From NCBI GenBank assembly GCA_022760335.1, contig JALEGE010000170.1, positions 18,164 to 82,163 of the forward strand: 64,000 nt of DNA. The letters run 5' to 3'. Positions 1 to 64,000 of the stretch are shown here, piece by piece (the first letter of the stretch is position 1; the number at the start of each line of letters is the position of its first letter). The notes beneath the pieces are model-generated. The model had not been told where the DNA came from, did no database searches, and saw only the letters and a program-made list of their open reading frames with translations. The stretch comes from Hyphomonadaceae bacterium. Lineage in GTDB: Bacteria > Pseudomonadota > Alphaproteobacteria > Caulobacterales > Hyphomonadaceae. A program made the position numbers and the translations under genes.

Positions 1-409
1 CGCACACCCAGGAAAGCCGCTCGCCATAGGGCGCCATCTCCTTGCGCGCCTTGCCAGCGGCCAGCATCTCCTCGTTTATGTCGCAGACGACCGCGGTGGC
101 TTCCGGCGCACCGACGCGGCGCTTCCCGGCCCGGTCGGCGCGATCCAGAAAGGCTTTCGCCAGATCGCCCGTCCCGCCGGCGACATCGAGCAGGCGCTCG
201 CCCGGCTGCGGGTTCACCCGCGCCATGGTGTCATGCTTCCACAGGCGATGGACGCCTGCGGACATCAGATCATTCATCAGGTCATAGCGCGAGGCGACCG
301 AAGCGAAGACGCCATGCACGCGCGCTTCCTTCTCCTCGGCGGCGATTTCCTCAAAGCCGAAGGAAACGGTTTCCTCATTTGCGGTGGCATCTGTCATCGG
401 ATCGACCAT
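1..409 (-). CDS. ubiE: UbiE/MenG-type C-methyltransferase (ubiquinone/menaquinone biosynthesis); N-terminal part only, the gene runs off the window
   Basis: My own reverse-strand translation from the ATG ending at 409: [59 protein letters not shown]...[12 protein letters not shown]. This is the classic UbiE N-terminus plus SAM motif I. It is absent from the ORF track because it is open at the edge. It lies divergent to mutM. Confidence 0.85.
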
Positions 410-444
410 AGTGCTTTGGGGTTTAACGCAATATAGCGCATGTC

Positions 445-1290
445 ATGCCTGAATTACCCGAAGTTGAAACAGTTCGGCGCGGTCTTGCCCCTGCGCTAGA
501 GGGCCGCACCATTACTCAGGCTGTGGTGCGGCGGGCCGATCTGCGCTTTCCGTTCCCGCGTGGATTTGCTGAGCGCCTGACGGGCGTGCAGGTCCTGCGA
601 CTGGGCCGGAAGGCGAAATTCCTCGCCATGGATCTCTCCACTGGCGAGACCCTGGTCATGCATCTGGGCATGTCCGGGCGCTTCACCGTGGAGGATGCAA
701 GGCTTGGCCTCTTCCACCAGGAGACCGGCACCAAACCGGCCCATGACCATGTCGTCTTTCACACCGATGGTGGCGGCCTGATCACCTATAATGACCCGCG
801 CCGCTTCGGCTTCATGGAGCTGTGGCCAACCGCGGATTTTGAGAACTATCCCCGCTTTGCCCATCTTGGCCCGGAGCCGCTGAGCAACGGCTTCCATCCC
901 GACTATCTGCTCAGTGCACTGAAGGGCAAGAAAACACCTATCAAGGCCGCGCTTCTGGATCAGAAACTCATCGCCGGGCTCGGCAATATCTATGTCTGCG
1001 AAGCTTTGTTCCGCGCCGGCATCTCGCCCCGGCGCAGCGCGGCGACTATCGGCAAGCTGCGCGCTGAGCGTCTGACTCGTGCGATCAACGCTGTCATCGC
1101 AGAGGCCATCGAGGCTGGCGGCTCCTCGCTGAAGGATTTCGCCGCCGCAAATGGCGATCTCGGCTATTTCCAGCACACATTCCGCGTCTATGACCGTGAA
1201 GGCGCGCCCTGTCAGACCTGCGGCGCGACGGTGAAGCGGATCGTGCAGTCGGGCCGCTCCAGCTTCTATTGCGGGAAATGCCAGCGGTGA
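445..1290 (+). CDS. mutM: Formamidopyrimidine-DNA glycosylase (Fpg/MutM)
   Basis: 281 aa. N-terminal MPELPEVE catalytic motif and a C-terminal zinc finger (CQTCGATV...YCGKCQ). Confidence 0.97.
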
Positions 1291-1393
1291 ATTCGCGCGG
1301 GGCTTAACCGCGTGAAAGGGGAATGCGCTCGCGGGGTTTGCCGGCGCCCGTTAGGATTTCGGAAACCTTCGAAATTCGCTCCGGAGCGCCGCC

Positions 1394-1774
1394 ATGATCC
1401 GCCTGCTGACCGCCACATCCGCAATCTGTCTCGCCGCAGGATCTGCCGCCGCGCAGTCCCTGGCCGGCGGACCCGCGCCCAATATGGTGCGCCACGGCAC
1501 CGATGGCGCCTGCCAGTCAGTCGTCACCACCCAGTCGGAAAGCGGCGTGCGCATGCATCGCGGCACGTCCAGCGGCTGTGACGCGGTGCCAGCACAGGCC
1601 GCGCCCCAGCCTGCATCGCAATCCACCACAATTGTCGTGGATGTCGATACGACCGTCGAACTGCGCGACCGGCGCCTGGGCACCAGCCCCTATGTGCTCG
1701 GCGCCCCGCGCGGCGGGAAAGACGTGTATTACGGCACAAATCCCTATGTTCTGGGCGCACCGGGCGGGTTCTAG
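1394..1774 (+). CDS. Small exported hypothetical protein
   Basis: 126 aa. Signal peptide MIRLLTATSAICLAAGSAAAQ; GGAG about 8 nt upstream of the ATG; C-terminal tandem motif PYVLGAP(R)GG x2. No family recognised. Confidence 0.6.
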   Translation: MIRLLTATSAICLAAGSAAAQSLAGGPAPNMVRHGTDGACQSVVTTQSESGVRMHRGTSSGCDAVPAQAAPQPASQSTTIVVDVDTTVELRDRRLGTSPYVLGAPRGGKDVYYGTNPYVLGAPGGF

Positions 1775-1795
1775 CAACGTCTCCATCCATTGGAG

Positions 1796-1820
1796 CCCTC
1801 ATCCTGAGCGCAGACGAGGC
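1796..1820. repeat. Degenerate or half copy of a REP-like element with core GAGCG(G/C)AGACGA
   Basis: ccctcatcctgagcgcagacgaggc resembles the hairpin units at 10896, 19191 and 19254. The 3' arm is missing here, next to the IS relic. Confidence 0.5.
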
Positions 1821-1840
1821 AAGCTAACCTAACCACATAT

Positions 1841-2070
1841 GACCAATATCGCCGCAGACACCTGCGAAGGCAGGTGTCCATCTCCTGCATTTTCGTTGAG
1901 GCATTTGAGCCTTGTACGGTTGTAATTGTCTACGAGGGTGGGGATGAAGTCGTTTCTCTGCTGGTGTGTGTCGAAGCGGTTACGTCTGGCATTGCCGCCA
2001 TTTCCAGGGTGGCTGCGCAGGGCCTCTGAGAGGCGGCGGTTGAAGCGTTCGAAGGCGGCGGCCACGCTGG
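1841..2070 (-). mobile_element. Truncated relic of an IS481-like element (transposase C-terminal remnant only), copy 1
   Basis: This 230-nt stretch matches 10468-10697 with 4 mismatches by manual alignment. The minus strand encodes ...AAFERFNRRLSEALRSH..FDTHQQRNDFIPTLVDNYNRTRLKCLN, which looks like the C-terminal tail of a DDE integrase-type transposase. Similarity ends 12 nt before the stop codon of the vWA gene. Confidence 0.75.
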
Positions 2071-2082
2071 CATGGCGGCGCC

Positions 2083-3852
2083 CTAGTAAGGACCGTCCGA
2101 GCCTTCCGGCTCCAGCCGGGCTTGCGCGGCAGCAGTATTCGCAAGACGCGCCAGATTGATGAATTCCGCGCGATAGCCGAACTCGTCCGGGCCTTTCGAG
2201 GCCTGGGCCAGTTTGATCACCTGATCGAAGCCCCAGTCCGAGGCCGTATAGGGATCGCCGCGCAGGAGCTGGCCATAGCCGGCCACGGCCGTGGCGAACT
2301 GGGCCCATTGCGGGCTCGCCTCAATCGAGTCGTGGCGGTCGGCCACCGTGATCGGGCGGGTCACCAGTTCGCTTTCCTCTGCGCCGGGCGCCTTTTGGCG
2401 CAGTTTCAGGAAGGCATATTCGTTGGCGCGCGCCTCGCTCGCCGGATCGGGCGAGGGATTGTAGCGGCTGTCATCGATCAGGCGGGCATCGGAATCGGTG
2501 CGCGTGATCTCATAGATCGCCGTGACGGATGCGCCCGCGCCGATATCGCCGGCATCCACCGCATCATTGTTGAAATCCTCGCGGTTGAGCATGCGGGTTT
2601 CATAGCCGATCAGGCGGTATTCGGCGACGACATCCGGATTGAACTCAACCTGGATCTTCACATCATCGGCGATCGGGAAGAGATTGCTGGTGAGGTCATC
2701 ATTGAGGAGCTTGCGCGCCTCGTTCAGCGTGTCGACATAGGCCGCCGTGCCATTGCCGGTCTGGGCGATCTTCTGCATCAGGGCGTCATTATAATTGCCC
2801 CGGCCGAAGCCCATCACCGAGAGGTAGATGCCCGTCTCGCGTTTGCGGGAGACGAAATCCTCAAGGCGTTCAGGATCATTGATGCCGACATTGAAATCGC
2901 CATCGGTGAGCAGCATGACGCGATTGACGCCGTCTTCCTGGAAATTCTGCTCGGCCAGCGCATAGGCAAGGCGCAAGCCTTCGCCGCCGGCGGTCGAGCC
3001 ACCCGCGCCAAGATTCTCGAACGAGGCGAGAATCTTGCCCTTGTTTGCCTCGGTGGCGAGCGTCGGCTCCAGCACCTGCCCGGCCGCGCCGGCATAGACG
3101 GCGATCGAGATGGAATCCTGATCGGTCATCTGGTCGATCAGCAGAGCCAGAGCCTTCTTGGCGAGCGGCAACTTGTTGGCCTGCCCCATTGAGCCAGACA
3201 CATCCACAAGCAGGGTGAGGTTCAGCGGCGGGCGCTCATCAGGCTCGATATCATAGCCCTGAATGCCGACCTGCATCAGCTCACGCCCCTCTGCCCAGGG
3301 GCTGGGCGCGATATTGACGTTCATGGAGAAGGGGTTCTCCGGGCCTTCCGGCATCAGGTAGGTATAGTCGAAATAATTGATCAGTTCCTCGATGCGCACA
3401 GCATCCTTGGGCGGCAGGACGCCGTCATTGAGATAGGAGCGCACAACGCCATAACTGGCCGTATCGACATCGATGGAGAAGGTTGAGACCGGCTCTTCGG
3501 AGACCAGTTTCACCGGATTGATCTCGACATCCTCATACCGCTCGGTGTCGACATCACCCGGGATGGGCTGCGGCGCGGTCTGGGCCATCGGCGGCGGCGC
3601 CATGACGGGAGACGGCATTGCGCCAGCCATGTCGGCTGCAGCGCGCTGATTACCTGTCACCACGACAGATTCCAGGCCGGGCGGCGGCGGGGGCGGAGCT
3701 GGCGGCGGAGGGGGTGGTGGCGGCGGCGGAGGCGCCACAGCTTCGGCGACTTCAGGCGCCTCACCCGGCACCGGATCACTGGCGTGTTCGCACGCTGCAA
3801 GCATGGCGAGCGTCGCGGCACTGGCGAGCAATAAATGGTGTTTCCTGATCAT
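2083..3852 (-). CDS. von Willebrand factor type A lipoprotein, YfbK-like (vWA-interacting N-domain + VWA + DUF3520-like C-domain)
   Basis: Start chosen at MIRKHHLLLASAATLAMLAAC (lipobox LAAC) with GGAGGG 7 nt upstream. Poly-Pro linker; STFSIDVDTASYGVVRSYL and INYFDY motifs; MIDAS-type LLVDVSGSM. The ORF track has a longer version running to 3885. Confidence 0.9.
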   Translation of the reverse strand: MIRKHHLLLASAATLAMLAACEHASDPVPGEAPEVAEAVAPPPPPPPPPPPAPPPPPPGLESVVVTGNQRAAADMAGAMPSPVMAPPPMAQTAPQPIPGDVDTERYEDVEINPVKLVSEEPVSTFSIDVDTASYGVVRSYLNDGVLPPKDAVRIEELINYFDYTYLMPEGPENPFSMNVNIAPSPWAEGRELMQVGIQGYDIEPDERPPLNLTLLVDVSGSMGQANKLPLAKKALALLIDQMTDQDSISIAVYAGAAGQVLEPTLATEANKGKILASFENLGAGGSTAGGEGLRLAYALAEQNFQEDGVNRVMLLTDGDFNVGINDPERLEDFVSRKRETGIYLSVMGFGRGNYNDALMQKIAQTGNGTAAYVDTLNEARKLLNDDLTSNLFPIADDVKIQVEFNPDVVAEYRLIGYETRMLNREDFNNDAVDAGDIGAGASVTAIYEITRTDSDARLIDDSRYNPSPDPASEARANEYAFLKLRQKAPGAEESELVTRPITVADRHDSIEASPQWAQFATAVAGYGQLLRGDPYTASDWGFDQVIKLAQASKGPDEFGYRAEFINLARLANTAAAQARLEPEGSDGPY

Positions 3853-3961
3853 GTAACGTCCCTCCGAAAACTGGATCCCGGCCACTCAGCCTGTCCAATC
3901 TGTCATCTTTGCGGCAAGCTGGTGCCGGTTGTGAGGTCAGCGCGGTTGAGCCCCGCATGCC

Positions 3962-5887
3962 TCACTCAGTCATCTGGGCTTCATACCAGCGTTCCATGTC
4001 ACTTTCGAGTTGCGCAAGGGGCCGTGGCCCGCCGGCCAGCAAAGTGTAATGGAAAGCCGCCGCATCAAAGCGCGGGCCGAGCACCGCTTCTGCGCGCGCG
4101 CGCAAGGCTCGGATCTGCTGCGCCCCGCCCGTATAGGCGGCGGCCTGGCCTGGCCAGACGACCAGGCGATTGATCTCGGCTTCTGCTGCCGCCTGTGGCA
4201 GCCCTGCGCTGGCGACCAGATATTCCACCGCTTCCTCGCGGCTCCAGCGCATGCGGTGGAGACCTGTATCGGCGACCATGCGTGCGGCACTGAACATCTG
4301 GCTGTGCAGGATGCCGATTTCGACCAGCGGATCCTCCGCATAAACCCCCGCCTCCAGGGCCAGTGTCTCAGCATAAGTCGCCCAGCCCTCGCCATAGCCG
4401 GTCACCCACATCAACTGACGAATGCGCGGCAGGCCCGCCACCTCCATGGCAAAGCTCGCTTCGGTATGATGGCCCGGCACGGTCTCGTGAAACACAAGGG
4501 CCGGGATCTTGTAGCGCGGCCACAACTCCGGCTGCTGCAGATTGACTCGGAACAGGCCCGGCGCGCTGCCATCAGGCGCGGGCGGCGTGTACAACGCTGA
4601 AGCCGGCAGATGGGCATCTGCGCTTGCAATCGCCGCACGGACCGGCAGATCGGGCATGCGCGCGACCCAGGCGGCCATGTCGCGCCGGGCGAGATTCAAG
4701 GTCCGGTTGATCTCGGTCAGGATGGCCGCGCGGCCCTCAGGCGTCGCCTCGAAAACCTGGTCAGGCCGCTGGCTCAGCGCCGCCAGCTGCTCGGCCACAC
4801 TTGGCGCTGGAAGGCGGTCTGCGGCACCTTCTACCACAGACGCAGGCGCCCGGTCTGCAGCATTGCCGGCCTGCGGCTCAAGAGCGGCAAGCGCTGTGGA
4901 CAAGCGTGCGTCCAGGGCTTCCACCTCCGCACGGCCCTCCCGGTGCAGGCTTTCAGCGGTAATGCCCGGGCGCACATGCATGGCCAAAACCGCGTCATAA
5001 TAAGCATCGCCGTCGGGCAGGGCCCAGACACCGGGCACCTCGCTGGCGGTTTCCTTCAAATGCTCCACCGCTTCGGCGAGACGAGTATAGGCCGGCCGGA
5101 TCCGCGTCTGCATGGCCAACAGAGCATCCTCGCGCAGAGATTGCACGACCTGCCCATCCGCCTCACTGAGCCCAGTGAGCTGGTTTTCGAAGGCAATTAC
5201 AAGCCGATCCTGCTCTATGGGGACGACCAGATCGCGCGCCAGCCGCGCCGACATCTCTTCCAGGATGAACAGCGGCGGCACCACGCCGGACTCAGCATCG
5301 GCCACCAGTCTGAGACGGGCATCATCCACTGCACTGGCCAGGGCGACCAGTCTTGATAGATAGGCTTCGGCATCTTCCCGGCTGGCGATCCGCTGGCGAC
5401 GGGAGAGCAAGTTCGGCAGATCGACCCAGACACCGGAGCGATGGTCCATGACATACGGATAAGCATCGCCGAGCGCGACGCGGCCATGACCGAACTCACC
5501 AATCCGCACCGCATCATCATAAACGCGCAAGACAACTTCCTGATGTCCGCGCAAAGCACTGCCTTCAGGCGCCAGAGGCAGGGCTTCGAGCAGTTTCAGC
5601 GCTTCGATCCTGCGCAGACGCAAACGTTCGAACGCGGCCTGCGACTTGTCACCGAACACGGCGTTCTCGCGCACGCTGAGTTGCCCTTTCGGCAGACCAA
5701 GGCGTGTGACCAATTCCGGTGCTGCGCTCAGCTCCATTCTCGAAAGTGTATCAAAAAGTTCACTCGACTGACGCGCAACCTGCCGTGAGGGTTGGCCCCG
5801 GTCCGCCGGCGCACACGCCACAGGCGAGGCCAGAAGAACAAGCCCAGCGGCGGCAGCGAGCACCAGGAAGCGAGAATATCGAAACAT
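3962..5887 (-). CDS. DUF885 family protein (exported)
   Basis: Signature FHETVPGHHTE. N-terminal signal-like MFRYSRFLVLAAAAGLVLLASPVAC. The track ORF begins at a TTG at 5917; the ATG at 5887 is preferred, but the start is uncertain. Confidence 0.85.
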   Translation of the reverse strand: MFRYSRFLVLAAAAGLVLLASPVACAPADRGQPSRQVARQSSELFDTLSRMELSAAPELVTRLGLPKGQLSVRENAVFGDKSQAAFERLRLRRIEALKLLEALPLAPEGSALRGHQEVVLRVYDDAVRIGEFGHGRVALGDAYPYVMDHRSGVWVDLPNLLSRRQRIASREDAEAYLSRLVALASAVDDARLRLVADAESGVVPPLFILEEMSARLARDLVVPIEQDRLVIAFENQLTGLSEADGQVVQSLREDALLAMQTRIRPAYTRLAEAVEHLKETASEVPGVWALPDGDAYYDAVLAMHVRPGITAESLHREGRAEVEALDARLSTALAALEPQAGNAADRAPASVVEGAADRLPAPSVAEQLAALSQRPDQVFEATPEGRAAILTEINRTLNLARRDMAAWVARMPDLPVRAAIASADAHLPASALYTPPAPDGSAPGLFRVNLQQPELWPRYKIPALVFHETVPGHHTEASFAMEVAGLPRIRQLMWVTGYGEGWATYAETLALEAGVYAEDPLVEIGILHSQMFSAARMVADTGLHRMRWSREEAVEYLVASAGLPQAAAEAEINRLVVWPGQAAAYTGGAQQIRALRARAEAVLGPRFDAAAFHYTLLAGGPRPLAQLESDMERWYEAQMTE

Positions 5888-6022
5888 CGGCGCCAAAGTG
5901 GTGTGGTCCGCATGCAAGGTAAAGCCGGTTTAAGCGCAGTAACCGCATCTCTGGCGGTTGTGACCCTCTTGCTAATCGGTTAAGCGTCCGCCGCACAAGA
6001 CCACGAGACGAGGAGCAGATCC

Positions 6023-6877
6023 GTGGAAAACTCCAATACGCCCCCCACCCAACCTCCAGGTCAACCGATGGGAAATCCCGGCGTCCCGGCCGGCGGCGCC
6101 CAACTGACTGGCAATGTGCTGTTTTACAAGCAGCCTGAGCCGCTCTCTCCGGAAGCCCATGGCGCCCTTGGCGTCAAGCAGATCTCCCAGCCCTTCAGCT
6201 TTCTGCGCGATGCGCATGCGGTCCCGGTTACAGTGACCGAGTTCGGCATGGCCGCCAGCGCCTATCCGGTGATCTTTGTAGGCGAGGAGCGCGTCCCGGT
6301 CGCCGTCATGGGTGTGCGCCAGGGCCAGAACCTGTTCGTCACCGCAGACGGCATGACCGAGCAGGACTATTATGTTCCCGCCTTTGTCCGCCGCTATCCC
6401 TTCGTGTTTGCAGCCGACAACAATTCCGACCGTCTGCTGCTGTGCGTCGACCGCTCTGCACCGATGGTGTCTGACCAGCCGGAAATTCCCTTCTTCGAGA
6501 ATGGCCAGCCGTCGAAGTTCACCTCTGACGCCATCGAGTTCTGCAAGGAATTCGAGCGTCAGCGCCGTGCTACCTCGGAATTTGCTGAGATCCTGAAGAA
6601 GTTCGATCTGTTCGAACAGAAATCCGTGGCCTTCCAGCCGCGCGATCCCGCCGGCAACCCGGTTGGCCAGCAACAGAAGATCGCTGACTATTGGGCCGTT
6701 TCGGAAGAAAAACTGAACGCTCTTCCGGCCGAGCAGTTCATGGAACTGAAGAATAATGGCGCTGTCGGTGCGATCTATGCCCACCTGATCTCGCTGCTCA
6801 ACTGGTCGCGCATCATTCAGCGTGCCATCCGCGCCAATCAGGGCCAGCCGGCTCCGGCCGCTGCTCCGCAGGCCTGA
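6023..6877 (+). CDS. SapC family protein
   Basis: 284 aa. SapC-like motifs AVPVTVTEFGMAASAYPVIF and YVPAFVRRYPFVFA. GTG start with GAGGAG 7 nt upstream. Confidence 0.85.
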   Translation: MENSNTPPTQPPGQPMGNPGVPAGGAQLTGNVLFYKQPEPLSPEAHGALGVKQISQPFSFLRDAHAVPVTVTEFGMAASAYPVIFVGEERVPVAVMGVRQGQNLFVTADGMTEQDYYVPAFVRRYPFVFAADNNSDRLLLCVDRSAPMVSDQPEIPFFENGQPSKFTSDAIEFCKEFERQRRATSEFAEILKKFDLFEQKSVAFQPRDPAGNPVGQQQKIADYWAVSEEKLNALPAEQFMELKNNGAVGAIYAHLISLLNWSRIIQRAIRANQGQPAPAAAPQA

Positions 6878-6905
6878 TTGCAGGCTAAAGCGCAATTGAC
6901 ACGCG

Positions 6906-6933
6906 AAGGGCGGCTCATTCGGGCCGCCCTTTT
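6906..6933 (+). terminator. Rho-independent terminator candidate after the SapC gene
   Basis: aagggcggc-tcattcgg-gccgccctt followed by tt: a 9-bp GC-rich stem and a short T run. Confidence 0.6.
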
Positions 6934-7027
6934 GCATATGCCGTTCGGGCTCAAGATTTCGCGAGGCCAGTTGCACTGGCAGGGCTTGCGCGCATATCCC
7001 CGCAGACAGGAAACCAGAGTGACGAGA

Positions 7028-9157
7028 ATGATGCGTGTTCTGATCATGGCCCTTATGGCGCTCTGCGCGGCGCTCAGCGCCCGGGCCGAGCCATATGATG
7101 GCGGCCATGCCCGTGTGGAGCTGATTTCTGAACGTCAGGTCGCCCTGCCCGGCGAGACGCTCTATCTCGCGCTCGACAAGACGCTGGACCCGGACTGGCA
7201 CGTATATTGGCGCAATGCCGGGGATGCTGGTCTGCCTCCGGAGATCTTTTGGGAAGACGACAGTCCCCTGGGCGAGCGCACGCGCGATGCCGACTTCACC
7301 TGGCCGCTGCCGAAGCTTTTGCCCGTGGTCGAGGGCGAGATCATGGATTACGGCTATGATGATGCCCTTACCTTGCCTTTCCAAGTGACCATTCCCGAGG
7401 ATGCGGTGGGCTCAATCCGGTTCCAGGGCGTGGCAGATTATCTGATCTGCAAGGATATCTGCATCCCCGAAACCGCGCCGGTCTCGCTCACCATTTTCAT
7501 TGGCGAGGCTCAGGAACCCAATCTCGCGCATGCCGAAAAGATCGCCGCGGCGCTGGCCAGTGCGCCGGTACCGTTCGAAGGCGAAGCCGTCGCCATGCTG
7601 GCCGATGAAGAAACGCTTCAGCTCAGCCTTGCGCCGGGCGAGGCCACCCGGTTGGACGGCCAGACCCTTCGCTTTTTCCCGTATGAGAACGAGATTTTCC
7701 ACGCCCTCGCCCAAAGCCAGAGCGTGGGTGCAAACGGCGCGAGCCTGAACCTGCCGAAAGACCCACGCGAACCGCTTGGCGAGGCGCTCGCGGGCGTCAT
7801 CGCCGCCACCGCACCGGACGGCACGCGCACGGGCTATATCATCCGCGCTTCAATCACCGACGCGCCGCTGGCCGGGACATATGGCACGCCCTTCCGGGGG
7901 CAGAGCGGTGCGGCAAGCCGGACCAGTGTAAACCTCCTCCTGCTCGCCGGGCTCGCCCTGCTCGGCGGTCTGGTTCTGAACCTCATGCCCTGCGTCCTGC
8001 CGGTGCTCACCATCAAGGCCATGGGCATGGTCTCAGCCGCCAGCAAGGGCGAGGATGCCCATCTGCGCGCACATGGGCTCTGGTACACTGCCGGCGTACT
8101 GATCTCTTTCGCGGCTCTGGCCGCTGCCTTTGTCGCCCTGCGCAGTATGGGGGAGTTCTGGGCGCTGGGATCGCTGCTGCAATATCCGATCATCGTTGCC
8201 GTGCTGGCCATGGGCGCCTTCCTGCTTGGCCTTTGGCTGCTTGGCATGTTCGAAGCCGGTGGGTCGCTGCAAAATCTCGGCGCAGCATCGGCGAACCGAG
8301 GCGGTGTGATCGGTGCCTTCGCCACCGGCGCGCTCGCCGCCACAGCAGGTGCGCCCTGTGTCGGACCCTTTGTCGGGGCTTCCCTCGGCGCGGTGCTGGA
8401 GCGTCCGGCCCCAGAGGTGTTCTTCATTTATCTGATGCTGGGCCTTGGCCAGGCGCTCCCTTTCCTGGTGCTTAGCTTCGTGCCGGGCCTCGCCCGCCAC
8501 CTGCCCAAGCCCGGCGCCTGGATGGAGCGTGTGAAGCAGTTCTTCGCCTTCCCCATGTTTCTCAGCGCGGCGGCTCTGCTCTTCGTGTTGGGCGACCAGG
8601 CCGGCACGGGCGCGGTTGCCTGGCTGGTGATGGGCGCGGCGTTGGTCGCGTTCGGCATCTGGGCGCTGAAAACCGCAGGCGGGCGGCTGAAACCCATCGC
8701 CATGGTGGCCGGCGCGCTCGCCCTGATCGGCGGGCTCTCCCTGCCGCTCTCGACCGCGCGTACGCTCGACCCATCCGAAACCAGCTCCACCGCCTATGCG
8801 GCCCGGTATGAAACCGAGCCGTGGAGCCCGGAGCGGGTGGCCGAGCTCACCGCCGAAGGGCGCGGTGTGTTTGTCGATTTCACCGCCACCTGGTGCATGA
8901 TCTGCCAGGCCAACAAGCGCACCACCTTGACCAAGCCCGACGTGCTGGCAGCCATGGAGGCGGCAAACATCACCTTCCTGGTGGCCGATTTCACGAACAA
9001 GGATCCGGTGATCGCCGAAGAGCTGAAACAGCGCGGCCGGCCCGGTGTGCCCATGTATTTGCTCTATGGCCCGGGCCAGCACGAGCCGGCCCTGTTGCCG
9101 CAAACCCTGAGCCCGGCATTGATGAAACGCGAAATCGCCGCAGTGAGAGCCGATTAA
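7028..9157 (+). CDS. DsbD/ScsB-family protein-disulfide reductase (periplasmic N-domain + CcdA-like membrane core + C-terminal thioredoxin)
   Basis: Start at MMRVLIMALMALCAALSARA (signal peptide). Membrane-core Cys motifs NLMPCVLPVL and GAPCVGPF. C-terminal thioredoxin motif FTATWCMICQ. The track ORF extends to 6878 through the upstream terminator, so that extension was rejected. Confidence 0.9.
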   Translation: MMRVLIMALMALCAALSARAEPYDGGHARVELISERQVALPGETLYLALDKTLDPDWHVYWRNAGDAGLPPEIFWEDDSPLGERTRDADFTWPLPKLLPVVEGEIMDYGYDDALTLPFQVTIPEDAVGSIRFQGVADYLICKDICIPETAPVSLTIFIGEAQEPNLAHAEKIAAALASAPVPFEGEAVAMLADEETLQLSLAPGEATRLDGQTLRFFPYENEIFHALAQSQSVGANGASLNLPKDPREPLGEALAGVIAATAPDGTRTGYIIRASITDAPLAGTYGTPFRGQSGAASRTSVNLLLLAGLALLGGLVLNLMPCVLPVLTIKAMGMVSAASKGEDAHLRAHGLWYTAGVLISFAALAAAFVALRSMGEFWALGSLLQYPIIVAVLAMGAFLLGLWLLGMFEAGGSLQNLGAASANRGGVIGAFATGALAATAGAPCVGPFVGASLGAVLERPAPEVFFIYLMLGLGQALPFLVLSFVPGLARHLPKPGAWMERVKQFFAFPMFLSAAALLFVLGDQAGTGAVAWLVMGAALVAFGIWALKTAGGRLKPIAMVAGALALIGGLSLPLSTARTLDPSETSSTAYAARYETEPWSPERVAELTAEGRGVFVDFTATWCMICQANKRTTLTKPDVLAAMEAANITFLVADFTNKDPVIAEELKQRGRPGVPMYLLYGPGQHEPALLPQTLSPALMKREIAAVRAD

Positions 9158-9220
9158 CCGGAACCGATCTCTGTGTCATAGTGTTCTTAGTCGGCGGGGC
9201 GTTCAGAAGGACGGAGCACG

Positions 9221-9871
9221 ATGAAGATGAACAAGCAGAATTTGTTGCTGATCGGCGGCATGGCCGCAGCGGTGTGCCTGACCGTTGGCGCCATGATCGC
9301 CTCCACCGCCCAGGGCGAGACGCCCGCACTGGTGACAGGGGCTGAGGCGCCGGGCTTCACCGGCCTGACCTCCACGGGCGAGACGATCTCACTGTCAGAC
9401 TTTGCCGGCCAACGCGTGGTGCTGGAATGGACCAATCATGACTGCCCCTTCGTGCGCAAACACTATGATGGCGAGCACACGAACATGCAGTCGCAACAGC
9501 TGGCGGCCAATGCCGAAGACATTGTCTGGCTGACGATCATTTCCTCCGCGCCCGGAAAGCAGGGCCATGTCACCCCGGACATGGCCAATGAGCTGACCAC
9601 CTCGCGCGGCGCCGCGCCCGATCATGTCATTCTGGATGAAAGCGGCGATATCGGCCGGGCCTATGACGCCAAGACCACGCCGCACATGTATATCATCGAA
9701 CCGGACGGCACGCTGGCCTATCAGGGCGCGATCGATTCCATCCCCTCGGCGCGCACGCGCGATATTCCCACCGCCCTGCAATATGTGAATGCGGCGCTGG
9801 ATTCGCTCGCGGCTGGGGAAGAGCCCGAGGTGGACTCCAGCAAGGCTTATGGCTGTTCCGTCAAATACTGA
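9221..9871 (+). CDS. Periplasmic thioredoxin-fold redoxin (AhpC/TSA, PRX-like1-type) with a single active-site Cys
   Basis: 216 aa. Signal peptide; WTNHDCPFVRKHY resembles the PRX-like1 CNHCPYV region but lacks the first Cys. GGAG lies upstream. It is 63 nt downstream of the DsbD-like gene. Confidence 0.8.
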   Translation: MKMNKQNLLLIGGMAAAVCLTVGAMIASTAQGETPALVTGAEAPGFTGLTSTGETISLSDFAGQRVVLEWTNHDCPFVRKHYDGEHTNMQSQQLAANAEDIVWLTIISSAPGKQGHVTPDMANELTTSRGAAPDHVILDESGDIGRAYDAKTTPHMYIIEPDGTLAYQGAIDSIPSARTRDIPTALQYVNAALDSLAAGEEPEVDSSKAYGCSVKY

Positions 9872-10320
9872 TGCACCGCTTCGGGATTGACCGGGCAACT
9901 GGCCGGTTCATCCTCAGATGCGATATGGGATTGCCCATCGGAATAGGCCGCCGCCAGGGCGAGGCTTTCCGCATCATGGAACAGCGTCGCCAGGCGGCGC
10001 AGCGCCCTTTGACGCGCGCCGGGCAGGTGCAGCATGTGCAGCTGAACCTCCGCCTCATCGGCCATGCCCCGGAAGATGCAGCCAAGGTCATGCGGGCGGT
10101 CCGTCGCGTCGATCCAGTTGCCGAGCCGGTCTGCAGTAACCGCGAAACGGACAAGCTCGTCCTCATAACGCGCGGGTAGGGCCGCACCGTTCAAAACCTC
10201 AGCGGTTTCTTCATAGAGATGGCCTGCCTCCGCGCCCCATTCGCGCGCCAAAATCTCATCGGCCAGCGCCGCAGGCGCCAGCGCGGCCAGGCACAGGGCT
10301 GCGAAAAAGAGTTTCAACAT
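9847..10320 (-). CDS. Exported hypothetical protein
   Basis: Start at MLKLFFAALCLAALAPAALA (signal peptide). No family recognised. Convergent 25-nt overlap with the redoxin gene. Confidence 0.6.
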   Translation of the reverse strand: MLKLFFAALCLAALAPAALADEILAREWGAEAGHLYEETAEVLNGAALPARYEDELVRFAVTADRLGNWIDATDRPHDLGCIFRGMADEAEVQLHMLHLPGARQRALRRLATLFHDAESLALAAAYSDGQSHIASEDEPASCPVNPEAVHQYLTEQP

Positions 10321-10467
10321 GGAACGCCTCCGGGACTCTCGCGACAGGCGAAGCAAGCCCCATGCCGCTCGCCTTATAGGGCAGACAAACGCTTTGTCGA
10401 TTTGTACCGACCATACCAGCCCCCATCCTCACGCGAAGACGAAGGGCAAGGAGGGCCATCTTGATTC

Positions 10468-10866
10468 GACCAAAATCGCCGCAGACACCTGCGAAGGCAG
10501 GTGTCCATCTCCTGCATTGTCGTTGAGGCATTTGAGCCTTGTACGGTTGTAATTGTCGACGAGGGTGGGGATGAAGTCGTTTCTCTGCTGGTGTGTGTCG
10601 AAGCGGTTACGTCTGGCATTGCCGCCATTTCCAGGGTGGCTGCGCAGGACCTCTGAGAGGCGGCGGTTGAAGCGTTCGAAGGCGGCGGCCACGCTGGTCT
10701 GGCTCGCCTGGATATAGGCGCGCACCTTCGGCGTCGTCGTCGCATTCGCATGCAGTTTGATCTCCATGCCCAAGCGCCCTGATCAGATCCAACCCACGCT
10801 GAATTGAGCCGCACTCCAACCCATCACATGGAATTTTACTCCTGCGTAGGTGTCTGCGGTGAGATG
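10468..10866 (-). mobile_element. Internally deleted IS481-like element (MITE-like, about 400 bp), copy 2
   Basis: The minus-strand ORF 10429..10773 joins a transposase N-terminus (LHANATTTPKVRAYIQASQ) directly to a C-terminal tail (ERFNRRLSEVL..YNRTRLKCLN); the DDE core is absent. It is flanked by inverted CCGCAGACACCT(G/A)CG sequences at 10479-10493 and 10844-10859. Confidence 0.75.
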
Positions 10867-10895
10867 CTTTCTGAGAAGAGCAGGCTTGCAGCGCG

Positions 10896-10925
10896 CCCCA
10901 TGGTTCGTCTCCGCTCACCATGAGG
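10896..10925. repeat. REP-like hairpin (9-bp stem, conserved loop TCGTCTCCGCTC / GAGCGGAGACGA)
   Basis: ccccatggt-tcgtctccgctc-accatgagg is the reverse complement of the unit at 19191-19220. Confidence 0.8.
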
Positions 10926-11041
10926 TTGAAGCCGGGTCCATCTGCCTGCAACTGGAGCTAACTCAGAATTCCTCTTGTTTGTCGGTGTTTTCGCAACGAT
11001 TTCGTGGTTGAAAGACTGAACACGAGATTTCGGAGCTGCCC

Positions 11042-12283
11042 ATGACCGGCAAGTCCATCCTGCTCATCATCGGCGGCGGCATCGCGGCCTACAAATCCCT
11101 TGAGCTGATCCGCACCCTGTCAAAGCGCGGCATCGCGAGCCGCTGCATTGTCACCAAAGCCGGCGCGGAGTTTGTCACGCCGCTCTCGGTCTCGGCGCTT
11201 TCCGGCGAGAAGGTGTTCACCGATCTCTTCGACCTCACAGACGAGGCCGAAATGGGCCATATCGAGCTCTCGCGCTCGGCTGATCTCGTCGTGGTCTGCC
11301 CGGCGACGGCGGACCTGATCGGCAAGGCGGCGGGCGGGCTCGCCAATGATCTCGCCACCACCGCGCTTCTGGCCACCGACAAGCCGGTGCTGATGGTGCC
11401 GGCGATGAATGTGCGCATGTGGACCCAGCCGGCAGTGCAGCGCAATGTCGCGCAACTCCGCGCCGACGGCGTCACGGTGATGGAGCCCGATGAGGGCGCC
11501 ATGGCCTGCGGCGAGTTCGGCCCCGGCCGCCTGCCCGAAGTGCCGGTCATCGCCGATGCGATTGAAGCCGCGCTCACCGGCGCGCCCACCGAAAAGCCGC
11601 TCGCCGGGCGCCATGTGCTCCTCACCGCCGGGCCGACGCGCGAACCACTCGACCCCGTGCGCTATCTCTCCAACCATTCCTCCGGCAAGCAGGGCTATGC
11701 CATTGCCGGCGCGCTGGCAGCTTTGGGCGCAGAGGTGACGCTGGTCTCCGGCCCGGTCAGCCTCGCCACCCCGCCGGGCGTGACACGCGTGGATGTGGAA
11801 ACCGCGCGCGACATGCTGAAAGCCGTGGAAGCCGCCCTGCCGGCCGATGTGTTCATCTCGGTCGCCGCCGTCGCCGACTGGCGCCCGGCCACCTCAGCGG
11901 CGCGCAAATTGAAGCTGAAAACCGGCGCGAAAGACACGCCGCCGACGCTCAACCTGGCGGAAAATCCCGATATCCTCGCCACCATCTCGAAAAAGCGCAA
12001 ACACCGCCCTGGCCTCGTCATCGGCTTCGCCGCCGAAACCCACGACCTGGAAACCCACGCCAAAGCAAAGCTCGCCCGGAAAGGCTGTGACTGGATCGTC
12101 GCCAACGACGTCTCCGGCGACGTCATGGGCGGCGCGGACAATGAAATCGCCCTTGTGCGCGCGGCGGGCGTGGAGACATGGCCCCGCATGGACAAGGGCG
12201 CGGTGGCGCGGAAGCTGGCGGCGGAGATTGCGCAGGCGCTCGGGCCGTTGGGGGACGCAGAGAGCGAGAGCAGGGCGGGGTGA
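11042..12283 (+). CDS. coaBC: Bifunctional phosphopantothenoylcysteine decarboxylase / phosphopantothenate-cysteine ligase
   Basis: 413 aa. N-terminal flavoprotein motif ILLIIGGGIAAYKSLELIR and a C-terminal DFP ligase domain. Confidence 0.95.
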   Translation: MTGKSILLIIGGGIAAYKSLELIRTLSKRGIASRCIVTKAGAEFVTPLSVSALSGEKVFTDLFDLTDEAEMGHIELSRSADLVVVCPATADLIGKAAGGLANDLATTALLATDKPVLMVPAMNVRMWTQPAVQRNVAQLRADGVTVMEPDEGAMACGEFGPGRLPEVPVIADAIEAALTGAPTEKPLAGRHVLLTAGPTREPLDPVRYLSNHSSGKQGYAIAGALAALGAEVTLVSGPVSLATPPGVTRVDVETARDMLKAVEAALPADVFISVAAVADWRPATSAARKLKLKTGAKDTPPTLNLAENPDILATISKKRKHRPGLVIGFAAETHDLETHAKAKLARKGCDWIVANDVSGDVMGGADNEIALVRAAGVETWPRMDKGAVARKLAAEIAQALGPLGDAESESRAG

Positions 12284-12348
12284 GCCTGATCAAAATCCAG
12301 AAACTGAGTTTTGGCGGTCGGCTCTGTCTCAACCAACTCTACAAGTCG

Positions 12349-12735
12349 TTAATCGTGAATTAGGTAACACCCAGAAGCAGAGCCATTAAAATTGCTCGCC
12401 ACTGTGACAGTATCCTTCACGCGAACAGCCATGCAGGTTTGCACCGGCAATGATTGCACTGGAGCATTCCCACCAATACTTACAGTCAATCCAGGATACT
12501 CTGTGCTGGGTTGCGCTACATCTTCTCGAGCGTCCGTGCAAATTGATAATGTCACAGCGGCAACATCGGACGGGTTATTCAATATTTGATGCATCTCATG
12601 ATCGCCACCATCCTGTGTGACTAGAAAGGGCAGCATTCCGGGCGTTGAACAAACCCCCTCCTCGAGGGCGGCGGCGTCTGGAGTAACAAACGCCGAGATC
12701 CCCAAAATCGCGAAACCAAGACCTGCATTTTTCAT
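12349..12735 (-). CDS. Small exported Cys-containing hypothetical protein (AT-richer cassette)
   Basis: 128 aa. Signal-like N-terminus MKNAGLGFAILGISAFV; GAAGGGGA SD 7 nt upstream; A/T third positions are visibly commoner than in neighbouring genes. Confidence 0.65.
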   Translation of the reverse strand: MKNAGLGFAILGISAFVTPDAAALEEGVCSTPGMLPFLVTQDGGDHEMHQILNNPSDVAAVTLSICTDAREDVAQPSTEYPGLTVSIGGNAPVQSLPVQTCMAVRVKDTVTVASNFNGSASGCYLIHD

Positions 12736-12893
12736 AGAGCGTCCCCTTCTGGCAATCCTTGAGCAGAATGCTTACTATTTATAGTTGTTTTTTGTTTGGT
12801 ACAGTTAACTGTTCTTAATAGTCGCAGGCGCGTGGATATCGCTCGCCCGTTGGGCGCAATCTTGGTCGCAGCAAACGTCGTCTCGCTCCTTAT

Positions 12894-13082
12894 GGTGCAT
12901 GGAGCACTCGCGATATGCACCGGTTACTCAAGCGAAACACGGAATGGTGCATATCGGCCTTGCGGCCTCCATGCACCCTACGCGCCTTCCCGGTTCCGCG
13001 AGAGCGTCCGCACGCGCCCTTCGAGATATTCGATCATTGGCGTGGCGATGTCCTTACCCGTGGCCGTCTCGATGCCCTCCAG
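12894..13082 (-). pseudogene. Duplicated fragment: last ~105 nt of rimK (12978-13082) plus ~85 nt of its downstream spacer
   Basis: Aligns by hand with 13722-13912 at roughly 9 of 10 positions, including an identical 83-nt core. It encodes ..[34 protein letters not shown] with no upstream ORF. Confidence 0.85.
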
Positions 13083-13138
13083 AATATAAGACTGTCACAG
13101 TACGCCCATACCCAGCGCGGCACCGTTCTGGCGTTAAA

Positions 13139-13615
13139 TCAATCACATTCTCTGGGGTACAAGAAGGCAGCTTCAACTCTTCTCGTGCGATTGTATTCGA
13201 CGCGCGCTAGAACATCATAGGCACCAGCGTTTGCGTTCTTAGAAAACTCGGTGGCGGCGCATTGACACCATTGAGCTGTGTGTTTGGCATCATCACTTTC
13301 CAAACACTCCGCATAATACCCCTCCAACCACTCCGAAAGCACATCATTGCTAACCTCAGGAATGGTGAAATTTTCGTCCGCAACAGAGGGTGTTGTCGCC
13401 GCAGACTGCGCGTTTACATCCTCTTCGTGAGCGGCATTTTGCTCATCAATGTCGGCTTGTCCTTCAGCTGTAGCTTCTTCAATCGCTCCGCCAGGTGCGA
13501 ACATTGCATCTGCAACTGCTTCAGCATCTTTCGCAGGCTCGGAGTTTTCCTGAGCAAATGCACCACCACTGAGAACCATCGCCCCAAACAGCGCGCAACA
13601 AAGAACTGACTTCAT
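13139..13615 (-). CDS. Exported acidic Cys-containing hypothetical protein (cassette between the rimK repeats)
   Basis: 158 aa. Signal peptide MKSVLCCALFGAMVLSGGAFAQ; GAGGGA SD; AT-richer than the flanks. Confidence 0.7.
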   Translation of the reverse strand: MKSVLCCALFGAMVLSGGAFAQENSEPAKDAEAVADAMFAPGGAIEEATAEGQADIDEQNAAHEEDVNAQSAATTPSVADENFTIPEVSNDVLSEWLEGYYAECLESDDAKHTAQWCQCAATEFSKNANAGAYDVLARVEYNRTRRVEAAFLYPRECD

Positions 13616-13721
13616 TTTGATAAATCCCTCGACAATTACCCTCGCGATAGCAGCTTTTAACGAGGTCTATAGAACTTGCTAGCCCTTTCTATCGGGCATT
13701 AAACTTCGCTACGCTCCGTCG

Positions 13722-13912
13722 GGTGCATGGAGCACTCGCGATATGCATCGGGCACTCAAACCAAGTACCGGAATGGTGCATATCGGCCTTGCGACATTCA
13801 TGCACCCTACGCGCCTTCCCGGTTCCGCGAGAGCGTCCGCACGCGCCCTTCGAGATATTCGATCATTGGCGTGGCGATGTCTTTGCCCGTGGCGGTCTCA
13901 ATCCCCTCAAGG
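13722..13912. repeat. Native partner of the 12894-13082 direct repeat (rimK downstream spacer + rimK 3' end)
   Basis: See the alignment note for 12894-13082. It contains the hairpin ggtgcat-N17-atgcacc just downstream of the rimK stop. Confidence 0.85.
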
Positions 13913-15189
13913 CCGGGGGAGGAGTTGACCTCCAGGACGCGGGGGCCCTTTTCGCTGCGCAGGATATCGACGCCCGCGACGGCCAGGCCAAGCTCGCGGG
14001 CGGCGCGGCGGGCGACGTCGCGTTCTTCCTTGCTGAGCCGGGCGGCCACCGCAGTGCCGCCGCGATGGAGGTTTGAGCGGAACTCGCCGGCCGCGGCCTG
14101 GCGCTTCATCGCGCCGACCACTTTCCCGCCGATCACGAAACAGCGCGTATCGGCGCCGGCCGCCTCGGCAATGAATTCCTGCACCAGGAAGTTCGCGTCC
14201 AGCCCCCGGAAAGCATCGACCAGGCTCTCGGCCGCCTTCTTCGTCTCGGCCAGCACGACGCCTCGACCTTGCGTGGATTCCAGGAGCTTCACCACCACCG
14301 GCACACTGCCGGCCAGCGTCACCAGGTCCTTGGTATCCTTCGGCGAATTGGCAAAGGCGGTCACCGGCATGCCGATCTTGGCCGCCGACAGGATCTGGTG
14401 GGCGAGCAGCTTGTCGCGCGAGGCGGAAATGGCGAAGGGCGAGTTCAGGCAATAGGCCCCGGTATTGGCGAACTGGCGCAAAACGGCAGTGCCATATGAG
14501 GTCACCGAGGCGCCGATGCGCGGGATCACGGCATCATAGCGCGGCAGCACCTTGCCATCATAATGCACCTCGCTGGCGCTGGATTCGATGCGCATATAGC
14601 AGCGCGAGGTGTTGATCATCTCGATCACATGCCCGCGTGCCTCAGCCGCCTCGGCGATACGGCGGCTGGAATAATTGTTCGGCTCGCGGGTGAGCAGGGC
14701 GATGCGCAGCGGGCGTTTCACCGGGCGCTTTTTCGGCATGCCCTTGTAGAGATCATAGGATTTGCGCGGCTGGGCGAAGGACTGGTTGGGGTCGACCACC
14801 ATATCATCCACAATCGCGGTGCGCCCCAGCAGCATGCGATAGGACATGGTCTCGCGATTGGTGAGCGTGACCTCCACCGGCCAGCGCCGCGCGCCCATCT
14901 CGATCTCGGCGGCGATGACATAGCGCAGCTCGGTCTCGCCATTGGAGCTCGTCACATTGCGCCGGTCGACCACGGGGGCCGAGCAGGTCACCTCCAGGCT
15001 GGAATCTTCCGGATTGGGCTGGATCAGGAATCGCACCTGGGGGGCATCGGCTGGCCCGAAAGGCTCGATGACGGAAGCATGCAACGCGGAGGTGCGCGCG
15101 CCAGTATCCACCTTGGCCTTGATCGCCGGCAGGCCAAGCCCCGGCAGGGCCAGCCATTCCTCCCAGCCGAGTTTGAACGTCTCGCTCAT
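13807..15189 (-). CDS. rimK: RimK-type ATP-grasp alpha-L-glutamate ligase fused to an N-terminal RimB-like (PF05618, retropepsin-like 'ATP-dependent zinc protease') domain
   Basis: Start at [38 protein letters not shown] (DUF785/PF05618-type). From about residue 160 the sequence is RimK ATP-grasp ([20 protein letters not shown]...[14 protein letters not shown]). Confidence 0.9.
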
Positions 15190-15280
15190 GGGGATGCTCC
15201 GCTGGGTGACTTCGTGCCCCGTCTCGCGCATGTCGCGGGGCGGCGCAAGCGGGGATGTTCAGTGGGGCGGGCTTATCGTG

Positions 15281-15610
15281 CTAAGGTTCGATCTCTACAT
15301 GGAGGCCGCCTGCTTCCAGTTCCCGCAATGCGGCAGGAAACTTTTGCTCGAACAGGGTGACCAGCCTGGCATTGGTGGCATTGCCAAGACGTACCCAGAG
15401 CAGTTGCGGCGGAGACGGCGGTGCAACGAGCAGGCGGAAATCGCGGTCTTTGGTTACGATCACGGCGCCGCGCTGCTTGGCGGCAGCAAAGATCGCCGTG
15501 TCAGTTGCGGTCAGCCCGAGCAGATCGTCGGAATAGTCGGCTTCATGGCCCTGTTCCATGAGCCAAGCCGCCAGACGCAGTGGCAGATTGGCATCAACCA
15601 GGAAGCGCAC
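15281..15610 (-). CDS. DUF5615 family PIN-like (Mut7-C-like) protein, putative toxin
   Basis: 109 aa. MRFLVDANLPLRLAAWL...IVTKDRDF. It begins 3 nt after the DUF433 gene. Confidence 0.8.
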   Translation of the reverse strand: MRFLVDANLPLRLAAWLMEQGHEADYSDDLLGLTATDTAIFAAAKQRGAVIVTKDRDFRLLVAPPSPPQLLWVRLGNATNARLVTLFEQKFPAALRELEAGGLHVEIEP

Positions 15611-15613
15611 TGC

Positions 15614-15856
15614 CTATTCTGCCGCGAAGGCGAGGCGGTTGTCTGCAGCCCTGGCCGCGTAGGCAAGGCAAGCTGTGATATCCTCGTCTTCAAGGTTTGG
15701 ATAGCTTTCGAGGACTTCGTCCCGGCTTGCTCCGGCGGCCAGCATGTCGAGCACATCGCTGACCCGAAGGCGCATGCCCCGCACGGTCGGCTTTCCGAAA
15801 CAGACCTCTGGATTGACGGTGATGCGCGGGAATATCTCGGTTTGCATGCGTTGCAT
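15614..15856 (-). CDS. DUF433 domain protein, putative antitoxin
   Basis: 80 aa. ITVNPEVCFGKPTVRGMRLRVSDVLDMLAAGASRDEVLESYPNLEDEDITACLAYA is typical of DUF433. Confidence 0.8.
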   Translation of the reverse strand: MQRMQTEIFPRITVNPEVCFGKPTVRGMRLRVSDVLDMLAAGASRDEVLESYPNLEDEDITACLAYAARAADNRLAFAAE

Positions 15857-15904
15857 TATGCAGCGTGTGAGATTTTTCTCATAGCATTTTTACTAGCACG
15901 CGTG

Positions 15905-15935
15905 GGGTGGGTATCGGTTTCGCCTCAACCCACCC
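15905..15935 (-). terminator. Hairpin downstream of rpoH (possible terminator, no T run)
   Basis: gggtgggt-N15-acccaccc: an 8-bp stem starting 9 nt after the rpoH stop. Confidence 0.3.
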
Positions 15936-15943
15936 TACAGAGA

Positions 15944-16849
15944 TCAAGCCGGCGCGCCGCCCGGCAGGCCTTCTTCTTTTGCCATGCGCTGCATTGCCTT
16001 TTGCAGTTTCTCGAAGGCGCGGACTTCGATCTGGCGGATGCGTTCGCGGCTGACATTGTAGACCTGGCTGAGCTCTTCGAGGGTTTTCGGCTCGTCGCTC
16101 AGGCGGCGTTCGGTGAGAATGTGTTTCTCGCGCTCATTCAGGTCTTCCATTGCCGCGGTGAGGAGTTCCATGCGGGCATCGAATTGCTGGCGGTCGGCGA
16201 ACTCGGCCGCGTGGCCCTGCTCCTCATCGGCCAGCCAGTCCTGCCACTCCATGTCGCCATCCTTGCCCATGGGCACGTTCAGCGAGGCATCGGATGCGCT
16301 CATCCGGCCATTCATGGAGATGACGTCCTTTTCCGAGACGTTCAGGCGCGTGGCGATCTCGGCCACCTGGTCGGGCTTCAGATCGCCTTCTTCCAGCGCG
16401 GCGATCTCGCCCTTGATCCGGCGCAGATTGAAGAAGAGCTTCTTCTGCGCCGCCGTGGTGCCGAGTTTCACGAGGCTCCAGGACCGCAGGATATATTCCT
16501 GGATCGCAGCGCGGATCCACCACATGGCATAGGTTGCCAGACGGAAGCCCTTGTCGGGGTCGAATTTCTTCACGGCCTGCATCAGGCCGACATTGCCCTC
16601 GGAGATGACCTCGGCCATGGGCAGGCCATAGCCACGGTATCCCATGGCGATCTTCGCCACGAGGCGCAGATGCGAGGTGACCATTTTTTCGGCCGCTTCG
16701 GGGTTTTCATCCTGTTGCCAGCTCTTGGCCAGCAGGAATTCCTCGCCCTTTTCGAGCATCGGGAATTTGCGGATTTCACTCAAGTAGCGGCTCAGGCCCT
16801 GTTCCGGGCTCAGCGCGACGGCGCGGCTGGATGTATTTCCTGCAGCCAT
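15944..16849 (-). CDS. rpoH: RNA polymerase sigma-32 (heat-shock sigma factor RpoH)
   Basis: 301 aa. Sigma-70 regions 2-4 and an RpoH-box-like AQKKLFFNLRRIKGEI. Confidence 0.95.
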   Translation of the reverse strand: MAAGNTSSRAVALSPEQGLSRYLSEIRKFPMLEKGEEFLLAKSWQQDENPEAAEKMVTSHLRLVAKIAMGYRGYGLPMAEVISEGNVGLMQAVKKFDPDKGFRLATYAMWWIRAAIQEYILRSWSLVKLGTTAAQKKLFFNLRRIKGEIAALEEGDLKPDQVAEIATRLNVSEKDVISMNGRMSASDASLNVPMGKDGDMEWQDWLADEEQGHAAEFADRQQFDARMELLTAAMEDLNEREKHILTERRLSDEPKTLEELSQVYNVSRERIRQIEVRAFEKLQKAMQRMAKEEGLPGGAPA

Positions 16850-16989
16850 GACAAACTCCTCCGTGTCTTCCCCGCAACGACCTGCAGGCGCAGCATCGGC
16901 GTGGCGGCTTTTCCGGGATGATGTCTAGCCCCGTCCCACGGCGGCTCCCATCCCCATTCCGCGCATAAGTCCTATCACGCGGAACGAGG

Positions 16990-17017
16990 ATATAGGCACA
17001 TCACTGCGTCGAAAAAG
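16990..17017 (-). promoter_or_regulatory. Candidate sigma-32-type promoter upstream of rpoH
   Basis: The minus strand reads CTTT-N17-CCTATAT, about 140 nt upstream of the rpoH ATG. The -10 matches the alphaproteobacterial CYTATNT pattern; the -35 matches only 3 of 4 positions of CTTG. Confidence 0.25.
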
Positions 17018-17039
17018 GGGCATAGGGCCTGAAACTTGA

Positions 17040-18026
17040 TCAGAACTGCGTGATACCTGCAGCCTTGAAGAAGGCGGTGAGGCTGTCGCCGGCCTTCATC
17101 TTGTCGATGGCTTTCTTGACCGACTTGAAGGCCTTGGCGGCGTATTTCTGCGTATCCTGGTCGAAGCTCTTGCGCTCGATCTTCACTTTCAGCTTCTTGC
17201 GGCGCTTGCTGGCGTTTTCAGAATTTGCTGCCGCCCAGACCAGATAGGTCTTTGCGACCTCTTCCTTGAAGAGTGGCAAAAGCGTCTCCTCAAGCTCTGC
17301 AAGCGGCTTGAAGGGGGCGCCCGGTTTCGGGTCATCCATGAAGGCACACCATTCCACGACGAAGGGCGCGCGATCTTTTAGCCATTCGCCCGGCGTGGGA
17401 TCGCCCAGCATCTGCTTGTACTGGGCCGCGAGAGAGAAATCAGCCGCTGAGGGACGCCCGCCAAAGATGAACAGGGTTTCTTTCAGATGCGTGTTCAGAA
17501 GCTCGGTAAAGCGCTGGAAACTCTTCTGCAGGATTTCGCCATTCGACCCACCGGCGCCGACCAGTGGCAGCCGGCCGGACATGCGGTCCGCGATCTTTTC
17601 CACTTCCTCGGCGCGTGAGGCCGGGGGATTGCCGGCAAAAAGCTGTTCCAACAGGCGCTGAGCGGCCACTTCCCGGTCTGGCGACTGGCCCCAGCGGGCA
17701 TTGAACATGGCCTTGTTCAGCCATTCATCGCCATAGTCTTCCAAAATCAGGGCCAGCGCCGCGCAGGCCGGATCATCGGGAATTGTCGCCGGTTCGGGAT
17801 GGTCGGCCTCCAGGCTGGCGAGCATGGCTGTTGAATCCTGACGCGCGACGGCACCGGGCGAGATCAGCAGCGGCACGGTGGGCACAGGCGCGAGGGCGCG
17901 GAAATCGGCCTCTGTCGCCACAGAGCGCGACACCCAGTCAAACTCGACGCCTTTATAGCGCAGCGCGGCGCGCACTTTTTCCGAATAGGGCGAGGTTTCC
18001 GCGCCATACAGACGATAATCGGCCAT
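17040..18026 (-). CDS. Glutathione S-transferase family protein
   Basis: Start at MADYRLYGAETSPYSEKVRAALRYKGVEFDW (GST N-terminal thioredoxin-like fold). The track ORF runs 20 codons longer. Confidence 0.85.
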   Translation of the reverse strand: MADYRLYGAETSPYSEKVRAALRYKGVEFDWVSRSVATEADFRALAPVPTVPLLISPGAVARQDSTAMLASLEADHPEPATIPDDPACAALALILEDYGDEWLNKAMFNARWGQSPDREVAAQRLLEQLFAGNPPASRAEEVEKIADRMSGRLPLVGAGGSNGEILQKSFQRFTELLNTHLKETLFIFGGRPSAADFSLAAQYKQMLGDPTPGEWLKDRAPFVVEWCAFMDDPKPGAPFKPLAELEETLLPLFKEEVAKTYLVWAAANSENASKRRKKLKVKIERKSFDQDTQKYAAKAFKSVKKAIDKMKAGDSLTAFFKAAGITQF

Positions 18027-18166
18027 GGGGACGTCCTTTTGATCTTGCCGCACATCTAGACTGGTCAGTACGCTTCGCCAAGCCAATAGCCCAGCCCCCC
18101 TTGCGCGCAGCTTGTCGCGTGGCTTAGGTGTGCGCCAATCTAGCCACTAGCTTGGGGAAGTTGCGT

Positions 18167-19159
18167 ATGTCGGGGACAGTGCTCGTGACCGGAGGGGCCG
18201 GTTATGTCGGCAGCCATTGCTGCAAGGCGTTCCATGAGGCCGGCTGGAAGGTTGTCGTGTTCGACAATCTCTCGCGCGGCTGGCGCGATCTGGTCCAGTG
18301 GGGCGACCTGATCGAGGGCGACATCAATGACCGCGCCGCGCTGGATAAGGCGTTGGCTGAGGTGCGGCCGGATGCTGTCGCGCATTTCGCCGCCTATGGC
18401 TATGTCGGAGAGAGCGTTACCAATCCTGGCCTGTACTACCGTAACAACACCATGGGCACCATGACCCTGCTCGATGCCATGGTCGCGGCCGGCGTGGACA
18501 AGCTGATCTTCTCCTCCACTTGTGCGACCTATGGCGTGCCGGAAAAAGTGCCGATGACCGAGGAGACGCCGCAAAGCCCGATCAATCCTTATGGCTGGTC
18601 GAAGCTCTTCGTGGAGAAGATTCTCAGCGATTATGGCCATGCCCATGGCCTCAGATCTGTGAAGTTGCGCTATTTCAACGCCGCTGGCGCCGATTTCGAA
18701 GCCGAGACGGGTGAGCGCCACGAGCCGGAAACCCATCTGATCCCGCTGGCCATTCAGGGCCAGCTGAAAGATGGTTTCAAGCTCACCGTGTTCGGCGATG
18801 ATTTCGACACGCGCGATGGCACCTGCGTGCGTGACTATATTCATGTCATGGACCTGGCTGATGCGCACAAGCGCGCGCTGGACTATCTGGCGGCCGGCGG
18901 TGAGAGCAATGTCTTCAATCTCGGAACTGGCACCGGCACGACGGTGATGGAAATCGTCGAGGCGGTGGAGCGGGTTTCCGGCTCACCGGTCGAGCGTAGC
19001 ATCGGCCCGCGCCGGGAGGGCGATCCGCCCGCCCTTGTCGCCTCCGCTGACAAGGCGCGTGAGATTCTCGGCTGGGTGCCGCAGCATTCCGACATCGAAA
19101 CCATCATCCGCACGGCCTGGAACTGGCACCAGAAAGAGGCCAACCGGCCGCGGGGCTGA
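18167..19159 (+). CDS. galE: UDP-glucose 4-epimerase
   Basis: MSGTVLVTGGAGYVGSH Rossmann motif, YGWSK catalytic motif, typical length of about 330 aa. Confidence 0.93.
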   Translation: MSGTVLVTGGAGYVGSHCCKAFHEAGWKVVVFDNLSRGWRDLVQWGDLIEGDINDRAALDKALAEVRPDAVAHFAAYGYVGESVTNPGLYYRNNTMGTMTLLDAMVAAGVDKLIFSSTCATYGVPEKVPMTEETPQSPINPYGWSKLFVEKILSDYGHAHGLRSVKLRYFNAAGADFEAETGERHEPETHLIPLAIQGQLKDGFKLTVFGDDFDTRDGTCVRDYIHVMDLADAHKRALDYLAAGGESNVFNLGTGTGTTVMEIVEAVERVSGSPVERSIGPRREGDPPALVASADKAREILGWVPQHSDIETIIRTAWNWHQKEANRPRG

Positions 19160-19190
19160 TCCGGCGGTATCTGATTTGCCCCAAACTCAG

Positions 19191-19220
19191 CCTCATGGTG
19201 AGCGGAGACGAACCATGGGG
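19191..19220. repeat. REP-like hairpin (loop GAGCGGAGACGA)
   Basis: cctcatggt-gagcggagacga-accatgggg, 32 nt after the galE stop. Confidence 0.8.
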
Positions 19221-19253
19221 CGAGAAATTGGAGAAAAGCTCTCTAATTGCACG

Positions 19254-19285
19254 CCCTCGTCCTTCGTCTCCGCTCAGGATGAGGG
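19254..19285. repeat. REP-like hairpin, inverted relative to 19191 (loop TCGTCTCCGCTC)
   Basis: ccctcgtcct-tcgtctccgctc-aggatgaggg. The loop is the same and the stem differs, which implies compensatory stem changes. Confidence 0.8.
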
Positions 19286-19393
19286 CTGCAGTGGATTGTA
19301 TTGGCTTGGGCTGATTTCTCAGCTTGGGGCTTCGACATTCCGTAATCATGGCGCTAAGAGCGACCATTCTTTCCCCGTTCAAGCGAGAAATCC

Positions 19394-20518
19394 ATGACGG
19401 CGCCCCGTAACATTATCGCCTATTCCGACAAGCTGTTCACCCCGTCAGAAAGCTTCATCCCGCGCGGCTACACCGCGTTTTCGCGCCTGAAGCCGGTCTA
19501 TTTCGGGCATGACCTGAAAGGCCCGGTCCCCGAAGGCGCGGAAGCCGTGGTGATGGGCCCGCTGCACGGGCCGGGCGGGGAGGCGGCCTTCAAACAGCTC
19601 GGCACGATCTCGGCGGCGCTGGAAGCCAAGATCGAAGAGCTTCAGCCCGTCGCGATCCATGCAAGTTTCGGCAAGTCCGGCGCCTATGCGCTCCCCATTG
19701 CGCGCAAACTCGGCCTGCCGCTGGCCGTCACCTATTATGGCGGGGACGCGACCAAGACGACCAATACCAAGGACAGCTTCATCCGCGTCTATAATCGCCG
19801 CCGCGCCGCGCTCTGGGCCGAGGCCGACCTGATCCTGCCCTGTTCGGACTTCATCCGCCGGGAGCTCCTCGCCAAGGGCGCGCCGGAGGACAAGATGATT
19901 GTCCATCACAACACCGCCGACCCGAACCGCTTCCAGCCGGGTGAGAAGGAAAAGATCATCCTCTTCGCCGGCCGCTGGACTGAGAAAAAAGGCATCGACA
20001 CGCTGATCGGCGCGCTGGCGAAACTCGGGCCCCAGTTGGACGGCTGGCGCGTGCGCCTGCTCGGCGATGGCGAATTGAAAACGGGGCTGGTGGCGGATCT
20101 GGAAGCGGCGGGCGTCACGGCGGAACTGCCCGGCTGGATTCCCGCCGACGAGATGCCGAAACACTTCGCCGAAGCGATGATCGCCTGCGTGCCGTCAAAG
20201 CGCGCAGCCTCTGGCGATGCCGAGGGCCTGCCGCTGGTCTGCGTCGAAGCCATGCTGTGCGAATGCGCGCTGGCCGCGACCCACCATGCCGGCATCCCGG
20301 AATGCGTGAAGGATGGCGAGACCGGCTATCTGGTGGATGAAGGCGATGTCGAGGCGCTGGCGGACAGGCTCGGTCGCATGATCGCCGATGTCGAGGCCAC
20401 GCGCGCCATGGGCAAGGCGGGGCGGGCTTTTGCGCTCTCGGACTTCAATCTCGTGAACCAGTCAAAACGGCTGGAGGAGCATTTGCTGCGGATCGCGGGG
20501 GAGCGGGGGGCGTTGTAG
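19394..20518 (+). CDS. Glycosyltransferase family 4 (GT-B, RfaG-like)
   Basis: 374 aa. The C-terminal GT1/GT4 motif EGLPLVCVEAMLCECALAATHHAGIPECVKDGETGYLV contains the E-x7-E region. Confidence 0.9.
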   Translation: MTAPRNIIAYSDKLFTPSESFIPRGYTAFSRLKPVYFGHDLKGPVPEGAEAVVMGPLHGPGGEAAFKQLGTISAALEAKIEELQPVAIHASFGKSGAYALPIARKLGLPLAVTYYGGDATKTTNTKDSFIRVYNRRRAALWAEADLILPCSDFIRRELLAKGAPEDKMIVHHNTADPNRFQPGEKEKIILFAGRWTEKKGIDTLIGALAKLGPQLDGWRVRLLGDGELKTGLVADLEAAGVTAELPGWIPADEMPKHFAEAMIACVPSKRAASGDAEGLPLVCVEAMLCECALAATHHAGIPECVKDGETGYLVDEGDVEALADRLGRMIADVEATRAMGKAGRAFALSDFNLVNQSKRLEEHLLRIAGERGAL

Positions 20519-20535
20519 ATTAACTTGATGAGTTT

Positions 20536-21066
20536 CTAGAAGATTATCCTGAATTGGGCGGCGGCATAATCATCGCCACCTCGAACATACAGCCCAAAGT
20601 ATTTGCCAAACTCGACCCCGGCGCTCGCAAATGGCATCGCCTCGTCTCCGACAAGCACACCGCCGCCAAGACCGAAGTTCTGATTAAGAAGGACAAGTGC
20701 TTCGGCGCCAGCACGGTAGTCGGCTGCGGGGGCGCATTCGCTGTCATCCGCAAATTGTCCATTTCGACTATCCCGACAGCGCGATTGCCCGTTAGAAAAC
20801 GTATCATTGTAGAAGGGGCTATCCTCGTCTTCGTAAAACACGACGTTGACAGGAATGAGATTCAGTCTCGCCCAATCCTTATACTGAATGCTTACGGCCG
20901 CTTCCAACTCGCCGCCTTCTTGTCCTTCGAACGCATACCCACCTGACAGATGGCCTCCCCAGCTCCAATCCTTCTGGGCTTTCAGAGCTGGCTTTTCCTG
21001 AGCTGTTGCGGTGCCGGCGCTGATTGCAACCAATCCAGCAGCGACCAAGATCTGATGATTATTCAT
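20536..21066 (-). CDS. Small outer-membrane beta-barrel-like protein (cassette A)
   Basis: Start at MNNHQILVAAGLVAISAGTATAQ (signal peptide). Alternating hydrophobic pattern and C-terminal ...AAQFRIIF ending in Phe. AT-richer than the flanks. Confidence 0.65.
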   Translation of the reverse strand: MNNHQILVAAGLVAISAGTATAQEKPALKAQKDWSWGGHLSGGYAFEGQEGGELEAAVSIQYKDWARLNLIPVNVVFYEDEDSPFYNDTFSNGQSRCRDSRNGQFADDSECAPAADYRAGAEALVLLNQNFGLGGGVLVGDEAMPFASAGVEFGKYFGLYVRGGDDYAAAQFRIIF

Positions 21067-21196
21067 ATGGGACCCCCAACCAAATACAGTTTTGGTGTGA
21101 AGATTCCCGCCTAAAAGCAACCTTTGGTTGATGCTTTTTCTGGTGATGGAGCTTTGCTCAGTCCATCTTTAGGCATAGCCCCTCCCTACGCCCTTT

Positions 21197-21300
21197 GGCG
21201 GCAGCGGTAAGTGGTACGCCTGTCAAGGAACGGCCACTGATCTATCCGAGCCCGAGGGGCAAGCCACTCATCCAGGCCCGCGTGCGAGAGATCGCCAGCC
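21197..21300 (+). pseudogene. Internal fragment of trmD (corresponds to 23780-23884)
   Basis: ggcggcagcggtaagtggtacgcc...cgcgtgcgagagatcgccagc aligns with the intact trmD at about 9 of 10 positions. It has no start or stop of its own. Confidence 0.8.
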
Positions 21301-21310
21301 GGGCGCAGTG

Positions 21311-21391
21311 TCAGACTTCAATCTGGTGAACCAGTCGAAACGGCTGGAAGATCATCTGATCCGCATCGCGACGGAAAAGGGCACGCTTTAG
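21311..21391 (+). pseudogene. Diverged fragment of the glycosyltransferase 3' end (copy 2 of 3)
   Basis: Encodes SDFNLVNQSKRLEDHLIRIATEKGTL*, against SDFNLVNQSKRLEEHLLRIAGERGAL* in the intact gene. About 4 of 5 nucleotides are identical, and many differences are synonymous or conservative. Confidence 0.8.
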
Positions 21392-22062
21392 CGGCCCTGG
21401 AAAAATGTGTTCACCGTCAGGCGGCCTTCGCGGGGATCGGCTGACAGGGAAAGATCTTCGGGGATCACGCCGGAATGCAGGCGGTAGCCGCGATAGATCG
21501 CCATGCGGTTGAACTTGGCCTTCACACGCCCGGTTTCTTCAAACAAGGATGTGTCGCCATCGACATAACCTGTCGGTGTGTTCTGAGCGTTTTCAGTGCG
21601 CAGAGCCGTGTCATATGGCCGATGACGTGTCTCGCTGATGGTCTCAAAGCCCGTCGAGCGGTGGCGATAAAATGCCGTGCCGCCGCCGGTCTCGTCGCAG
21701 AGATAGTGCAAAAGTGCGAGAATTTTCGGGCTGGTGGAGTCAAAATGCGGGATGCGCTGGATCGGCGCGAGGGCGTCGCGCGGCGTGGTGACCAGCGAAA
21801 AGGCGCATTCTGAGAGATGTGCGCCATTTTCAAGCCCGAACACGCCGGGCAGCACGTCTGCGAACAGCTCCATATGCTCTGACAGATAGCCAGGGTCGGC
21901 CTGGGCGCGGATGCCGGGATAATACGGCCCAATGGGTTGATATGACTTCGCGCAGGCCGCTTCGAACAGCGCGCCGGGATCGGAGGCGAAGTCATCAATG
22001 ATGACGACCGGTTCCCCCTCATTGCCAAAGTGGCGGATGTCATAGCGTTCGGGCATAGCCAC
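21388..22062 (-). CDS. Cupin / 2OG-Fe(II)-oxygenase-like hypothetical protein (resembles the DUF6445 family) (cassette B)
   Basis: 224 aa. Possible HxD...H metal triad (RIPHFD ... YRGYRLHSG). The family name is from memory and unverified. Confidence 0.6.
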   Translation of the reverse strand: MAMPERYDIRHFGNEGEPVVIIDDFASDPGALFEAACAKSYQPIGPYYPGIRAQADPGYLSEHMELFADVLPGVFGLENGAHLSECAFSLVTTPRDALAPIQRIPHFDSTSPKILALLHYLCDETGGGTAFYRHRSTGFETISETRHRPYDTALRTENAQNTPTGYVDGDTSLFEETGRVKAKFNRMAIYRGYRLHSGVIPEDLSLSADPREGRLTVNTFFQGR

Positions 22063-22145
22063 ACATGTGCCGCGAAATCCGTATGGCCCGCAAGTATGCG
22101 ATCTGCCGCCGCAATGCCTTTTGTGTCACCGTCCCAGCCCTTTTT

Positions 22146-22320
22146 CCGGAATGCGCGAAGGATGGCGAGACTGGCTATCTCGTCGATGAAGGCGATGTCG
22201 AGGCGACGCGCGCCATGGGCGAGGCGGGCCTTTGCGCTGTCGGACTTTAATCTCGTGAACGAGTCAAAACGGCTGGAGGAGCATTTGTTACGGATCGCGG
22301 GGGAGCGAGGGACGCTGTAG
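22146..22320 (+). pseudogene. Fragment of the glycosyltransferase 3' end (copy 3 of 3), with deletion and frameshift
   Basis: Matches 20297-20518 at about 9 of 10 positions. It lacks about 42 nt lying between two gatgtcgaggc direct repeats and has a further small indel. It ends in the same ...EEHLLRIAGERGTL*. Confidence 0.85.
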
Positions 22321-22484
22321 ATAGTCCCCTTCGTTTTAGCATCGCATACGCCTGTGTTATCCGGCTGAATTAGTCTCAGAAATCCGACCAGAACGCTCCG
22401 TAAACAAAACCTAAATTCACACCTTGAAATTCTTAACCGCCGTCCCCAGACTCCGATGGTCGTGAATTTTCGCGGCAAATGAGT

Positions 22485-22518
22485 GAGCCGGGCAAGTGCT
22501 CCAACACGTACCCGGCTC
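22485..22518 (+). terminator. Stem-loop followed by TTGTTT (terminator-like, or part of an sRNA/leader)
   Basis: gagccggg-N18-cccggctc followed by ttgtttcc, within the 330-nt non-coding stretch upstream of the HTH gene. Confidence 0.35.
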
Positions 22519-22606
22519 TTGTTTCCAAACTAGCGGTCTGGAGAAATCTTGTATGGTGCATATGGTGATAGCACCCGTGGGGTGTCAACTGAAATGTTTC
22601 ATATCC

Positions 22607-22619
22607 CGTCACTGTGACG
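22607..22619. promoter_or_regulatory. Perfect 13-bp palindrome CGTCAC-T-GTGACG, candidate operator
   Basis: It lies about 30 nt upstream of the ATG of the small HTH gene at 22650. Confidence 0.35.
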
Positions 22620-22649
22620 CATCCCGACCGCAATTGCGAGAGGTGATAA

Positions 22650-22859
22650 ATGTCACACGCACATCCGGGACGACCGTCCCATAAACTCACTTACGAAGAA
22701 GCAATCGAAGTCTGGCTTTTGCGCTGGGATGGCTGGTTTCAAAACCGGATTGCAGCCAAGTTTGATGTGAACCCAGGTCGCATCAGCGAGGTATTGCATC
22801 ATCATCGGCATCCTGGCTCATACGACGACGCGCTCAAGCGTCGGGGAGCGGCAGCCTGA
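22650..22859 (+). CDS. Small helix-turn-helix DNA-binding protein
   Basis: 69 aa. KLTYEEAIEVWLLRWDGWFQNRIAAKFDVNPGRISEVL has the pattern of short phage/island HTH proteins. GAGAGGTG SD. The stop overlaps the next start (TGATG). Confidence 0.7.
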   Translation: MSHAHPGRPSHKLTYEEAIEVWLLRWDGWFQNRIAAKFDVNPGRISEVLHHHRHPGSYDDALKRRGAAA

Positions 22860-23188
22860 TGACAGCAGCCTACTCTCTTGGCTCTAGCCAAACCTACTTG
22901 GAACTGCGCGATGCAGTGCTTACTCGCCAACCTTTGCGTGTCCTTTACAAAGGGCATTATAGGGATGTGTGCCCGCACACTCTTGGCCTGAAAAACGGCA
23001 AGGAAAAAGTCCTCACTTTTCAATTTGGGGGCGGCTCAAGCAGCGGTCTCCCAGCTGGTGGTGAGTGGCGATGCATGTTCGTGAGCGACGTTGAGGCAAT
23101 CGAGGTTATCGATGCGGACTGGCATACTGACCCTCAGCATTCACAGCCTCAAACCTGCGTTGACGCAGTTGATGTTGAGACCGGATGA
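22859..23188 (+). CDS. WYL-like (Sm-fold-like) small protein, hypothetical
   Basis: 109 aa. YKGHYRDVCPHTLGLKNGKEKVLTFQFGGGSSSGLPAGGEWRCMFVSDVEAIEV follows the R-x-V-x-P...beta-hairpin...W-R-x-F pattern of WYL domains. The assignment is by eye only. Translationally coupled to the HTH gene. Confidence 0.6.
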   Translation: MTAAYSLGSSQTYLELRDAVLTRQPLRVLYKGHYRDVCPHTLGLKNGKEKVLTFQFGGGSSSGLPAGGEWRCMFVSDVEAIEVIDADWHTDPQHSQPQTCVDAVDVETG

Positions 23189-23330
23189 TCTCGGCATAAT
23201 CACGGGCGCGTAGTTCAGCGTCTGCATCTATGAAGATTGCGCGGCGAACGCCGCCGTCTTCAGTCTGCGCCTCGACGATCCACTCCTCTGGATTGTCGGG
23301 GTTGCGGACAACCTCAGCATCTTGAAGCAT
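23106..23330 (-). CDS. Small acidic hypothetical protein
   Basis: 74 aa from MLQDAEVVRNPDNPEEWIVEAQTEDGG. Strong GGAGGGG SD 4 nt upstream of the ATG. Its 3' end overlaps the convergent 22859..23188 gene by 83 nt. Confidence 0.5.
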   Translation of the reverse strand: MLQDAEVVRNPDNPEEWIVEAQTEDGGVRRAIFIDADAELRARDYAEIIRSQHQLRQRRFEAVNAEGQYASPHR

Positions 23331-23573
23331 ATGATCCCCTCCGGGCAATCAAAGTGACTCAATCTAAAGCCAAGGGCAATTTACTAGCTTGAGCTAAAAC
23401 GCCACGGGCACCGAATTGTTCCCGCTTCACAGGAGCCAGTATTCCCGTCTGGTGGACCGGTCGGATTTGTAACCGCCTATACCACATTGCGGCGTCGGTC
23501 GTTCATCTCGGCCAATTGCCAAGGGCATGCACCTACAGCTTGGCAGTGCGGCATTGAACAGACATAAGCCCCC

Positions 23574-24299
23574 ATGCCCTTCGCCGTCTCCGTTCTCACC
23601 CTTTTTCCCGACGCCTTTCCCGGCGTTCTCGGTGTCTCGATCCTGGAGCGGGCGCGCAGAGCTGGAATTTGGTCACTTGAGACACTGGACATTCGGGATT
23701 TTTCACATCATAAGCACCGATCCGTTGACGACACGCCCTTTGGGGGTGGCGCCGGTATGGTGCTTCGTCCTGATGTGGCGGCGGCAGCGGTAAGTGGTAC
23801 GCCCCGTGGGGAACGGCCACTGATCTATCCGAGCCCGAGGGGCAAGCCGCTCACCCAGGCCCGCGTGCGAGAGATCGCCAGCGGACCGGGGGTGATTTTG
23901 TTTTGCGGCCGCTTTGAGGGGTTGGACCAGCGGGCCATCGAGGCCTGCGGCATGGAAGAGGTCTCGCTGGGCGACTTTGTGCTCGCCGGCGGCGAGGTGG
24001 CGGCACAGGCGCTGATTGAAGCGTGCGTGCGCCTACTTCCAGGGGTCGCAGGTAATGAGGCTTCGCTGGAGGAGGAGAGTTTCGAGACGGGCCTGCTCGA
24101 ATATCCTCACTATACGCGGCCACGCGTATGGGAGGGTCGGGAGGTCCCGGAGGTGCTGACGTCAGGCGACCATGGAAAGGTTGCCGAGTGGCGGCGCGCC
24201 GAGAGTGAAAAGATCACGCGTGAGAGGCGGCCTGACCTCCTTGAGCGCACAGACATTAAAGAGCCCAAGCGTCCGGAGACTGGCGATGAACGTGATTGA
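23574..24299 (+). CDS. trmD: tRNA (guanine37-N1)-methyltransferase
   Basis: 241 aa. [20 protein letters not shown] and [17 protein letters not shown] motifs. Confidence 0.95.
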
Positions 24300-24849
24300 A
24301 ACCCTTGAAGCCGAAGAGGCGGCCCGCCTCCACGCTGACAAATCCCTGCCGGACTTCTCGCCCGGTGACACGTTGACCGTGAATGTGCGGATCAAGGAAG
24401 GCGACCGCGAGCGGATCCAGCGCTTCGAAGGCGTGTGTATCGCGCGCAAGGGCGGCGGCCTGAACGAGACCTTCACCGTCCGCAAGATCTCTTTCGGCGA
24501 GGGCGTCGAGCGCGTTTTCCCGATCTATTCGCCGAACGTTGAGAGCGTGGAAGTCAAGCGCAAGGGCCGCGTGCGCCGCGCCAAGCTCTATTATCTGCGC
24601 GACCGCCGCGGCAAGTCCGCCCGGATCGCCGAGCGGACCACCGGCCACGGCATCGAGCAGACCGAGATCGCCGTCTCCAAGACCGATCGCAAGCGCCAGC
24701 GTGTGGCTGAAAAAGCTGCCCGCAAGGAGGCCGCTGCCCTGGAGCGCGAAGCCATGGCCAAGGCCAAGGCCGAGGAAGAAGCCGCTGCGGCCGCTGCCGC
24801 TGCCGCTGAAGCTGCAGCCGCTGAAGCCGAAGGCGGCGCCGAAGAGTAG
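24286..24849 (+). CDS. rplS: 50S ribosomal protein L19 with an Ala/Glu/Lys-rich C-terminal extension
   Basis: Start at [12 protein letters not shown]19 core [33 protein letters not shown]. About 70 extra C-terminal residues. 14-nt overlap with trmD. Confidence 0.93.
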
Positions 24850-24872
24850 GTCCCGGCCCATAAATTGATCAA

Positions 24873-24910
24873 ATCCCCGCACGCCTTGACGGCCTGCGGG
24901 GATTTTTTTG
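24873..24910 (+). terminator. Rho-independent terminator of trmD-rplS
   Basis: atccccgca-N13-tgcggggat followed by TTTTTTTG. Confidence 0.85.
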
Positions 24911-25003
24911 TCTGAAATCCGGATTTCCACTGCGCATTGGTTCATTTCCGCTCTGGTATAAGGCATTGATTATGCGGGGTAGAGCATGCGAGGGGCTGGT
25001 GGG

Positions 25004-25450
25004 ATGGGACGATGCCAAGCTTTGATTTTGGGGATGTGCCTGCTGGTCGGACTGGCGGCCTGCAGCCCGCGCCCGTCGAGCCAGGAACAGCTGATCGAGG
25101 TGTGCCGGCCTGAGGGTGTGGCTGGGGCAACGCTGAAGATCGGACCGCTTGAGGTGCCGCACGACAAGATGGTCGCGCGTCTGCATCATGTGGAGCTGAC
25201 TGGCGAGTATGGCATCTCCATCCGCCTTGCGGAGGAATATGCCTATCAACTTGTGCAGCTGACGCGGGAGAGCTTGAACACAAATCTGGTGCTCGCCCTG
25301 GACGAGGATGTCATCGCAGAGCCCATGATCCGCTCTCCAATCCTGGATGGCCGCATCCTGATCGCCGGGAATTTCACCCGCCTTGAGGCCAGTGAGATCG
25401 TCGCGCGCCTCTCTGTCCCGTGCCCGCCGCAGCGCGACGGCGCTTCATGA
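25004..25450 (+). CDS. Small lipoprotein with a SecD P1-head-like segment
   Basis: MGRCQALILGMCLLVGLAAC lipobox. LALDEDVIAEPMIRSPILDGRILIAGNFTRLEASEIVARL resembles the SecD periplasmic head motif. An alternative start lies at 24986. Confidence 0.65.
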   Translation: MGRCQALILGMCLLVGLAACSPRPSSQEQLIEVCRPEGVAGATLKIGPLEVPHDKMVARLHHVELTGEYGISIRLAEEYAYQLVQLTRESLNTNLVLALDEDVIAEPMIRSPILDGRILIAGNFTRLEASEIVARLSVPCPPQRDGAS

Positions 25451-25487
25451 CTCGCAATCAGGGCGCGTTTGCGTCATATAGCGCGCG

Positions 25488-26864
25488 ATGACGACAGAGA
25501 TTCCCGCGCCTGAGAAGAAGCGCCTCTACATCAAGACCTATGGCTGCCAGATGAATGTGTACGACTCCGAGCGTATGCGCGATGTGCTGGCACCGCTCGG
25601 CTACGCGCCTTCCGAGACGGCGGAGGACGCTGATCTGGTTGTGCTCAACACCTGCCATATCCGCGAGAAGGCGACCGAGAAGGTCTATTCCGAGCTGGGC
25701 AAGATCAAGAAGATGAAAGAGGCCACGGGCGGGAAGATGACCATCGCCGTGGCCGGCTGCGTCGCCCAGGCCGAGGGCGCGGAGATCATGCGCCGCCAGC
25801 CTGCAGTGGACCTGGTGCTCGGCCCGCAGGCCTATCACAAGCTGCCGGAAATGGTGGCGCGGGCCTCGCGCGCGGTCGGCGACCGGCTTGAGACCGAGTT
25901 CGACACGCTGGAAAAGTTCGACGCCCTGCCCAAAACGCGCGAGGTGGATGGCCCGAGCGCATTTCTCAGCGTGCAGGAAGGTTGTGACAAGTTCTGCACT
26001 TTCTGTGTCGTGCCATACACGCGAGGGGCGGAAGTCTCGCGTACTGTTGATGATATCACGTTGGAGGCTCGCGCGCTCGCAGCGCAGGGCGTGCGCGAGA
26101 TCACGTTGCTTGGACAGAACGTCAATGCCTGGCATGGCGCCGCGCCGAGCCTGGAGGGTGGGGCGGAGTGGAGCCTTGGCGCGCTCTGCCGGCATATTGC
26201 CAAGATCGGCGGGGTGGAGCGCATCCGCTACACGACCAGCCATCCGCGCGACATGGACGAAGACCTGATCGCCGCCCATGGCGACACGCCCGCCATGATG
26301 CCCTATCTGCACCTGCCGGTGCAGTCTGGCTCCGATGCGATCCTGAAAGCCATGAACCGTGGCCACACGGCGGAGCATTATCTCAAGATCATCGAGCAGG
26401 TGCGCGCCGCGCGTCCCGATATTGCCCTGGCGTCGGATTTCATTGTCGGCTTCCCCGGCGAGCGCGAGCAGGATTTCGAGGACACGATGGAACTGGTCCG
26501 GGCGGTGAACTATGCCTCGGCCTATTCCTTCAAATATTCCCCACGTCCCGGCACGCCGGCAGCCGACATGTTCGGCCAGGTGCCTGAGGATGTAAAGGAT
26601 GAGCGCCTCCAGCGCCTGCAGGCCCTGATCCGCGAGCAGCAGACCGCCTTCAATGCCTCCAAGATTGGCCAGACCTTGCCAATCCTCGTCACCGGCAAGG
26701 GCCGGCTCGATGGCCAGCTGCATGGCCGCTCGCCCTATCTCCAGGCGGTGCATTTCGATGGCGCGGAAAGCCTGATGGGCCAGATTGTCGATGTCGAGAT
26801 TGTCGGCGCCAGCCTTAACTCGCTTACGGGGCGGCTGCCGGCATATGCGGAGGCCCGCGCTTGA
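25488..26864 (+). CDS. miaB: tRNA-2-methylthio-N6-dimethylallyladenosine synthase
   Basis: 458 aa. UPF0004 N-domain ([15 protein letters not shown]), radical-SAM motif [19 protein letters not shown] domain. Confidence 0.96.
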
Positions 26865-27844
26865 GCCTGAAACCCCGTAAGCCGCAATCGCCAGAGGTGC
26901 CCGTCAGCCGCTTTTACGAGGTATCCTCCGCAGATCGGCTCCAGGCTCTGTGCGGGCCGCATCACAAATTTCTGCAGCGTATGGAATCCAAGCTGGAAGA
27001 CCATGGCGTACGCCTGGAAAGCCAGGGCGGGGGCATCATGATCTTTGGCACCGCCGAGGGCGTCTCCATCGCCGAAGCGGCCTTTGCCGATTTCGAGCGC
27101 CGCATTCGCGAAGGCGCTTCGCCGACGGAAATGGAACTTGACGGCGCCCTTGCGGCGGCGTCCACCCCGGCGGGGGACTTCAGCAGTCTCAAGGGTCTGA
27201 AACGTCCCGTCACGCCGCAGACGCCCGGCCAGTCTTCCTATCTTTCCGCGCTGACGAAAGCTGAGAACGGCCTCTGCTTCGGCGTCGGCCCAGCCGGCAC
27301 GGGCAAGACCTATCTTGCCGTGGCTGTCGGCGTGGCCGAACTCCAGGCTGGCCTGCGCGAGCGCCTGATCGTGACCCGTCCCGCTGTGGAAGCGGGCGAA
27401 AAGCTCGGCTTCCTGCCCGGCACGCTGGAGGAGAAGGTCGACCCCTACATGCTCCCGATCTGGGATAGCTTGCGCGAACTGATGGGCCAGGAGCAGATGG
27501 AAAGGCGCATCACACGCGGCGAGATCGAGGTTGCCCCGCTCGCCTTCATGCGCGGGCGGACGCTGAAAAAGGCCTTCGTCATCGTCGATGAGGCGCAAAA
27601 CACGTCCATTCCGCAGATGAAAATGGTGCTGACGCGTCTGGGCCGGAATTCGCGCATGGTGGTGACCGGGGATATCGGACAGGTCGACTTGCCGAAATCC
27701 CAGCCTTCCGGACTGATCCATGCGCTGGATATTCTCAATGGTGTTGAAGGGGTGTCCATCACGCGCCTGACCCCGCGCGATGTGGTGCGCCATGCGCTGG
27801 TTTCGCGCATCATCGATGCTTATGCGGCAGACGGGCAGGCATGA
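26861..27844 (+). CDS. phoH: PhoH-like ATPase (YbeZ)
   Basis: Walker [20 protein letters not shown], PhoH family. TTG start overlapping the miaB stop. Confidence 0.92.
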
Positions 27845-28299
27845 GCATACTTACTGCAGATATTCGGATTGAAGCGGATGCCTGGCAGGGGCTGGGCGAT
27901 CTCGATGCGCTTGCCGCCCGCGCGCTGGCCGCCGGCGCAGCAGAAGCGGGCCATGACAGTGGCGGCGAAATCGCCATTTTGTTCACCGGCGATGCCGCCA
28001 TGCAGGCGCTCAACCGTGACTGGCGCGGCAAGAACATGCCCACCGATGTGCTCTCTTTTCCTGCCGATGAGAGGGATGCCGGTTTCCTCGGCGATCTCGC
28101 GCTGGGCTATGAGATTTGTGCCCGCGATGCCGGCGCGCTGGACCGTGATCTTTCGGCCCATCTCACCCATTTGTTAGTCCATGGCCTCTTACATTTACTG
28201 GGCCATGATCATGAAACGGATGAAGAAGCCGAAAGGATGGAGGCGCTGGAAATCAAAGCGCTTGCCAGGCTGGGGCTTCCTGACCCATATTTGAAGTGA
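27841..28299 (+). CDS. ybeY: rRNA maturation endoribonuclease YbeY
   Basis: HLLVHGLLHLLGHDHE zinc motif. Confidence 0.95.
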   Translation: MSILTADIRIEADAWQGLGDLDALAARALAAGAAEAGHDSGGEIAILFTGDAAMQALNRDWRGKNMPTDVLSFPADERDAGFLGDLALGYEICARDAGALDRDLSAHLTHLLVHGLLHLLGHDHETDEEAERMEALEIKALARLGLPDPYLK

Positions 28300-28308
28300 T
28301 CTGAAACA

Positions 28309-29178
28309 ATGGCGATGACTGATTCTGATCCTCCTGGTGCATCTGAACCTGGCCGAAGTCGGTTGGGGCGCCTCTTCGCGTTCGCGCGCAGGCCTGCCGT
28401 GCCTGCCGAGACGCCCCCGGTCCTGAATGGACATGCCCATCCCTCGCAAATGCGCCTGCGCATTTCTGAGTTCGAGCAGGCGACCGTATCTGACGTGATG
28501 ATCCCACGCGCGGATATTGTCGCGTTGGATGTCGACTGCACGCTTGGGGAGTCGCTCGCCATCTTTGCCGAGGAAGCCCATTCCCGCCTGCCGGTCTATC
28601 GCGAAAGCCTGGATGAGCCGGTTGGCTTCGTCCATATCAAGGATGTCGTTAGTGAACTGGCGCAAGGCACGCCGCATGACGAGAAGATTCTGGACCGGAT
28701 CAAGCGCAAGATCCTGTTCGTGCCGCCCTCCATGCCGCTGGCCGGTCTGCTGGTGAAGATGCAGGCCTCGCGTATCCATCTCTCGCTTGTGGTGGATGAG
28801 TATGGCGGCACCGATGGCCTGGTTTCCCTGGAAGACCTGGTGGAAGAAATCGTCGGCGATATCGAAGATGAGCACGACGAGGAGGCGCCCAAGATCGTGC
28901 GCCGCAGCCGCAGTGTCTTCGAGGTGGATGCGCGCATGGAGATCGAGGATTTCCAGGAAGCGACGGGCCATGATCTCAGCCTGCCGGATGTGGAATACGA
29001 GATCGATACGCTGGGCGGCATCGCCTTTGCCCTGGCTGGGCGAATTCCCGTGCGAGGCGAAGTCTTGCGTCATCCTTCAGGCTGTGAAATCGAGATCATG
29101 GACGGTGACAGCCGTCGCATTCGCCGCCTGCGCCTGCGGGCAAATCCTGCGCCCACAACGAGCCTCGAAGCCAGTTGA
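28309..29178 (+). CDS. corC: HlyC/CorC family protein (CBS pair + CorC_HlyC domain)
   Basis: 289 aa. CBS-pair region and a C-terminal transporter-associated domain. Conserved position in the miaB-ybeY-lnt cluster. Confidence 0.9.
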   Translation: MAMTDSDPPGASEPGRSRLGRLFAFARRPAVPAETPPVLNGHAHPSQMRLRISEFEQATVSDVMIPRADIVALDVDCTLGESLAIFAEEAHSRLPVYRESLDEPVGFVHIKDVVSELAQGTPHDEKILDRIKRKILFVPPSMPLAGLLVKMQASRIHLSLVVDEYGGTDGLVSLEDLVEEIVGDIEDEHDEEAPKIVRRSRSVFEVDARMEIEDFQEATGHDLSLPDVEYEIDTLGGIAFALAGRIPVRGEVLRHPSGCEIEIMDGDSRRIRRLRLRANPAPTTSLEAS

Positions 29179-30827
29179 TGACCTCACAGACCCGCAGCCA
29201 TGGAGTGACCCTGCTTGGTCCTCTCCATGAAACCCTTGCGCGCGCCACCGGCTGGAAGGCGCTGTTCTTCGCCGCGCTGCTCGGGGCCTTCGCCGGTCTT
29301 GCTTATGCGCCGTTCCATCTCACCCTGGCTCTGGCCGTCAGCCTGATTGGACTGGTCTGGATGGTGGATGGCGCGCGCGGGCAACAGCGCTGGGGGCGGG
29401 CCGTGTTCGCGCGGGGCTGGGCCTTCGGCTTTGGTCATTTCCTGGTCTCGATGCACTGGACCGCCGCACCTTTCCTCGTTGAGCCGGAAAAGCACGCCAT
29501 TTTCCTTTGGATGCCGCTGATCTTGTTGCCGGGTGGCATGGCGCTGATCTGGGGCGCGGCCATGTCCATGGCGGGTGCTTTCTGGTCAGCTTCGCCCTCC
29601 AGAATCTTCATCTTCACGCTTTTCTTCGCCATGGCCGAGTGGGTGCGGGGCAGTCTGTTTGGTGGGTTCCCCTGGAACCTGGCCGGCACGAGCTGGATGC
29701 CGGGCGGGGCGATTTCCCAGGCTGCCAGTCTTGGCGGAGTTTATTGGCTGACTGTGCTGACCCTGTTTGCCTGCGCGGCAGGCGCGGCGCTGGTCGATAC
29801 GCGTGACACGCGCGGGCTTGCGGGGCGGTTCATGCCGCTTCTGGTGGCGATTTTCGGCCTGGCTGGCCTATGGGCCTGGGGCGCACAGCGCCTGACAGAG
29901 CTGCCTAGCGAGACCGATGTGGACATCGTGTTGATGGATGTCGGTGTGCCTCAGGCAGAGAAGTATATCAATGGCCGGCCAAACCCGGCCGTCTTGCGCC
30001 GCTATCTGGAATTTCTGCGTGATATTCCCGCCCGGCCAAGTGATGTGGTGATCTGGCCGGAGGGCGCGACCGGGGGTTATCTCCTCGGTGCGCAACAGAT
30101 TGAGCCCGTGGCGGAATATCTGGATGATCGAACGCTGATCGCCGGGACGGTGCGGTATGCGTCGGGCACCCAGGGGGAGGCATGGTACAATTCCCTCGCC
30201 GTGTTGACTCAGGAGAGTGCTCGCACAGGGGCTGCAGGGCTTTACGACAAGCATCGCCTGGTGCCGATGGGCGAATTGCCCCTGTCGCGGGTCTTGCCCT
30301 TTGGCGAGCAGATCTCCGGAATTCTTCCGGGCGCGCTGCAACGGATGGCAACCAGTGGTTTTGATCCGGGCGTTGGCCCAAGCCTGGTTTATGGTGACAC
30401 CGTGCCGCCCTTTGTGGCGATGATCTGCTATGAGGCGCTTTACCCGAACATCGTCACCGATGCCCAGATTACGGCGGGTCAGCGCGCGGAGTGGATTGTG
30501 GTGGTTTCCAATGATGGCTGGTTTGGCGCCCTCATTGGGCCTGCCCAGCACTATGCACAAAACCGATATCGGGCAATCGAAGCGGGTTTGCCATTGGCCC
30601 GGGTCGCTGCGCGAGGTACATCTGCAGTTGTTGACGGTATGGGCCGAGAAGTTCTGCGCACGAAGGGACTGCGCCAAGATATTGAAGGTTGGCGCGGGCA
30701 AGTGGGGCGGACCCGCTTACCAGCTCCACTTGCAAAACCTCTTTTTCAATCACGTGCAGGGCAGGCTCTTTTTCCCGTAACACTAGTGTTACTTTCAGTA
30801 TTCGGCTTCCTTGCTTGGAAAAGGTGA
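29178..30827 (+). CDS. lnt: Apolipoprotein N-acyltransferase
   Basis: Multi-TM N-terminus plus a CN-hydrolase domain (VVIWPEGA, KHRLVPMGE, ICYEALYP). ATG overlaps the corC stop (TGATG). Confidence 0.93.
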   Translation: MTSQTRSHGVTLLGPLHETLARATGWKALFFAALLGAFAGLAYAPFHLTLALAVSLIGLVWMVDGARGQQRWGRAVFARGWAFGFGHFLVSMHWTAAPFLVEPEKHAIFLWMPLILLPGGMALIWGAAMSMAGAFWSASPSRIFIFTLFFAMAEWVRGSLFGGFPWNLAGTSWMPGGAISQAASLGGVYWLTVLTLFACAAGAALVDTRDTRGLAGRFMPLLVAIFGLAGLWAWGAQRLTELPSETDVDIVLMDVGVPQAEKYINGRPNPAVLRRYLEFLRDIPARPSDVVIWPEGATGGYLLGAQQIEPVAEYLDDRTLIAGTVRYASGTQGEAWYNSLAVLTQESARTGAAGLYDKHRLVPMGELPLSRVLPFGEQISGILPGALQRMATSGFDPGVGPSLVYGDTVPPFVAMICYEALYPNIVTDAQITAGQRAEWIVVVSNDGWFGALIGPAQHYAQNRYRAIEAGLPLARVAARGTSAVVDGMGREVLRTKGLRQDIEGWRGQVGRTRLPAPLAKPLFQSRAGQALFPVTLVLLSVFGFLAWKR

Positions 30828-30923
30828 GTCAACGCTCAATGCAAAAACTGACATAAGCTATTTCAATTTATGCAACATTTGCCTAGAACAGCGGTTTCCC
30901 AAAAAGCTTTTGGTGAATATCAT

Positions 30924-31349
30924 ATGTCAGAGAGTAAACTTCCAAGCGATATAGATCGCATTGTTGGACAACGGGTTCGTTGGCGTCGGCGTGAACTGAA
31001 GCTGACTCAAGAAAAGCTCGGCGATCTTCTCGATCTTACCTTTCAGCAGGTCCAGAAATACGAAAAGGGTGTGAACAGGATCTCTGCCGGTCGGCTGTAT
31101 GAAATGGCCACTGTCCTGGGTGTGCCGGTTTCATACTTCTACGACGGCGCCGAAGATCATATTCAGTCGACACGGGATGCGCTTCGGGAAAGTGACCATG
31201 CTGCATCTGCCCCGGTCTTGTCCTCAGAGACTATGGAACTGATTGCCGCCTTTCAGAGGATCAACGACCCGATTTTGCGTAAAAGCCTGCTTGCCACTGT
31301 AAAAGCTGCGGCTGGGGCGCTTGAGATCGACGAAAAAGAGCCTGACTAA
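30924..31349 (+). CDS. XRE-family helix-turn-helix transcriptional regulator
   Basis: IGQRVRWRRRELKLTQEKLGDLLDLTFQQVQKYEKGVNRISAGRLYEMATVLGV. Start chosen at MSESKL; the track ORF starts at 30870. Confidence 0.85.
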   Translation: MSESKLPSDIDRIVGQRVRWRRRELKLTQEKLGDLLDLTFQQVQKYEKGVNRISAGRLYEMATVLGVPVSYFYDGAEDHIQSTRDALRESDHAASAPVLSSETMELIAAFQRINDPILRKSLLATVKAAAGALEIDEKEPD

Positions 31350-32155
31350 ACCTTGGACAGGTTCAGATTCACGCTGATTGGAGCGTGATCGGAAGGTTTC
31401 CAGCCACCGCGCCAGGCAAGATGAACTCTGTGGCTGCTCGGCGTCACCAGAGACATGGCATCGGGATTTGCCCAGATATGATCCAGCCGCCGGCCACGGT
31501 TTGATGCTGCCCAATCCTTTGAGCGATAGCTCCACCAAGTGTAGAGTTTTTGGGTGTCTTCGATGCCTTGTCGGCCGAGATCGAAGAAGTTTCCCGCGCT
31601 CAAAACGCCACCAAGAGCTTCGGTCTCCACCGGCGTATGGGACACCACTTTCAGCATCTGTTTGTGCGACCAGACATCATTTTCATGCGGCGCGACATTG
31701 AGATCACCAAGGATCACCAGGGGGTGCTTCGTCCCACGACCGTAATGCTCGGCCATGCGGGCGATGAAATCCAGCTTGTGCGCAAACTTGTCATTGGCAT
31801 CGGCGTCGGGCACATCGCCGCCAGCGGGCAGGTAGATATTGTGCAGCTCCAGCTCGCCCACGCGCACGGCCACGATGCGGGCATGGCCTTCCCGGCAAAG
31901 CTCGGGCACCTCAATTTGCTCAATTGGCAGGCGCGAGGCGATGGCGACACCATGATGGCCTCCGCCCTGGCCGAGCAGTGCGAGATGCGGCAGGCCCATC
32001 TCGGCAAAAGCTTTGGTAGGAAACTCCTCGTCGCGACACTTGGTTTCCTGAAGGCAGATAATATCCGGCGCTTCGGCCTCAACAAAGGCGGTGACATTTG
32101 GTGCGCGAAGCCGCACGGAATTGATATTCCACGAAACAAGCTTGAGATCAGTCAT
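31346..32155 (-). CDS. xthA: Exodeoxyribonuclease III
   Basis: LKLVSWNINSVRLR...ICLQETK...DHAP motifs of the EEP/ExoIII family. Start at MTDLKL. Confidence 0.93.
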   Translation of the reverse strand: MTDLKLVSWNINSVRLRAPNVTAFVEAEAPDIICLQETKCRDEEFPTKAFAEMGLPHLALLGQGGGHHGVAIASRLPIEQIEVPELCREGHARIVAVRVGELELHNIYLPAGGDVPDADANDKFAHKLDFIARMAEHYGRGTKHPLVILGDLNVAPHENDVWSHKQMLKVVSHTPVETEALGGVLSAGNFFDLGRQGIEDTQKLYTWWSYRSKDWAASNRGRRLDHIWANPDAMSLVTPSSHRVHLAWRGGWKPSDHAPISVNLNLSKV

Positions 32156-32196
32156 GGCGGCAGGCCATGGCATGGTCCGCGCGAAAAGACCAGAAG

Positions 32197-33093
32197 CTAT
32201 CCGCGCGGATGGGCGGCGGCGACAATGCCGGCCAGGCTCGCCTCATCCACCCCGGTATAGACCTGCGTGGTCGACAGGCTTGCATGGCCGAGCAGGACCT
32301 GGATCGCGCGCAGGTCTGCCCCGCCGGCCAGAAGATGCGTGGCGAACGCATGTCGCAAGGCATGGGGGGTGGCGGTGTCGGGAAGGCCGAGCGCGCCGCG
32401 CAGATGCTGAACCAGGCCTTGTACCTGTCGCGGGTTCAGCGCCCCGCCGCGCACGCCGCGAAACAACGGGGCAGAAGGCGACAAGGCAAATGGTGCGAGC
32501 GAGGCGTAGGCGTCGATGGCCGCGCGCACCTGCGGGATCAAGGGTACGATACGCACCTTGCCGCCTTTGCCGTGAATGCGCAGACGGTCTGGCGCCGGCA
32601 AAACGGCGCCGGTCAGACCAAGCGCTTCGGAGATCCGCAGGCCCGCGCCGTAAAGCATGCACAGGATGGCCATGTCGCGTGCGCCGATCCAGGCTTCGCT
32701 GGCATGATCCTCGGCCAGGGAGATCATCTCCTTTGCGGCGACCTGGGAGACAGGGCGCGGCAAGCGGCGACCGCGCTTCGGTCCTTCCAGATAGGCGATC
32801 TCGGCATTCTCGATGCCGTGAACACGCTCCAGCCAGCGATACAGCGCCTTTATCGCGGACAGGGCGCGGGCAATCGAGGCGTCCGAGAGGCCATCACGGC
32901 GGCGCCGCGCAAGATAGGCGCGGATATCGCGTGCACCGAGCCCCGCCAGGACGCGCGGGCCGATTTCAGTTTCCAGATAGCCATTGAGAAAGCCGAAAAA
33001 ACTGGCCAAGTCTGACGTGTAGGCCTCAAGCGTATTTTCCGCGAGGCCGCGCTCATCGCGGATATGGCCGAGAAAGGCGTTGAGAAGCTCCAT
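32197..33093 (-). CDS. xerC: Tyrosine site-specific recombinase of the XerC/XerD family (XerC-like; the subtype is tentative)
   Basis: 298 aa. N-terminal SAM-like domain (GLAENTLEAYTSDL, ARRRRDGLSDASIARALSAIKALYRWL). C-terminal HALRHAFATHLL..LLGHASLSTTQVYT containing the catalytic Tyr. Confidence 0.85.
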   Translation of the reverse strand: MELLNAFLGHIRDERGLAENTLEAYTSDLASFFGFLNGYLETEIGPRVLAGLGARDIRAYLARRRRDGLSDASIARALSAIKALYRWLERVHGIENAEIAYLEGPKRGRRLPRPVSQVAAKEMISLAEDHASEAWIGARDMAILCMLYGAGLRISEALGLTGAVLPAPDRLRIHGKGGKVRIVPLIPQVRAAIDAYASLAPFALSPSAPLFRGVRGGALNPRQVQGLVQHLRGALGLPDTATPHALRHAFATHLLAGGADLRAIQVLLGHASLSTTQVYTGVDEASLAGIVAAAHPRG

Positions 33094-33178
33094 GCGCTGT
33101 CTTCACATGAGCTGAGTTAAAGGGGCCTTTCACCTCGCCCCGTTGCAGGCGCGTGGCTTTTGAGGCACCAGTGGCGCC

Positions 33179-34465
33179 ATGAACATGCAAACTGATATCA
33201 AGGACCCGGCGCTTGCCGCCGAGATGATCGAAATGGGCGCGCGTGCCCGCAAGGCTTCGGCTGCGATGGCGACCTTGCCGGCAGAGCGCCGTACCGAGGG
33301 CCTTCAGGCCATGGCGAGCGCCATTGAGGCCGCCGCGCAGAAAATCCTCGCCGCCAACGCCGAAGACCTCGCCCAGGGCCGGGCAAAGGAGCTTAGTCCT
33401 GCACTAATGGATCGGCTGGCGCTGGATGAAGCGCGCATCGCTTCTGTCGCTGAGGGCTTGCGCGCTATTGCCGAGCTGCCCGACCCCGTTGGCCGTGAAC
33501 TGGCGCGCTGGACCCGGCCCAACGGGCTGGACATTGCGCGCGTTTCCGTGCCGCTCGGCGTCATCGGCATCATCTATGAGAGCCGGCCGAATGTGACCGC
33601 CGATGCCGCCGCGCTGTGCGTGCGTTCGGGCAATGCGGTGATCCTGCGCTGTGGGTCGGAAAGCCTGAACTCTTCCACGGCGATTGCCGAAGCCATGCGC
33701 GGCGCGCTGAAAGCCTCTGGGCTCCCGGAAGACGCGATCCAACTGGTTTCGACTCGCGACCGTGCCGCGGTGGGCCATATGCTGACGGGTCTCAATGGTC
33801 AGCTGGACGTTGTGGTTCCGCGTGGTGGCAAAGGCCTTGTCCAGCGCGTGCAGGACGAAGCCCGCGTGCCTGTGATCGGCCATCTGGAAGGGCTTTGTCA
33901 TATGTATGTCGACCGCGCGGCCGACCCGCAAATGGCGGTCGACCTGGTGCTGAATGCCAAGATGCGCCGCACGGGCATTTGTGGCGCGCTGGAGACCCTG
34001 CTGGTGGATGCAGCCGTCGCGCCGGATCTGTTGCCGAAAATTGCTGCGCCATTGCTGGAAGCCGAGTGCGAGCTGCGCGGGGATGCGGCGGCATGTGAGC
34101 TGGTGCCGGCCATGACGCTGGCCACCGATGAGGACTGGCGCACCGAATATCTCGCGCCGATCCTGTCGGTGCGCATTGTCGATGGCCTCGACGGCGCCAT
34201 CGCGCATATCGCTGACTATGGCACCGGTCATACCGAGAGCATCGTCACCGAGGATGCAGAGGTGGCGGCACGCTTCGCAAATGAGGTCGATGCCGGGATT
34301 ATCATGCTCAATGCGTCCACTCAGTTTGCCGATGGCGGCGAGTTTGGCATGGGCGCTGAAATTGGCATTTCCACGGGCCGCATCCATGCGCGCGGACCGG
34401 TGGGTGCAGAGCAGCTGACCATTTTCAAGTATGTGGTGCATGGCGCCGGGCAGACCCGCCCCTGA
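33179..34465 (+). CDS. proA: Glutamate-5-semialdehyde dehydrogenase
   Basis: 428 aa. ALDH-type fold; IIYESRPNVT, CNA-like MLNASTQFADGGEFG. Confidence 0.95.
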   Translation: MNMQTDIKDPALAAEMIEMGARARKASAAMATLPAERRTEGLQAMASAIEAAAQKILAANAEDLAQGRAKELSPALMDRLALDEARIASVAEGLRAIAELPDPVGRELARWTRPNGLDIARVSVPLGVIGIIYESRPNVTADAAALCVRSGNAVILRCGSESLNSSTAIAEAMRGALKASGLPEDAIQLVSTRDRAAVGHMLTGLNGQLDVVVPRGGKGLVQRVQDEARVPVIGHLEGLCHMYVDRAADPQMAVDLVLNAKMRRTGICGALETLLVDAAVAPDLLPKIAAPLLEAECELRGDAAACELVPAMTLATDEDWRTEYLAPILSVRIVDGLDGAIAHIADYGTGHTESIVTEDAEVAARFANEVDAGIIMLNASTQFADGGEFGMGAEIGISTGRIHARGPVGAEQLTIFKYVVHGAGQTRP

Positions 34466-35088
34466 TGACGATCGCGCATTTGCCCGGTCCGACGCGCGGG
34501 CTGCGGATCGGCCTTTTCGGAGGCAGTTTCAATCCCGCCCATGAAGGGCATCTGCACGTTGCGGAGACTGCGCTGCACCGGCTACAGCTGGATGCGGTCT
34601 GGTGGTTGGTGGCCGGGGGCAATCCGCTGAAGGAGACCCATGGCGTGTTCGAAGCGCGCCTGGCTTCGGCCCGGCGTCTGGCGCGTGGCCCCAATATGCG
34701 CGTGACCAGCCTGGAGCGGACCCTGGGCGTGCGCTACACCGCTGACCTCCTGGAAAAGCTGTTGCCACGCGCGCGCGGCGCCCGTTTTGTCTGGATCATG
34801 GGCGCAGACAATCTGGGCCACTTCCATCGTTGGGGGCGTTGGGATGAGATTGCCTGCCGCATGCCGATCGCTGTCGTGGGGCGCCCCGGCGCCAGCCCGA
34901 AGGCGGGGCTGTCGAAATTCGCCCGACGGTTCGCTGCCGCGCGCCTGCCCGAGCATGCCGCCCCTGCGCTGCCTTTTGCGGATGCCCCGGCCTGGACCTA
35001 TCTTACCGCGCCCTGGCACACCGCTTCTTCCACCGCACTGCGCCGGCGTGCAGCCGCCCGTAACCCCTTTCGACGCAAGAGCCGATAA
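34465..35088 (+). CDS. nadD: Nicotinate-nucleotide adenylyltransferase
   Basis: GLFGGSFNPAHEGHLHVAE (HxGH motif). TGATG overlap with proA. Confidence 0.92.
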   Translation: MTIAHLPGPTRGLRIGLFGGSFNPAHEGHLHVAETALHRLQLDAVWWLVAGGNPLKETHGVFEARLASARRLARGPNMRVTSLERTLGVRYTADLLEKLLPRARGARFVWIMGADNLGHFHRWGRWDEIACRMPIAVVGRPGASPKAGLSKFARRFAAARLPEHAAPALPFADAPAWTYLTAPWHTASSTALRRRAAARNPFRRKSR

Positions 35089-35201
35089 CCACCTCAAGTG
35101 GCTGGAGCAGGCTGGCGAGGCGTGTTATGCAGACCTATGGGAATCAGCAAAAGGACTTGAGAACCCTGACTGCCACTTCACAGCGTGAGCCCGGTGCCGA
35201 A

Positions 35202-35558
35202 ATGGCCACCGACAAGAGTGACGAGATTTGCGAGGCGGTGTTGACCAGCCTTGAGGACGACAAGGCCGAAGACGTGCTTGTTCTCGATCTCGCGGGTAAA
35301 TCCACCATTGCAGACCAGATGATCATCGCCTCGGGTCGATCCGCTCGGCATGTGTCCTCCCTGGCCGATCATATCCAGCGAAAGATCAAGGAACTGGGCG
35401 GCAAGCGCGCGCGGGTTGAAGGCTTGCCCAATGCCGACTGGGTGCTGATTGATACTGGCGACCTGATCGTTCATCTCTTCCGTCCGGAAGTGCGCGAATT
35501 CTATGATCTCGAACGCATCTGGGCCGGCCCGTCCGCAGGCGGCGCCACGCGCCATTAG
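35202..35558 (+). CDS. rsfS: Ribosome silencing factor RsfS (iojap family)
   Basis: LEDDKAEDVLVLDLAGKSTIADQMIIASGRSARHV...DWVLIDTGDLIVHLF. Start at MATDKS; the track ORF runs from 35127. Confidence 0.9.
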   Translation: MATDKSDEICEAVLTSLEDDKAEDVLVLDLAGKSTIADQMIIASGRSARHVSSLADHIQRKIKELGGKRARVEGLPNADWVLIDTGDLIVHLFRPEVREFYDLERIWAGPSAGGATRH

Positions 35559-35567
35559 GCCGCCGGA

Positions 35568-36032
35568 TTGAAACTCCACATCGTCACCATCGGCCAGGTC
35601 CGCAAGGGGCCTGAGCGGGAAATGGTGGACGACTATATCGCCCGATTCGAACGCACTGGCCGCCAGATCGGCTTTCGCGGCCTGATTGAACATGAGCTGA
35701 GCTCGGGCGGTGGGGAAGATGCCGAGGCAGAGCGGCTGCTCGCGCGCTGCCCGTATGGCGCGCGGATCGCGATGTTGGACGAGCGTGGCAAGACCTGGGG
35801 GTCTGAAGCCTTTTCTGGCTGGTTGGGCGAGCTGCGCGATGGGGGCGAGCGCGATCTCTGTTTCCTCATTGGCGGTGCGGCCGGTCATGGCCAGGCTGTG
35901 CGGGCGGCGGCGCAACACAAACTGGCTTTCGGTCCGCAGACCTGGCCCCACAAACTGGTGCGCGTGATGCTGGCCGAACAGCTTTATCGCGCCGCGACCT
36001 TGCTGGCCGGCACGCCCTATCACAAGGTGTAG
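35568..36032 (+). CDS. rlmH: 23S rRNA (pseudouridine1915-N3)-methyltransferase
   Basis: 154 aa SPOUT family; LDERGKTWGSEAFS...FLIGGAAGH. TTG start. Confidence 0.92.
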   Translation: MKLHIVTIGQVRKGPEREMVDDYIARFERTGRQIGFRGLIEHELSSGGGEDAEAERLLARCPYGARIAMLDERGKTWGSEAFSGWLGELRDGGERDLCFLIGGAAGHGQAVRAAAQHKLAFGPQTWPHKLVRVMLAEQLYRAATLLAGTPYHKV

Positions 36033-36065
36033 GGCATGCTCATAGAGCCTTGGCCGGCTCTAGCG

Positions 36066-37064
36066 CTATTGCGCCGGCGGGCGCTCGACCAGTTCCACGC
36101 GGCGATTGGCGTCGCGACCTTCTTCCGAGCCATTGGAAAACACCGGCACCAGCGGGCCGACGCCATGCGGCTCCAGCCGGCCAGACGCGATCTCATAATC
36201 TTCCACTAGGGCCTCGACCACGGATTCGGCGCGGTCGCGGGAGAGATTGTTGTTATAGTCGAAGGTGCCGATGGAATCGGTGTGGCCGACAACATAGAAC
36301 AGCTTGTCCGGATTTTCATTCAGGAAGGTTGCCATGGCGCCAAGTGCCTCGGCGCTTTCCTCGGCCAACTCCGCGCTGTTGAACTCGAAGACGATGCCGT
36401 CGAGCACGACGCGTCCATATTCCTCGATATCCGAACCGATGGCTTCGGCATCCACCACCACAAGCCCGGTTTCGGGCGCCTCGACTTCCACGATGTCGAT
36501 CAGCGCGCCCATATAATTCGCCGAGTGCTGTTCCAGCGTGATCACCACATAGGCCGTGCCGGCTGCGCGTTCCTTGCGCGCCACGATAGAGCCGGCCCCG
36601 CCGGAAGAGGATGTGCCGGCAAAGATAGAGTTTTGCGGGCCCTGTTCGGTGATCGGATTTGCTCCATAGGCGACACCGATCCAGTTGGTGGAGCCGACAT
36701 CATTGCCGCGCCGGTCGGCGGAATAGCCGCTGCCGAGAATCTCGAAATCCTGGGCTTCCAGCGCTTCGAGATAATTCAAGTAAACCTCGGAAACCTCCCG
36801 GTCCTCGCCTTCCAGCGCATAGAAGGTGCGCGTCACCCGGCCTTCGGTCTCGATCCAGTCATCGATATGGCGATAGCCGGTCACCGGCCCGGTCGCGACC
36901 TTGTAGGGCATCCAGTTCTGGATGTTCTGCCAGGCAATATACTGGCCCGGATAGCGCTCGATCATCGGATGTTCCTGCACATCCTCGATATCTTCCTGGG
37001 CCAGAGCAGACGTGCTTAGCGTGAAGGCTAGCCCGCCGGCGATGAGAAGTCTGTGTAATAGCAT
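36066..37064 (-). CDS. OmpA-family protein with a DUF4892-like N-terminal domain
   Basis: ATG preceded by AAGGGTGGA. Signal peptide MLLHRLLIAGGLAFTLSTSALA. C-terminal OmpA_C domain (FEFNSAEL...VVGHTDSIGTFDYNNNLSRDRAESV...NRRVELV). Confidence 0.88.
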   Translation of the reverse strand: MLLHRLLIAGGLAFTLSTSALAQEDIEDVQEHPMIERYPGQYIAWQNIQNWMPYKVATGPVTGYRHIDDWIETEGRVTRTFYALEGEDREVSEVYLNYLEALEAQDFEILGSGYSADRRGNDVGSTNWIGVAYGANPITEQGPQNSIFAGTSSSGGAGSIVARKERAAGTAYVVITLEQHSANYMGALIDIVEVEAPETGLVVVDAEAIGSDIEEYGRVVLDGIVFEFNSAELAEESAEALGAMATFLNENPDKLFYVVGHTDSIGTFDYNNNLSRDRAESVVEALVEDYEIASGRLEPHGVGPLVPVFSNGSEEGRDANRRVELVERPPAQ

Positions 37065-37160
37065 TTTCCACCCTTTTTTTTGCAAACACCGTGCGAGAGT
37101 TCAGCTGTAATCTGTATAAAGCAAGTGTGATCGTCACGTCAGCTAAGATCGCTCCGGCGC

Positions 37161-37961
37161 CTATTGCGGCTGAGCGGCTTCACAACCCGCTTCTGAGCCC
37201 AACTCGCATGCCAACATAAAGTACGCTCCTGCGCCACTTGCATTGTCCTCGCCGCGCAGGTTTTGTGTTAATAGGCCTGCCGTGTAGCAGCTCTCAGCAT
37301 CGCGCATGCCGCAACTCGCCTGTGCATATCCGAGCGCGCGCAGCGGAATTGCCGGCAAGTCGTACTGCCCGGTGGAATAGATGTTCATGAGTGTCTTGCA
37401 CGCCCAAGGATCGCCGAGATCACACCCCTTATCCATTAGCTCCGCGCCGCGCTCGACATCACGCGATCCACCATCACCATTAAACACATAACGGCCATAA
37501 TTCGCACATCCATACGCATCGTCCATGTCGCAAGCGCGCCGCGCGTAGGAGCGGGCAAGAGCCGGATCGGCATCAACGCCCTTACCTTTCTCATACATAT
37601 GGCCGATGCGTGAGCAAGCTACCGGCTCGTCGCGATTGCAGGCGGCGGCGAAATAGATAAACGCCGTGCCGAAATCGACTGTGTGGCCGTCACCGAAATA
37701 ATAAAGTTCAGCCAGGCGCGCACAGCTCATGCCGTCATCCAGATCGCAGCCCTGCTGAAAGATCTCGCGGGCGCGATCGAAATCCGGCGGGTCCATGGTG
37801 CGTGCGAAATAATAACCGGCATCGCCGCAATATTCGCCCTGCCAACCCTCGCAAGCCTCGAGTGCGGCGACGACATGGTCTGGCAACGCCGACTCACTGT
37901 GCCCCTGGAGTGGAAGTAGGAATGTGAAGATCAGGGCGAACAGCACATGTTTGAACATCAA
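37161..37961 (-). CDS. Cys-rich Sel1-like repeat protein (Hcp / beta-lactamase HcpA-like family), exported
   Basis: Signal peptide MMFKHVLFALIFTFLLPLQGHS. Repeated units of about 36 aa, each with a paired Cys (GCDLDDGMSCARLAELY, ACNRDEPVACSRIGHMY, ACDMDDAYGCANYGRY, GCDLGDPWACKTL). Confidence 0.85.
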   Translation of the reverse strand: MMFKHVLFALIFTFLLPLQGHSESALPDHVVAALEACEGWQGEYCGDAGYYFARTMDPPDFDRAREIFQQGCDLDDGMSCARLAELYYFGDGHTVDFGTAFIYFAAACNRDEPVACSRIGHMYEKGKGVDADPALARSYARRACDMDDAYGCANYGRYVFNGDGGSRDVERGAELMDKGCDLGDPWACKTLMNIYSTGQYDLPAIPLRALGYAQASCGMRDAESCYTAGLLTQNLRGEDNASGAGAYFMLACELGSEAGCEAAQPQ

Positions 37962-38096
37962 TATATTTTCCGATTTTAAAGGCAGGTTGCAGAGCTGGGT
38001 CAGTTGGATCTTATGACGTGGATTGTGCAGCGACTACCCTTCCAGGCGATTGGTGGTGTATCGCGTGTACCCGCCTGAGCTGATAAACTGTGGCGA

Positions 38097-39989
38097 ATGG
38101 CTGATTCTCTCCGTCCCCGTCCCCAAATCCGCCGGTTGCCGGCCGATGCGGTCAACCGTATTGCCGCTGGTGAGGTGGTGGAACGCCCGGCCGCCGCGGT
38201 GAAAGAGCTTGTCGAGAATGCGCTTGATGCCGGCGCGCGGCAGATTTCGATCGCCATCGAAAATGGCGGGTTGAAGCGTCTCGCCGTGGAAGATGATGGC
38301 TGCGGCATGGACGAGGCCGATCTCCTGATCGCGCTCGACCGGCATGCGACCTCCAAGCTTGCCCCCGGCCCGGATGGGCTGATCGACCTGCTCAACATTC
38401 ACACCATGGGCTTTCGCGGCGAGGCGCTGCCCTCCATCGGCTCGGTCTCGCGCATGACGTTGACGTCAAAGGCACCCGGGTGCGATGCGGCGGAAGTGTT
38501 CGTCGAAGGCGGGCGGATCGAAGGGCCCAAGCCCGCGCCCTGGACCGGACGCGGCGACACCGGCACACGAATCGAAGTGCGCGATATCTTTTTCGCGACA
38601 CCAGCGCGGCTGAAATTCATGAAGTCCGAGCGCGCCGAGACCATGGCGGTGACCGATGCGGTCAAGCGTCTGGCCATGTCGCGCGCTGATATTGGCTTTG
38701 CCTTGGAGAGCAATGGCCGCTCTGTCTTCCGCCATGCCGCAGAAGCCGGTGATGCGGCCAGCGCGCGGCTTGCCCGGCTCGGCGCGATCATGGGCCGGGA
38801 GTTTCGCGAAAATGCGATTGAAATCGAGGCTGAACGCGATGGCGTGACCGTCTCCGGCTTTGCCGGCCTGCCGACGCTTAATCGCGGCAATGCCCAGATG
38901 CAGTTCCTGTTCGTGAACGGACGGCCGGTGAAGGACCGTATGCTGAATGGCGTCATCCGTGCGGCCTATCAGGACTTCCTGGCGCGCGATCGACACCCCA
39001 TGGCGGCCCTCTTTGTCCATCTCGATCCGGAATGGGTGGATGTAAATGTGCACCCGGCCAAGACCGAAGTGCGCTTCCGCGATTCGGGCAATGTCCGTGG
39101 CCTGATCATCGGTGCGCTTCGGCATTCTCTGGCGGCAGCCGGGCATCGCGCCAGCACCACTGTGGCGGGCTTTGCGCTCGGAAAGGCTCAGGCTGAGCGA
39201 GCGCCGGAGCCTGATACACGGTTGATCTGGGACCGCCCTGCGACACCAGCCAGTGCCGCACCCGCCCTGCCGCAAGGCCGCCTGCAGGGCGATTATAGCC
39301 CGCGTGGTGGCTTCAGCGCGCCGGCGCGTCCGGACTATATGCCCGAATCCGATGCCGCCCCCACCGCGCGCGTCGAGCCTGATCCTGGGGCAGATCATCC
39401 AGCCTCTGACTATCCCCTGGGCGTCGCCCGCGCGCAGCTGCATGAGACCTATATCGTCGCGCAGACTGCGGATGGCATTGTGATTGTCGATCAGCATGCC
39501 GCACATGAGCGCCTCGTCTATGAGGATATGAAACGGCAAATGGCGGCGGGCGGCGTGAAACGGCAGGCTCTGCTCATTCCCGATATTGTCGAGCTGACCG
39601 AGGATGAGGCTGCCCGGGTGCTGGAGCGTGCCGAAGAGCTCTCTGAACTCGGCCTCGAAATCGAGCCTTTTGGTCCCGGCGCGATCTGCGTGCGCGCCAC
39701 GCCTGCGCTCTTCGGGCAGATGGATGCGGCCGGCCTGATCCGCGACCTGGCCGATGATTTCGCTGAGTATGAAGCTGGGTTGGCACTGAAGGAACGGTTT
39801 GAGGACGTGATGGGCAACATGGCCTGCCGCGGCAGCGTCCGCGCCGGCCGCCGCCTGACCGGCGAGGAGATGAATGCCCTTCTGCGCCAGATGGAAGCCA
39901 CGCCGCATTCCGGCCAGTGCAATCATGGCCGGCCGACCTATGTCGAGCTGAAACTGGCCGATGTTGAGCGCCTGTTCGGACGGCGTTGA
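38097..39989 (+). CDS. mutL: DNA mismatch repair protein MutL
   Basis: 630 aa. GHKL ATPase N-terminus ([25 protein letters not shown]) and the C-terminal endonuclease-type motif [12 protein letters not shown]. Confidence 0.96.
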
Positions 39990-40074
39990 GGCGCCGGTCC
40001 TGCGAGTTTTCTTTGCTTTCAGTTAATAAAATACACGTAGTTCTTGTGGGGAGAAATTACGGGGTCCAACCGCA

Positions 40075-40440
40075 ATGAAACACTGCCTGATCGTTGATGA
40101 CAGCCGCGTCGTACGCAAGGTCGCTGGCCGGATTGTCGCCAATATGCAGTTCGAGATTTCCGAGGCCGCCGATGGCGCCGAGGCGCTGGAAGCCTGCCGG
40201 AAATCCATGCCTGATGTCATTCTCCTGGACTGGAACATGCCTGTGATGAACGGGCTGGATTTCCTGCGCGCGCTGCGCCGGGAGACAGGCGGAAAAGATC
40301 CGAAAGTCGTATTCTGCTCCACCGAAACCGATCGGGACCATATTACCGAAGCCCTGCGTTCCGGGGCGGATGAGTTCGTGATGAAACCATTCGATACAGA
40401 CATCCTCGAATCCAAATTCGCCGAAGTCGGCCTCGTTTGA
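40075..40440 (+). CDS. Single-domain CheY-like response regulator
   Basis: 121 aa. Acidic pocket DD, phospho-acceptor D in ILLDWNMP, conserved K in MKPF. Confidence 0.9.
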   Translation: MKHCLIVDDSRVVRKVAGRIVANMQFEISEAADGAEALEACRKSMPDVILLDWNMPVMNGLDFLRALRRETGGKDPKVVFCSTETDRDHITEALRSGADEFVMKPFDTDILESKFAEVGLV

Positions 40441-40510
40441 CGCTTTATTAAGACCAGTTGCAGCAGGGTTAAGGTCAACTCAGCGCTGCTTCGACGTCAG
40501 GGGATCCTTT

Positions 40511-41356
40511 ATGCAGGAAGCAACCTTCAATGCCCTTGCGGACCTGGCTCTGTCCAAGACTGGACAGTCCATTTCCCCCTCCAAGGCGTATCTGATTGAA
40601 GCGCGGCTTTCCAATATCTTGCGCCGGGAGGGCTTTGCATCCTGCGATGATCTGGTCGCCTGCCTGGACGCGCGCCCCAATCCGAATTTCGAGATGGAAA
40701 TCGCCGCGGCGCTGCAAACGCGCCAGACCTGGTTTTTCCGCGATCGCGATACGCTGGAGCGTCTGGTCAGCGATGTGCTTCCGCAAAAGTTGAAACAGTC
40801 CAAGGCTGGTCGGCTGAAGATCCTGTGTGTGGGCGTGTCCACCGGTCAGGAAGCCTATTCTCTGGCCATCCTGCTTAATGAGCATGCCCAGGCCCTCTCC
40901 GGGGCGCGCATTGACGTGACAGCAACCGATATTTGCAAACAGTCTCTGACCACGGCGCGCGCGGGCACATACGGCCATTTCGAGATCCAGCGTGGCCTTT
41001 CAGTGCACCGTCTGATGCGCCATTTCGACCAGCTGGAAACCGGCCAGTGGCAGGCCAGCGAGGATCTGCGCCTGGCCATCGGTTTCCGTCAGCACAATCT
41101 GCTTGATGCTGATGCACCACTCGGCCAGTTCGATCTCATTCTCTGCCGACACGTGCTTTCGAGCATGAGCAAATCCATGCGTGCCAAGGCGGCCGATCTC
41201 TTGACGCAAAAATTGACGCCCGGGGGCTTGTTGTTTCTCGGCCATGGCGAGACGCTGAGCGGTTCCAGCCCGGCCTTTGAACCTTCGCGCAGTCATCGGG
41301 GTGGCTGGGAAGTCGTGCCTGAAGCGCGCCGTGCAGAGACCCGCACGGCTGTCTGA
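40511..41356 (+). CDS. cheR: CheR-type protein-glutamate O-methyltransferase
   Basis: 281 aa. CheR N-domain plus the SAM domain LKILCVGVSTGQEAYSLAILL and FDLILCRHVL. Confidence 0.88.
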   Translation: MQEATFNALADLALSKTGQSISPSKAYLIEARLSNILRREGFASCDDLVACLDARPNPNFEMEIAAALQTRQTWFFRDRDTLERLVSDVLPQKLKQSKAGRLKILCVGVSTGQEAYSLAILLNEHAQALSGARIDVTATDICKQSLTTARAGTYGHFEIQRGLSVHRLMRHFDQLETGQWQASEDLRLAIGFRQHNLLDADAPLGQFDLILCRHVLSSMSKSMRAKAADLLTQKLTPGGLLFLGHGETLSGSSPAFEPSRSHRGGWEVVPEARRAETRTAV

Positions 41357-41461
41357 ACCAGCGGCTGACAGCGCCCCGTGCTTTGAATTCTGGTCCATCT
41401 CGCCTAAATAGCGCCCTCAGACAGAGCTGCGCCGGGCCTTGACCCCGGCTGGAGACGAGAC

Positions 41462-42649
41462 ATGAGCATCGCGAACACCGCCGCCTCAGGGGCTGGTGGA
41501 CTGAATTCATTGGGCTTTGCCAAACCCCCTGCGGAAACCCGCGTTGTGGCCGCCATGTCTGGTGGGGTCGACAGTTCCGTGGTCGCCGCCCTGCTCGCCG
41601 ATCAGGGTTATGATGTGGTGGGCATCACGTTGCAGCTTTATGATCATGGTGAAGCGGTGCGCCGGAAAGGGGCCTGCTGCGCCGGGCAGGACATCCATGA
41701 TGCACGCAATGTGGCCGATCAGATCGGCATTCCGCATTATGTGCTGGATTATGAGAGCCGGTTTCGCGACCAGGTGATGGAAGACTTCGCCGACACCTAT
41801 CTGGCCGGTTCGACGCCAATTCCCTGCATTCGCTGCAATCAAACCGTAAAATTCGCGGACTTGCTGGCCACGGCCAGGGATCTCGGCGCCGATTGCCTCG
41901 CCACGGGCCATTATATCCGACGCGTGGAAGGCGCGAATGGGCCGGAGCTGCACCGCGCCCATGATGACAGCCGCGACCAGTCCTATTTCCTGTTCGCCAC
42001 CACAGCGGAGCAGCTGGGCTATCTGCGCTTCCCGCTCGGCGGTCTGCCGAAGACTGAAGTGCGGGCGCTGGCGGAGAAGTATAATCTGCCGGTGGCGACC
42101 AAGCCCGACAGCCAGGATATCTGTTTCGTGCCGGACGGCAATTATGCCGAAGTGGTGAAACGCCTGCGGCCCGGCGCGGGGCGTGGCGGCGAGATTGTGC
42201 ACATGGATGGCCGCGTGCTGGGCACCCATAATGGCGTGATCCACTATACAGTGGGCCAGCGGCGCGGCCTCGGCATCGCCACGGGCGAGCCGCTCTATGT
42301 CGTGAAGATCGATGCGCCAAAGCGGCAAGTGGTTGTCGGACCGCAGGAGGCGCTGGCGACTGTGGGCCTGACCTTGAGCGAGCTCAATTGGCTCGGTGGT
42401 GGGACGTTTGAGGTGGCCTGCAAGGCGGAACGCCCCGTTCTGGCTCGCGTGCGCTCGACCCGCGCGCCCGTGCCGGCGCGGCTGGGGTATCGCGATGGGC
42501 AGCCGGCAGTGTTCTTCGACGCGCCGGAACATGGCGTTGCGCGCGGCCAGGCTTGCGCACTCTATGATCCGGACGGGGAGACCCGCGTGCTTGGCGGCGG
42601 CTTCATCGCCAGTACGTTCGGGGTGGTGGACACGCCTGCGGCGGCTTAA
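41462..42649 (+). CDS. mnmA: tRNA 2-thiouridine(34) synthase
   Basis: PP-loop [14 protein letters not shown] and catalytic Cys motifs ([14 protein letters not shown]). Confidence 0.96.
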
Positions 42650-42692
42650 TCGCCCCCCCCTACTTATTAGCTTGGGGCCTCTATCTCCGTAA

Positions 42693-42712
42693 ATGCCTGC
42701 GAAAGCAGGCAT
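42693..42712. repeat. Short palindromic unit ATGCCTGC-GAAA-GCAGGCAT
   Basis: It shares the core CCTGCGAARGCAGG with the units at 1857, 10484 and 42764. Confidence 0.6.
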
Positions 42713-42760
42713 CCAGGGACGAAAGACGCAACCAAGTGCTCCCGGTTGAGAGATAGGTCA

Positions 42761-42790
42761 ATGGATACCTGCCTTCGCAGGTATCTGCGG
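42761..42790. repeat. REP-like unit ATGGATACCTGCCTTCGCAGGTATCTGCGG
   Basis: Its reverse complement CCGCAGATACCTGCGAAGGCAGGTATCCAT matches the sequence at the left ends of both IS relics (1852-1881, 10479-10508), except at the two compensatory stem positions. Confidence 0.75.
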
Positions 42791-42818
42791 ACATTAGCAG
42801 GCCTCCTCTGGTCGAAAA

Positions 42819-42928
42819 CTACCCGTCCACCGGCCCCGTCACCTCGTCGATCGGGATGGAATAGTGCCGGTTGCAGAACTAACAGTTGATCGAGAGCGTG
42901 CCATCGGGCTCGACCATGTCGCGCAGGC
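42819..42928 (-). pseudogene. Duplicated fragment of the hslO 3' end (last ~36 codons) with a premature stop
   Basis: Aligns with 44165-44274 with about 8 mismatches in 110 nt. ctggca becomes ctaaca, turning the CQFC zinc-motif codon into a stop. The repeat begins exactly at the stop codon. Confidence 0.85.
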
Positions 42929-43089
42929 GATCTGAAGCGAAATCCGTTCCGCATCGGTGAGCAGTGCGAATTGAATTCAATCTAAGGGTTAATTGAAAAT
43001 TGAACTGATTCAGGGTGGTGATATCGGGGGAGACATAAAACCGTCACTTGGTTGAGGTGCTAACCCTTGTTAAGGCCAAATCGATTTTC

Positions 43090-44073
43090 ATGTCAGAGGG
43101 GATGATCGTGAGAACTGTAATAAATACTGCAGTGGTTTCGGGTCTGGCGGTTTTGGTTGCTGGGTGCACCGTGTCTCCAGAACTGATGGAAACACTGAAT
43201 ACACCTCCGATGGCGCGCGGCGCACTTTTGGAGAGCGAAGAGATCCGCTCTTTCACTTTCCCGAAGCAGGATTACGACGGTAAACCGGTCACGCGTAGTG
43301 ACATCCAAGCTGCAATCGAGCGCTCATTCATCAATGAAAGCAAGTTCGATCCCTTGCAAAGGGGTCGCCCCGTTGGGTGTGCCGGATCACGGATTCCAAC
43401 CCTCACACGTGGTGTCATGTTTGGCTTTGATGATGCCGATCAGCGTCAGTTCAACAGAGATATGCCGAGTATATTCGAAGCGCGGTACCAGAACTATACG
43501 CGCTATGGGACCGCAAATGTGGTCCAAGGTTCCTCGATCAATATCGAATTTGCGGTCGATTATGGTGAAACAGACGATCAGTATACTGCCTCTTTCAGAT
43601 TGTGGCGGCCAGCCAGCGAGAAGAATTCGACAAGCTTTGATCCCTCATGTGGCAGGATAAACCCGCTTGGAACTGTTGAAGAGATTCAGGCCGATGCAGT
43701 TGGTGCCATCACAAAGATGAACCCGGCCATTGTCCGCCGCAAACTGATTTCCGGTGAACTGGACGTTCCGTTCCCGTCTGAATCCGTCGCTGCATCCTTT
43801 ACGCGGTTCTGGGATGAATTGCCTGCCCGGGAAGTTGTGGCCAGCTTTGGAAGCGAAGCAGGCAAACTACCTGCTGACGGTGCCACATATTCCGTGGAGT
43901 TGAACAAGATTACACATCCTGTTCACATCACAGTGTACCCTTATCGTGATGGCTCAAAGGTCGTTTACAACGCAAACTACGGCTACGAGATGACCGGCAG
44001 TGGTGACATGACCTATAGTGAAGATGGCATCGCCGCGATCGAAGAGGCCATTAGAGACGTGGCTTTCGATTAA
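43090..44073 (+). CDS. Hypothetical lipoprotein (cassette between the hslO repeats)
   Basis: TVINTAVVSGLAVLVAGC lipobox near the N-terminus. AT-richer than the flanks. No family recognised. The start is uncertain: ATG at 43090 or 43102, or GTG at 43108; the track uses a TTG at 43048. Confidence 0.7.
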   Translation: MSEGMIVRTVINTAVVSGLAVLVAGCTVSPELMETLNTPPMARGALLESEEIRSFTFPKQDYDGKPVTRSDIQAAIERSFINESKFDPLQRGRPVGCAGSRIPTLTRGVMFGFDDADQRQFNRDMPSIFEARYQNYTRYGTANVVQGSSINIEFAVDYGETDDQYTASFRLWRPASEKNSTSFDPSCGRINPLGTVEEIQADAVGAITKMNPAIVRRKLISGELDVPFPSESVAASFTRFWDELPAREVVASFGSEAGKLPADGATYSVELNKITHPVHITVYPYRDGSKVVYNANYGYEMTGSGDMTYSEDGIAAIEEAIRDVAFD

Positions 44074-44164
44074 GTAGAAGATTCTCAATCCAGAATGGCA
44101 CCTTCTCTAACAAGGAGGTGCGAAGACGACATTTTAGGGTTGCATAAGCAAGGAAGGCCAGCCC

Positions 44165-45121
44165 TTACCCGTCCACAGGCCCCGTCACTTCATCGATCGG
44201 GATGGAATAGTGCCGGTTGCAGAACTGGCAGTTGATCGAGAGGGTGCCATCGGGCTCCACCATGTCGCGCAGGCCGGCATCCGAGAGGCCCTGCAGTGTC
44301 GCGCGCAGGCGGTCTTCATTGCAGCTGCAGGCATCCTTCAGGGCCATGGGCTCGGCCATGCGCACGCCGGTCTCGTGGAACAGGCGGTAGAGCAGGCGGT
44401 CGGGCGCGAGATCTGGCGAGATCAGCTCGGCATCGGTGATGGTCCCGAACAGGGCCTTGGCCGTCTCCCAGGCCTCTTCGGTGTCGCCGCGCGCATCATC
44501 GCCGGCCATCTGCTGCAACAGGAGGCCGCCGCCGCGCCAGCCACCGCCTTCACCACCCGGTACGGTGAGTTCACCCACTCCCAGGGAGATGCGCGAAGCG
44601 ACCTGCTCTGATTGCGCGAAATAGTCTTCCGCACATTCGGCCAGGGTGCCTTTGGCGAGGGGCACGATACCACGATAGGGGTGCATGCTCGGGTCGTCAT
44701 GCACGATGATCAGGCCGAGCGCGCCGTTTGAGCCAAAGAGCTGGGGCATGTGTGGGCGCGCGCCCTTGTTCACGCGCATCAGCTTGTCCCATTTCTCCTC
44801 ATCCTTGCGAATATAGCCGCGCAGATCGCCCTCAACGGTATATTCGGCAACCAATAGCGACACCGGACCATTGCCTTCGGCCTGGACCAGCACCTTGCCC
44901 TCGAACTTCATGCCTGAGCCGACCAGGGCGGCGAGCATCAGCGCCTCGCCGAGCAGGCGGGCCAGCTCAGGATGATAGTCATGGCGCGTCAGGATCGGGT
45001 CGAGCGTTTCCGCGCCGAGGCGCGTGATGCGCCCGCGCACAGGCTCGCCATCAATCTGGAAAGCGGCCACCATGTCCTCGGTGGGGCCGGGGATTGCCCC
45101 TAGAGTTTGTTGAGACACCAT
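44165..45121 (-). CDS. hslO: Hsp33 family redox-regulated chaperone
   Basis: 318 aa. C-terminal zinc centre CSCN...CQFCN. An alternative start at 45073 would remove the 22-nt overlap with argF. Confidence 0.93.
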
Positions 45122-46032
45122 TTCAGGATCGCCTTCTGGGCATGTACGCGGTTTTCCGCTTCGTCGAACACCAGCGATTGCGGACCGTCGATCACTTCAG
45201 CGTCTACCTCCTCACCCCGATGGGCGGGCAGGCAGTGCAGGAACCGGGCGGTCGGCTTCGCAAGCTCCATCAGATCGGTCGTCACGGCATAATCTTCAAG
45301 CAGGTCGAGGCGCTGGTCTGCATCTGCATCGCCCATGGAGACGAAAGTGTCGGCGATCACCACATCCGCGCCGGCCACAGCCTCCTCGGCGGTGTCATAA
45401 AGATGCACACGGGCCTGCAAGTCCTGGGCGGCTTCGACGTCTTCCTCATCAGGGGCATAGCGGGAAGGCGTGCCGATGGTCAGCTTGAAGCCGAACTTGG
45501 TCGCGGCATGAATGAAGCTGGTGCAGACATTGTTGCCATCGCCGACCCAGGCGAGATGCGCGCTGGCGAGATCAATACCGTGCTCTTCCAGCGTCATCAG
45601 ATCGGCCAGGATCTGGCAGGGATGGGAGCGATCGGTGAGCCCATTGATCACCGGCACGCTGGCGGCGGCGGCGAGCGCCTCGACATCGGCATGGTCATTG
45701 GCGCGGATCATGATGGCATCGACATAGCGCGAGAGGACGCGGGCGGTGTCCTCCACCGTCTCGCCGCGGCCGAGCTGCATCTCACCGGCGCGCGCGACAA
45801 TCGCACTGCCGCCAAGTTGGTGCATGCCGACCTCGAAGGAAAAGCGCGTGCGGGTGGAGGCTTTCTCGAAGATCATCGCCAGCATGTGGCCAGCCAGCGG
45901 CGCGCCAGCATCCACTTCGCCCTTCAGGCGGCCCTGCCGGGCGCGCTTGGTGGTCAGCGCATCGTCGAGAATGGTGCGCAGGTCTGCGGCGGGAATATCG
46001 ATCAGATCGAGAAAGTCACGTTTGCTCATCAT
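45100..46032 (-). CDS. argF: Ornithine carbamoyltransferase
   Basis: [22 protein letters not shown] and [11 protein letters not shown] motifs. Start at [10 protein letters not shown]; the track ORF runs 13 codons longer. Confidence 0.95.
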
Positions 46033-46102
46033 GGGACTCCCAAAACGCGACCCTATTGCGGTCGCGGGCAATTTTGCAATGCAAGGCAGCAGGTAACTGT
46101 GG

Positions 46103-46531
46103 TCAGACGTTGAAGACTGCGAGAATCGACGCGATTCCTGCCACAGCGGTAAACATCAGGGACAGGCTGACGGCGACGATGCGCTGGGACTTTTTTCGGT
46201 GCCGTACGCCTGGCGGAGGACCTTCGCCCTTTTTCTTCGGTGCCAGGGTCCAGGTATTGGTCAGAAACCCGGCCGCCGCGAGCCCGGAAAGCGTTGCCGA
46301 GCCATATGCGCCGGCCAGAACGGCAAGTGCGCAAGCGGCCAGAAGCACGACCGCAATCGGCCCGGATGTGTTGCGCATCAATTGGCGAACATGGCCATCC
46401 GCGCGCGAATAGTCGAGCCGATCAAAGGAACAATTGGGCGCTGCGACCGTGGTGATCCAGGCCGCGCCGGCGGCAAATGCGGCGGTGAAGACGGCAAGGC
46501 CGCCAGCGATGGACTGGATCGAGTCGAACAT
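46103..46531 (-). CDS. Hypothetical integral membrane protein
   Basis: 142 aa with three to four hydrophobic helices and a basic loop [16 protein letters not shown]. No family recognised. Confidence 0.6.
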
Positions 46532-46581
46532 GGCAATCCCTCTGGCCGGATTCGCGTTTTCACCAAAGTTTGACGGTGAAC

Positions 46582-47382
46582 TCAGGCGAAAATGGCGATG
46601 GTTTGGCGCTCAACAAGGATTGGGCGGCCATCTCGGCTCCACAGTGACATGGATTGGCTCGAATACCCATCGCTTGCGGTTTGCGCGATATGCCGCGCGA
46701 AATACCAGCCATCCTGTGTGCTCAAATCCTCCGTCAGAAATTCGGCCATCCAGGTCATCGAGCTGATTGGTGCGGGCGCTGTGAACATGGACATGATTGC
46801 CGGTGGCGGCGCATCAGCGAGGGCGAGGATGCTGGTTGGCGAAACCGGCCCGGTTCTATCGCGGTGGCGTAGCCATAGCCCGATGATGGACTTGGTGGCC
46901 TGGCTCATGGGTGGCTGGCCTTCGGCGAGCAGCATGTCGAAATGCTGTGTGAAATGCGGGCCGGAACGCTCGCCGGAGAACATGGGGGAGGTTCGCTCAG
47001 GACCGGGCAAGCCATTCGGCATGGGCATGTCACTGATCTGGTAATCGCTTTCGCGATGCTTCCCGAATGTGAAGAGCGCCCTGGCGGCCAGCCCCTGAGG
47101 GCCGGTCAAGTCGACGCTGACAAAGGCAGTGTTCTTGCCCCGCCGCATCAGGCTTGGGGTCATCTTCACCTCTCCGCCGGAAGGGCCGACAAAGACCACT
47201 TGCACGGCCCGCAGTGGCATCCCTTCTGCAATGGAAACGGCCGCTTCATGACAGAGTGCAGCAGTGAGCCCACCATACGTGGTACGCCCCTGCATCCAAC
47301 CTGGCGGGATAACCGTCTGCAAAGCCCCGTCAGCCGTGCGCGAGAGCCCGGCCAAAAGGTCTGTGAAAGAGGTTTCGGTCAT
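46582..47382 (-). CDS. Thioesterase-superfamily protein (TesB-like double hot-dog, 4HBT_3-type)
   Basis: 266 aa. PPGWMQGRTTYGGLTAALCHEAA is typical of acyl-CoA-thioesterase-like proteins. Confidence 0.8.
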   Translation of the reverse strand: MTETSFTDLLAGLSRTADGALQTVIPPGWMQGRTTYGGLTAALCHEAAVSIAEGMPLRAVQVVFVGPSGGEVKMTPSLMRRGKNTAFVSVDLTGPQGLAARALFTFGKHRESDYQISDMPMPNGLPGPERTSPMFSGERSGPHFTQHFDMLLAEGQPPMSQATKSIIGLWLRHRDRTGPVSPTSILALADAPPPAIMSMFTAPAPISSMTWMAEFLTEDLSTQDGWYFARHIAQTASDGYSSQSMSLWSRDGRPILVERQTIAIFA

Positions 47383-47397
47383 TCAGCAGATGCCGGC

Positions 47398-47742
47398 CTA
47401 ATGCTGGGCTTCCGGCGTGGTGACGGTCAGGCCCTCGAGGTCTTCGCTGACAGGGATCTGGCAGGACAGACGGGAGGTCTCGGTCACGTTCTCTGCAAAA
47501 TCCAACATGGATTGTTCCATGTCTTCCGGCGTGCCGACCTTTTCCATGAAGGAGGCATCGACATAGACATGGCAGGTTGCGCAGGCACAGGCGCCGCCGC
47601 AATCGGCATCGATGCCGGGGATGCCGTTCTTGATCGCGGTTTCCATTACGGTCTCGCCGACCTTGGCATCAACTTCGCGGACAGTGCCCTCGAAATCCTT
47701 GTAGATGATCTTTACCATGGCGTTCAGTTTCCCTCTCTTCAA
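47398..47742 (-). CDS. 2Fe-2S ferredoxin (adrenodoxin/putidaredoxin type)
   Basis: 114 aa. Cluster motif [14 protein letters not shown] plus the distal Cys in LSCQI. Confidence 0.93.
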
Positions 47743-48980
47743 ACCGCCGTAGCGGCGATCTCTTTCATGGAAATGGATGTATCCGACAGGCGCTCGGGTG
47801 CAACCTTCGCCCCTGCGGCAATGAGCTTCTTTGATGCCAGGAATTCCGGCGGGCTGTTGACGGCGTCCACTGCGATCAGCGCGCCGGATTTCAGATAGAA
47901 GGTGGCGAATTTGCGCGCCTCGGGATCACCGCGCACGACCAGTTCGTCATAGTCCTGGCTCAAGCCGGCGATCTGTAGTTTGAGGTCATACTGGTCTGAC
48001 CAAAACCAGGGCGTGTCTTCAGGTGGGCGCGGTTTGCCGAGAATGGCGGCGGCCGCCAGCTTGCCCTGTTCGATGGCATTATGGACGCTTTCCAACCGGC
48101 CGATGCGGCCATAATGGACCAGCGGACGGCGTGCGCAGTCGCCGCAGGCGAACACATGTGGGTCATTGGTGCGCGCGTCTCGGTCGACCAGGATGCCGTT
48201 CTCGCAAGCAATTCCGGCTTCCGCGGCCAGTTCCTCGTTCGGCAGAATACCGATACCGATCAGCACCAGATCGGCCTTGATCTCGCTGCCATCGACCAGC
48301 TGGGCCGCCGTGACGGCGCCATTGTCGCCTTTCAGCGCGGCGAGGCCGGCGCCGCAGCGAATGTCTACGCCCTGCGCGCGATGCTGCTTTTCATAGAAGT
48401 CCGACATCACCGGGCTGGTCACGCGGGCCAGTACACGCGGCGCCATTTCCAGTACGGTGACGTCCATGCCGAGTTGGCGGGCGACGGCGGCAGCCTCCAG
48501 ACCAATATATCCGGCTCCGACAATAACAATGGATCGCCCGGCAATGGTCTGCGGCGCGAGACGCTCGACATCGGCCAGGCTGCGCAACTCGTGCACGCCG
48601 TCGAGGTCGGCGCCCGGCAGGGGCAGTGCGCGCGGACGTGAGCCGGTGGCCAGGATCAGGGCATCATAATCAAGCACGGCATCATGTGAGAGATGCACCT
48701 GGCGGGCCGAACGGTCGATGCGCGTGGCGCTCACGCCGAGCATCAGTTCCACGCCATTATCCTGGTACCAGGCCGCCGGTTTGAAATAGAGCCGTTCTTC
48801 CGGCATCTCGCCCTTCAGGAAAGCCTTGGAGAGGGGGGGGCGCTGATAGGGCGGCGCAGGTTCGTCGCCAACAAGCGTAATGGCGCCGTCATAGCCACCC
48901 TGGCGCAGAGAGAACACAGCCTGCGCGCCGGCCTGGCCGCCACCAATGACGACAATCTGCTTTGCTGAACTCAGGTCCAA
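47739..48980 (-). CDS. FAD-dependent ferredoxin-NAD(P)+ reductase (putidaredoxin-reductase-like)
   Basis: 413 aa. [12 protein letters not shown] and [14 protein letters not shown] dinucleotide motifs. TTG start with GGGAGAA SD. 4-nt overlap with the ferredoxin gene. Confidence 0.92.
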
Positions 48981-49129
48981 TCTGTTTCTCCCTGTCGCCG
49001 CAAGAATAATGACGCCTGCGTCAACTTTGCAAGGGCGAAGCTGTCTGCTGGCGTTTTGCCGCGCCCGCTATAGGGTGCGACGCTAGGCGGGTTTGAACCA
49101 GCCCAGGCAATTTGAAAAGAGCATCTCTT

Positions 49130-49342
49130 ATGCAAAACATCCTGACCATTGCCTTTTACGTCGCGCTTATCGGCGTTCTGGTTATCCTCGCCCTGGGCTT
49201 GATAAATCTTGTTCGCAAGGATGAACGCCAGGCTTCGCGTTCAAACCAGTTGATGCGGCTGCGTGTGTTGGCACAGGCGATCGCGGTGGGGCTGCTCGTG
49301 GTGCTGGGCTTTGTCAGCGGCGCGATAAGCTTGCCTTTCTAG
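49130..49342 (+). CDS. Twin-transmembrane-helix small protein (HIG1-like)
   Basis: MQNILTIAFYVALIGVLVILALGLINL....RLRVLAQAIAVGLLVVLGFV gives two TM helices, with the R-x-R-V-x-x-Q motif. Confidence 0.8.
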   Translation: MQNILTIAFYVALIGVLVILALGLINLVRKDERQASRSNQLMRLRVLAQAIAVGLLVVLGFVSGAISLPF

Positions 49343-49352
49343 GGGTTTCGGG

Positions 49353-49928
49353 ATGGTCAAACTCAACAAGATTTACACCCGGACCGGCGATGGTGGCAAA
49401 ACGAGGCTCTCAACCGGCCAGCCTGTCGATAAGTGGAATCCGCGCGTGGTTGCTTATGGCACGGTGGACGAAACCAATGCCGCACTCGGCCTGGCCGCGC
49501 TCCATGCAACTGGGGAGATGGCTGCGGCGATTGGGCGAATCCAGAACGACCTTTTTGATCTCGGCGCGGATCTGGCCACGCCCGACACAGGCAAGGATCT
49601 TGGTTGGGAGCCGCTGCGCGTGACGCAGGCCCAGGTGTTGCGTCTGGAAACAGAGATCGATGCCATGAATGCCGATATTCCGCCGCTGGACAGTTTCGTC
49701 CTGCCCGGTGGATCAGCCTTGGCGGCATATCTGCACATGGCGCGCACAATATCCCGAAGGGCCGAGCGTCAGATCGCTGAACTGGCAGCGATGGAGGATG
49801 AAGTCGTCAGCGCTGCTGCGCGGGCTTATGCCAACCGTCTCTCGGACTGGTTGTTCGTCGCCAGCCGCGCGGCGAATGAAGATGGCGCGCGCGATGTAAA
49901 ATGGGTGCCCGGTGCCAATCGCGAATAG
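49353..49928 (+). CDS. PduO-type ATP:cob(I)alamin adenosyltransferase
   Basis: KIYTRTGDGGKTRL N-terminus and FVLPGGS motif. Confidence 0.93.
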   Translation: MVKLNKIYTRTGDGGKTRLSTGQPVDKWNPRVVAYGTVDETNAALGLAALHATGEMAAAIGRIQNDLFDLGADLATPDTGKDLGWEPLRVTQAQVLRLETEIDAMNADIPPLDSFVLPGGSALAAYLHMARTISRRAERQIAELAAMEDEVVSAAARAYANRLSDWLFVASRAANEDGARDVKWVPGANRE

Positions 49929-50054
49929 TTTGTAAGCTTGCTCAAGTTTCATCCCGGCGATTCAGAATCCTGATAGATCTGCATGTATTGGTGACACCTC
50001 GTGGGGGTGCGTATCTGGGCTGACCTGTGGGAGGTGTCCGTGGTCTATTGGTCG

Positions 50055-51806
50055 ATGCCGAAATCGGCGCGTGCGGTTATCGTGCTGTCGGGCATATTCC
50101 TGTCGGCTTGTAGCGGTGGAGGCGGGTCTTCCTCGCCAGCTGCGCCATCGACGCCGCAGGATGCCGGCACGTTCAGCACCGAAGCTGAAACCGCACGTTT
50201 CCTGACCCAGGCAACCTTCGGCCCGACGCCCGAGCAGATCTCTTCGCTGACCGGCACGAGCGCGTCGGACTGGATTCGCCGTGAGTTTCGCAAGTCGCCA
50301 TCGCGCAATCTGCAATATGTGCTGGAATATACCCGCAGCGAGCGGGGCACCAATGACAGCGGCAATATCAATTATGAAGGCAAGCAGTCGCCAAGCTTTT
50401 CCTTCTGGGTGAACGCGGTCGAGGCCGATGATCAGCTACGCCAGCGTATGGCCTTTGCACTTTCGGAAATTCTCGTCATTTCCCATGGCGAGGGCGGCAA
50501 TCTCTTCGATCTGCCCGTTCCCGTCGCCGATTATCAGGACATCCTGGTCGACAATGCCTTTGGCAATTATCGTGAGCTTTTGGAGGATGTGACCTACTCG
50601 CCGGCCATGGCGATCTGGTTGACCTATCTGCGGAATCGAAAGGCCAACAATTCCGGGCGCATGCCGGATGAAAACTATGCCCGCGAAGTGATGCAGCTGT
50701 TCACCATTGGCCTGGTTGAACTCAACCCCGATGGGACGGCGCGTTCGGGCACATCCGGAGAGCCAATCCAGACCTATGACAATAGCGATGTGGTTGGTCT
50801 GGCGAAGGTGTTCACCGGTCTGTCAATCGATCAGGAAAGTTTCTGGCGCGGTTTCAAGGATGCGCCAATCGATGCCCAGTTTTCACGCCTGAAACTGTTC
50901 CCGGAATACCATTCGGAAGTGGAAAAGGCCTTTCTGGGGACGGTCATCCCGGAGAATACTTCCGGTGAGGAGAGTATTTCCGCCGCGCTCGACGCCTTGT
51001 TCAATCACGAGAATTTACCGCCCTTTGTCTCGCGCCAGCTGATCCAGCGTTTCGTGACCAGCGACCCGTCACCAGCCTATGTCCAGCGAGTTGCAGAAGC
51101 CTTCATTGGCGGGAGCTATCAGCTGCCCGATGGCTCACGCGTTGGCGATGGCCGGCGAGGCAGCCTTGAGGCGACCATTGCCGCAGTATTGTTCGATGAC
51201 GAAGCGCGCGGTGCGAGTGCGCGGGCGCGCAATGATTTCGGCAAGATCCGAGAACCGATCCTGCGCTTTACAAGTTGGGCGCGGGCTTTCGATGCCGGTG
51301 ATGTGCGCCCGCAGGATTCCCCACTCCTGTGGAATACGGGCGCGCCGCAAATGCTTGGCCAGCATCCCTACAAGTCGCCATCAGTGTTCAATTTCTACCG
51401 CCCAGGCTATGTCGCGCCGGGCACCGAATCCGGCGCGGCCGGACTGACGGTGCCTGAACTACAGATCACCAATGCCTCGAGTGTCGCTGGCTATACCAAT
51501 TTCATGACCTTCTACGCCTTTGCCTATGCGGCCAATGACAGGGATCCGGAAGAGGCGACCAGCTTTATTCCGGACTATGGCGATGAACGTCTCATGGCAG
51601 ACGATCCGCAGGCTTTGGTCGACCATCTGTCTCTGGTGCTGGCCTATGATGCGTTACCATCCCCAACCCGGCAGACCATTGTCGAGGCGATCGATCAGAT
51701 CCCGCTGACCAGCGAGTATGACGATGAGTATGATGGCGAACTGATGCGCATCAGCCTTGCCACACTGATGGTGATGACAAGCCCGGAATATATCGTACAG
51801 CGCTAG
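50055..51806 (+). CDS. DUF1800 domain protein (lipoprotein)
   Basis: MPKSARAVIVLSGIFLSAC lipobox. RFLTQATFGPT, MAIWLTYLRN and VMQLFTIGL motifs typical of DUF1800. Confidence 0.88.
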   Translation: MPKSARAVIVLSGIFLSACSGGGGSSSPAAPSTPQDAGTFSTEAETARFLTQATFGPTPEQISSLTGTSASDWIRREFRKSPSRNLQYVLEYTRSERGTNDSGNINYEGKQSPSFSFWVNAVEADDQLRQRMAFALSEILVISHGEGGNLFDLPVPVADYQDILVDNAFGNYRELLEDVTYSPAMAIWLTYLRNRKANNSGRMPDENYAREVMQLFTIGLVELNPDGTARSGTSGEPIQTYDNSDVVGLAKVFTGLSIDQESFWRGFKDAPIDAQFSRLKLFPEYHSEVEKAFLGTVIPENTSGEESISAALDALFNHENLPPFVSRQLIQRFVTSDPSPAYVQRVAEAFIGGSYQLPDGSRVGDGRRGSLEATIAAVLFDDEARGASARARNDFGKIREPILRFTSWARAFDAGDVRPQDSPLLWNTGAPQMLGQHPYKSPSVFNFYRPGYVAPGTESGAAGLTVPELQITNASSVAGYTNFMTFYAFAYAANDRDPEEATSFIPDYGDERLMADDPQALVDHLSLVLAYDALPSPTRQTIVEAIDQIPLTSEYDDEYDGELMRISLATLMVMTSPEYIVQR

Positions 51807-51816
51807 GACCTACCCC

Positions 51817-53241
51817 ATGAGCTTCAATCGACGTCTCTTCATGAAATCGGCGCTGGCGACGGCCTTCAGCGGCGCAACGCTCTCGACCCTGGCGCCGTCT
51901 TTGGGGCAGTTTCAGGCCCATGCCGCCAACTCGACGGGCTACAAGGCGCTGGTCTGTATCTTCATGTTTGGTGGCCTGGACACCCATGATGTGCTGATCC
52001 CTTATGATCCGGCCTCTTATGATGCCTATGGCCAGATCCGCCAGCCGCTTATCGCGCGCTATTCCGGTGCTCAGGGCGGTAACAGCCGTCTGCGCGAGCG
52101 GCTTTTGCCCCTGGCGCCTGAAAATGCAGGCGATTTCGGTGGGCGGCAGTTTGCCTTGCCTGAGGAACTGACAGGTATACACAGCCTGTTTCAGTCCGGC
52201 CGGGCCGCGGTGGTGGCCAATGTTGGCCCATTGGTCGAGCCGTTGACCCGCACGACCTACAATGATCGCAGCGGGGCACGACCGGCTCAGCTTTTCTCTC
52301 ACAATGACCAGCAATCAACCTGGATGGCCAGTGAGCCGGAAGGAGCGCAATATGGTTGGGGCGGGCGGTTTGCCGACGCGATCTTGAATTCAGGATCCAA
52401 TCAGGTGCCGGAGTTCTCCGCCATCTCGACCCAGGGCAATCAGGTTTTCCTGACGGGTGAGCGGGTCCTGCCCTTCCCGGTCAGTCTGGAAGGTGCGGGC
52501 CGATTTGAGATATTCGAGACGTTTCGTGACAATCCCTTCGGCCAGGACGGTAACCGTACTTATGAGCGGATGCGCGCGCACTTCAACAGTAGCGCCAATC
52601 GATCCAATCTGATCGAGCGCGACATGGCCGCGGCGCTGTCTGGCGCGCTGGAAAAGAATGAAGCCTTCAATTCCGCGCTCCTGAATGCACCCGCGCTGCA
52701 GACCCAATTCCCCGGAACCCGCTTTGCCCAGCAGTTGCAGGCGGTCGCCCAGACCATCGCCACGCGCAACACATTGCTGATGAACCGGCAGGTTTTCTTC
52801 GTCGCGCAAGGCGGATTTGACACCCATTCCAACCAGGCCAATGGCCTGCCCAACCAGATGCGCGAGATTGATGAGGCGGTGATGGCCTTTCTTTCGGCGC
52901 TGGAGGAAATGGGCGCGGCCAATGATGTTACCCTGTTCACCGCATCAGATTTCGGCCGCACTCTGGCGATCAATGATGATGGCACCGACCATGGCTGGGG
53001 CAGTCACCATTTCGTGATCGGCAATGCGGTGCGCGGCAACCGGATCTATGGCGATGTCCCCCCGCCGGTCTTCGAGCATGACTATGATTCCGGTAATGGG
53101 CGCCTGATCCCAAGCATGTCTGTCGAGCAGTATGCAGGTGCCATGGGACGCTGGTTCGGGCTGAATGACACAGAATTGCTGACGGCCCTGCCCGGGCTGG
53201 CGGCATTTGATTCCGGTACATCCGACATGGCCTTCATCTAG
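51817..53241 (+). CDS. DUF1501 domain protein (sulfatase-fold, Tat-exported)
   Basis: Tat-like MSFNRRLFMKSALATAF. FMFGGLDTHD, QGGFDTHSNQ and SDFGRT..DGTDHGWG motifs. Confidence 0.9.
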   Translation: MSFNRRLFMKSALATAFSGATLSTLAPSLGQFQAHAANSTGYKALVCIFMFGGLDTHDVLIPYDPASYDAYGQIRQPLIARYSGAQGGNSRLRERLLPLAPENAGDFGGRQFALPEELTGIHSLFQSGRAAVVANVGPLVEPLTRTTYNDRSGARPAQLFSHNDQQSTWMASEPEGAQYGWGGRFADAILNSGSNQVPEFSAISTQGNQVFLTGERVLPFPVSLEGAGRFEIFETFRDNPFGQDGNRTYERMRAHFNSSANRSNLIERDMAAALSGALEKNEAFNSALLNAPALQTQFPGTRFAQQLQAVAQTIATRNTLLMNRQVFFVAQGGFDTHSNQANGLPNQMREIDEAVMAFLSALEEMGAANDVTLFTASDFGRTLAINDDGTDHGWGSHHFVIGNAVRGNRIYGDVPPPVFEHDYDSGNGRLIPSMSVEQYAGAMGRWFGLNDTELLTALPGLAAFDSGTSDMAFI

Positions 53242-53391
53242 GCTTCCGGGCCGGCCTCTTCGCCTCTGTGTCCGTGTGGTGACACTTGCGAACTTTGCGC
53301 AAGGGAAGGTGCGCTGCACATTGATCTTTGACGCCGTGCACAATCAAGCTTAGGCAAAGAGACTTTGCCGAAGGTGCGGAGACAGGACTTC

Positions 53392-54270
53392 ATGGCACGA
53401 ATTCAGAGTGTAGGTGTTGTTGGCGCGGGCCAGATGGGCAACGGGATTGCCCATGTCAGTGCGCTTGCTGGCTATTCGGTTGTTTTGAACGATATTTCCG
53501 AAGCGGCCCTGGAAAGCGCGCGCGAGACAATCGATCGCAATATGGCTCGGCAATTGTCGCGTGAGAGTATTACAAAGGCAGAGTTGGAGGCCGCCCAGGC
53601 CCGGATCAGCTACACGAGTGATCTGAGCGCCTTTGAAACCGTAGACCTTGCCGTGGAAGCGGCTACGGAGAAACGCGAACTCAAGGAAGCCATCTTCCGG
53701 AGTCTTTGTGAAGTGGTCCCGCAAACGGCCTATCTCGCGACCAACACCTCTTCTATCAGTGTGACGCGCCTGGCTTCGGTGACTGATCGTCCGTCACGCT
53801 TTATCGGCATGCATTTCATGAATCCGGTTCCGCTGATGAAACTGGTGGAAGTGATCCGCGGCCTTGCGACAGATCAGGAAACCTATGAAGTCGCTGTTGA
53901 GTTCGCCCAAAGCCTGGGCAAGACCACGACAAACGCCGAAGACTATCCCGCCTTTATCGTGAACCGCATCCTGGTGCCTATGATCAATGAGGCGGTCTAT
54001 GCGCTGTATGAGGGCGTGGGTACGGTGGAAAGTATCGATACGGCCATGCGGCTTGGTGCAAATCATCCCATGGGGCCGCTGACACTGGCCGATTTCATTG
54101 GCCTTGATACCTGTCTTTCCATCATGCAGGTGCTGCATGATGGCCTGGCCGACACCAAGTATCGTCCGTGTCCGCTACTGGTAAAATATGTCGAGGCTGG
54201 CTGGGTCGGCCGCAAGGCCGGGCGCGGCTTTTATGACTATAGCGGCGATGCTCCGGTGCCAACGCGCTAG
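53392..54270 (+). CDS. hbd: 3-hydroxybutyryl-CoA / 3-hydroxyacyl-CoA dehydrogenase
   Basis: VGVVGAGQMGNGIA Rossmann motif, GMHFMNPVPLMKLVE, 3HCDH C-domain. Confidence 0.93.
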   Translation: MARIQSVGVVGAGQMGNGIAHVSALAGYSVVLNDISEAALESARETIDRNMARQLSRESITKAELEAAQARISYTSDLSAFETVDLAVEAATEKRELKEAIFRSLCEVVPQTAYLATNTSSISVTRLASVTDRPSRFIGMHFMNPVPLMKLVEVIRGLATDQETYEVAVEFAQSLGKTTTNAEDYPAFIVNRILVPMINEAVYALYEGVGTVESIDTAMRLGANHPMGPLTLADFIGLDTCLSIMQVLHDGLADTKYRPCPLLVKYVEAGWVGRKAGRGFYDYSGDAPVPTR

Positions 54271-54348
54271 CGGCCCTAAATGAAAATCCGGCAAGCTTTT
54301 GCTTCGGGGGCTTACCTTCGTGGCGCAAATGCGTTACAAATCAATGTG

Positions 54349-54648
54349 ATGCTAAGATCTGAACTGGTTGCCAAACTGGCTGACAAATACAGCCACATGC
54401 CCGCTGAAAAGCTGGAGCAGGCTGTATCGATCATCCTGGATGAGATCACCGATGCGCTTGCGCGTGGGGATAGAGTGGAACTGCGCGGCTTCGGCGCCTT
54501 TTCAGTGCGCCATCGCGAGGCGCGACGGGGCCGCAATCCGCGCACAGGCGACACCGTTGATGTGCCGGCCAAATCTGTTCCCTTCTTCAAGGCGGGCAAG
54601 GAATTGCGCTCACGCGTGAATAGCGGCATGGATCCTGAAGCCCGCTGA
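54349..54648 (+). CDS. ihfB: Integration host factor subunit beta
   Basis: [11 protein letters not shown]...[46 protein letters not shown] is the beta-type pattern. Confidence 0.9.
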
Positions 54649-54782
54649 CGAGCTTCCGCCAGACTTGCTGAGGCTTTCATTTTCATGCGCGAAAGCTACA
54701 GCTCGACTGTTCTTTGACGCGCTTGCCTGCCCTTGCAAACTTATGCAGAGTTGAAAGTCATTAGCGGCGCTGGAGGGCTGAA

Positions 54783-55199
54783 ATGTTCAATGAGTTCAAA
54801 GAATTTGCCATGAAGGGGAACCTGGTCGACATGGCTGTCGGCTTTGTGATGGGTGGGGCCTTTGCCACGGTCGTCACCGCCTTTATCCAGGGTGTGTTCC
54901 TGCCCATCCTGTCGCCGATTATGGGCGGCATAGATCTGTCCGCGCTGACCTTGACGATCACACCGGCGGAAGTGGATGCCGCTGGTGAGGTGACCAAGGA
55001 GGCGGCCGTGGTCGAACTTGGCGCCTTTATCAGCGCGGTGATCTCTTTCCTGATCGTCGCATTCGTCATGTTCATGATCATCAAGGGCATGAACAGTATG
55101 ATGAAAAAAGCCGAAGAAGCACCGGCTGCGCCCCCTGAACCGCCAAAAGAGCAGCTTCTACTGGAAGAAATTCGTGATCTGTTAGCGAAAAAGGTGTAG
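54783..55199 (+). CDS. mscL: Large-conductance mechanosensitive channel
   Basis: MFNEFKEFAMKGNLVDMAVGFVMGGAF. Confidence 0.95.
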   Translation: MFNEFKEFAMKGNLVDMAVGFVMGGAFATVVTAFIQGVFLPILSPIMGGIDLSALTLTITPAEVDAAGEVTKEAAVVELGAFISAVISFLIVAFVMFMIIKGMNSMMKKAEEAPAAPPEPPKEQLLLEEIRDLLAKKV

Positions 55200-55230
55200 A
55201 AGAAGAATCAGTAGAGTATGTGTAGCGTAG

Positions 55231-55266
55231 GAAGGGCGGTCCTGATTGGGCCGCCTTTCTTTTTTC
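55231..55266 (+). terminator. Rho-independent terminator after mscL
   Basis: gaagggcgg-N10-gccgcctttc followed by a T-rich run (tttcttttttct). Confidence 0.75.
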
Positions 55267-55784
55267 TATGCACCCACAGGCTCTGATGCGCTGTCCTGGA
55301 TGGCCGTACCGCCTGCCGCGCGCACAGCCGCCTCGAAGTCTTCCGCGGTGCCATCATAGTGCGACATCTGGATTGCCAGATCCGGCAGGCCGAGGCGCGC
55401 ATTCAGCGCGGCGCCAAGCAGAACTGTGCGCTCCTCAAACACCGGGTGAGGCGCATCTGTGCGGATCAGTGCGAAAAGAGGTGTGCCCTGCCAATCCATC
55501 CGCTCGATCCGCGCAAGGGCTTCCCAGGGAAAGGTCACACCCAGGCGTTTCAGATAGATCCCTTCATGACTGATCCGCAGCATCACCGGTCTGGCCGTCA
55601 GGCGATAGGCAAGGATACTCGCCCCAAACAGACAGGCCGCACACGGCACGAGCAGCGCGCCTGAGACAATGCTATTGGACCAAAAGACTGCCGCGCCCAG
55701 GCCACAGATCAAGGCGAGCGCGCCAATCCCGAGAAAATAGACAAGTGTGCTTCCGCGCGCGGCGCTGAACTCTGTTCGGACCAT
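55266..55784 (-). CDS. Hypothetical membrane protein (two N-terminal TM helices + soluble domain)
   Basis: 172 aa. No family recognised. Confidence 0.55.
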   Translation of the reverse strand: MVRTEFSAARGSTLVYFLGIGALALICGLGAAVFWSNSIVSGALLVPCAACLFGASILAYRLTARPVMLRISHEGIYLKRLGVTFPWEALARIERMDWQGTPLFALIRTDAPHPVFEERTVLLGAALNARLGLPDLAIQMSHYDGTAEDFEAAVRAAGGTAIQDSASEPVGA

Positions 55785-55856
55785 TCTTATTGAATAGAGC
55801 GCTCTCGACCTTGGTGAAACCCCGCGAACTACGCCAGGGCAGCTTAAAGCCTTCCT

Positions 55857-57224
55857 TTAAACCGCCACGGAATGACGCGCCTTTCCCGTTTCGAGATAGG
55901 TGTCGAAAATGGCGGCCACGACGCGCACCAGTGGCTTGCCAATGGGGGTCAGGCGCAATTTCGAGCCTTCCATCTCAAGCAGGCCATCCTGGATCAATGG
56001 CGCCAGGTCTGGCAGGTCATCGCCATACCAGTTCGGTGCGGAGAAGGCTTCGGCCACGCCATCAAGATCGACCTCGCCGCAGCACATCAGCTGTTCGATA
56101 ACATGCCCGCGAAGGACATCCTCCGGGCTCAACGCAACGCCACGCGCAATGGGTAGGTGCCCGCCAGCGACGGCACGGCTCCAGGCGCCGGTTTCGGTGA
56201 TATTTTGGATATGACCGGTGGGGGTGCGCCCGATGGAACTCGCCCCGACGCCCAGCAGGGTCTTTGCCGTGTCAGTGGTGTAGCCCTGAAAATTGCGGTG
56301 CAATGCGCCCTCGCGTGCAGCCTGGGCGAGCGGGTCTGTAGGCTTGGCGAAATGATCCATGCCAATTTGGTCATAGCCGGCGGCGCGAAGCGCAGCGGCC
56401 GCGGCGCTGGCCTGCGCCTGGCGCGCCTTTAGGCCAGGCAGAGCGTCTTCCGGGATCATGCGCTGGCGCTTGGCCATCCAGGGGACATGCGCATAGCCGA
56501 ACAGGGCAAACCGGTCGGGCGCGAGATCTAGGCAGGTTTCAACAGTAGACAGGAGTGTGTCCACACTCTGATGTGGCAGGCCGTAGATCAGGTCGAAATT
56601 CATCGCTGGAACGCCTGCGCCGCGCAGGCCGTTCACGGCGCTGGCGACCATGTCCGGCGGCTGGATCCGGTTGATGGCGGCCTGAACCTGCGGGTCGAAT
56701 TCCTGAATGCCGAAACTGGCGCGGGTAAAGCCCAGTGCACCAATGCGGGTGATCATCTCGTGGGTCAGCGTTCGCGGGTCGCTCTCAATCGCCAGTTCGG
56801 CCTGTGGGCGGACATCGAACAAGGCGTGCACCAGATTCATGGTCTCTGCCAGGTCATCGGGCGACAGCGCAGTCGGCGTGCCACCGCCCCAGGCCAAATG
56901 CGAGAGTGTCATTCGCTGGGGCAGGTGCTGCGCCAGCAGGCGTATCTCCGCGCGCAGGGTTTCGGCATAGTCGGCGATTGGTTCATAGCGCGCGGCCAGC
57001 TTCATGTTGCAGCCACAATACCAGCAGGCCTGCCGGCAGTAGGGCACATGCAGATAGAGCGAGACCGGTTCGCTGGCATCAAGCGCGCTTAGCCAGGCAG
57101 CATAGGCGGCGCCATCAATGCCGTCATGGAAATGTGGCGCGGTCGGATAGCTGGTATAGCGCGGTACAGCGCGCAGCGAGTATTTTGTCAGATCCGCCGA
57201 TGGACATCCCGGCCGGTCAAGCAT
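55857..57224 (-). CDS. hemN: Oxygen-independent coproporphyrinogen III oxidase (radical SAM)
   Basis: PRYTSYPTAPHF and YLHVPYCRQACWYCGCN motifs. ATG at 57224 preferred over the track's TTG at 57245. Confidence 0.92.
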   Translation of the reverse strand: MLDRPGCPSADLTKYSLRAVPRYTSYPTAPHFHDGIDGAAYAAWLSALDASEPVSLYLHVPYCRQACWYCGCNMKLAARYEPIADYAETLRAEIRLLAQHLPQRMTLSHLAWGGGTPTALSPDDLAETMNLVHALFDVRPQAELAIESDPRTLTHEMITRIGALGFTRASFGIQEFDPQVQAAINRIQPPDMVASAVNGLRGAGVPAMNFDLIYGLPHQSVDTLLSTVETCLDLAPDRFALFGYAHVPWMAKRQRMIPEDALPGLKARQAQASAAAAALRAAGYDQIGMDHFAKPTDPLAQAAREGALHRNFQGYTTDTAKTLLGVGASSIGRTPTGHIQNITETGAWSRAVAGGHLPIARGVALSPEDVLRGHVIEQLMCCGEVDLDGVAEAFSAPNWYGDDLPDLAPLIQDGLLEMEGSKLRLTPIGKPLVRVVAAIFDTYLETGKARHSVAV

Positions 57225-57353
57225 GCCAAGCCCCCAGTTGCACAAGAACCAGATGCCTAAGGGAGGGCCACACCGGGGCCTATAGGTAGTTTCCCGGTCA
57301 GGCCTCTCGTGGGAGACTATGACAGCCAGTGATATCCTTGATTGGCGGACTGC

Positions 57354-58868
57354 CTATCCAGCCAGTGCCTTGTCGAGTGCGACGCCTTCTTCGTCCTGCA
57401 GCGCGGCTTTTTTCCATTTGGCCAAGACGGCAGGCGTCTGCTGGCTCGATTTGAGATTGTCGAAAGCCGTGATGATCCGCTGATAGTTTTTCAGCCCGCG
57501 TGCGTGCGTGTCGCCATAGCCCTTGATCAATCTCTGTAATCCAGCCACTTCACAAGCCAGCTCGTAATCCACTTTTGCGCTTGCGAACACGCGCTGCATC
57601 CATTCCTGTATCCAGGACATTTCCTCATGGTGCTTGTAGGAAATCTTGCGCAACCAACGTAACCGGGCCACGGTATACAGCACCAGAAAGCCCCGAAGCT
57701 TGGTTGTCGAGACACGTTTTCCGCTCTTGAAAAACGGAGACAGGAGCCGGGTAAGCATACCATTGTTCAGGCAAGCGCGTCCGAGCGGCGCGGGCATCAT
57801 CTCGCAGATTTCCTGATAGCGCGGATGCATGAATTCCGAGACATTGACGATCTGGTTCTCGTCCGCTTTCACGTCTTCCCGAAACCGTGTGAAACGGTTG
57901 CGGCGGGTCTTCTGGTCGGCAACGCGGAATGTGTCCTGGTAGCACATTGCAAGCGCCAGATAGCGCGCCATTTCCTGCGACAGCCGCCACTGTTTCCGCT
58001 CGCCGCCGCATGATCGGTCAACATCAATGATGGTGCGCATATGCTCGATATATTCGCGCGCATAGTCGAGACCATGATAGTCAAGCGTCTTCTTGAGGGC
58101 TTCTGTCACAAGAAAATGCGTTTCCGGCGGAAAAGTCTCATGCACCTCCTTGAGAAGTGGAGCGACCCGCTTTCCTGCTGTCGGCAAGTCCTTGCGGTGT
58201 GATGATGCGAGGGCTTCGCCCGGAGGCGACACTTGCTGCGCCGTCTCGTAACCGGCTGCAAAGCCTTTCAGGTTTGCCGCCACCGCCTTGTTGGTGAGCT
58301 TGATCGTCTCTTCAAATGTCTCACGCTCAAATGGCAGTGCCTTCGAGCCCGCCAAGGCCCCGAATAGAACCGAGGAAATGACAGACCCGGCGTTCCTAGC
58401 TGCTGAATCCATATCAAAGCAGATAAAGCGCCCGGCGGCATTTCCCGCCGCCTCTTTGACGGGCTGCCCGGGTTTGCGGCCATCGCCCATGACTTGTTTT
58501 TCGACGATGGCATAGTCGCGGTGATCGGATGCGATCAGGGTTGTCTCCTTGGAGACAAACCCCCGAACGACCGCGCGACCCGCTTCCATCAGCTCGGAGG
58601 CGATAACGATATCAACATTGCCTTCAACCGGCATCAGCGCCAGGATCGGCTCCCGGCCGGCTTTCTGCGCCAGGCTCATCGGGAAGAGCTCGATATAATA
58701 GATCGTTGCGCCCGTTCGCTGTGCGACGCCTGGAACCGAGGTGTACTGCGCGATGTAGCCTTGGGACTGGGCCAGATCCAGGATCCATTTGGAGAGAACG
58801 CCACCGCCCTGTCCGCCCATCGCGATCACGGCGATATTGATGGACCTGTCCGAATTGCGGGCGCTCAT
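57354..58868 (-). CDS. iorB: Indolepyruvate oxidoreductase subunit beta (long form)
   Basis: INIAVIAMGGQGGGVLSKWI..VPGVAQRTGATIYYIE N-domain plus a long C-terminal extension. Confidence 0.85.
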   Translation of the reverse strand: MSARNSDRSINIAVIAMGGQGGGVLSKWILDLAQSQGYIAQYTSVPGVAQRTGATIYYIELFPMSLAQKAGREPILALMPVEGNVDIVIASELMEAGRAVVRGFVSKETTLIASDHRDYAIVEKQVMGDGRKPGQPVKEAAGNAAGRFICFDMDSAARNAGSVISSVLFGALAGSKALPFERETFEETIKLTNKAVAANLKGFAAGYETAQQVSPPGEALASSHRKDLPTAGKRVAPLLKEVHETFPPETHFLVTEALKKTLDYHGLDYAREYIEHMRTIIDVDRSCGGERKQWRLSQEMARYLALAMCYQDTFRVADQKTRRNRFTRFREDVKADENQIVNVSEFMHPRYQEICEMMPAPLGRACLNNGMLTRLLSPFFKSGKRVSTTKLRGFLVLYTVARLRWLRKISYKHHEEMSWIQEWMQRVFASAKVDYELACEVAGLQRLIKGYGDTHARGLKNYQRIITAFDNLKSSQQTPAVLAKWKKAALQDEEGVALDKALAG

Positions 58869-61018
58869 GAGTAGGCCTCAAGGATTTCCAGGTCGCGGCG
58901 GCGGGCATCAATGCGCCGCTGAAGGAAGCCGATGACGGCATTGCGCAGGCCCGAGCGCAGCTTGTCCCAGAGCGAAGGATTGTAGATCAATTCGGCGCGA
59001 TAGAAGGACGGACACAAGATCGCCGCATGGGCCACCTCACCGCAGACACCACAGCCGACACAGTCATTGTTGACATAGGCGACAGGGTCTTCGCGAAGCG
59101 GGTCTGGATTGTCCTTGATTGTAAGCGAAGGACACCCCGACAGGCGAATGCAGGCATGATCTCCGGTGCAGGTGTCTGAATCGACACCAAAGCGCCTGCG
59201 GACAACGCGCTTGCCATCCTTGATCATCTTGTTGCGCTGTGGCTTTACGCGGCGCTGCTCGTTGAGCATGCACTCGCCTTCCGCAATGATCACCTTGGGA
59301 CCTTTGCTCGGCGTCGTCATTGCTTCGGTCAGCACACGAACCATCTTGCCAATATCGTAGGTGTGGACAGTGCGCTGCCAGCGAATGCCCAGCCCTTCGA
59401 TCGCTTTGCTGATCGGGTTCTTGGTGCTTTTTGAGGCGTTTTCCGCGCGTGAAGACAGGATGTCCTGTCCGCCCGTGGCCGCGCTGTAGCCATTATCGAC
59501 GATGACCAGGACATTGTCATTCTTGTTGAAGACGGCATTGCCGACCCCGCTGGTCAGGCCATTATGCCAGAAGCCGCCATCGCCCATGATCGAGACAGTG
59601 CGCTGATCAGATGTTGTGTTGAAGGCCGACGCGCCGGACCATCCAAGGCCGTATCCCATGGTTGTGTTGCCTATATTGAACGGCGGTAGAATCGAGAACA
59701 AATGACAACCAATATCGCAGCTGACATGGAATTTGCCGAGATTGCGCTGCACCAGCTTCATGGCAGTGAAGACGGGACGTTCCGGACAGCCCGTGCAAAA
59801 TCCAACGGGCCGTGCGGGGACGATCTCGCCAAGCTCGGATCGCGCGTGTTCGCTTGGCAGTTCCGAGGAAGACGTGAGTGCGAGCCCGTTCGGCTCCTGA
59901 TCGGAGAAAAAACGTTTCAGGCCAGTCTGAATGGCTTGTGCCGTATACTCGCCGGCCATGGGCAGAACGTCTTTTCCGTAGAGTTTCGTTTCGACGCCCT
60001 TCTTGCGCAGAATTGAGTGGATAGCCTGTTCGATATAGTCCGGCTGGCCCTCTTCCACGACGAGTACGGATTTCTTGTCGGCGCAAAAGCCAATGATTTC
60101 CTGATCGATCAGCGGGTATGTGACGTTCATGCAGTAGATCGGGATATCGGTTTGTCCGTAAACGTCCGAAAGTCCGAGCATTTGCATCGCGCGAATGAGC
60201 GTGTTGTAGAGCCCACCCTGAACAATGATGCCGGCGGGCCCATCCTGCCCGCCCAGAAACTCGTTCAGGCGATTGGCCTTGATGAATTCCACGGCGGCTG
60301 GCCATCTTTCTTCGATCTTTTCGACCTCATGCAGGAAATTGGAGGGCGGAAGAACGACCCGGTCATAGTCGCGGACGGGGTTTTCCATCGCTTCGCGGAG
60401 CGTGAAGTCCGGCCGTTTATTGTCCTTGGTCGTGAAGCTGCCATGCACGTGGCAGGCGCGAATACGCAGCTCCAGCATCACCGGTGTGTTAGAAGCTTCC
60501 GATAGCTGGAAGCCATGTTCCACCATGTCCACGATCGAGGTCAGGTTTGGCCGCGGATCGAGCAGCCACATCTGCGACTTCATCGCGAAAGCGTGCGAGC
60601 GCTCCTGCATGATGGAGGAGCCTTCGCCATAATCCTCACCAATGATGACCAGCGCGCCGCCGACAACCCCGCTCGATGCAACGCTTGCCAGCGCGTCGGA
60701 GGCAACATTGGTTCCGACGGTCGATTTCCAGGTGACCGCGCCGCGCAGGGGATAATTGACCGAAGCCGCCAGCATGGCCGCGGCGGAGGCTTCCGATGCA
60801 CTTGCTTCGAAGTGAATTCCCAATTCGTCGAGTACGTCTTCCGCATCAGACAGAACGTCCATCAGATGAGAGATGGGAGCGCCCTGATAGCCTCCGACAT
60901 AGGACACGCCGGACTGCAAAAGCGCTTTCGTGACCGCCAGGATGCCTTCCCCCTTGAAGACTTCACCTCCCGGAGTCCGCAGCTGTTGAACTTCTGCAGC
61001 AAAAGATCTTTCGGCCAT
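58865..61018 (-). CDS. iorA: Indolepyruvate ferredoxin oxidoreductase subunit alpha (TPP, 4Fe-4S)
   Basis: 717 aa. TPP-binding GDGGFWHNG and C-terminal ferredoxin-like Cys clusters (CTGDHAC..., CVGCGVCGEVAHAAILCP). 4-nt overlap with iorB. Confidence 0.88.
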   Translation of the reverse strand: MAERSFAAEVQQLRTPGGEVFKGEGILAVTKALLQSGVSYVGGYQGAPISHLMDVLSDAEDVLDELGIHFEASASEASAAAMLAASVNYPLRGAVTWKSTVGTNVASDALASVASSGVVGGALVIIGEDYGEGSSIMQERSHAFAMKSQMWLLDPRPNLTSIVDMVEHGFQLSEASNTPVMLELRIRACHVHGSFTTKDNKRPDFTLREAMENPVRDYDRVVLPPSNFLHEVEKIEERWPAAVEFIKANRLNEFLGGQDGPAGIIVQGGLYNTLIRAMQMLGLSDVYGQTDIPIYCMNVTYPLIDQEIIGFCADKKSVLVVEEGQPDYIEQAIHSILRKKGVETKLYGKDVLPMAGEYTAQAIQTGLKRFFSDQEPNGLALTSSSELPSEHARSELGEIVPARPVGFCTGCPERPVFTAMKLVQRNLGKFHVSCDIGCHLFSILPPFNIGNTTMGYGLGWSGASAFNTTSDQRTVSIMGDGGFWHNGLTSGVGNAVFNKNDNVLVIVDNGYSAATGGQDILSSRAENASKSTKNPISKAIEGLGIRWQRTVHTYDIGKMVRVLTEAMTTPSKGPKVIIAEGECMLNEQRRVKPQRNKMIKDGKRVVRRRFGVDSDTCTGDHACIRLSGCPSLTIKDNPDPLREDPVAYVNNDCVGCGVCGEVAHAAILCPSFYRAELIYNPSLWDKLRSGLRNAVIGFLQRRIDARRRDLEILEAYS

Positions 61019-61243
61019 TCTTCCTGTTCCCTTGGACGTATCCGATTCTACAAAGCCGGACGTTTACAAGGGCGGATGCTGTTGCACAGGCCGGTCCTGG
61101 CCGAAAAACCCCGAGTCCGGCGCTATTCAGCGCAAAACGGACAAAGGTCGCATTCAGCGCATACACGCCGGGTGAATGCGGGAGTAAAAACGCTCCTGAA
61201 TCAAAGAGTTCGGAATGTTTTAATCGATCGGTGGAGAATTGTG

Positions 61244-62032
61244 ATGTCTGCAACTCAAGTCAATATGGATTTGATATCATCAATCCTGTCTGGTGGAATG
61301 AAGGTGGTCGATCTCACCGAAACGCTTCGTCCGGAATATCCGACGATCACGCTTCCATCGGAGTTCAAGCAGGCCTCGCCGTTCGTAAAGGAGCAGATCT
61401 CCCGATATGATGAAGATGGCCCAGGATGGTACTGGAACAACTTCACGCTCAGCGAGCATACCGGGACGCATTTCGACGCCCCAGTGCACTGGGTGACCGG
61501 CAAGGACGTGCCGAACGGATCGGTGGACACGATGCCCGTCGAGCGGTTTGTGGCTCCGGTTGTGGTGATTGATTGTACGGCGGAAGTGCGGGCTGACCTG
61601 GGATATATTCTGACAAAGGAAAAGCTCCTGGCCTGGGAAGCCGAGCACGGACGCATTGAGCCAGGCAGCTGGGTGTTCATGCGCACCGACTGGCGGCATG
61701 TTACCGATCCTAAGAACTATACAAATCTCCAGGAGGATGGAGCGCACTCTCCCGGTCCGGACACCGAAGCGGTGTTGTGGATGATTGAGGAGCGCGACGT
61801 TCTGGGCTTTGGCACCGAATGCGTCGGAACAGATGCTGGCCAGGCGTTCCTGTTCGAGCCGCAGTTTCCTTGCCATCACTACATGCATGGCGCGGGAAAA
61901 TATGGGCTTCAGTGCATGACAAATCTGGATCTCTTGCCCGCGCGCGGCGCGGTTATCATTGCCGCGCCACTGAAAATCGAAGACGGCTCCGGAAGCCCGC
62001 TCCGGGTCATCGCGCTTGCGCCCGTGGAATAG
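61244..62032 (+). CDS. Cyclase family protein (kynurenine-formamidase-like, PF04199)
   Basis: 262 aa from MSATQVNMDL. The LSEHTGTHFDAPVHW metal motif is present. The upstream part of track ORF 60515..62032 lies antisense to iorA and was rejected. Confidence 0.85.
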   Translation: MSATQVNMDLISSILSGGMKVVDLTETLRPEYPTITLPSEFKQASPFVKEQISRYDEDGPGWYWNNFTLSEHTGTHFDAPVHWVTGKDVPNGSVDTMPVERFVAPVVVIDCTAEVRADLGYILTKEKLLAWEAEHGRIEPGSWVFMRTDWRHVTDPKNYTNLQEDGAHSPGPDTEAVLWMIEERDVLGFGTECVGTDAGQAFLFEPQFPCHHYMHGAGKYGLQCMTNLDLLPARGAVIIAAPLKIEDGSGSPLRVIALAPVE

Positions 62033-62101
62033 GCTGGCCCTCCAGGGGCGCGGAGATTTGTAGGCGCCGCTGCCCTTGGATCTTGCGTCAGCTTGTAGTC
62101 G

Positions 62102-63364
62102 TTATCCGAAAAAGCGGAACCAGAGATAGAACAGCGCAATTGCGCCCATGATCCAGCATCCGCTGAGGCTCCAGACATAAATCACGCGTCCTGGTCTTTG
62201 CTCTGCAGGCACGATACCCGCAAACATCGCCTTGTGGTTCAGGAACGCGAAGACAGGCGCCATCAGGAAGGAAACAGTCGTTGCAATATCGATCAGCGAC
62301 GTGAAGGACGCCATCATGGCTGTGATGATCAGATATGCTCCGATAAGCAGAACGAGCATGGACAGCCAGTAATAGGGGTGCCGGCTGATATTCGGCGTCT
62401 CGGCGGGGCTGCTTTTGCCAGTGTAATCCAGAACAACCACCGCCAGTGTGCGAGGCCAGGCATCGATCGCCGTCAATGTGGTCGAGAAGATAACAGCCAG
62501 TGCTGCAAAGCCGACGAGTTTGGAGATCGTTGTTCCCAATGCGACTTCGTAAAGCTCGACAATCTGGTTCGCGAAGCCGACAGCGCCGGCTTCGAAAACG
62601 GCGCCGGAACTGTACATAATCCCGGCGCCCATGAAGACAAAACAGACGGCCAGAAATGTCGTGGCGAAGAACCCGACATTGAAGTCGAACGTGGCTTCGC
62701 CCTGCGTCGGCGTGTGCTGGGTGTCCTTTGTGCGCGCTTGTGACCACAAGGATTGCCACACGGAAGTGTCCAGAGGTGCGGGCATCCAGCCGACCAGTGC
62801 CACGATGAACAAGAGTGTCGCCTTGTCAAAATGATCGAGAATGAGGGAGCCCGGCCCGGACCAGGTCACTTTGGGCAAGATCGCGATGGTCGCGATCAGG
62901 GTTGCAATGGTCAGGAATGACAGAAGAATTTTGATCAGCGTATCCAGTGCGCGGTACTGGCCGATATACAGGATCAGGCCGACAAAGCCCCAGATCACAA
63001 GGACCAAAATCGATGTATCCGTCGTGATTCCGAGATTGGATTTCAGCAGCGCTGCCGTGGTCAGGGAAATGGAGGCACAGGCCGCAAACATTGTCAGCAG
63101 TGTCGCCAGAACGAAACTTGCCGTGGCGAAGTGCCCCTGACGCCGGTAGGCCGCAAGAAGGTTTTCCCCCGCTGCAGCTGAGTAGCGGTTTCCGATCAGA
63201 AAGGCGGGATACTTCACCAGGTTCGCAGCGAGAACGGCGACGAGAAGGGCCAGGCCATATTCTGCGCCGGCTCTCGTCGATTGCACAAGATGTGAGACAC
63301 CGATCGCCGCACCGGCAAATAACAGGCCGGGCCCAAGCGCTTTGAGCACGTTCTTTTGGCTCAT
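62102..63364 (-). CDS. NRAMP-family (MntH-like) divalent metal transporter
   Basis: MSQKNVLKALGPGLLFAGAAIGVSHLVQSTRAGAEYG N-terminus and about 11 TM segments. Confidence 0.82.
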   Translation of the reverse strand: MSQKNVLKALGPGLLFAGAAIGVSHLVQSTRAGAEYGLALLVAVLAANLVKYPAFLIGNRYSAAAGENLLAAYRRQGHFATASFVLATLLTMFAACASISLTTAALLKSNLGITTDTSILVLVIWGFVGLILYIGQYRALDTLIKILLSFLTIATLIATIAILPKVTWSGPGSLILDHFDKATLLFIVALVGWMPAPLDTSVWQSLWSQARTKDTQHTPTQGEATFDFNVGFFATTFLAVCFVFMGAGIMYSSGAVFEAGAVGFANQIVELYEVALGTTISKLVGFAALAVIFSTTLTAIDAWPRTLAVVVLDYTGKSSPAETPNISRHPYYWLSMLVLLIGAYLIITAMMASFTSLIDIATTVSFLMAPVFAFLNHKAMFAGIVPAEQRPGRVIYVWSLSGCWIMGAIALFYLWFRFFG

Positions 63365-63502
63365 CCGCCCCTCCATCTTCAAATTACTGGGTTGATCAAG
63401 CGTAGATTAGTGGCATATTTATTTCAATCCTAAAATAAATTGCCGCATAAGAGTGAATTGCCTCGGGGTGGGGCCGCCTTGGAAGCCTTGACGAAATTGG
63501 AG

Positions 63503-64000
63503 ATGAAAATGGTTCGACTGAAAATGGTTAGCAGCCTTGTGATCGCCCTCGCTTTGTCTGCGGCGTGCACGACCCAGCGGGCCACTCCGGTGGCGGAGCA
63601 AGCGGCCTTCGATCCCGAGAAGGGCAATGCAAATTATATCGGGCCGTCCACCTGGGCGAGATGTGCGGCCTTGATGTCCGACGCCAGTGCTCAAATCTAC
63701 GAGCTGTCTCATGAGCGCTCGAACACGATGCCGGCATCACCTTTTGGTGTTCCGCTGGAGTATAGCTTCCGGCCGACCGTTGGCCTGCCGGGCACGCGCC
63801 ATGCCTTCAATGGCGAACAGCTGACGGGTGAGACAGGGGCTCAGGGCACGCAAATGGATGCCTTGGGGCATTTCGGCTTTTTTGAAGAGGCCTGGAATGG
63901 GGAAGACCCATTTCCGCAGGATGATGTGCAGTATTACGGCGGTCTGACGCAGGAAGATGTCAAACCGTCTCCGGATTCGCCGCTGTTGAAGCTGGGGGTC
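63503..64000 (+). CDS. Second cyclase-family protein, lipoprotein; 3' end outside the window
   Basis: My own translation: MKMVRLKMVSSLVIALALSAAC (lipobox)...GETGAQGTQMDALGHFG (a variant of the cyclase HxGTHxDxxxH motif). The frame stays open to the window end, so it is absent from the ORF track. Confidence 0.7.
   Translation, partial: MKMVRLKMVSSLVIALALSAACTTQRATPVAEQAAFDPEKGNANYIGPSTWARCAALMSDASAQIYELSHERSNTMPASPFGVPLEYSFRPTVGLPGTRHAFNGEQLTGETGAQGTQMDALGHFGFFEEAWNGEDPFPQDDVQYYGGLTQEDVKPSPDSPLLKLGV

Follow-up and report, generated by a model that had tools for sequence, protein, structure and literature searches.

Duplicated Targets in the Window

The window is a 64-kb stretch from a metagenome-assembled genome (MAG) of an uncultured marine Hyphomonadaceae bacterium, and its junctions are described here as they stand in the assembly; it was compared with relatives L001, L091, and L098–L102. 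Several small foreign genes, as well as one 8-kb block, are each enclosed by two slightly differing copies of target DNA. Together with the intact gene ends, which lie 0.8–1.8 kb away, dead copies of the 3′ ends of rimK, a GT4 glycosyltransferase gene, and hslO bracket cassettes; the inserts at these 3′-end loci are 0.6–1.2 kb long with one unrelated gene each, and the 5′ edge of every dead copy is an abrupt end of homology. Lesions in the dead copies are restricted to recent ones, comprising a single nonsense codon, one frameshift, and a deletion by slippage. The three repeat sets reported in an earlier note on this DNA are real, with all copies recovered where it had placed them or within a few bases (BLAST E-values 1e-17 to 1e-72). 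Sensitive self-comparison of the 64 kb revealed no direct repeats besides these sets and a fourth locus (D1), and roughly three loosely comparable repeat pairs were found in ~1.6 Mb of other loci.

At the rimK locus, the live 3′ end together with a structured spacer of ~110 nt occupies 13696–13912 (reverse strand; rimK, 13807–15231), and the dead copy (12868–13082, reverse strand) comprises the final ~105 nt of coding sequence, lacking the 5′ part, and extends through ~110 nt of the downstream spacer. The copies are 88.6% identical over 211 nt, including an 86-nt identical core, and within the homologous stretch every coding difference is synonymous. Cassette 1 (13083–13695, reverse strand) holds ORF158 (13139–13615; GC ~0.53), encoding a secreted protein with just three relatives recovered from 1.84 billion representative proteins. 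Between the dead fragment and coaBC lies ORF128 (12349–12735, reverse strand), which encodes a small secreted protein (signal peptide read from the sequence), is located in AT-richer DNA, and is not present in the relatives; in L001, coaBC directly follows rimK.

The GT4–trmD locus begins with the live GT4 3′ end (20297–20520, forward strand; gene 19394–20518), which serves as the reference copy. Cassette 2a (20521–21196, reverse strand) encodes a secreted protein (ORF194, 20536–21120; GC ~0.54) and is convergent with GT4. It is followed by an internal fragment of trmD (21197–21299, forward strand) that corresponds to 23780–23882 at 92% identity, is truncated at both ends, and is fused at its right end to GT4 fragment 2 (21300–21391, forward strand), which keeps the final ~26 codons in frame up to and including the stop. 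The partners joined at 21299/21300 occur in the opposite order in the genome, and the trmD′-GT4′ chimera is an illegitimate joint with the topology of a tandem duplication or of circle closure. GT4 fragment 2 is a diverged allele, 77–85% identical to live GT4 and closest to that of L098. Cassette 2b (21388–22062, reverse strand) encodes a DUF6445 protein (GC ~0.59) in convergent orientation to fragment 2, overlapping its stop. GT4 fragment 3 (22146–22322, forward strand) is identical to the live copy at 93% over 60 nt and 88% over 135 nt, and has sustained a 42-nt in-frame deletion between 11-nt repeats (GATGTCGAGGC) and a 5-nt frameshift. Cassette 2c (22323–23573), an AT-richer islet with small ORFs (a 69-aa HTH-like protein at 22650–22859, 109 aa, and 80 aa), lies directly upstream of intact trmD (23574–24299). 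Over the last 80 nt, live GT4, fragment 3, and two sister-species orthologs are mutually 82–92% identical, and fragment 2 is 76–84% identical in the same comparison.

At the hslO locus, the dead copy of the last 110 nt (42819–42928, reverse strand), in which homology begins exactly at the stop codon, is 93.6% identical to the live end (44165–44274, reverse strand; gene 44165–45121, MCI4645783.1). The two copies are separated by six synonymous substitutions at third positions and a CAG>TAG change that creates a nonsense codon, and one ends in TAA where the other has TAG; three of eight sites favor the dead copy as ancestral, and no breakpoint was evident in sliding identity between the copies. 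Cassette 3 (42929–44164, forward strand; 1236 nt, GC 0.505) contains the lipoprotein gene lipo341 (43048–44073; MRY64_13465), convergent with hslO, the product of which has no nuclease or recombinase fold. A 41% identical homolog occurs in an unrelated genome represented by four separate assemblies (L085–L088), within a 1237-nt AT-rich insert (0.52 vs. 0.64) flanked by a 58-nt, 95% identical duplication of the 3′ end of a neighboring ATP-grasp gene, likewise starting at the stop codon. The description of the cassettes as AT-richer applies to ORF158, ORF194, and lipo341, but not to the DUF6445 gene.

Locus D1 shows that the pattern is not tied to gene 3′ ends, to which the earlier note had linked it, given that here intergenic DNA is duplicated around an 8.4-kb block. 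Left copy A (1783–2076) and right copy B (10410–10703) share a 236-nt core (1841–2076 vs. 10468–10703) at 97–98% identity, the leftmost ~55 nt of copy A being just ~65–70% identical to copy B; copy A is collinear with a single-copy site in L091 (635–730). The inserted block (2077–10409) encodes, by Pfam, YfbK-like vWA, DUF885, SapC, DsbD-like, and redoxin proteins and ORF169; it has normal GC, is without a mobility gene, and is missing between Fpg and coaBC in L091, L100, and L001, where the order is Fpg–(small ORF)–coaBC. Both D1 and the trmD fragment fused to GT4 fragment 2 had been overlooked in the earlier note.

Divergence of Live and Dead Copies

When the live–dead pairs are pooled, 37 synonymous and 19 non-synonymous changes separate the copies (pN/pS 0.17), a bias that departs strongly from neutrality (binomial p 1e-10), although it is not shown by the trmD fragment (pN/pS 0.64) or by the L085 pair. 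The distance between live and dead copies is comparable to that between orthologs of sister species. Because the differences are mostly synonymous, the copies diverged as working alleles in different genomes and not in place, which upholds the earlier view that they are alleles from related genomes with many synonymous differences, and not fresh duplications.

It is unlikely that the repeats arose by tandem duplication in place, whereby illegitimate sister-chromosome exchange would yield copies identical at birth, and the live copy and spacers would acquire their allelic appearance when later overwritten by homologous recombination with relatives. Such an origin would accommodate the near-identical cores in rimK (86 nt) and D1 (236 nt), and tandem duplication of the segment from the GT4 end to trmD gives exactly the trmD′-GT4′ joint; transformation is also known to trigger tandem duplications (PMC3784515). 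However, the synonymous bias exceeds that predicted for copies identical at birth with selection on the live copy alone (p = 8e-5), and the lesions of the dead copies are too few for their 6–23% divergence. Furthermore, unrelated cassettes are found in the two halves of every supposed duplication, and several extra replacement steps would be required at each of the four loci.

Mobility Genes and Target Sites

The cassettes contain neither integrase nor transposase genes, nor tRNA genes or terminal inverted repeats, and the repeat units of the four targets have no common core (longest common string 10 nt), in agreement with the earlier note, which had seen no integrase, transposase, inverted repeat, or short att-like core at the junctions. 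The sole tyrosine recombinase gene of the window (32197–33093) is Xer-like, and at the corresponding position a relative carries a gene for a tyrosine recombinase. Integrative elements that replace a gene 3′ end, as well as integrase-less remnants of such elements, include phage 21/e14 at icd and the CIMEs at fda. These have much the same architecture as the loci described here, namely an intact gene with an element-borne 3′ end, cargo, and, in direct orientation, the displaced native 3′ stub, which differs mainly at silent sites. Decay of such site-specific islets, with an att site overlapping the gene 3′ end and an integrase that was lost or acted in trans, would also suit the 86-nt identical core between diverged arms at rimK, as well as the exact start of the duplication at the stop codon at hslO and in L085. 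Nevertheless, we consider this origin very unlikely: the inserts are very small and neither contain nor adjoin an integrase gene, the targets differ from one another and one of them is intergenic, the repeats greatly exceed typical att cores in both length and divergence, and site-specific recombination does not produce the trmD′-GT4′ chimera.

Comparison With Relatives

Each repeated target is single-copy in the relatives, and the same three spots hold a different cassette in each relative, so that the cassette polymorphism that the earlier note had suggested looking for does exist. The genome-wide acquisition route suggested in the earlier note is so far speculative. Around 100 kb from the closest relatives contained no such repeats; thus, four scars in one 64-kb stretch need a lineage-specific reason. 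No donor genome with gene and cassette together was found, and hence we can only infer the donor arrangement.

Least probable of all is an assembly artefact in which the contig strings together alleles from strains that occurred side by side. In its favor, the source is a MAG, strain mixing could mimic tandem alleles of relatives, the species is represented by this one assembly, and the relatives' assemblies do not have the pattern. Against it, working strain alleles would not be expected to show the nonsense codon, frameshift, and deletion of the dead copies, the trmD fragment is truncated at both ends, like architecture recurs in the four independent assemblies of another organism (L085–L088), and a graph assembler would presumably have no path across joints that unite unrelated sequences with no shared repeat.

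Comparison With Known Systems

Insertion with long target duplication is reportedly the subject of work by Nobusato et al. in 2000 (Gene 259:99). The present pattern, which the earlier note could not assign to a named system, matches this named class (PMC2853133), and it also fits single-crossover duplications made by DNA with one homology (PMC3240628). In the published cases the repeats are 30–420 bp with ~93–99% left–right identity and there are no mobility genes (Furuta, Abe & Kobayashi 2010; PMC2853133); here, gene units without transposase or integrase are likewise located between long direct repeats (58–290 nt at 77–98%), and in both a related genome has just one copy of the repeated sequence at the corresponding site, insert GC is often deviant, and some targets overlap a gene 3′ end. 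The published cases came from searches for restriction-modification genes, and breakage by those enzymes has been proposed as the driver (PMC2853133), whereas no restriction-modification gene was found among the cargo in the window. The window further differs in that it has four loci within 64 kb, one of which shows serial stacking, and in the clear synonymous (allelic) divergence between the copies.

In Escherichia coli conjugation, DNA with one homology integrates by single crossover to give 109–950 bp duplications of the homologous locus, the integrating molecule having lost part of its homology beforehand (PMC3240628). This Campbell-type event resembles the arrangement here in that the insert comes to lie between direct repeats of part of the homologous locus, but the experiment used a plasmid, whereas a circular form of a relative's chromosomal DNA must be assumed for the window, the trmD′-GT4′ chimera being the sole hint of a closure joint. 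Arrays of orphan modules, as in T6SS effector-immunity arrays of Vibrio cholerae, have been ascribed to homology-facilitated illegitimate recombination (HFIR), with Rhs and CDI orphan 3′ ends cited alongside (PMC5361080). These share with the window one conserved anchor, one illegitimate end, and entry of the new module beside an intact gene, and, as at GT4–trmD, older 3′ stubs and downstream genes are pushed back into the array; however, the 3′ ends there come from polymorphic-toxin genes and form their variable toxin portion, whereas here they are conserved portions of housekeeping genes and the neighboring gene is variable. Canonical HFIR is expected to delete recipient DNA and not to duplicate it (PMC3240628), and therefore a circular intermediate or an unusual resolution would be needed.

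Proposed Mechanism and Implications

On balance, we regard the repeats as probable scars left where DNA from related genomes was added by homology-anchored integration at cassette-turnover spots between core genes. The likeliest mechanism is a Campbell-type single crossover or an HFIR-like event; of the options raised in the earlier note, homology-anchored insertion is the best fit, and decayed islets are disfavored by the missing recombinase and common core. We infer the order of events, the identity of the incoming copy, the circular or linear form of the intermediate, the vehicle (transformation, gene transfer agent, or other), and the dependence on RecA along the following lines. A piece of a relative's DNA would bring in a conserved gene end or conserved intergenic stretch with adjoining donor DNA, and would pair with the resident copy via that single homologous stretch; its other end, having no partner, would be joined illegitimately. 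The fragment might close to a circle and then enter by a single Campbell-type crossover, or its free tail might be ligated back into the resident copy, as in an HFIR-like event resolved upstream instead of downstream. Either way, the product would be the gene, the donor-linked cassette, a truncated second homologous stretch, and resident downstream DNA, with the truncated copy decaying afterwards. Repeated events at the GT4–trmD spot would leave three stacked cassettes separated by GT4 stubs.

Such integration would be tolerated because the intact gene is preserved, and the flanking repeats should permit RecA-mediated loss or amplification of each cassette. One-sided, homology-anchored gene gain would thus operate in this bacterium by a route that is already known but seldom documented.

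Direct Repeats Flanking Inserts at Four Loci

A repeat search and two self-comparisons recovered the three repeat sets that the earlier note had reported (at rimK, a GT4 glycosyltransferase gene, and hslO) and little else in the 64 kb, and extended the pattern to a fourth locus, D1. Direct repeats of 110–290 nt flank an insert at all four loci. At the three gene-end loci, an intact gene end (live copy) adjoins the inserted cassette, and a truncated allelic copy (dead copy) lies beyond, contiguous with the downstream DNA. Each dead copy has a 5′ edge at which homology is lost abruptly. Within the window the repeats are unique and do not constitute a multicopy element. The copies at rimK and D1 are mosaic, with an identical core and diverged arms; those at hslO and GT4 differ at positions scattered along the repeat.

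The rimK repeat (live copy 13696–13912, dead copy 12868–13082; 88.6% identity over 211 nt) comprises the final 105 nt of the gene (13807–15231, minus strand) and ~110 nt of downstream spacer, with an identical core of 86 nt, and brackets ORF158; ORF128 lies between the dead copy and coaBC. The ~110-nt spacer after the rimK stop codon (13696–13806 and 12868–12976; minus strand) occurs in both repeat copies, is absent from the relatives L091 and L001, and folds into a hairpin that is long and stable (z = −2.8 and −4.3) and matches no Rfam family. For hslO (44165–45121, minus strand), the last 110 nt recur at 42819–42928 with 93.6% identity, the homology beginning precisely at the stop codon; the bracketed cassette encodes the lipoprotein lipo341. 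A 19-nt inverted repeat (84% complementary) between the tail of this cassette (44095–44113) and the hslO 3′ coding region (44232–44250) is probably due to chance (one of 13 pairs at the threshold used).

The 3′ end of the GT4 gene (19394–20518) is present in two extra copies. Fragment 3 (22146–22322; 88–93% identical to the live copy) has lost 42 nt in frame between two GATGTCGAGGC repeats and is also frameshifted by 5 nt, whereas fragment 2 (about 21300–21391) is a more distant allele of the final 26 codons, with the frame kept. The earlier note had missed an internal fragment of trmD (21197–21299, matching 23780–23882 over 103 nt with 92% identity), which is truncated at both ends and joined to the left side of GT4 fragment 2 at 21299/21300. 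As GT4 lies upstream of trmD in the genome, a joint that runs from the trmD interior to the GT4 end is arranged as at a tandem-duplication junction or at the closure point of a circle, and a circle closed at this point would run from the GT4 end to trmD. The trmD′|GT4′ joint is illegitimate; no comparable closure joint is recognizable at the rimK, hslO, or D1 loci.

The D1 repeats (1841–2076 and 10468–10703; 236 nt, 97–98% identity), also missed in the earlier note, extend as weaker homology another ~55 nt leftward (1783–2076 and 10410–10703). With a period of 8,627 bp, they surround an 8.4-kb block (2077–10409) that encodes a YfbK-like vWA protein, DUF885, SapC, DsbD-like, and redoxin proteins, without a mobility gene. 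In L091, L100, and L001, Fpg, a small ORF, and coaBC adjoin, and the 8.4-kb block is missing; L091 has a single sequence (L091:635–730) homologous to the left part of both D1 copies. The D1 target is single-copy in L091, and it is intergenic, so the pattern is not specific to gene 3′ ends, as the earlier note had proposed, and amounts to an insertion that duplicated whatever its target was. An interpretation of D1 as an IS481 transposase remnant was dropped, without Pfam support.

A 20-nt palindrome family, A[CT][AG]CCTGC-4 nt-GCAGG[TC][GA]T, has four matches in the window (0.01 expected): two within the D1 repeats (1858–1877 and 10485–10504) and two in the spacer beside the dead hslO fragment (42693–42712 and 42765–42784). 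Short pieces related to it are also found upstream of GT4 (19187–19287) and in L091.

As background, ~1.24 Mb of loci from other genomes yielded roughly three loosely comparable pairs. In one such pair, from a Rhodobacteraceae genome (L027:4531–4606 and 5355–5429), a tRNA-like 3′ segment is duplicated on the two sides of a histidine-phosphatase gene; in another, on a SAR86 contig (L038:2268–2327 and 3269–3327), intergenic sequence is repeated on the two sides of a methyltransferase gene right after rimK. A further 369 kb, including close relatives, had no comparable repeats. The suggestion in the earlier note that the route operates genome-wide is not supported.

Variable Gene Content at the Same Spots in Relatives

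The nearest species-representative genomes share 75–78% DNA identity with the window, and closer relatives were reached via the GT4 and hslO proteins (L091, L098, L099, and L100; L102 and L081 for hslO). These include L091, a 964-kb TARA scaffold with 85–90% DNA identity and full synteny, and L098, whose GT4 has 97% amino-acid identity. The targets are single-copy in L001, L091, L098–L102, and L081.

Clean empty sites occur only at rimK–coaBC (L001) and Fpg–coaBC (L091, L100, and L001); at GT4–trmD and after hslO, relatives carry other DNA. The cassette presence and absence across relatives that the earlier note had proposed as a check is borne out, with other genes or empty sites at the spots occupied in the window. 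L091 keeps the order coaBC, rimK, rpoH, GST, epimerase, GT4, trmD, rplS, miaB, while its spacer genes differ. Between coaBC and rimK, where the window has ORF128 and ORF158, L091 encodes a 168-aa ORF and a PepSY protein, and L001 nothing. Between GT4 and trmD, the window carries ORF194, DUF6445, and small ORFs, in place of which there is a TIR-domain protein in L091 and six other contigs, a 114-aa ORF in L099, a 93-aa ORF in L100, and another gene in L098. After hslO, the window has the lipo341 cassette followed by mnmA; L102 has a 221-aa ORF, YjdM, and purL, and L082 an AMP-binding gene. These differing spacer genes indicate that the spots are cassette hot spots or synteny breakpoints across the clade.

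The TIR-domain protein at the GT4–trmD spot of the sister species (L091:11171–11977, also L092–L097) is possibly a defence gene. The rimK–rpoH spacer is also variable: it holds a DUF5615/PIN-like gene with a small partner ORF in the window (15281–15856) and two ORFs unrelated to these in L091 (5088–6484); this spot has no flanking repeats. Many short-read contigs of relatives stop within ~100 nt after hslO or GT4 (L081:3366–3427 and several GT4 contigs of 2–3 kb), which fits gene ends that border variable, assembly-breaking DNA.

None of the relatives' versions of the spots has flanking repeats. Ordinary replacement through double crossover within the core genes on either side would be scarless; the window genome shows the imprecise, additive outcome.

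Allelic Origin of the Repeat Copies

The live and dead copies differ, by codon, at 37 synonymous and 19 non-synonymous positions (pS 0.27, pN 0.046, ratio 0.17). Silent changes are significantly more frequent than expected under neutrality (p = 1e-10), and also than under a model in which the copies are identical at birth, the dead copy drifts, and the live copy takes silent changes only (p = 8e-5). Seven of the eight differences in the hslO pair are silent and the eighth is a nonsense codon; in the rimK pair, every difference within the homologous stretch is silent. For GT4, pairwise identity over the final 80 nt is 82–92% among the live copy, fragment 3, and the L098 and L091 orthologues, and fragment 2 is 76–84% identical to these four, with L098 the nearest. 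Each dead fragment has just one or two disabling lesions. Divergence of the kind seen between sister species, combined with so few lesions, implies that until recently the fragments still functioned as gene ends, in different genomes. Based on this low pN/pS ratio and orthologue-like divergence, the copies are alleles rather than drifted duplicates, which supports the earlier note in its view that they come from relatives. Sliding identity to L098, L091, L102, and L081 revealed no breakpoint that would mark one copy as foreign, and hslO has too few informative sites to do so.

The same data bear on tandem duplication in place followed by allele replacement, which would account for the chimeric trmD′|GT4′ joint but fails on the synonymous bias and on the unrelated cassettes, and which we consider unlikely.

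Cassette Cargo and Mobility Functions

ORF128, ORF158, and ORF194 encode signal peptides and lipo341 a lipobox; the DNA of these four has 50–54% GC compared to about 61% for the window, and the DUF6445 cassette is near normal in composition. Only three other protein clusters are related to lipo341, among 5.8 billion, and ORF158 has three relatives among 1.84 billion representatives. DUF6445 relatives in metagenome contigs have at most 48% identity and are mostly from soil, none of them beside GT4 or with flanking repeats. No relatives of lipo341, ORF194, or ORF158 were found in viral contigs, nor any plasmid match for lipo341. A search for donors found ORF128, ORF158, ORF194, DUF6445, and lipo341 absent from all of the relatives' loci, and the DNA just inside the junctions matched none of the sequences compared.

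In scans with Pfam, PHROGs, and PADLOC, the cassette ORFs hit no recombinase, transposase, nuclease, or restriction-modification family, and no mobility gene was found among these ORFs and their neighbours, in agreement with the earlier note, which had seen no dedicated recombinase. The modelled structure of lipo341 (pLDDT 63) is not significantly similar to any PDB entry, and so gives no sign of a DNA enzyme. The sole tyrosine recombinase in the window (32197–33093) is Xer-like, and L091 has a tyrosine-recombinase gene at the matching position. MutL is intact in the window. Rfam and tRNA scans had no matches at the repeats; the loci are therefore not tRNA-linked islets. Neither conserved cassette ends nor terminal inverted repeats were found, and the loci have no common core, the longest string shared by repeat units of different loci being 10 nt. 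That the cassettes are decayed site-specific islets is thus very improbable: there is neither a recombinase nor a shared core, and four different specificities would be required in 64 kb.

An Independent Occurrence of the Architecture

A lipo341 homologue (41% identical) is encoded in four separately assembled sequencing runs (L085–L088; L085:4694–6046). The L085 insert (1237 nt; 52% GC, compared to 64% for the genome) lies between the copies of a 58-nt direct repeat (95% identity) that corresponds to the 3′ end of an adjacent convergent ATP-grasp gene, beginning at the stop codon as in hslO; 11 nt separate the dead copy from the stop codon of the next gene (YhdP-like). The near-equal insert lengths (1236 nt in the window) were judged a coincidence, as gene and spacer lengths differ. 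In two other lineages with the lipo341 family (L083/L084 and L089) the repeat is absent, and the four lipo341-family loci share coding similarity only, without conserved ends. The L085–L088 case shows that the repeat-flanked architecture did not arise as an error in a single assembly, and that it is found again, around foreign AT-rich cargo, in alphaproteobacteria-like genomes of high GC. The window sequence derives from a metagenome-assembled genome (MAG): lipo341 is 100% identical to the Hyphomonadaceae MAG protein MRY64_13465, the GT4 protein is 100% identical to a MAG glycosyltransferase, and the cluster of the nearest hslO match includes MCI4645783.1 (318 aa), from a Hyphomonadaceae MAG. 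A strain-mixing assembly artefact is highly improbable given the L085–L088 case, the lesions in the dead copies, and the junctions without any repeat.

Proposed Mechanism

We propose that DNA from a relative would integrate via one stretch of homology, with its other end joined illegitimately. Such single-homology integration would explain the architecture, the abrupt 5′ edges, the chimeric joint, the mosaic copies, and the lack of a recombinase; the homology-anchored insertion put forward in the earlier note is supported. In Escherichia coli, DNA with one homology segment was integrated mostly as a circle that entered by single crossover after losing some of the homology segment, leaving locus duplications of 109–950 bp, whereas true homology-facilitated illegitimate recombination (HFIR), which is expected to delete recipient DNA, was rarer; duplication is treated there as the signature of single crossover (PMC3240628). 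Based on these results, the favoured event would be Campbell-type (a single crossover of circular DNA) or HFIR-like but with its resolution on the upstream side of the anchor. That the boundary falls at the stop codon is most simply ascribed to selection, with only gene-sparing events surviving, so that targeting is not needed.

Comparison With Known Systems

The earlier note knew no name for the pattern, which fits “insertion with long target duplication,” which was first reported at restriction-modification genes of Helicobacter and later across several phyla, mostly in naturally competent species, with repeats of up to about 420 bp that are 93–99% identical between copies (PMC2853133). The window has all three of its features: direct repeats >30 bp, a target that is single-copy in a relative, and no mobility genes. 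However, restriction-modification cargo was both the search criterion and the basis of the mechanism for that class, and it is absent from the window, where the cargo consists of secreted proteins, a lipoprotein, DUF6445, small ORFs, and the vWA/DUF885/SapC/DsbD block; we argue from this that the process is independent of such enzymes, and the class needs no restriction-modification cargo. The window loci are a further member of this class, providing unusually dense and informative examples of it, and not a new kind of system.

A Campbell single crossover duplicates the homologous stretch on each side, with copies that may be hybrid, and duplications are present at all four loci; the circle also needs a closure joint within the insert, a topology found at 21299/21300 but not recognizable at the other loci. 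HFIR, a process dependent on RecA and on transforming DNA, requires one anchor and an illegitimate joint, both present in the window, but it removes or replaces recipient DNA beside the anchor, whereas recipient DNA is duplicated here. The stacked cassettes at GT4–trmD resemble “sequential displacement” arrays at T6SS, Rhs, and CDI loci, for which HFIR has been proposed (PMC5361080). In orphan toxin-immunity arrays, the anchor is a polymorphic toxin gene whose 3′ end varies and which has a cognate immunity gene, unlike rimK, GT4, and hslO, which have conserved 3′ ends.

Site-specific elements, including CIMEs, have a recombinase in or near the element and a short identical core at both ends and at all sites used by one recombinase, whereas no recombinase lies in or beside the window inserts and no core is shared. 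Integron cassettes have attC, uniform orientation, IntI, and attI; the window cassettes have no terminal inverted repeats, mixed orientations, and no IntI. Diversity-generating retroelements combine a reverse transcriptase with adenine-specific mismatches; in the window no reverse transcriptase was found, the substitution spectrum is mixed, and the targets are housekeeping genes.

Implications for Gene Gain in Marine Hyphomonadaceae

It is conceivable, although we regard it as quite unlikely, that this marine Hyphomonadaceae lineage often adds cassettes in a recombinase-free manner, with linear DNA of sister species captured additively beside core genes by one homology. Were this so, the DNA could come in gene transfer agent particles, for example; the payload measured for the Caulobacter gene transfer agent is ~8.3 kb (PMC9632790), close to the D1 period. 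With long repeats on both sides, the cassettes could afterwards be looped out, amplified, or passed on, giving a flexible gene pool that functions like an integron but has no integrase. Recurrence of the scar with this cargo family at a different gene, as in L085, would signal such a frequent route.

The gain of wholly new genes between core genes without mobile-element machinery has mostly been inferred from laboratory transformation, and natural scars that retain both donor and recipient alleles are scarce; the window has four in 64 kb, including a three-step stack. In an uncultured marine bacterium, these scars record additive one-sided recombination directly and in a form that can be dated. 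They predict that the cassettes are unstable, subject to loss or amplification through the repeats, and would be useful for models of flexible-genome turnover.

Follow-up and report, generated by a model that had tools for sequence, protein, structure and literature searches.

How did a slot between two conserved genes come to hold three partial copies of itself? The question is raised by the interval between a GT4 glycosyltransferase gene (G) and trmD (T) in a window of 64,000 nt, the whole stretch of Hyphomonadaceae contig JALEGE010000170.1 that was analysed. This interval is a variable slot between two conserved genes, orthologues of G being present in 76 related loci, and here it consists of three partial interval copies placed head-to-tail, in the order G, O, T'', then G', D, T', then G0, C and T (Table 1).

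Table 1. Features of the slot and its flanks; positions are those of the window.
Feature	Position	Strand	Basis
G, intact GT4 glycosyltransferase, 374 aa, left slot flank	19394..20518	+	Pfam Glycos_transf_1 (5.6e-31), Glyco_trans_4_4
O, unit A gene, small OMP-like protein, putative beta-barrel, 177 aa	20536..21069	-	no Pfam/NCBIfam match; fold model
Region upstream of O, ending abruptly at the left edge of the trmD stub	21070..21196	.	without detectable homology
T'', internal trmD stub (trmD nt 207-309)	21197..21299	+	92.2% to 23780-23882; trmD profile, 91.1 bits
Joint 1, 5 nt (CGGGC) assignable to neither stub	21300..21304	.	alignments with trmD and GT alleles
G', GT 3' stub (GT nt 1039-1125), in frame, own stop codon	21305..21391	+	GT-tail profile, 50.9 bits, E 8e-17
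D, unit B gene, DUF6445 protein, predicted 2OG/Fe(II) dioxygenase fold	21388..22062	-	PF20043 (2.5e-77)
T', trmD 5' stub, ~35 nt native upstream + trmD nt 1-38, 1-nt deletion	22074..22150	+	nhmmer profile
Joint 2, microhomology TTCCGGA (5-7 nt), trmD nt 32-38 = GT nt 902-908	22144..22150	.	profile-match ends, allele comparison
G0, GT 3' stub (GT nt 904-1125), 42-nt deletion + 5-nt frameshift deletion	22146..22320	+	GT-tail profile, 106.7 bits
Unit C, low-GC (50-56%) segment, three sORFs	22321..23573	.	GC profile
sORF1 (unit C)	22650-22859	+	
sORF2 (unit C)	22859-23188	+	
sORF3 (unit C)	23106-23348	-	
T, intact trmD, right slot flank	23574..24299	+	NCBIfam TrmD equivalog (6.7e-89)
rplS, next after trmD	24288-24849		

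A preliminary description of the locus had reported three copies of the GT 3' end and an internal piece of trmD, and both were recovered far above chance. By self-BLAST (query 20519-23573, subject the rest of the window), 22163-22320 matched 20358-20518 (83.5% over 164 nt, E 4.6e-37), 22146-22205 matched 20297-20356 (93.3%, E 1.4e-15), 21271-21391 matched 20391-20518 (70.3%, E 5.5e-13) and 21197-21299 matched 23780-23882 (E 1.3e-30); a repeat search recovered the same families. Concerning the middle GT fragment, first placed at 21311-21391, its recurrence stood and its left edge did not, the GT-tail profile setting it at ~21304/21305; by the same profile, G0 begins at 22144-22146. The deletion of about 42 nt and the frameshift described for the right-hand fragment are both present. 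The missing 42 nt are those between two copies of the 12-nt direct repeat CGATGTCGAGGC (20344-55 and 20386-97 in intact G), of which a single CGATGTCGAGGC copy is left in G0 (22193-22204), and the frameshift comes from a separate 5-nt deletion. The 175 nt of G0 thus stand for 222 nt of intact G, and G' is 87 nt long.

The two GT stubs differ from intact G to very different degrees. G' departs from it at 21 of 87 sites (identity ~73-76%), with a dN of 0.16, a dS of ~1.0 and a dN/dS of ~0.16, while G0 is 93% identical in its head and 90% in its tail (dN 0.02-0.03, dS 0.26-0.34, dN/dS ~0.09). The tails nearest to G' are those of related loci L002 (82%) and L001 (79%), and its ending 'RLEDHLI...GTL*' is also found in other lineages; that of G0, 'ERGTL*', is the family consensus according to the GT-tail profile, and the consensus 'GTL*' is kept in both stubs and lost from intact G. 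Since the differences are mostly synonymous, the stubs come from different working alleles, in agreement with the different donors proposed earlier.

As for trmD, the internal stub T'' bears out the identity of about nine-tenths first estimated. Its 8 differences from intact trmD are all private: 6 fall in three codons with a changed amino acid (PRGE->PVKE, T->I) and 2 are synonymous (dN/dS ~0.6). As read from these substitutions, T'' resembles a resident or L001-type trmD copy in decay rather than a diverged donor allele, and, its changes being only private and largely non-synonymous, it offers no argument for a foreign origin. Neutral decay fits T'' only, the GT tails differing by selection-filtered substitutions. 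Intact trmD itself is 94-99% identical to that of L001 at the nucleotide level. In 21070..21196, homology was found neither to trmD nor to the spacer that separates O and trmD in L079, scores being below those of shuffles. The preliminary description had recognised one trmD piece; there is a second, since an nhmmer profile built from 7 trmD starts has a sole non-self match, the overlooked stub T' (16.1 bits; E 2.2e-4 with the whole window searched), which ends at CCGGA and is ~74% identical to the resident copy. With T' missed, the pattern of the joints had been missed as well.

Both internal boundaries join a trmD stub to a GT stub, in an order reversed relative to the chromosome, and such head-to-tail trmD/GT joints are the signature of tandem duplication or circle integration, not of a site-specific cassette. 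The breakpoints are unequal (GT nt 1039 vs. 904; trmD nt 309 vs. 38). At joint 2, the T' profile match ends at 22150 and the GT-tail match starts at 22144, the overlap TTCCGGA counting 5-7 nt, and at joint 1 an overlap of at most 2 nt is accompanied by 5 nt of filler. These differing breakpoints, the microhomology of the one joint and the filler of the other argue for illegitimate joining rather than site-specific recombination; short, usually GC-rich microhomology is expected of homology-facilitated illegitimate recombination (HFIR), with which joint 2 agrees and joint 1 less clearly. Across joint 1, divergence is unequal (21/87 differences in G' vs. 8/103 in T''; Fisher p = 0.002), and within the unit the flank divergences are matched, G' (~73-76%) with T' (~74%), G0 (90-93%) and T'' (92%) being much closer to the resident copies.

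Integrases make genomic islands accrete in tandem at tRNA genes or at gene 3' ends, and the slot resembles such accretion in that direct repeats of a gene 3' end delimit successive inserts. Site-specific accretion of cassettes or islands, integron-like or att-duplicating, which would target and regenerate the GT 3' end, accounts for the direct orientation of these copies and for the different gene after each. It is nevertheless hardly credible here. No integrase, recombinase or intI was detected (Pfam, NCBIfam, PHROGs) among the ORFs of 20519-23573 and their neighbours, and no attC-type imperfect inverted repeats were found at the unit ends. A common core crossover site is absent, each boundary lying at different GT and trmD positions (GT nt 904 vs. 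1039), and what each GT stub adjoins is a trmD stub instead of the end of an element. Unlike accreted islands, the units measure less than 1.3 kb, and in relatives O and D belong to the slot as vertically conserved genes. The initial term 'cassette array', which implies mobile cassettes between copies of one repeated site, is not supported.

The region was held by one public run only (X1), a seawater metagenome. The host is an uncultured organism, known solely from metagenomic sequence. A chimera, in which co-occurring strains with the arrangements G-O-T, G'-D-T' and G0-C-T were concatenated through shared repeats, would suit this source, the ending of k-mer contigs at repeats and the uneven depth (13-15x over GT, 7.6x over O, 10x over units B-C). 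However, an independent k-mer assembly of X1 yielded a single contig of 2,604 nt (21236-23839; depth 10.1, even) that covers both internal joints, and the joint sequences at 21300|21305 and 22146 are novel: single-slot strains would supply no reads in which GT nt 1039 follows trmD nt 309, or GT nt 904 follows trmD nt 38. The k-mer contigs break at a 36-nt exact repeat common to the trmD stub and trmD, the only one able to confuse k = 31, and the alternative path would lead to a chromosome without a complete trmD. A chimera, one form of the assembly error that the preliminary description had named as a danger, is therefore very improbable.

The same contigs bear on programmed variation, in which silent cassettes, the GT stubs, would recombine with the expressed gene to switch its C-terminal tail or to drop O and D. 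Direct repeats of 87-175 nt could recombine, and both stubs keep an in-frame tail and a stop codon. Yet no variant joints, such as cassette loss would produce, were seen in the single run X1, whose contigs are blind to rare variants; moreover, G0 is frameshifted, stubs occur in no relative, and the tail forms a conserved C-terminal helix rather than a variable domain. We regard this explanation as extremely unlikely.

GT and trmD were neighbours beforehand, as first supposed, since the GT-slot-trmD synteny is found in L001, L007, L038 and L082; L079 and L080 have the same order, with GT cut at the contig end. The slot content varies between these loci: it is empty in L038, contains DUF6445 alone in L007 and, in L079/L080, an operon of DUF6445, orf99 and the OMP-like gene (slot order G-D-orf99-O-T). 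In the closest sister lineage, L001/L057, a GIY-YIG/HNH-repeat homing-endonuclease-like gene occupies exactly the GT–trmD slot. DUF6445 is a native slot gene in L007, L079/L080 and L082-84, and in L081 it adjoins trmD, its other neighbour being Hsp33 and GT lying on another contig. In the present genome, D immediately precedes a trmD start, an arrangement shared with L007, and the convergent stops of D and G' overlap by 4 nt, which is also the case in L079 and L082.

Extra stubs were found in 0 of 76 related loci, and no one-joint intermediate was seen among 76 related GT loci and ~10 trmD loci, so that a stepwise history has to be reconstructed from one genome. No donor with a G-O-T arrangement was found either. 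Identity to L001 along GT rises in a soft step from ~85% to ~92% near 19700, and no sharp mosaic boundary marking a homologous crossover was detected along GT or trmD in this comparison.

Concerning the genes carried in the slot, the initial calls (OMP-like; cupin/2OG-oxygenase-like) hold at the fold level (models, Foldseek), tentatively so for O. O, without a match in Pfam or NCBIfam, belongs to a rare family (9 matches) with the invariant motif NGxSRCRDSxxGQFxxDxxC; its N-terminus is signal-peptide-like and its C-terminus (...FRIIF) ends in F. The AF2 model (pLDDT 83) is all-beta with 10 strands, and its only PDB matches are outer-membrane TM barrels (OmpX, Ail, OmpA), at weak scores (E >=0.008, TM 0.4-0.55). 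A homologue of O (57%) adjoins trmD in the same slot of L079/L080. D is predicted from its model (AF2 pLDDT 94.8) to adopt a 2OG/Fe(II) dioxygenase fold, a double-stranded beta-helix with a metal triad: Foldseek returned HygX, ABH2, SnoN and PtlH (E ~1e-4, TM 0.45-0.56), and the HxD...H residues H104, D106 and H194 are invariant in 27 sequences. As for unit C, no homologue was found in any relative's GT or trmD locus; sORF2, sORF3 and the upstream stretch 22413-22654 have counterparts in L087, in an unrelated context, at 69-78% conservation, and sORF1 has weak matches only, to phage HTH/HNH-type protein families. Judged from its sequence, unit C is foreign to the slot.

With some reserve, we lean towards the addition of slot-spanning DNA from at least two related lineages, through one homologous crossover and one illegitimate joint. 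The slot content would not have been exchanged by clean double crossover; instead, at least twice, a piece from a related lineage would have been added, running from inside the GT 3' end, through the donor slot content, into the 5' end of trmD. Every such event would have combined a homologous crossover in a flank gene with an illegitimate joint, either by HFIR or, equivalently, by the joining of the fragment ends into a circle and a single Campbell-type crossover, and would have left a trmD 5' stub fused head-to-tail to a GT 3' stub. Small later deletions would have trimmed the stubs (trmD nt 1-206 lost from T''; 42 nt and 5 nt from G0), which would be inert scars beside O, D, GT and trmD, all intact and presumably functional. 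The joints and their positions, the slot synteny of relatives and the allele-type divergence of the stubs are observed, while the recombination pathway, the gene that served as anchor (GT or trmD) and the sequence in which the events took place are what we infer here. Addition is favoured because both stub boundaries stand in reversed chromosomal order, because the breakpoints differ, because the units are coherent blocks of native synteny (the G'-D stop overlap; D upstream of a trmD start), because the three GT tails are distinct working alleles, because flank divergence is matched within units, because the low-GC unit C is absent from relatives' slots and present elsewhere in another genome, because the literature offers precedents (single crossover of circular molecules, HFIR or circle models), and because the joints share one independent contig of even depth.

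Several observations speak against addition: no one-joint intermediate, no sharp crossover boundary and no G-O-T donor were found, T'' looks decayed, the crossover homology is short in some variants (38-222 nt), and all sequence evidence comes from one metagenomic run. Furthermore, O and D are native and each kept exactly once, as predicted by duplication in situ with reciprocal loss. There, trmD and the GT 3' end of sister chromosomes would have undergone unequal exchange at microhomologies, which would have duplicated, then triplicated, an L079-type slot; reciprocal deletions would have kept O in one copy and D in another, and homologous recombination with other strains would later have overwritten some of the copies. 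The head-to-tail trmD/GT joints are its exact expected product, the order O...D is the centre of a duplicated L079-type locus with one copy of each, and T'' behaves like a decayed local copy. The copies should, however, begin identical, yet the GT tails, with a dS of 0.3-1.0 and a dN/dS of ~0.1-0.16, diverged as functional genes in separate lineages; unit C is likewise foreign to the slot, and the units carry different genes (O, D, C). Requiring at least two imports, two duplications and at least three deletions, duplication in situ is less parsimonious, and we consider it possible but unlikely. That the locus is a natural fossil of the circle-closing or HFIR joint so far postulated in displacement models of Rhs and T6SS arrays seems rather improbable; in that case, one-sided additive integration would operate at 8-27% nucleotide divergence in ordinary hot spots flanked by housekeeping genes, possibly provoked by double-strand breaks. 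Such a trigger is conceivable because the sister lineage L001/L057 has its homing-endonuclease-like gene in the same slot.

Arrays of displaced 3' ends are known, and HFIR or circle models have been proposed for them (PMC5361080, PMC2935791). In Rhs C-terminal displacement arrays, the fragments come from exogenous alleles, and a circular intermediate with a single homologous crossover was proposed to shunt the old end downstream (Jackson et al. 2009, PMC2935791). As in those arrays, an intact gene is followed here by partial copies of its 3' end that share its orientation, vary in length and have different DNA after each, and that derive from exogenous functional alleles (dN/dS 0.09-0.16, dS 0.26-1.0). 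Unlike in Rhs arrays, the gene is an ordinary GT4 with a conserved tail rather than a polymorphic toxin with variable tips, and the intervening genes are antisense and native to the slot instead of being immunity genes. Neither here are there the non-homologous toxin tips with cognate immunity genes of Rhs, CDI and T6SS arrays, the tails all being alleles of one conserved GT tail, and, in contrast to the Rhs model, a stub of the downstream flank gene (trmD) is attached to every fragment, as an illegitimate circle-closing or HFIR joint would be.

In the orphan immunity arrays of the Vibrio cholerae T6SS, sequential displacement was described and HFIR proposed (Kirchberger et al. 2017, PMC5361080), with an upstream homologous anchor and a downstream illegitimate end, the scheme suggested here. 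Both cases would involve stepwise, additive insertion from other strains, with 3' remnants of the displaced gene kept. In contrast to V. cholerae, the slot lacks an effector-immunity logic, the retention of displaced material has no obvious selective reason here, and both flanks leave stubs, so the illegitimate joint can be read. Experimentally, HFIR combines one homologous and one illegitimate end, as proposed for this slot; HFIR or single-crossover integration was studied in Acinetobacter, S. pneumoniae and P. stutzeri, according to the works cited in PMC5361080. In an E. coli conjugation assay, most recombinants were single crossovers of circular molecules, duplicating 109-950 bp of the homologous locus (PMC3240628), a range that matches the GT stubs (87-222 nt) and trmD stubs (38-309 nt). 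Unlike these laboratory constructs under selection, the slot occurs in nature, carries no selection marker and combines two stacked events whose donors diverge by 8-27%.

As a whole, the locus clearly exemplifies a genome scar of a known kind and is no new genetic system. Much of bacterial gene turnover takes place at integration hot spots between core genes, and clean double-crossover swaps erase the trace of DNA entry; in this slot, the two illegitimate joints can still be read at nucleotide resolution, with stubs of donor alleles beside them and native single-copy arrangements in relatives. Addition predicts one-joint intermediates in related strains and deletion variants between the stubs. 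If true, the slot would be a natural worked example of one-sided additive integration, by HFIR or a circular intermediate, outside the usual toxin loci.

Between the intact GT4 glycosyltransferase gene (G) and the intact trmD (T), which is followed by rplS, the slot of the window reads G-O-T''/G'-D-T'/G0-C-T, where O is an OMP-like gene, D a DUF6445 gene, C a third unit of different content, G' and G0 are GT 3' stubs, and T'' and T' trmD stubs. Comparison of 20519-23573 with the remainder of the window gave four significant matches, and a repeat search and a MAFFT alignment gave the same picture, which bears out the three GT 3' ends and the internal trmD piece, about nine-tenths identical to the real gene, reported in the preliminary description. 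In the right-hand GT stub (G0), 42 nt are missing between two copies of CGATGTCGAGGC, as had also been reported, and the frameshift noted at the same time comes from an additional loss of 5 nt.

Features of the GT-trmD region and its surroundings (window positions; identities and E values from self-comparison unless a profile or locus is named; differences, dN and dS from codon-level comparison with the intact gene)
Feature	Position	Counterpart	Identity or score	E value	Differences	dN	dS
659-aa ORF	14942-16921
Insertion relative to L001	19160-19390
Inverted repeat, 22 nt	19191-19212 / 19263-19284		91% complementary
GT4 gene (G)	19394-20518
OMP-like gene (O), - strand	20536-21069
T''	21197-21299	trmD 23780-23882	92.2%	1.3e-30	8 in 102 nt	0.07	0.11
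G'	21271-21391	GT 20391-20518	70.3%	5.5e-13	21 in 84 nt	0.16	1.0
G'/DUF6445 stop overlap	21388-21391
T'	22074-22150	trmD-start profile	16.1 bits	2.2e-4 (whole 64 kb)
G0, left part	22146-22205	GT 20297-20356	93.3%	1.4e-15
G0, right part	22163-22320	GT 20358-20518	83.5%	4.6e-37
G0, whole stub					12 in 144 nt	0.02-0.03	0.26-0.34
Unit C	22321-23573
sORF2/sORF3 and upstream stretch	22413-23348	L087 3754-4482	69-78%
SymR-like Rfam match	22482-22544		sub-threshold
trmD (T)	23574-24299

Since one related locus (L007) has DUF6445 directly between GT and trmD, the region upstream of the DUF6445 start was examined for trmD likeness, which was first indicated by alignment. A profile built from seven trmD starts (-60 to +120) then gave a single match in the 64 kb besides trmD itself, the stub T', which spans trmD nt 1-38 preceded by about 35 nt of its native upstream region, and terminates on CCGGA. 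With a profile built from 16 GT tails, the match to G0 begins at 22144 (106.7 bits) and the middle fragment, G', is placed at 21304-21397 (50.9 bits). A reading of 22100-22145 as decayed GT, extending the right-hand fragment leftwards, was rejected: its gapped pairwise identity to some GT alleles reaches about 60%, but the match of the GT profile reaches no further left than 22144, and the only significant match is that of the trmD-start profile. Equally rejected was the idea of a decayed trmD start adjoining T'' on its left (21167-21196), by which unit A, the segment carrying O, would be a native O-trmD adjacency; local alignment scores against the L079 O-trmD spacer and six trmD starts were at or below those of shuffled controls.

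Both internal boundaries are therefore junctions of a trmD stub with a GT stub: T'' (nt 207-309) and G' (nt 1039-1125) meet at CGGGC in joint 1, while T' (-35 to +38) and G0 (nt 904-1125) overlap by TTCCGGA in joint 2. As this trmD-then-GT order reverses that of the chromosome, the junctions resemble those of a tandem duplication or of a closing circle.

A chimeric assembly is an unlikely source of these joints. One public seawater metagenome run (X1), the single sample on which all the evidence rests, contains 98% of the k-mers of the region and yields an independent k-mer contig of 2,604 nt (21236-23839, depth 10.1) that includes both joints. Its breaks, at 21236-56 and 23819-39, correspond to a 36-nt exact repeat common to T'' and trmD, and the alternative path through that repeat leaves no complete trmD. 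Joints of cassette-loss or circle variants were absent among the X1 contigs, which cannot reveal rare variants. Depth in X1 is 13-15 over GT, about 10 over units B (carrying D) and C and trmD, and 7.6 over the contig of the OMP-like gene (20682-21256), where the lower value could be noise or a sub-population without unit A.

To the left of the slot, between galE and the GT gene, lies an insertion of about 230 nt relative to L001, with a 22-nt inverted repeat. It is single-copy in the window; its k-mer depth of about 205x in X1, vs. about 13x in the flanks, and the many different sequences abutting it give it the look of a MITE/REP-like element present in multiple copies across the community. 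Further left, a 659-aa ORF has no Pfam or NCBIfam match; its C-terminal half is kept (49-74%) upstream of a GST-like gene in many relatives.

The GT orthologue is carried by 76 related loci, of which the closest, from MAG UBA5336 (L001), shows amino-acid identities of 94% for GT and 98% for TrmD. GT-trmD adjacency is restricted to a subclade of the relatives, and the content between the two genes varies. In window orientation, L079 and L080 have a single three-gene operon (DUF6445, orf99 and OMP-like, all reversed) between forward GT and trmD; L082-L084 keep DUF6445-orf99, L007 has DUF6445 only, and L038 a gene-free 390 bp. In L001 (11222-11965, - strand) and L057, the slot encodes the same homing-endonuclease-like protein of 247 aa with MUG113/T5orf172 (GIY-YIG-like) and HNH_repeat domains, which could make the slot break-prone. 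The earlier proposal that GT and trmD were already close in a donor or ancestral locus is borne out by these relatives. In bacteria, trmD-rplS is usually preceded by rimM/rpsP; neither lies ahead of trmD-rplS in any trmD locus of the window's clade, where a variable slot and then a polysaccharide-type GT/galE cluster are found upstream.

In both L079 and L082, the stop codons of the convergent GT and DUF6445 genes overlap by 4 nt. The window retains this overlap at the boundary of G' and DUF6445, so unit B is a contiguous block of native origin. Both DUF6445 and the OMP-like gene are residents of the slot rather than mobile cassettes. Profile searches found neither a second GT tail nor an extra trmD stub in any relative, and the stacked array is unique to the window genome within the present sample. 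The GT tail (82% nt) and DUF6445 (68-71% aa) closest to those of unit B belong to MAG J06614_5 (L002 and L081), where GT is on a separate contig from trmD-orf99-DUF6445 and DUF6445 adjoins Hsp33; either that lineage has lost the GT-DUF6445 adjacency or the bin is a mixture.

The labels first given to the two slot proteins, OMP-like and cupin/2OG-oxygenase-like, hold at the level of predicted fold. The DUF6445 protein (PF20043, 2.5e-77) has invariant H104, D106 and H194. Because a sequence search against the PDB gave no match, its model (pLDDT 94.8) was used for a fold search, and the matches were mostly 2OG/Fe(II) dioxygenases (HygX, ABH2, SnoN, PtlH; E about 1e-4). For the OMP-like protein, which has no Pfam match, the model is a 10-strand beta structure with weak PDB matches, to membrane barrels only. 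Its family counts nine matches among 5.8 billion proteins (best 57%) and has an invariant two-cysteine motif, NGxSRCRDSxxGQFxxDxxC, within the predicted barrel. A search for a donor of this gene gave no relative in a metagenome scan, nor did any G-O-T donor come to light, and exact-sequence look-ups of the window GT, DUF6445 and OMP-like proteins returned no record.

Unit C, of low GC, is absent from the slots of relatives. Two of its small ORFs, sORF2 (109 aa, faintly WYL-like) and sORF3 (80 aa), convergent with an overlap of about 80 nt, recur together with a conserved non-coding stretch of about 240 nt upstream between pntB and tgt on an unrelated 2.46-Mb contig (L087); they may form a small mobile or toxin-antitoxin-like module. 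sORF1, which matches phage HTH/HNH-type families weakly, is missing there. An Rfam scan of 19000-25000 gave sub-threshold matches only, one of them SymR-like, and promoter and terminator scans stayed at chance level.

The stubs differ in their history. The tail of G' ('RLEDHLIRIA..GTL*') resembles those of L002, L038, L024 and L050, and G0 ends in the family consensus 'ERGTL*', vs. 'ERGAL*' in G; together with the codon-level differences, this indicates that the GT stubs diverged in other lineages, where they were functional genes. The earlier suggestion of multiple donors holds. The changes in T'' are all private: none occurs in any of the seven relatives, and most alter conserved residues (PRGE to PVKE, T to I); the stub resembles a degenerate copy of a trmD allele, either resident or L001-type. 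Divergence from the resident copies is matched within units, at about 73-76% identity for G' and 74% for T', and at 90-93% for G0 and 92% for T''; across joint 1, it differs (21/87 for G' vs. 8/103 for T'', Fisher p = 0.002).

Domain and family scans found no recombinase at the array, and a repeat search no attC-like repeats; as the breakpoints also vary, site-specific cassettes are excluded, and the term 'cassette array' used at first is misleading. The main rival is that an L079-type slot was duplicated in tandem in situ and its copies then lost genes reciprocally. This accounts neatly for the single survival of O and of D, but must invoke later allele replacements to account for the selection-filtered differences among the three GT tails, and unit C has to be derived separately. 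The simplest account is an addition of fragments spanning the slot, contributed by at least two related lineages; each would have run from a GT 3' end through the donor's slot content to a trmD 5' end, and have entered by pairing a single homologous crossover, in a flank gene, with a single illegitimate joint. The route would be homology-facilitated illegitimate recombination (HFIR) or, equivalently, end-joining to a circle and then a Campbell-type crossover. Three polarities are equally compatible: the anchor may always have been GT, or always trmD, or unit B may be the original resident between two L001-like imports. A sharp mosaic boundary against L001, sought to fix the polarity, is absent in GT and trmD; in GT, near 19700, identity rises softly from about 85% to 92%, and trmD has no step.

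Most recombinants of an HFIR assay in E. coli were circle crossovers of the kind proposed here, and the homologous locus was duplicated over 109-950 bp (PMC3240628). The same logic has been proposed for T6SS immunity arrays of V. cholerae (PMC5361080) and for Rhs C-terminal displacement (PMC2935791). The scar array belongs to an already known kind, and the locus would be a well-preserved example of additive recombination in a variable slot between conserved genes.
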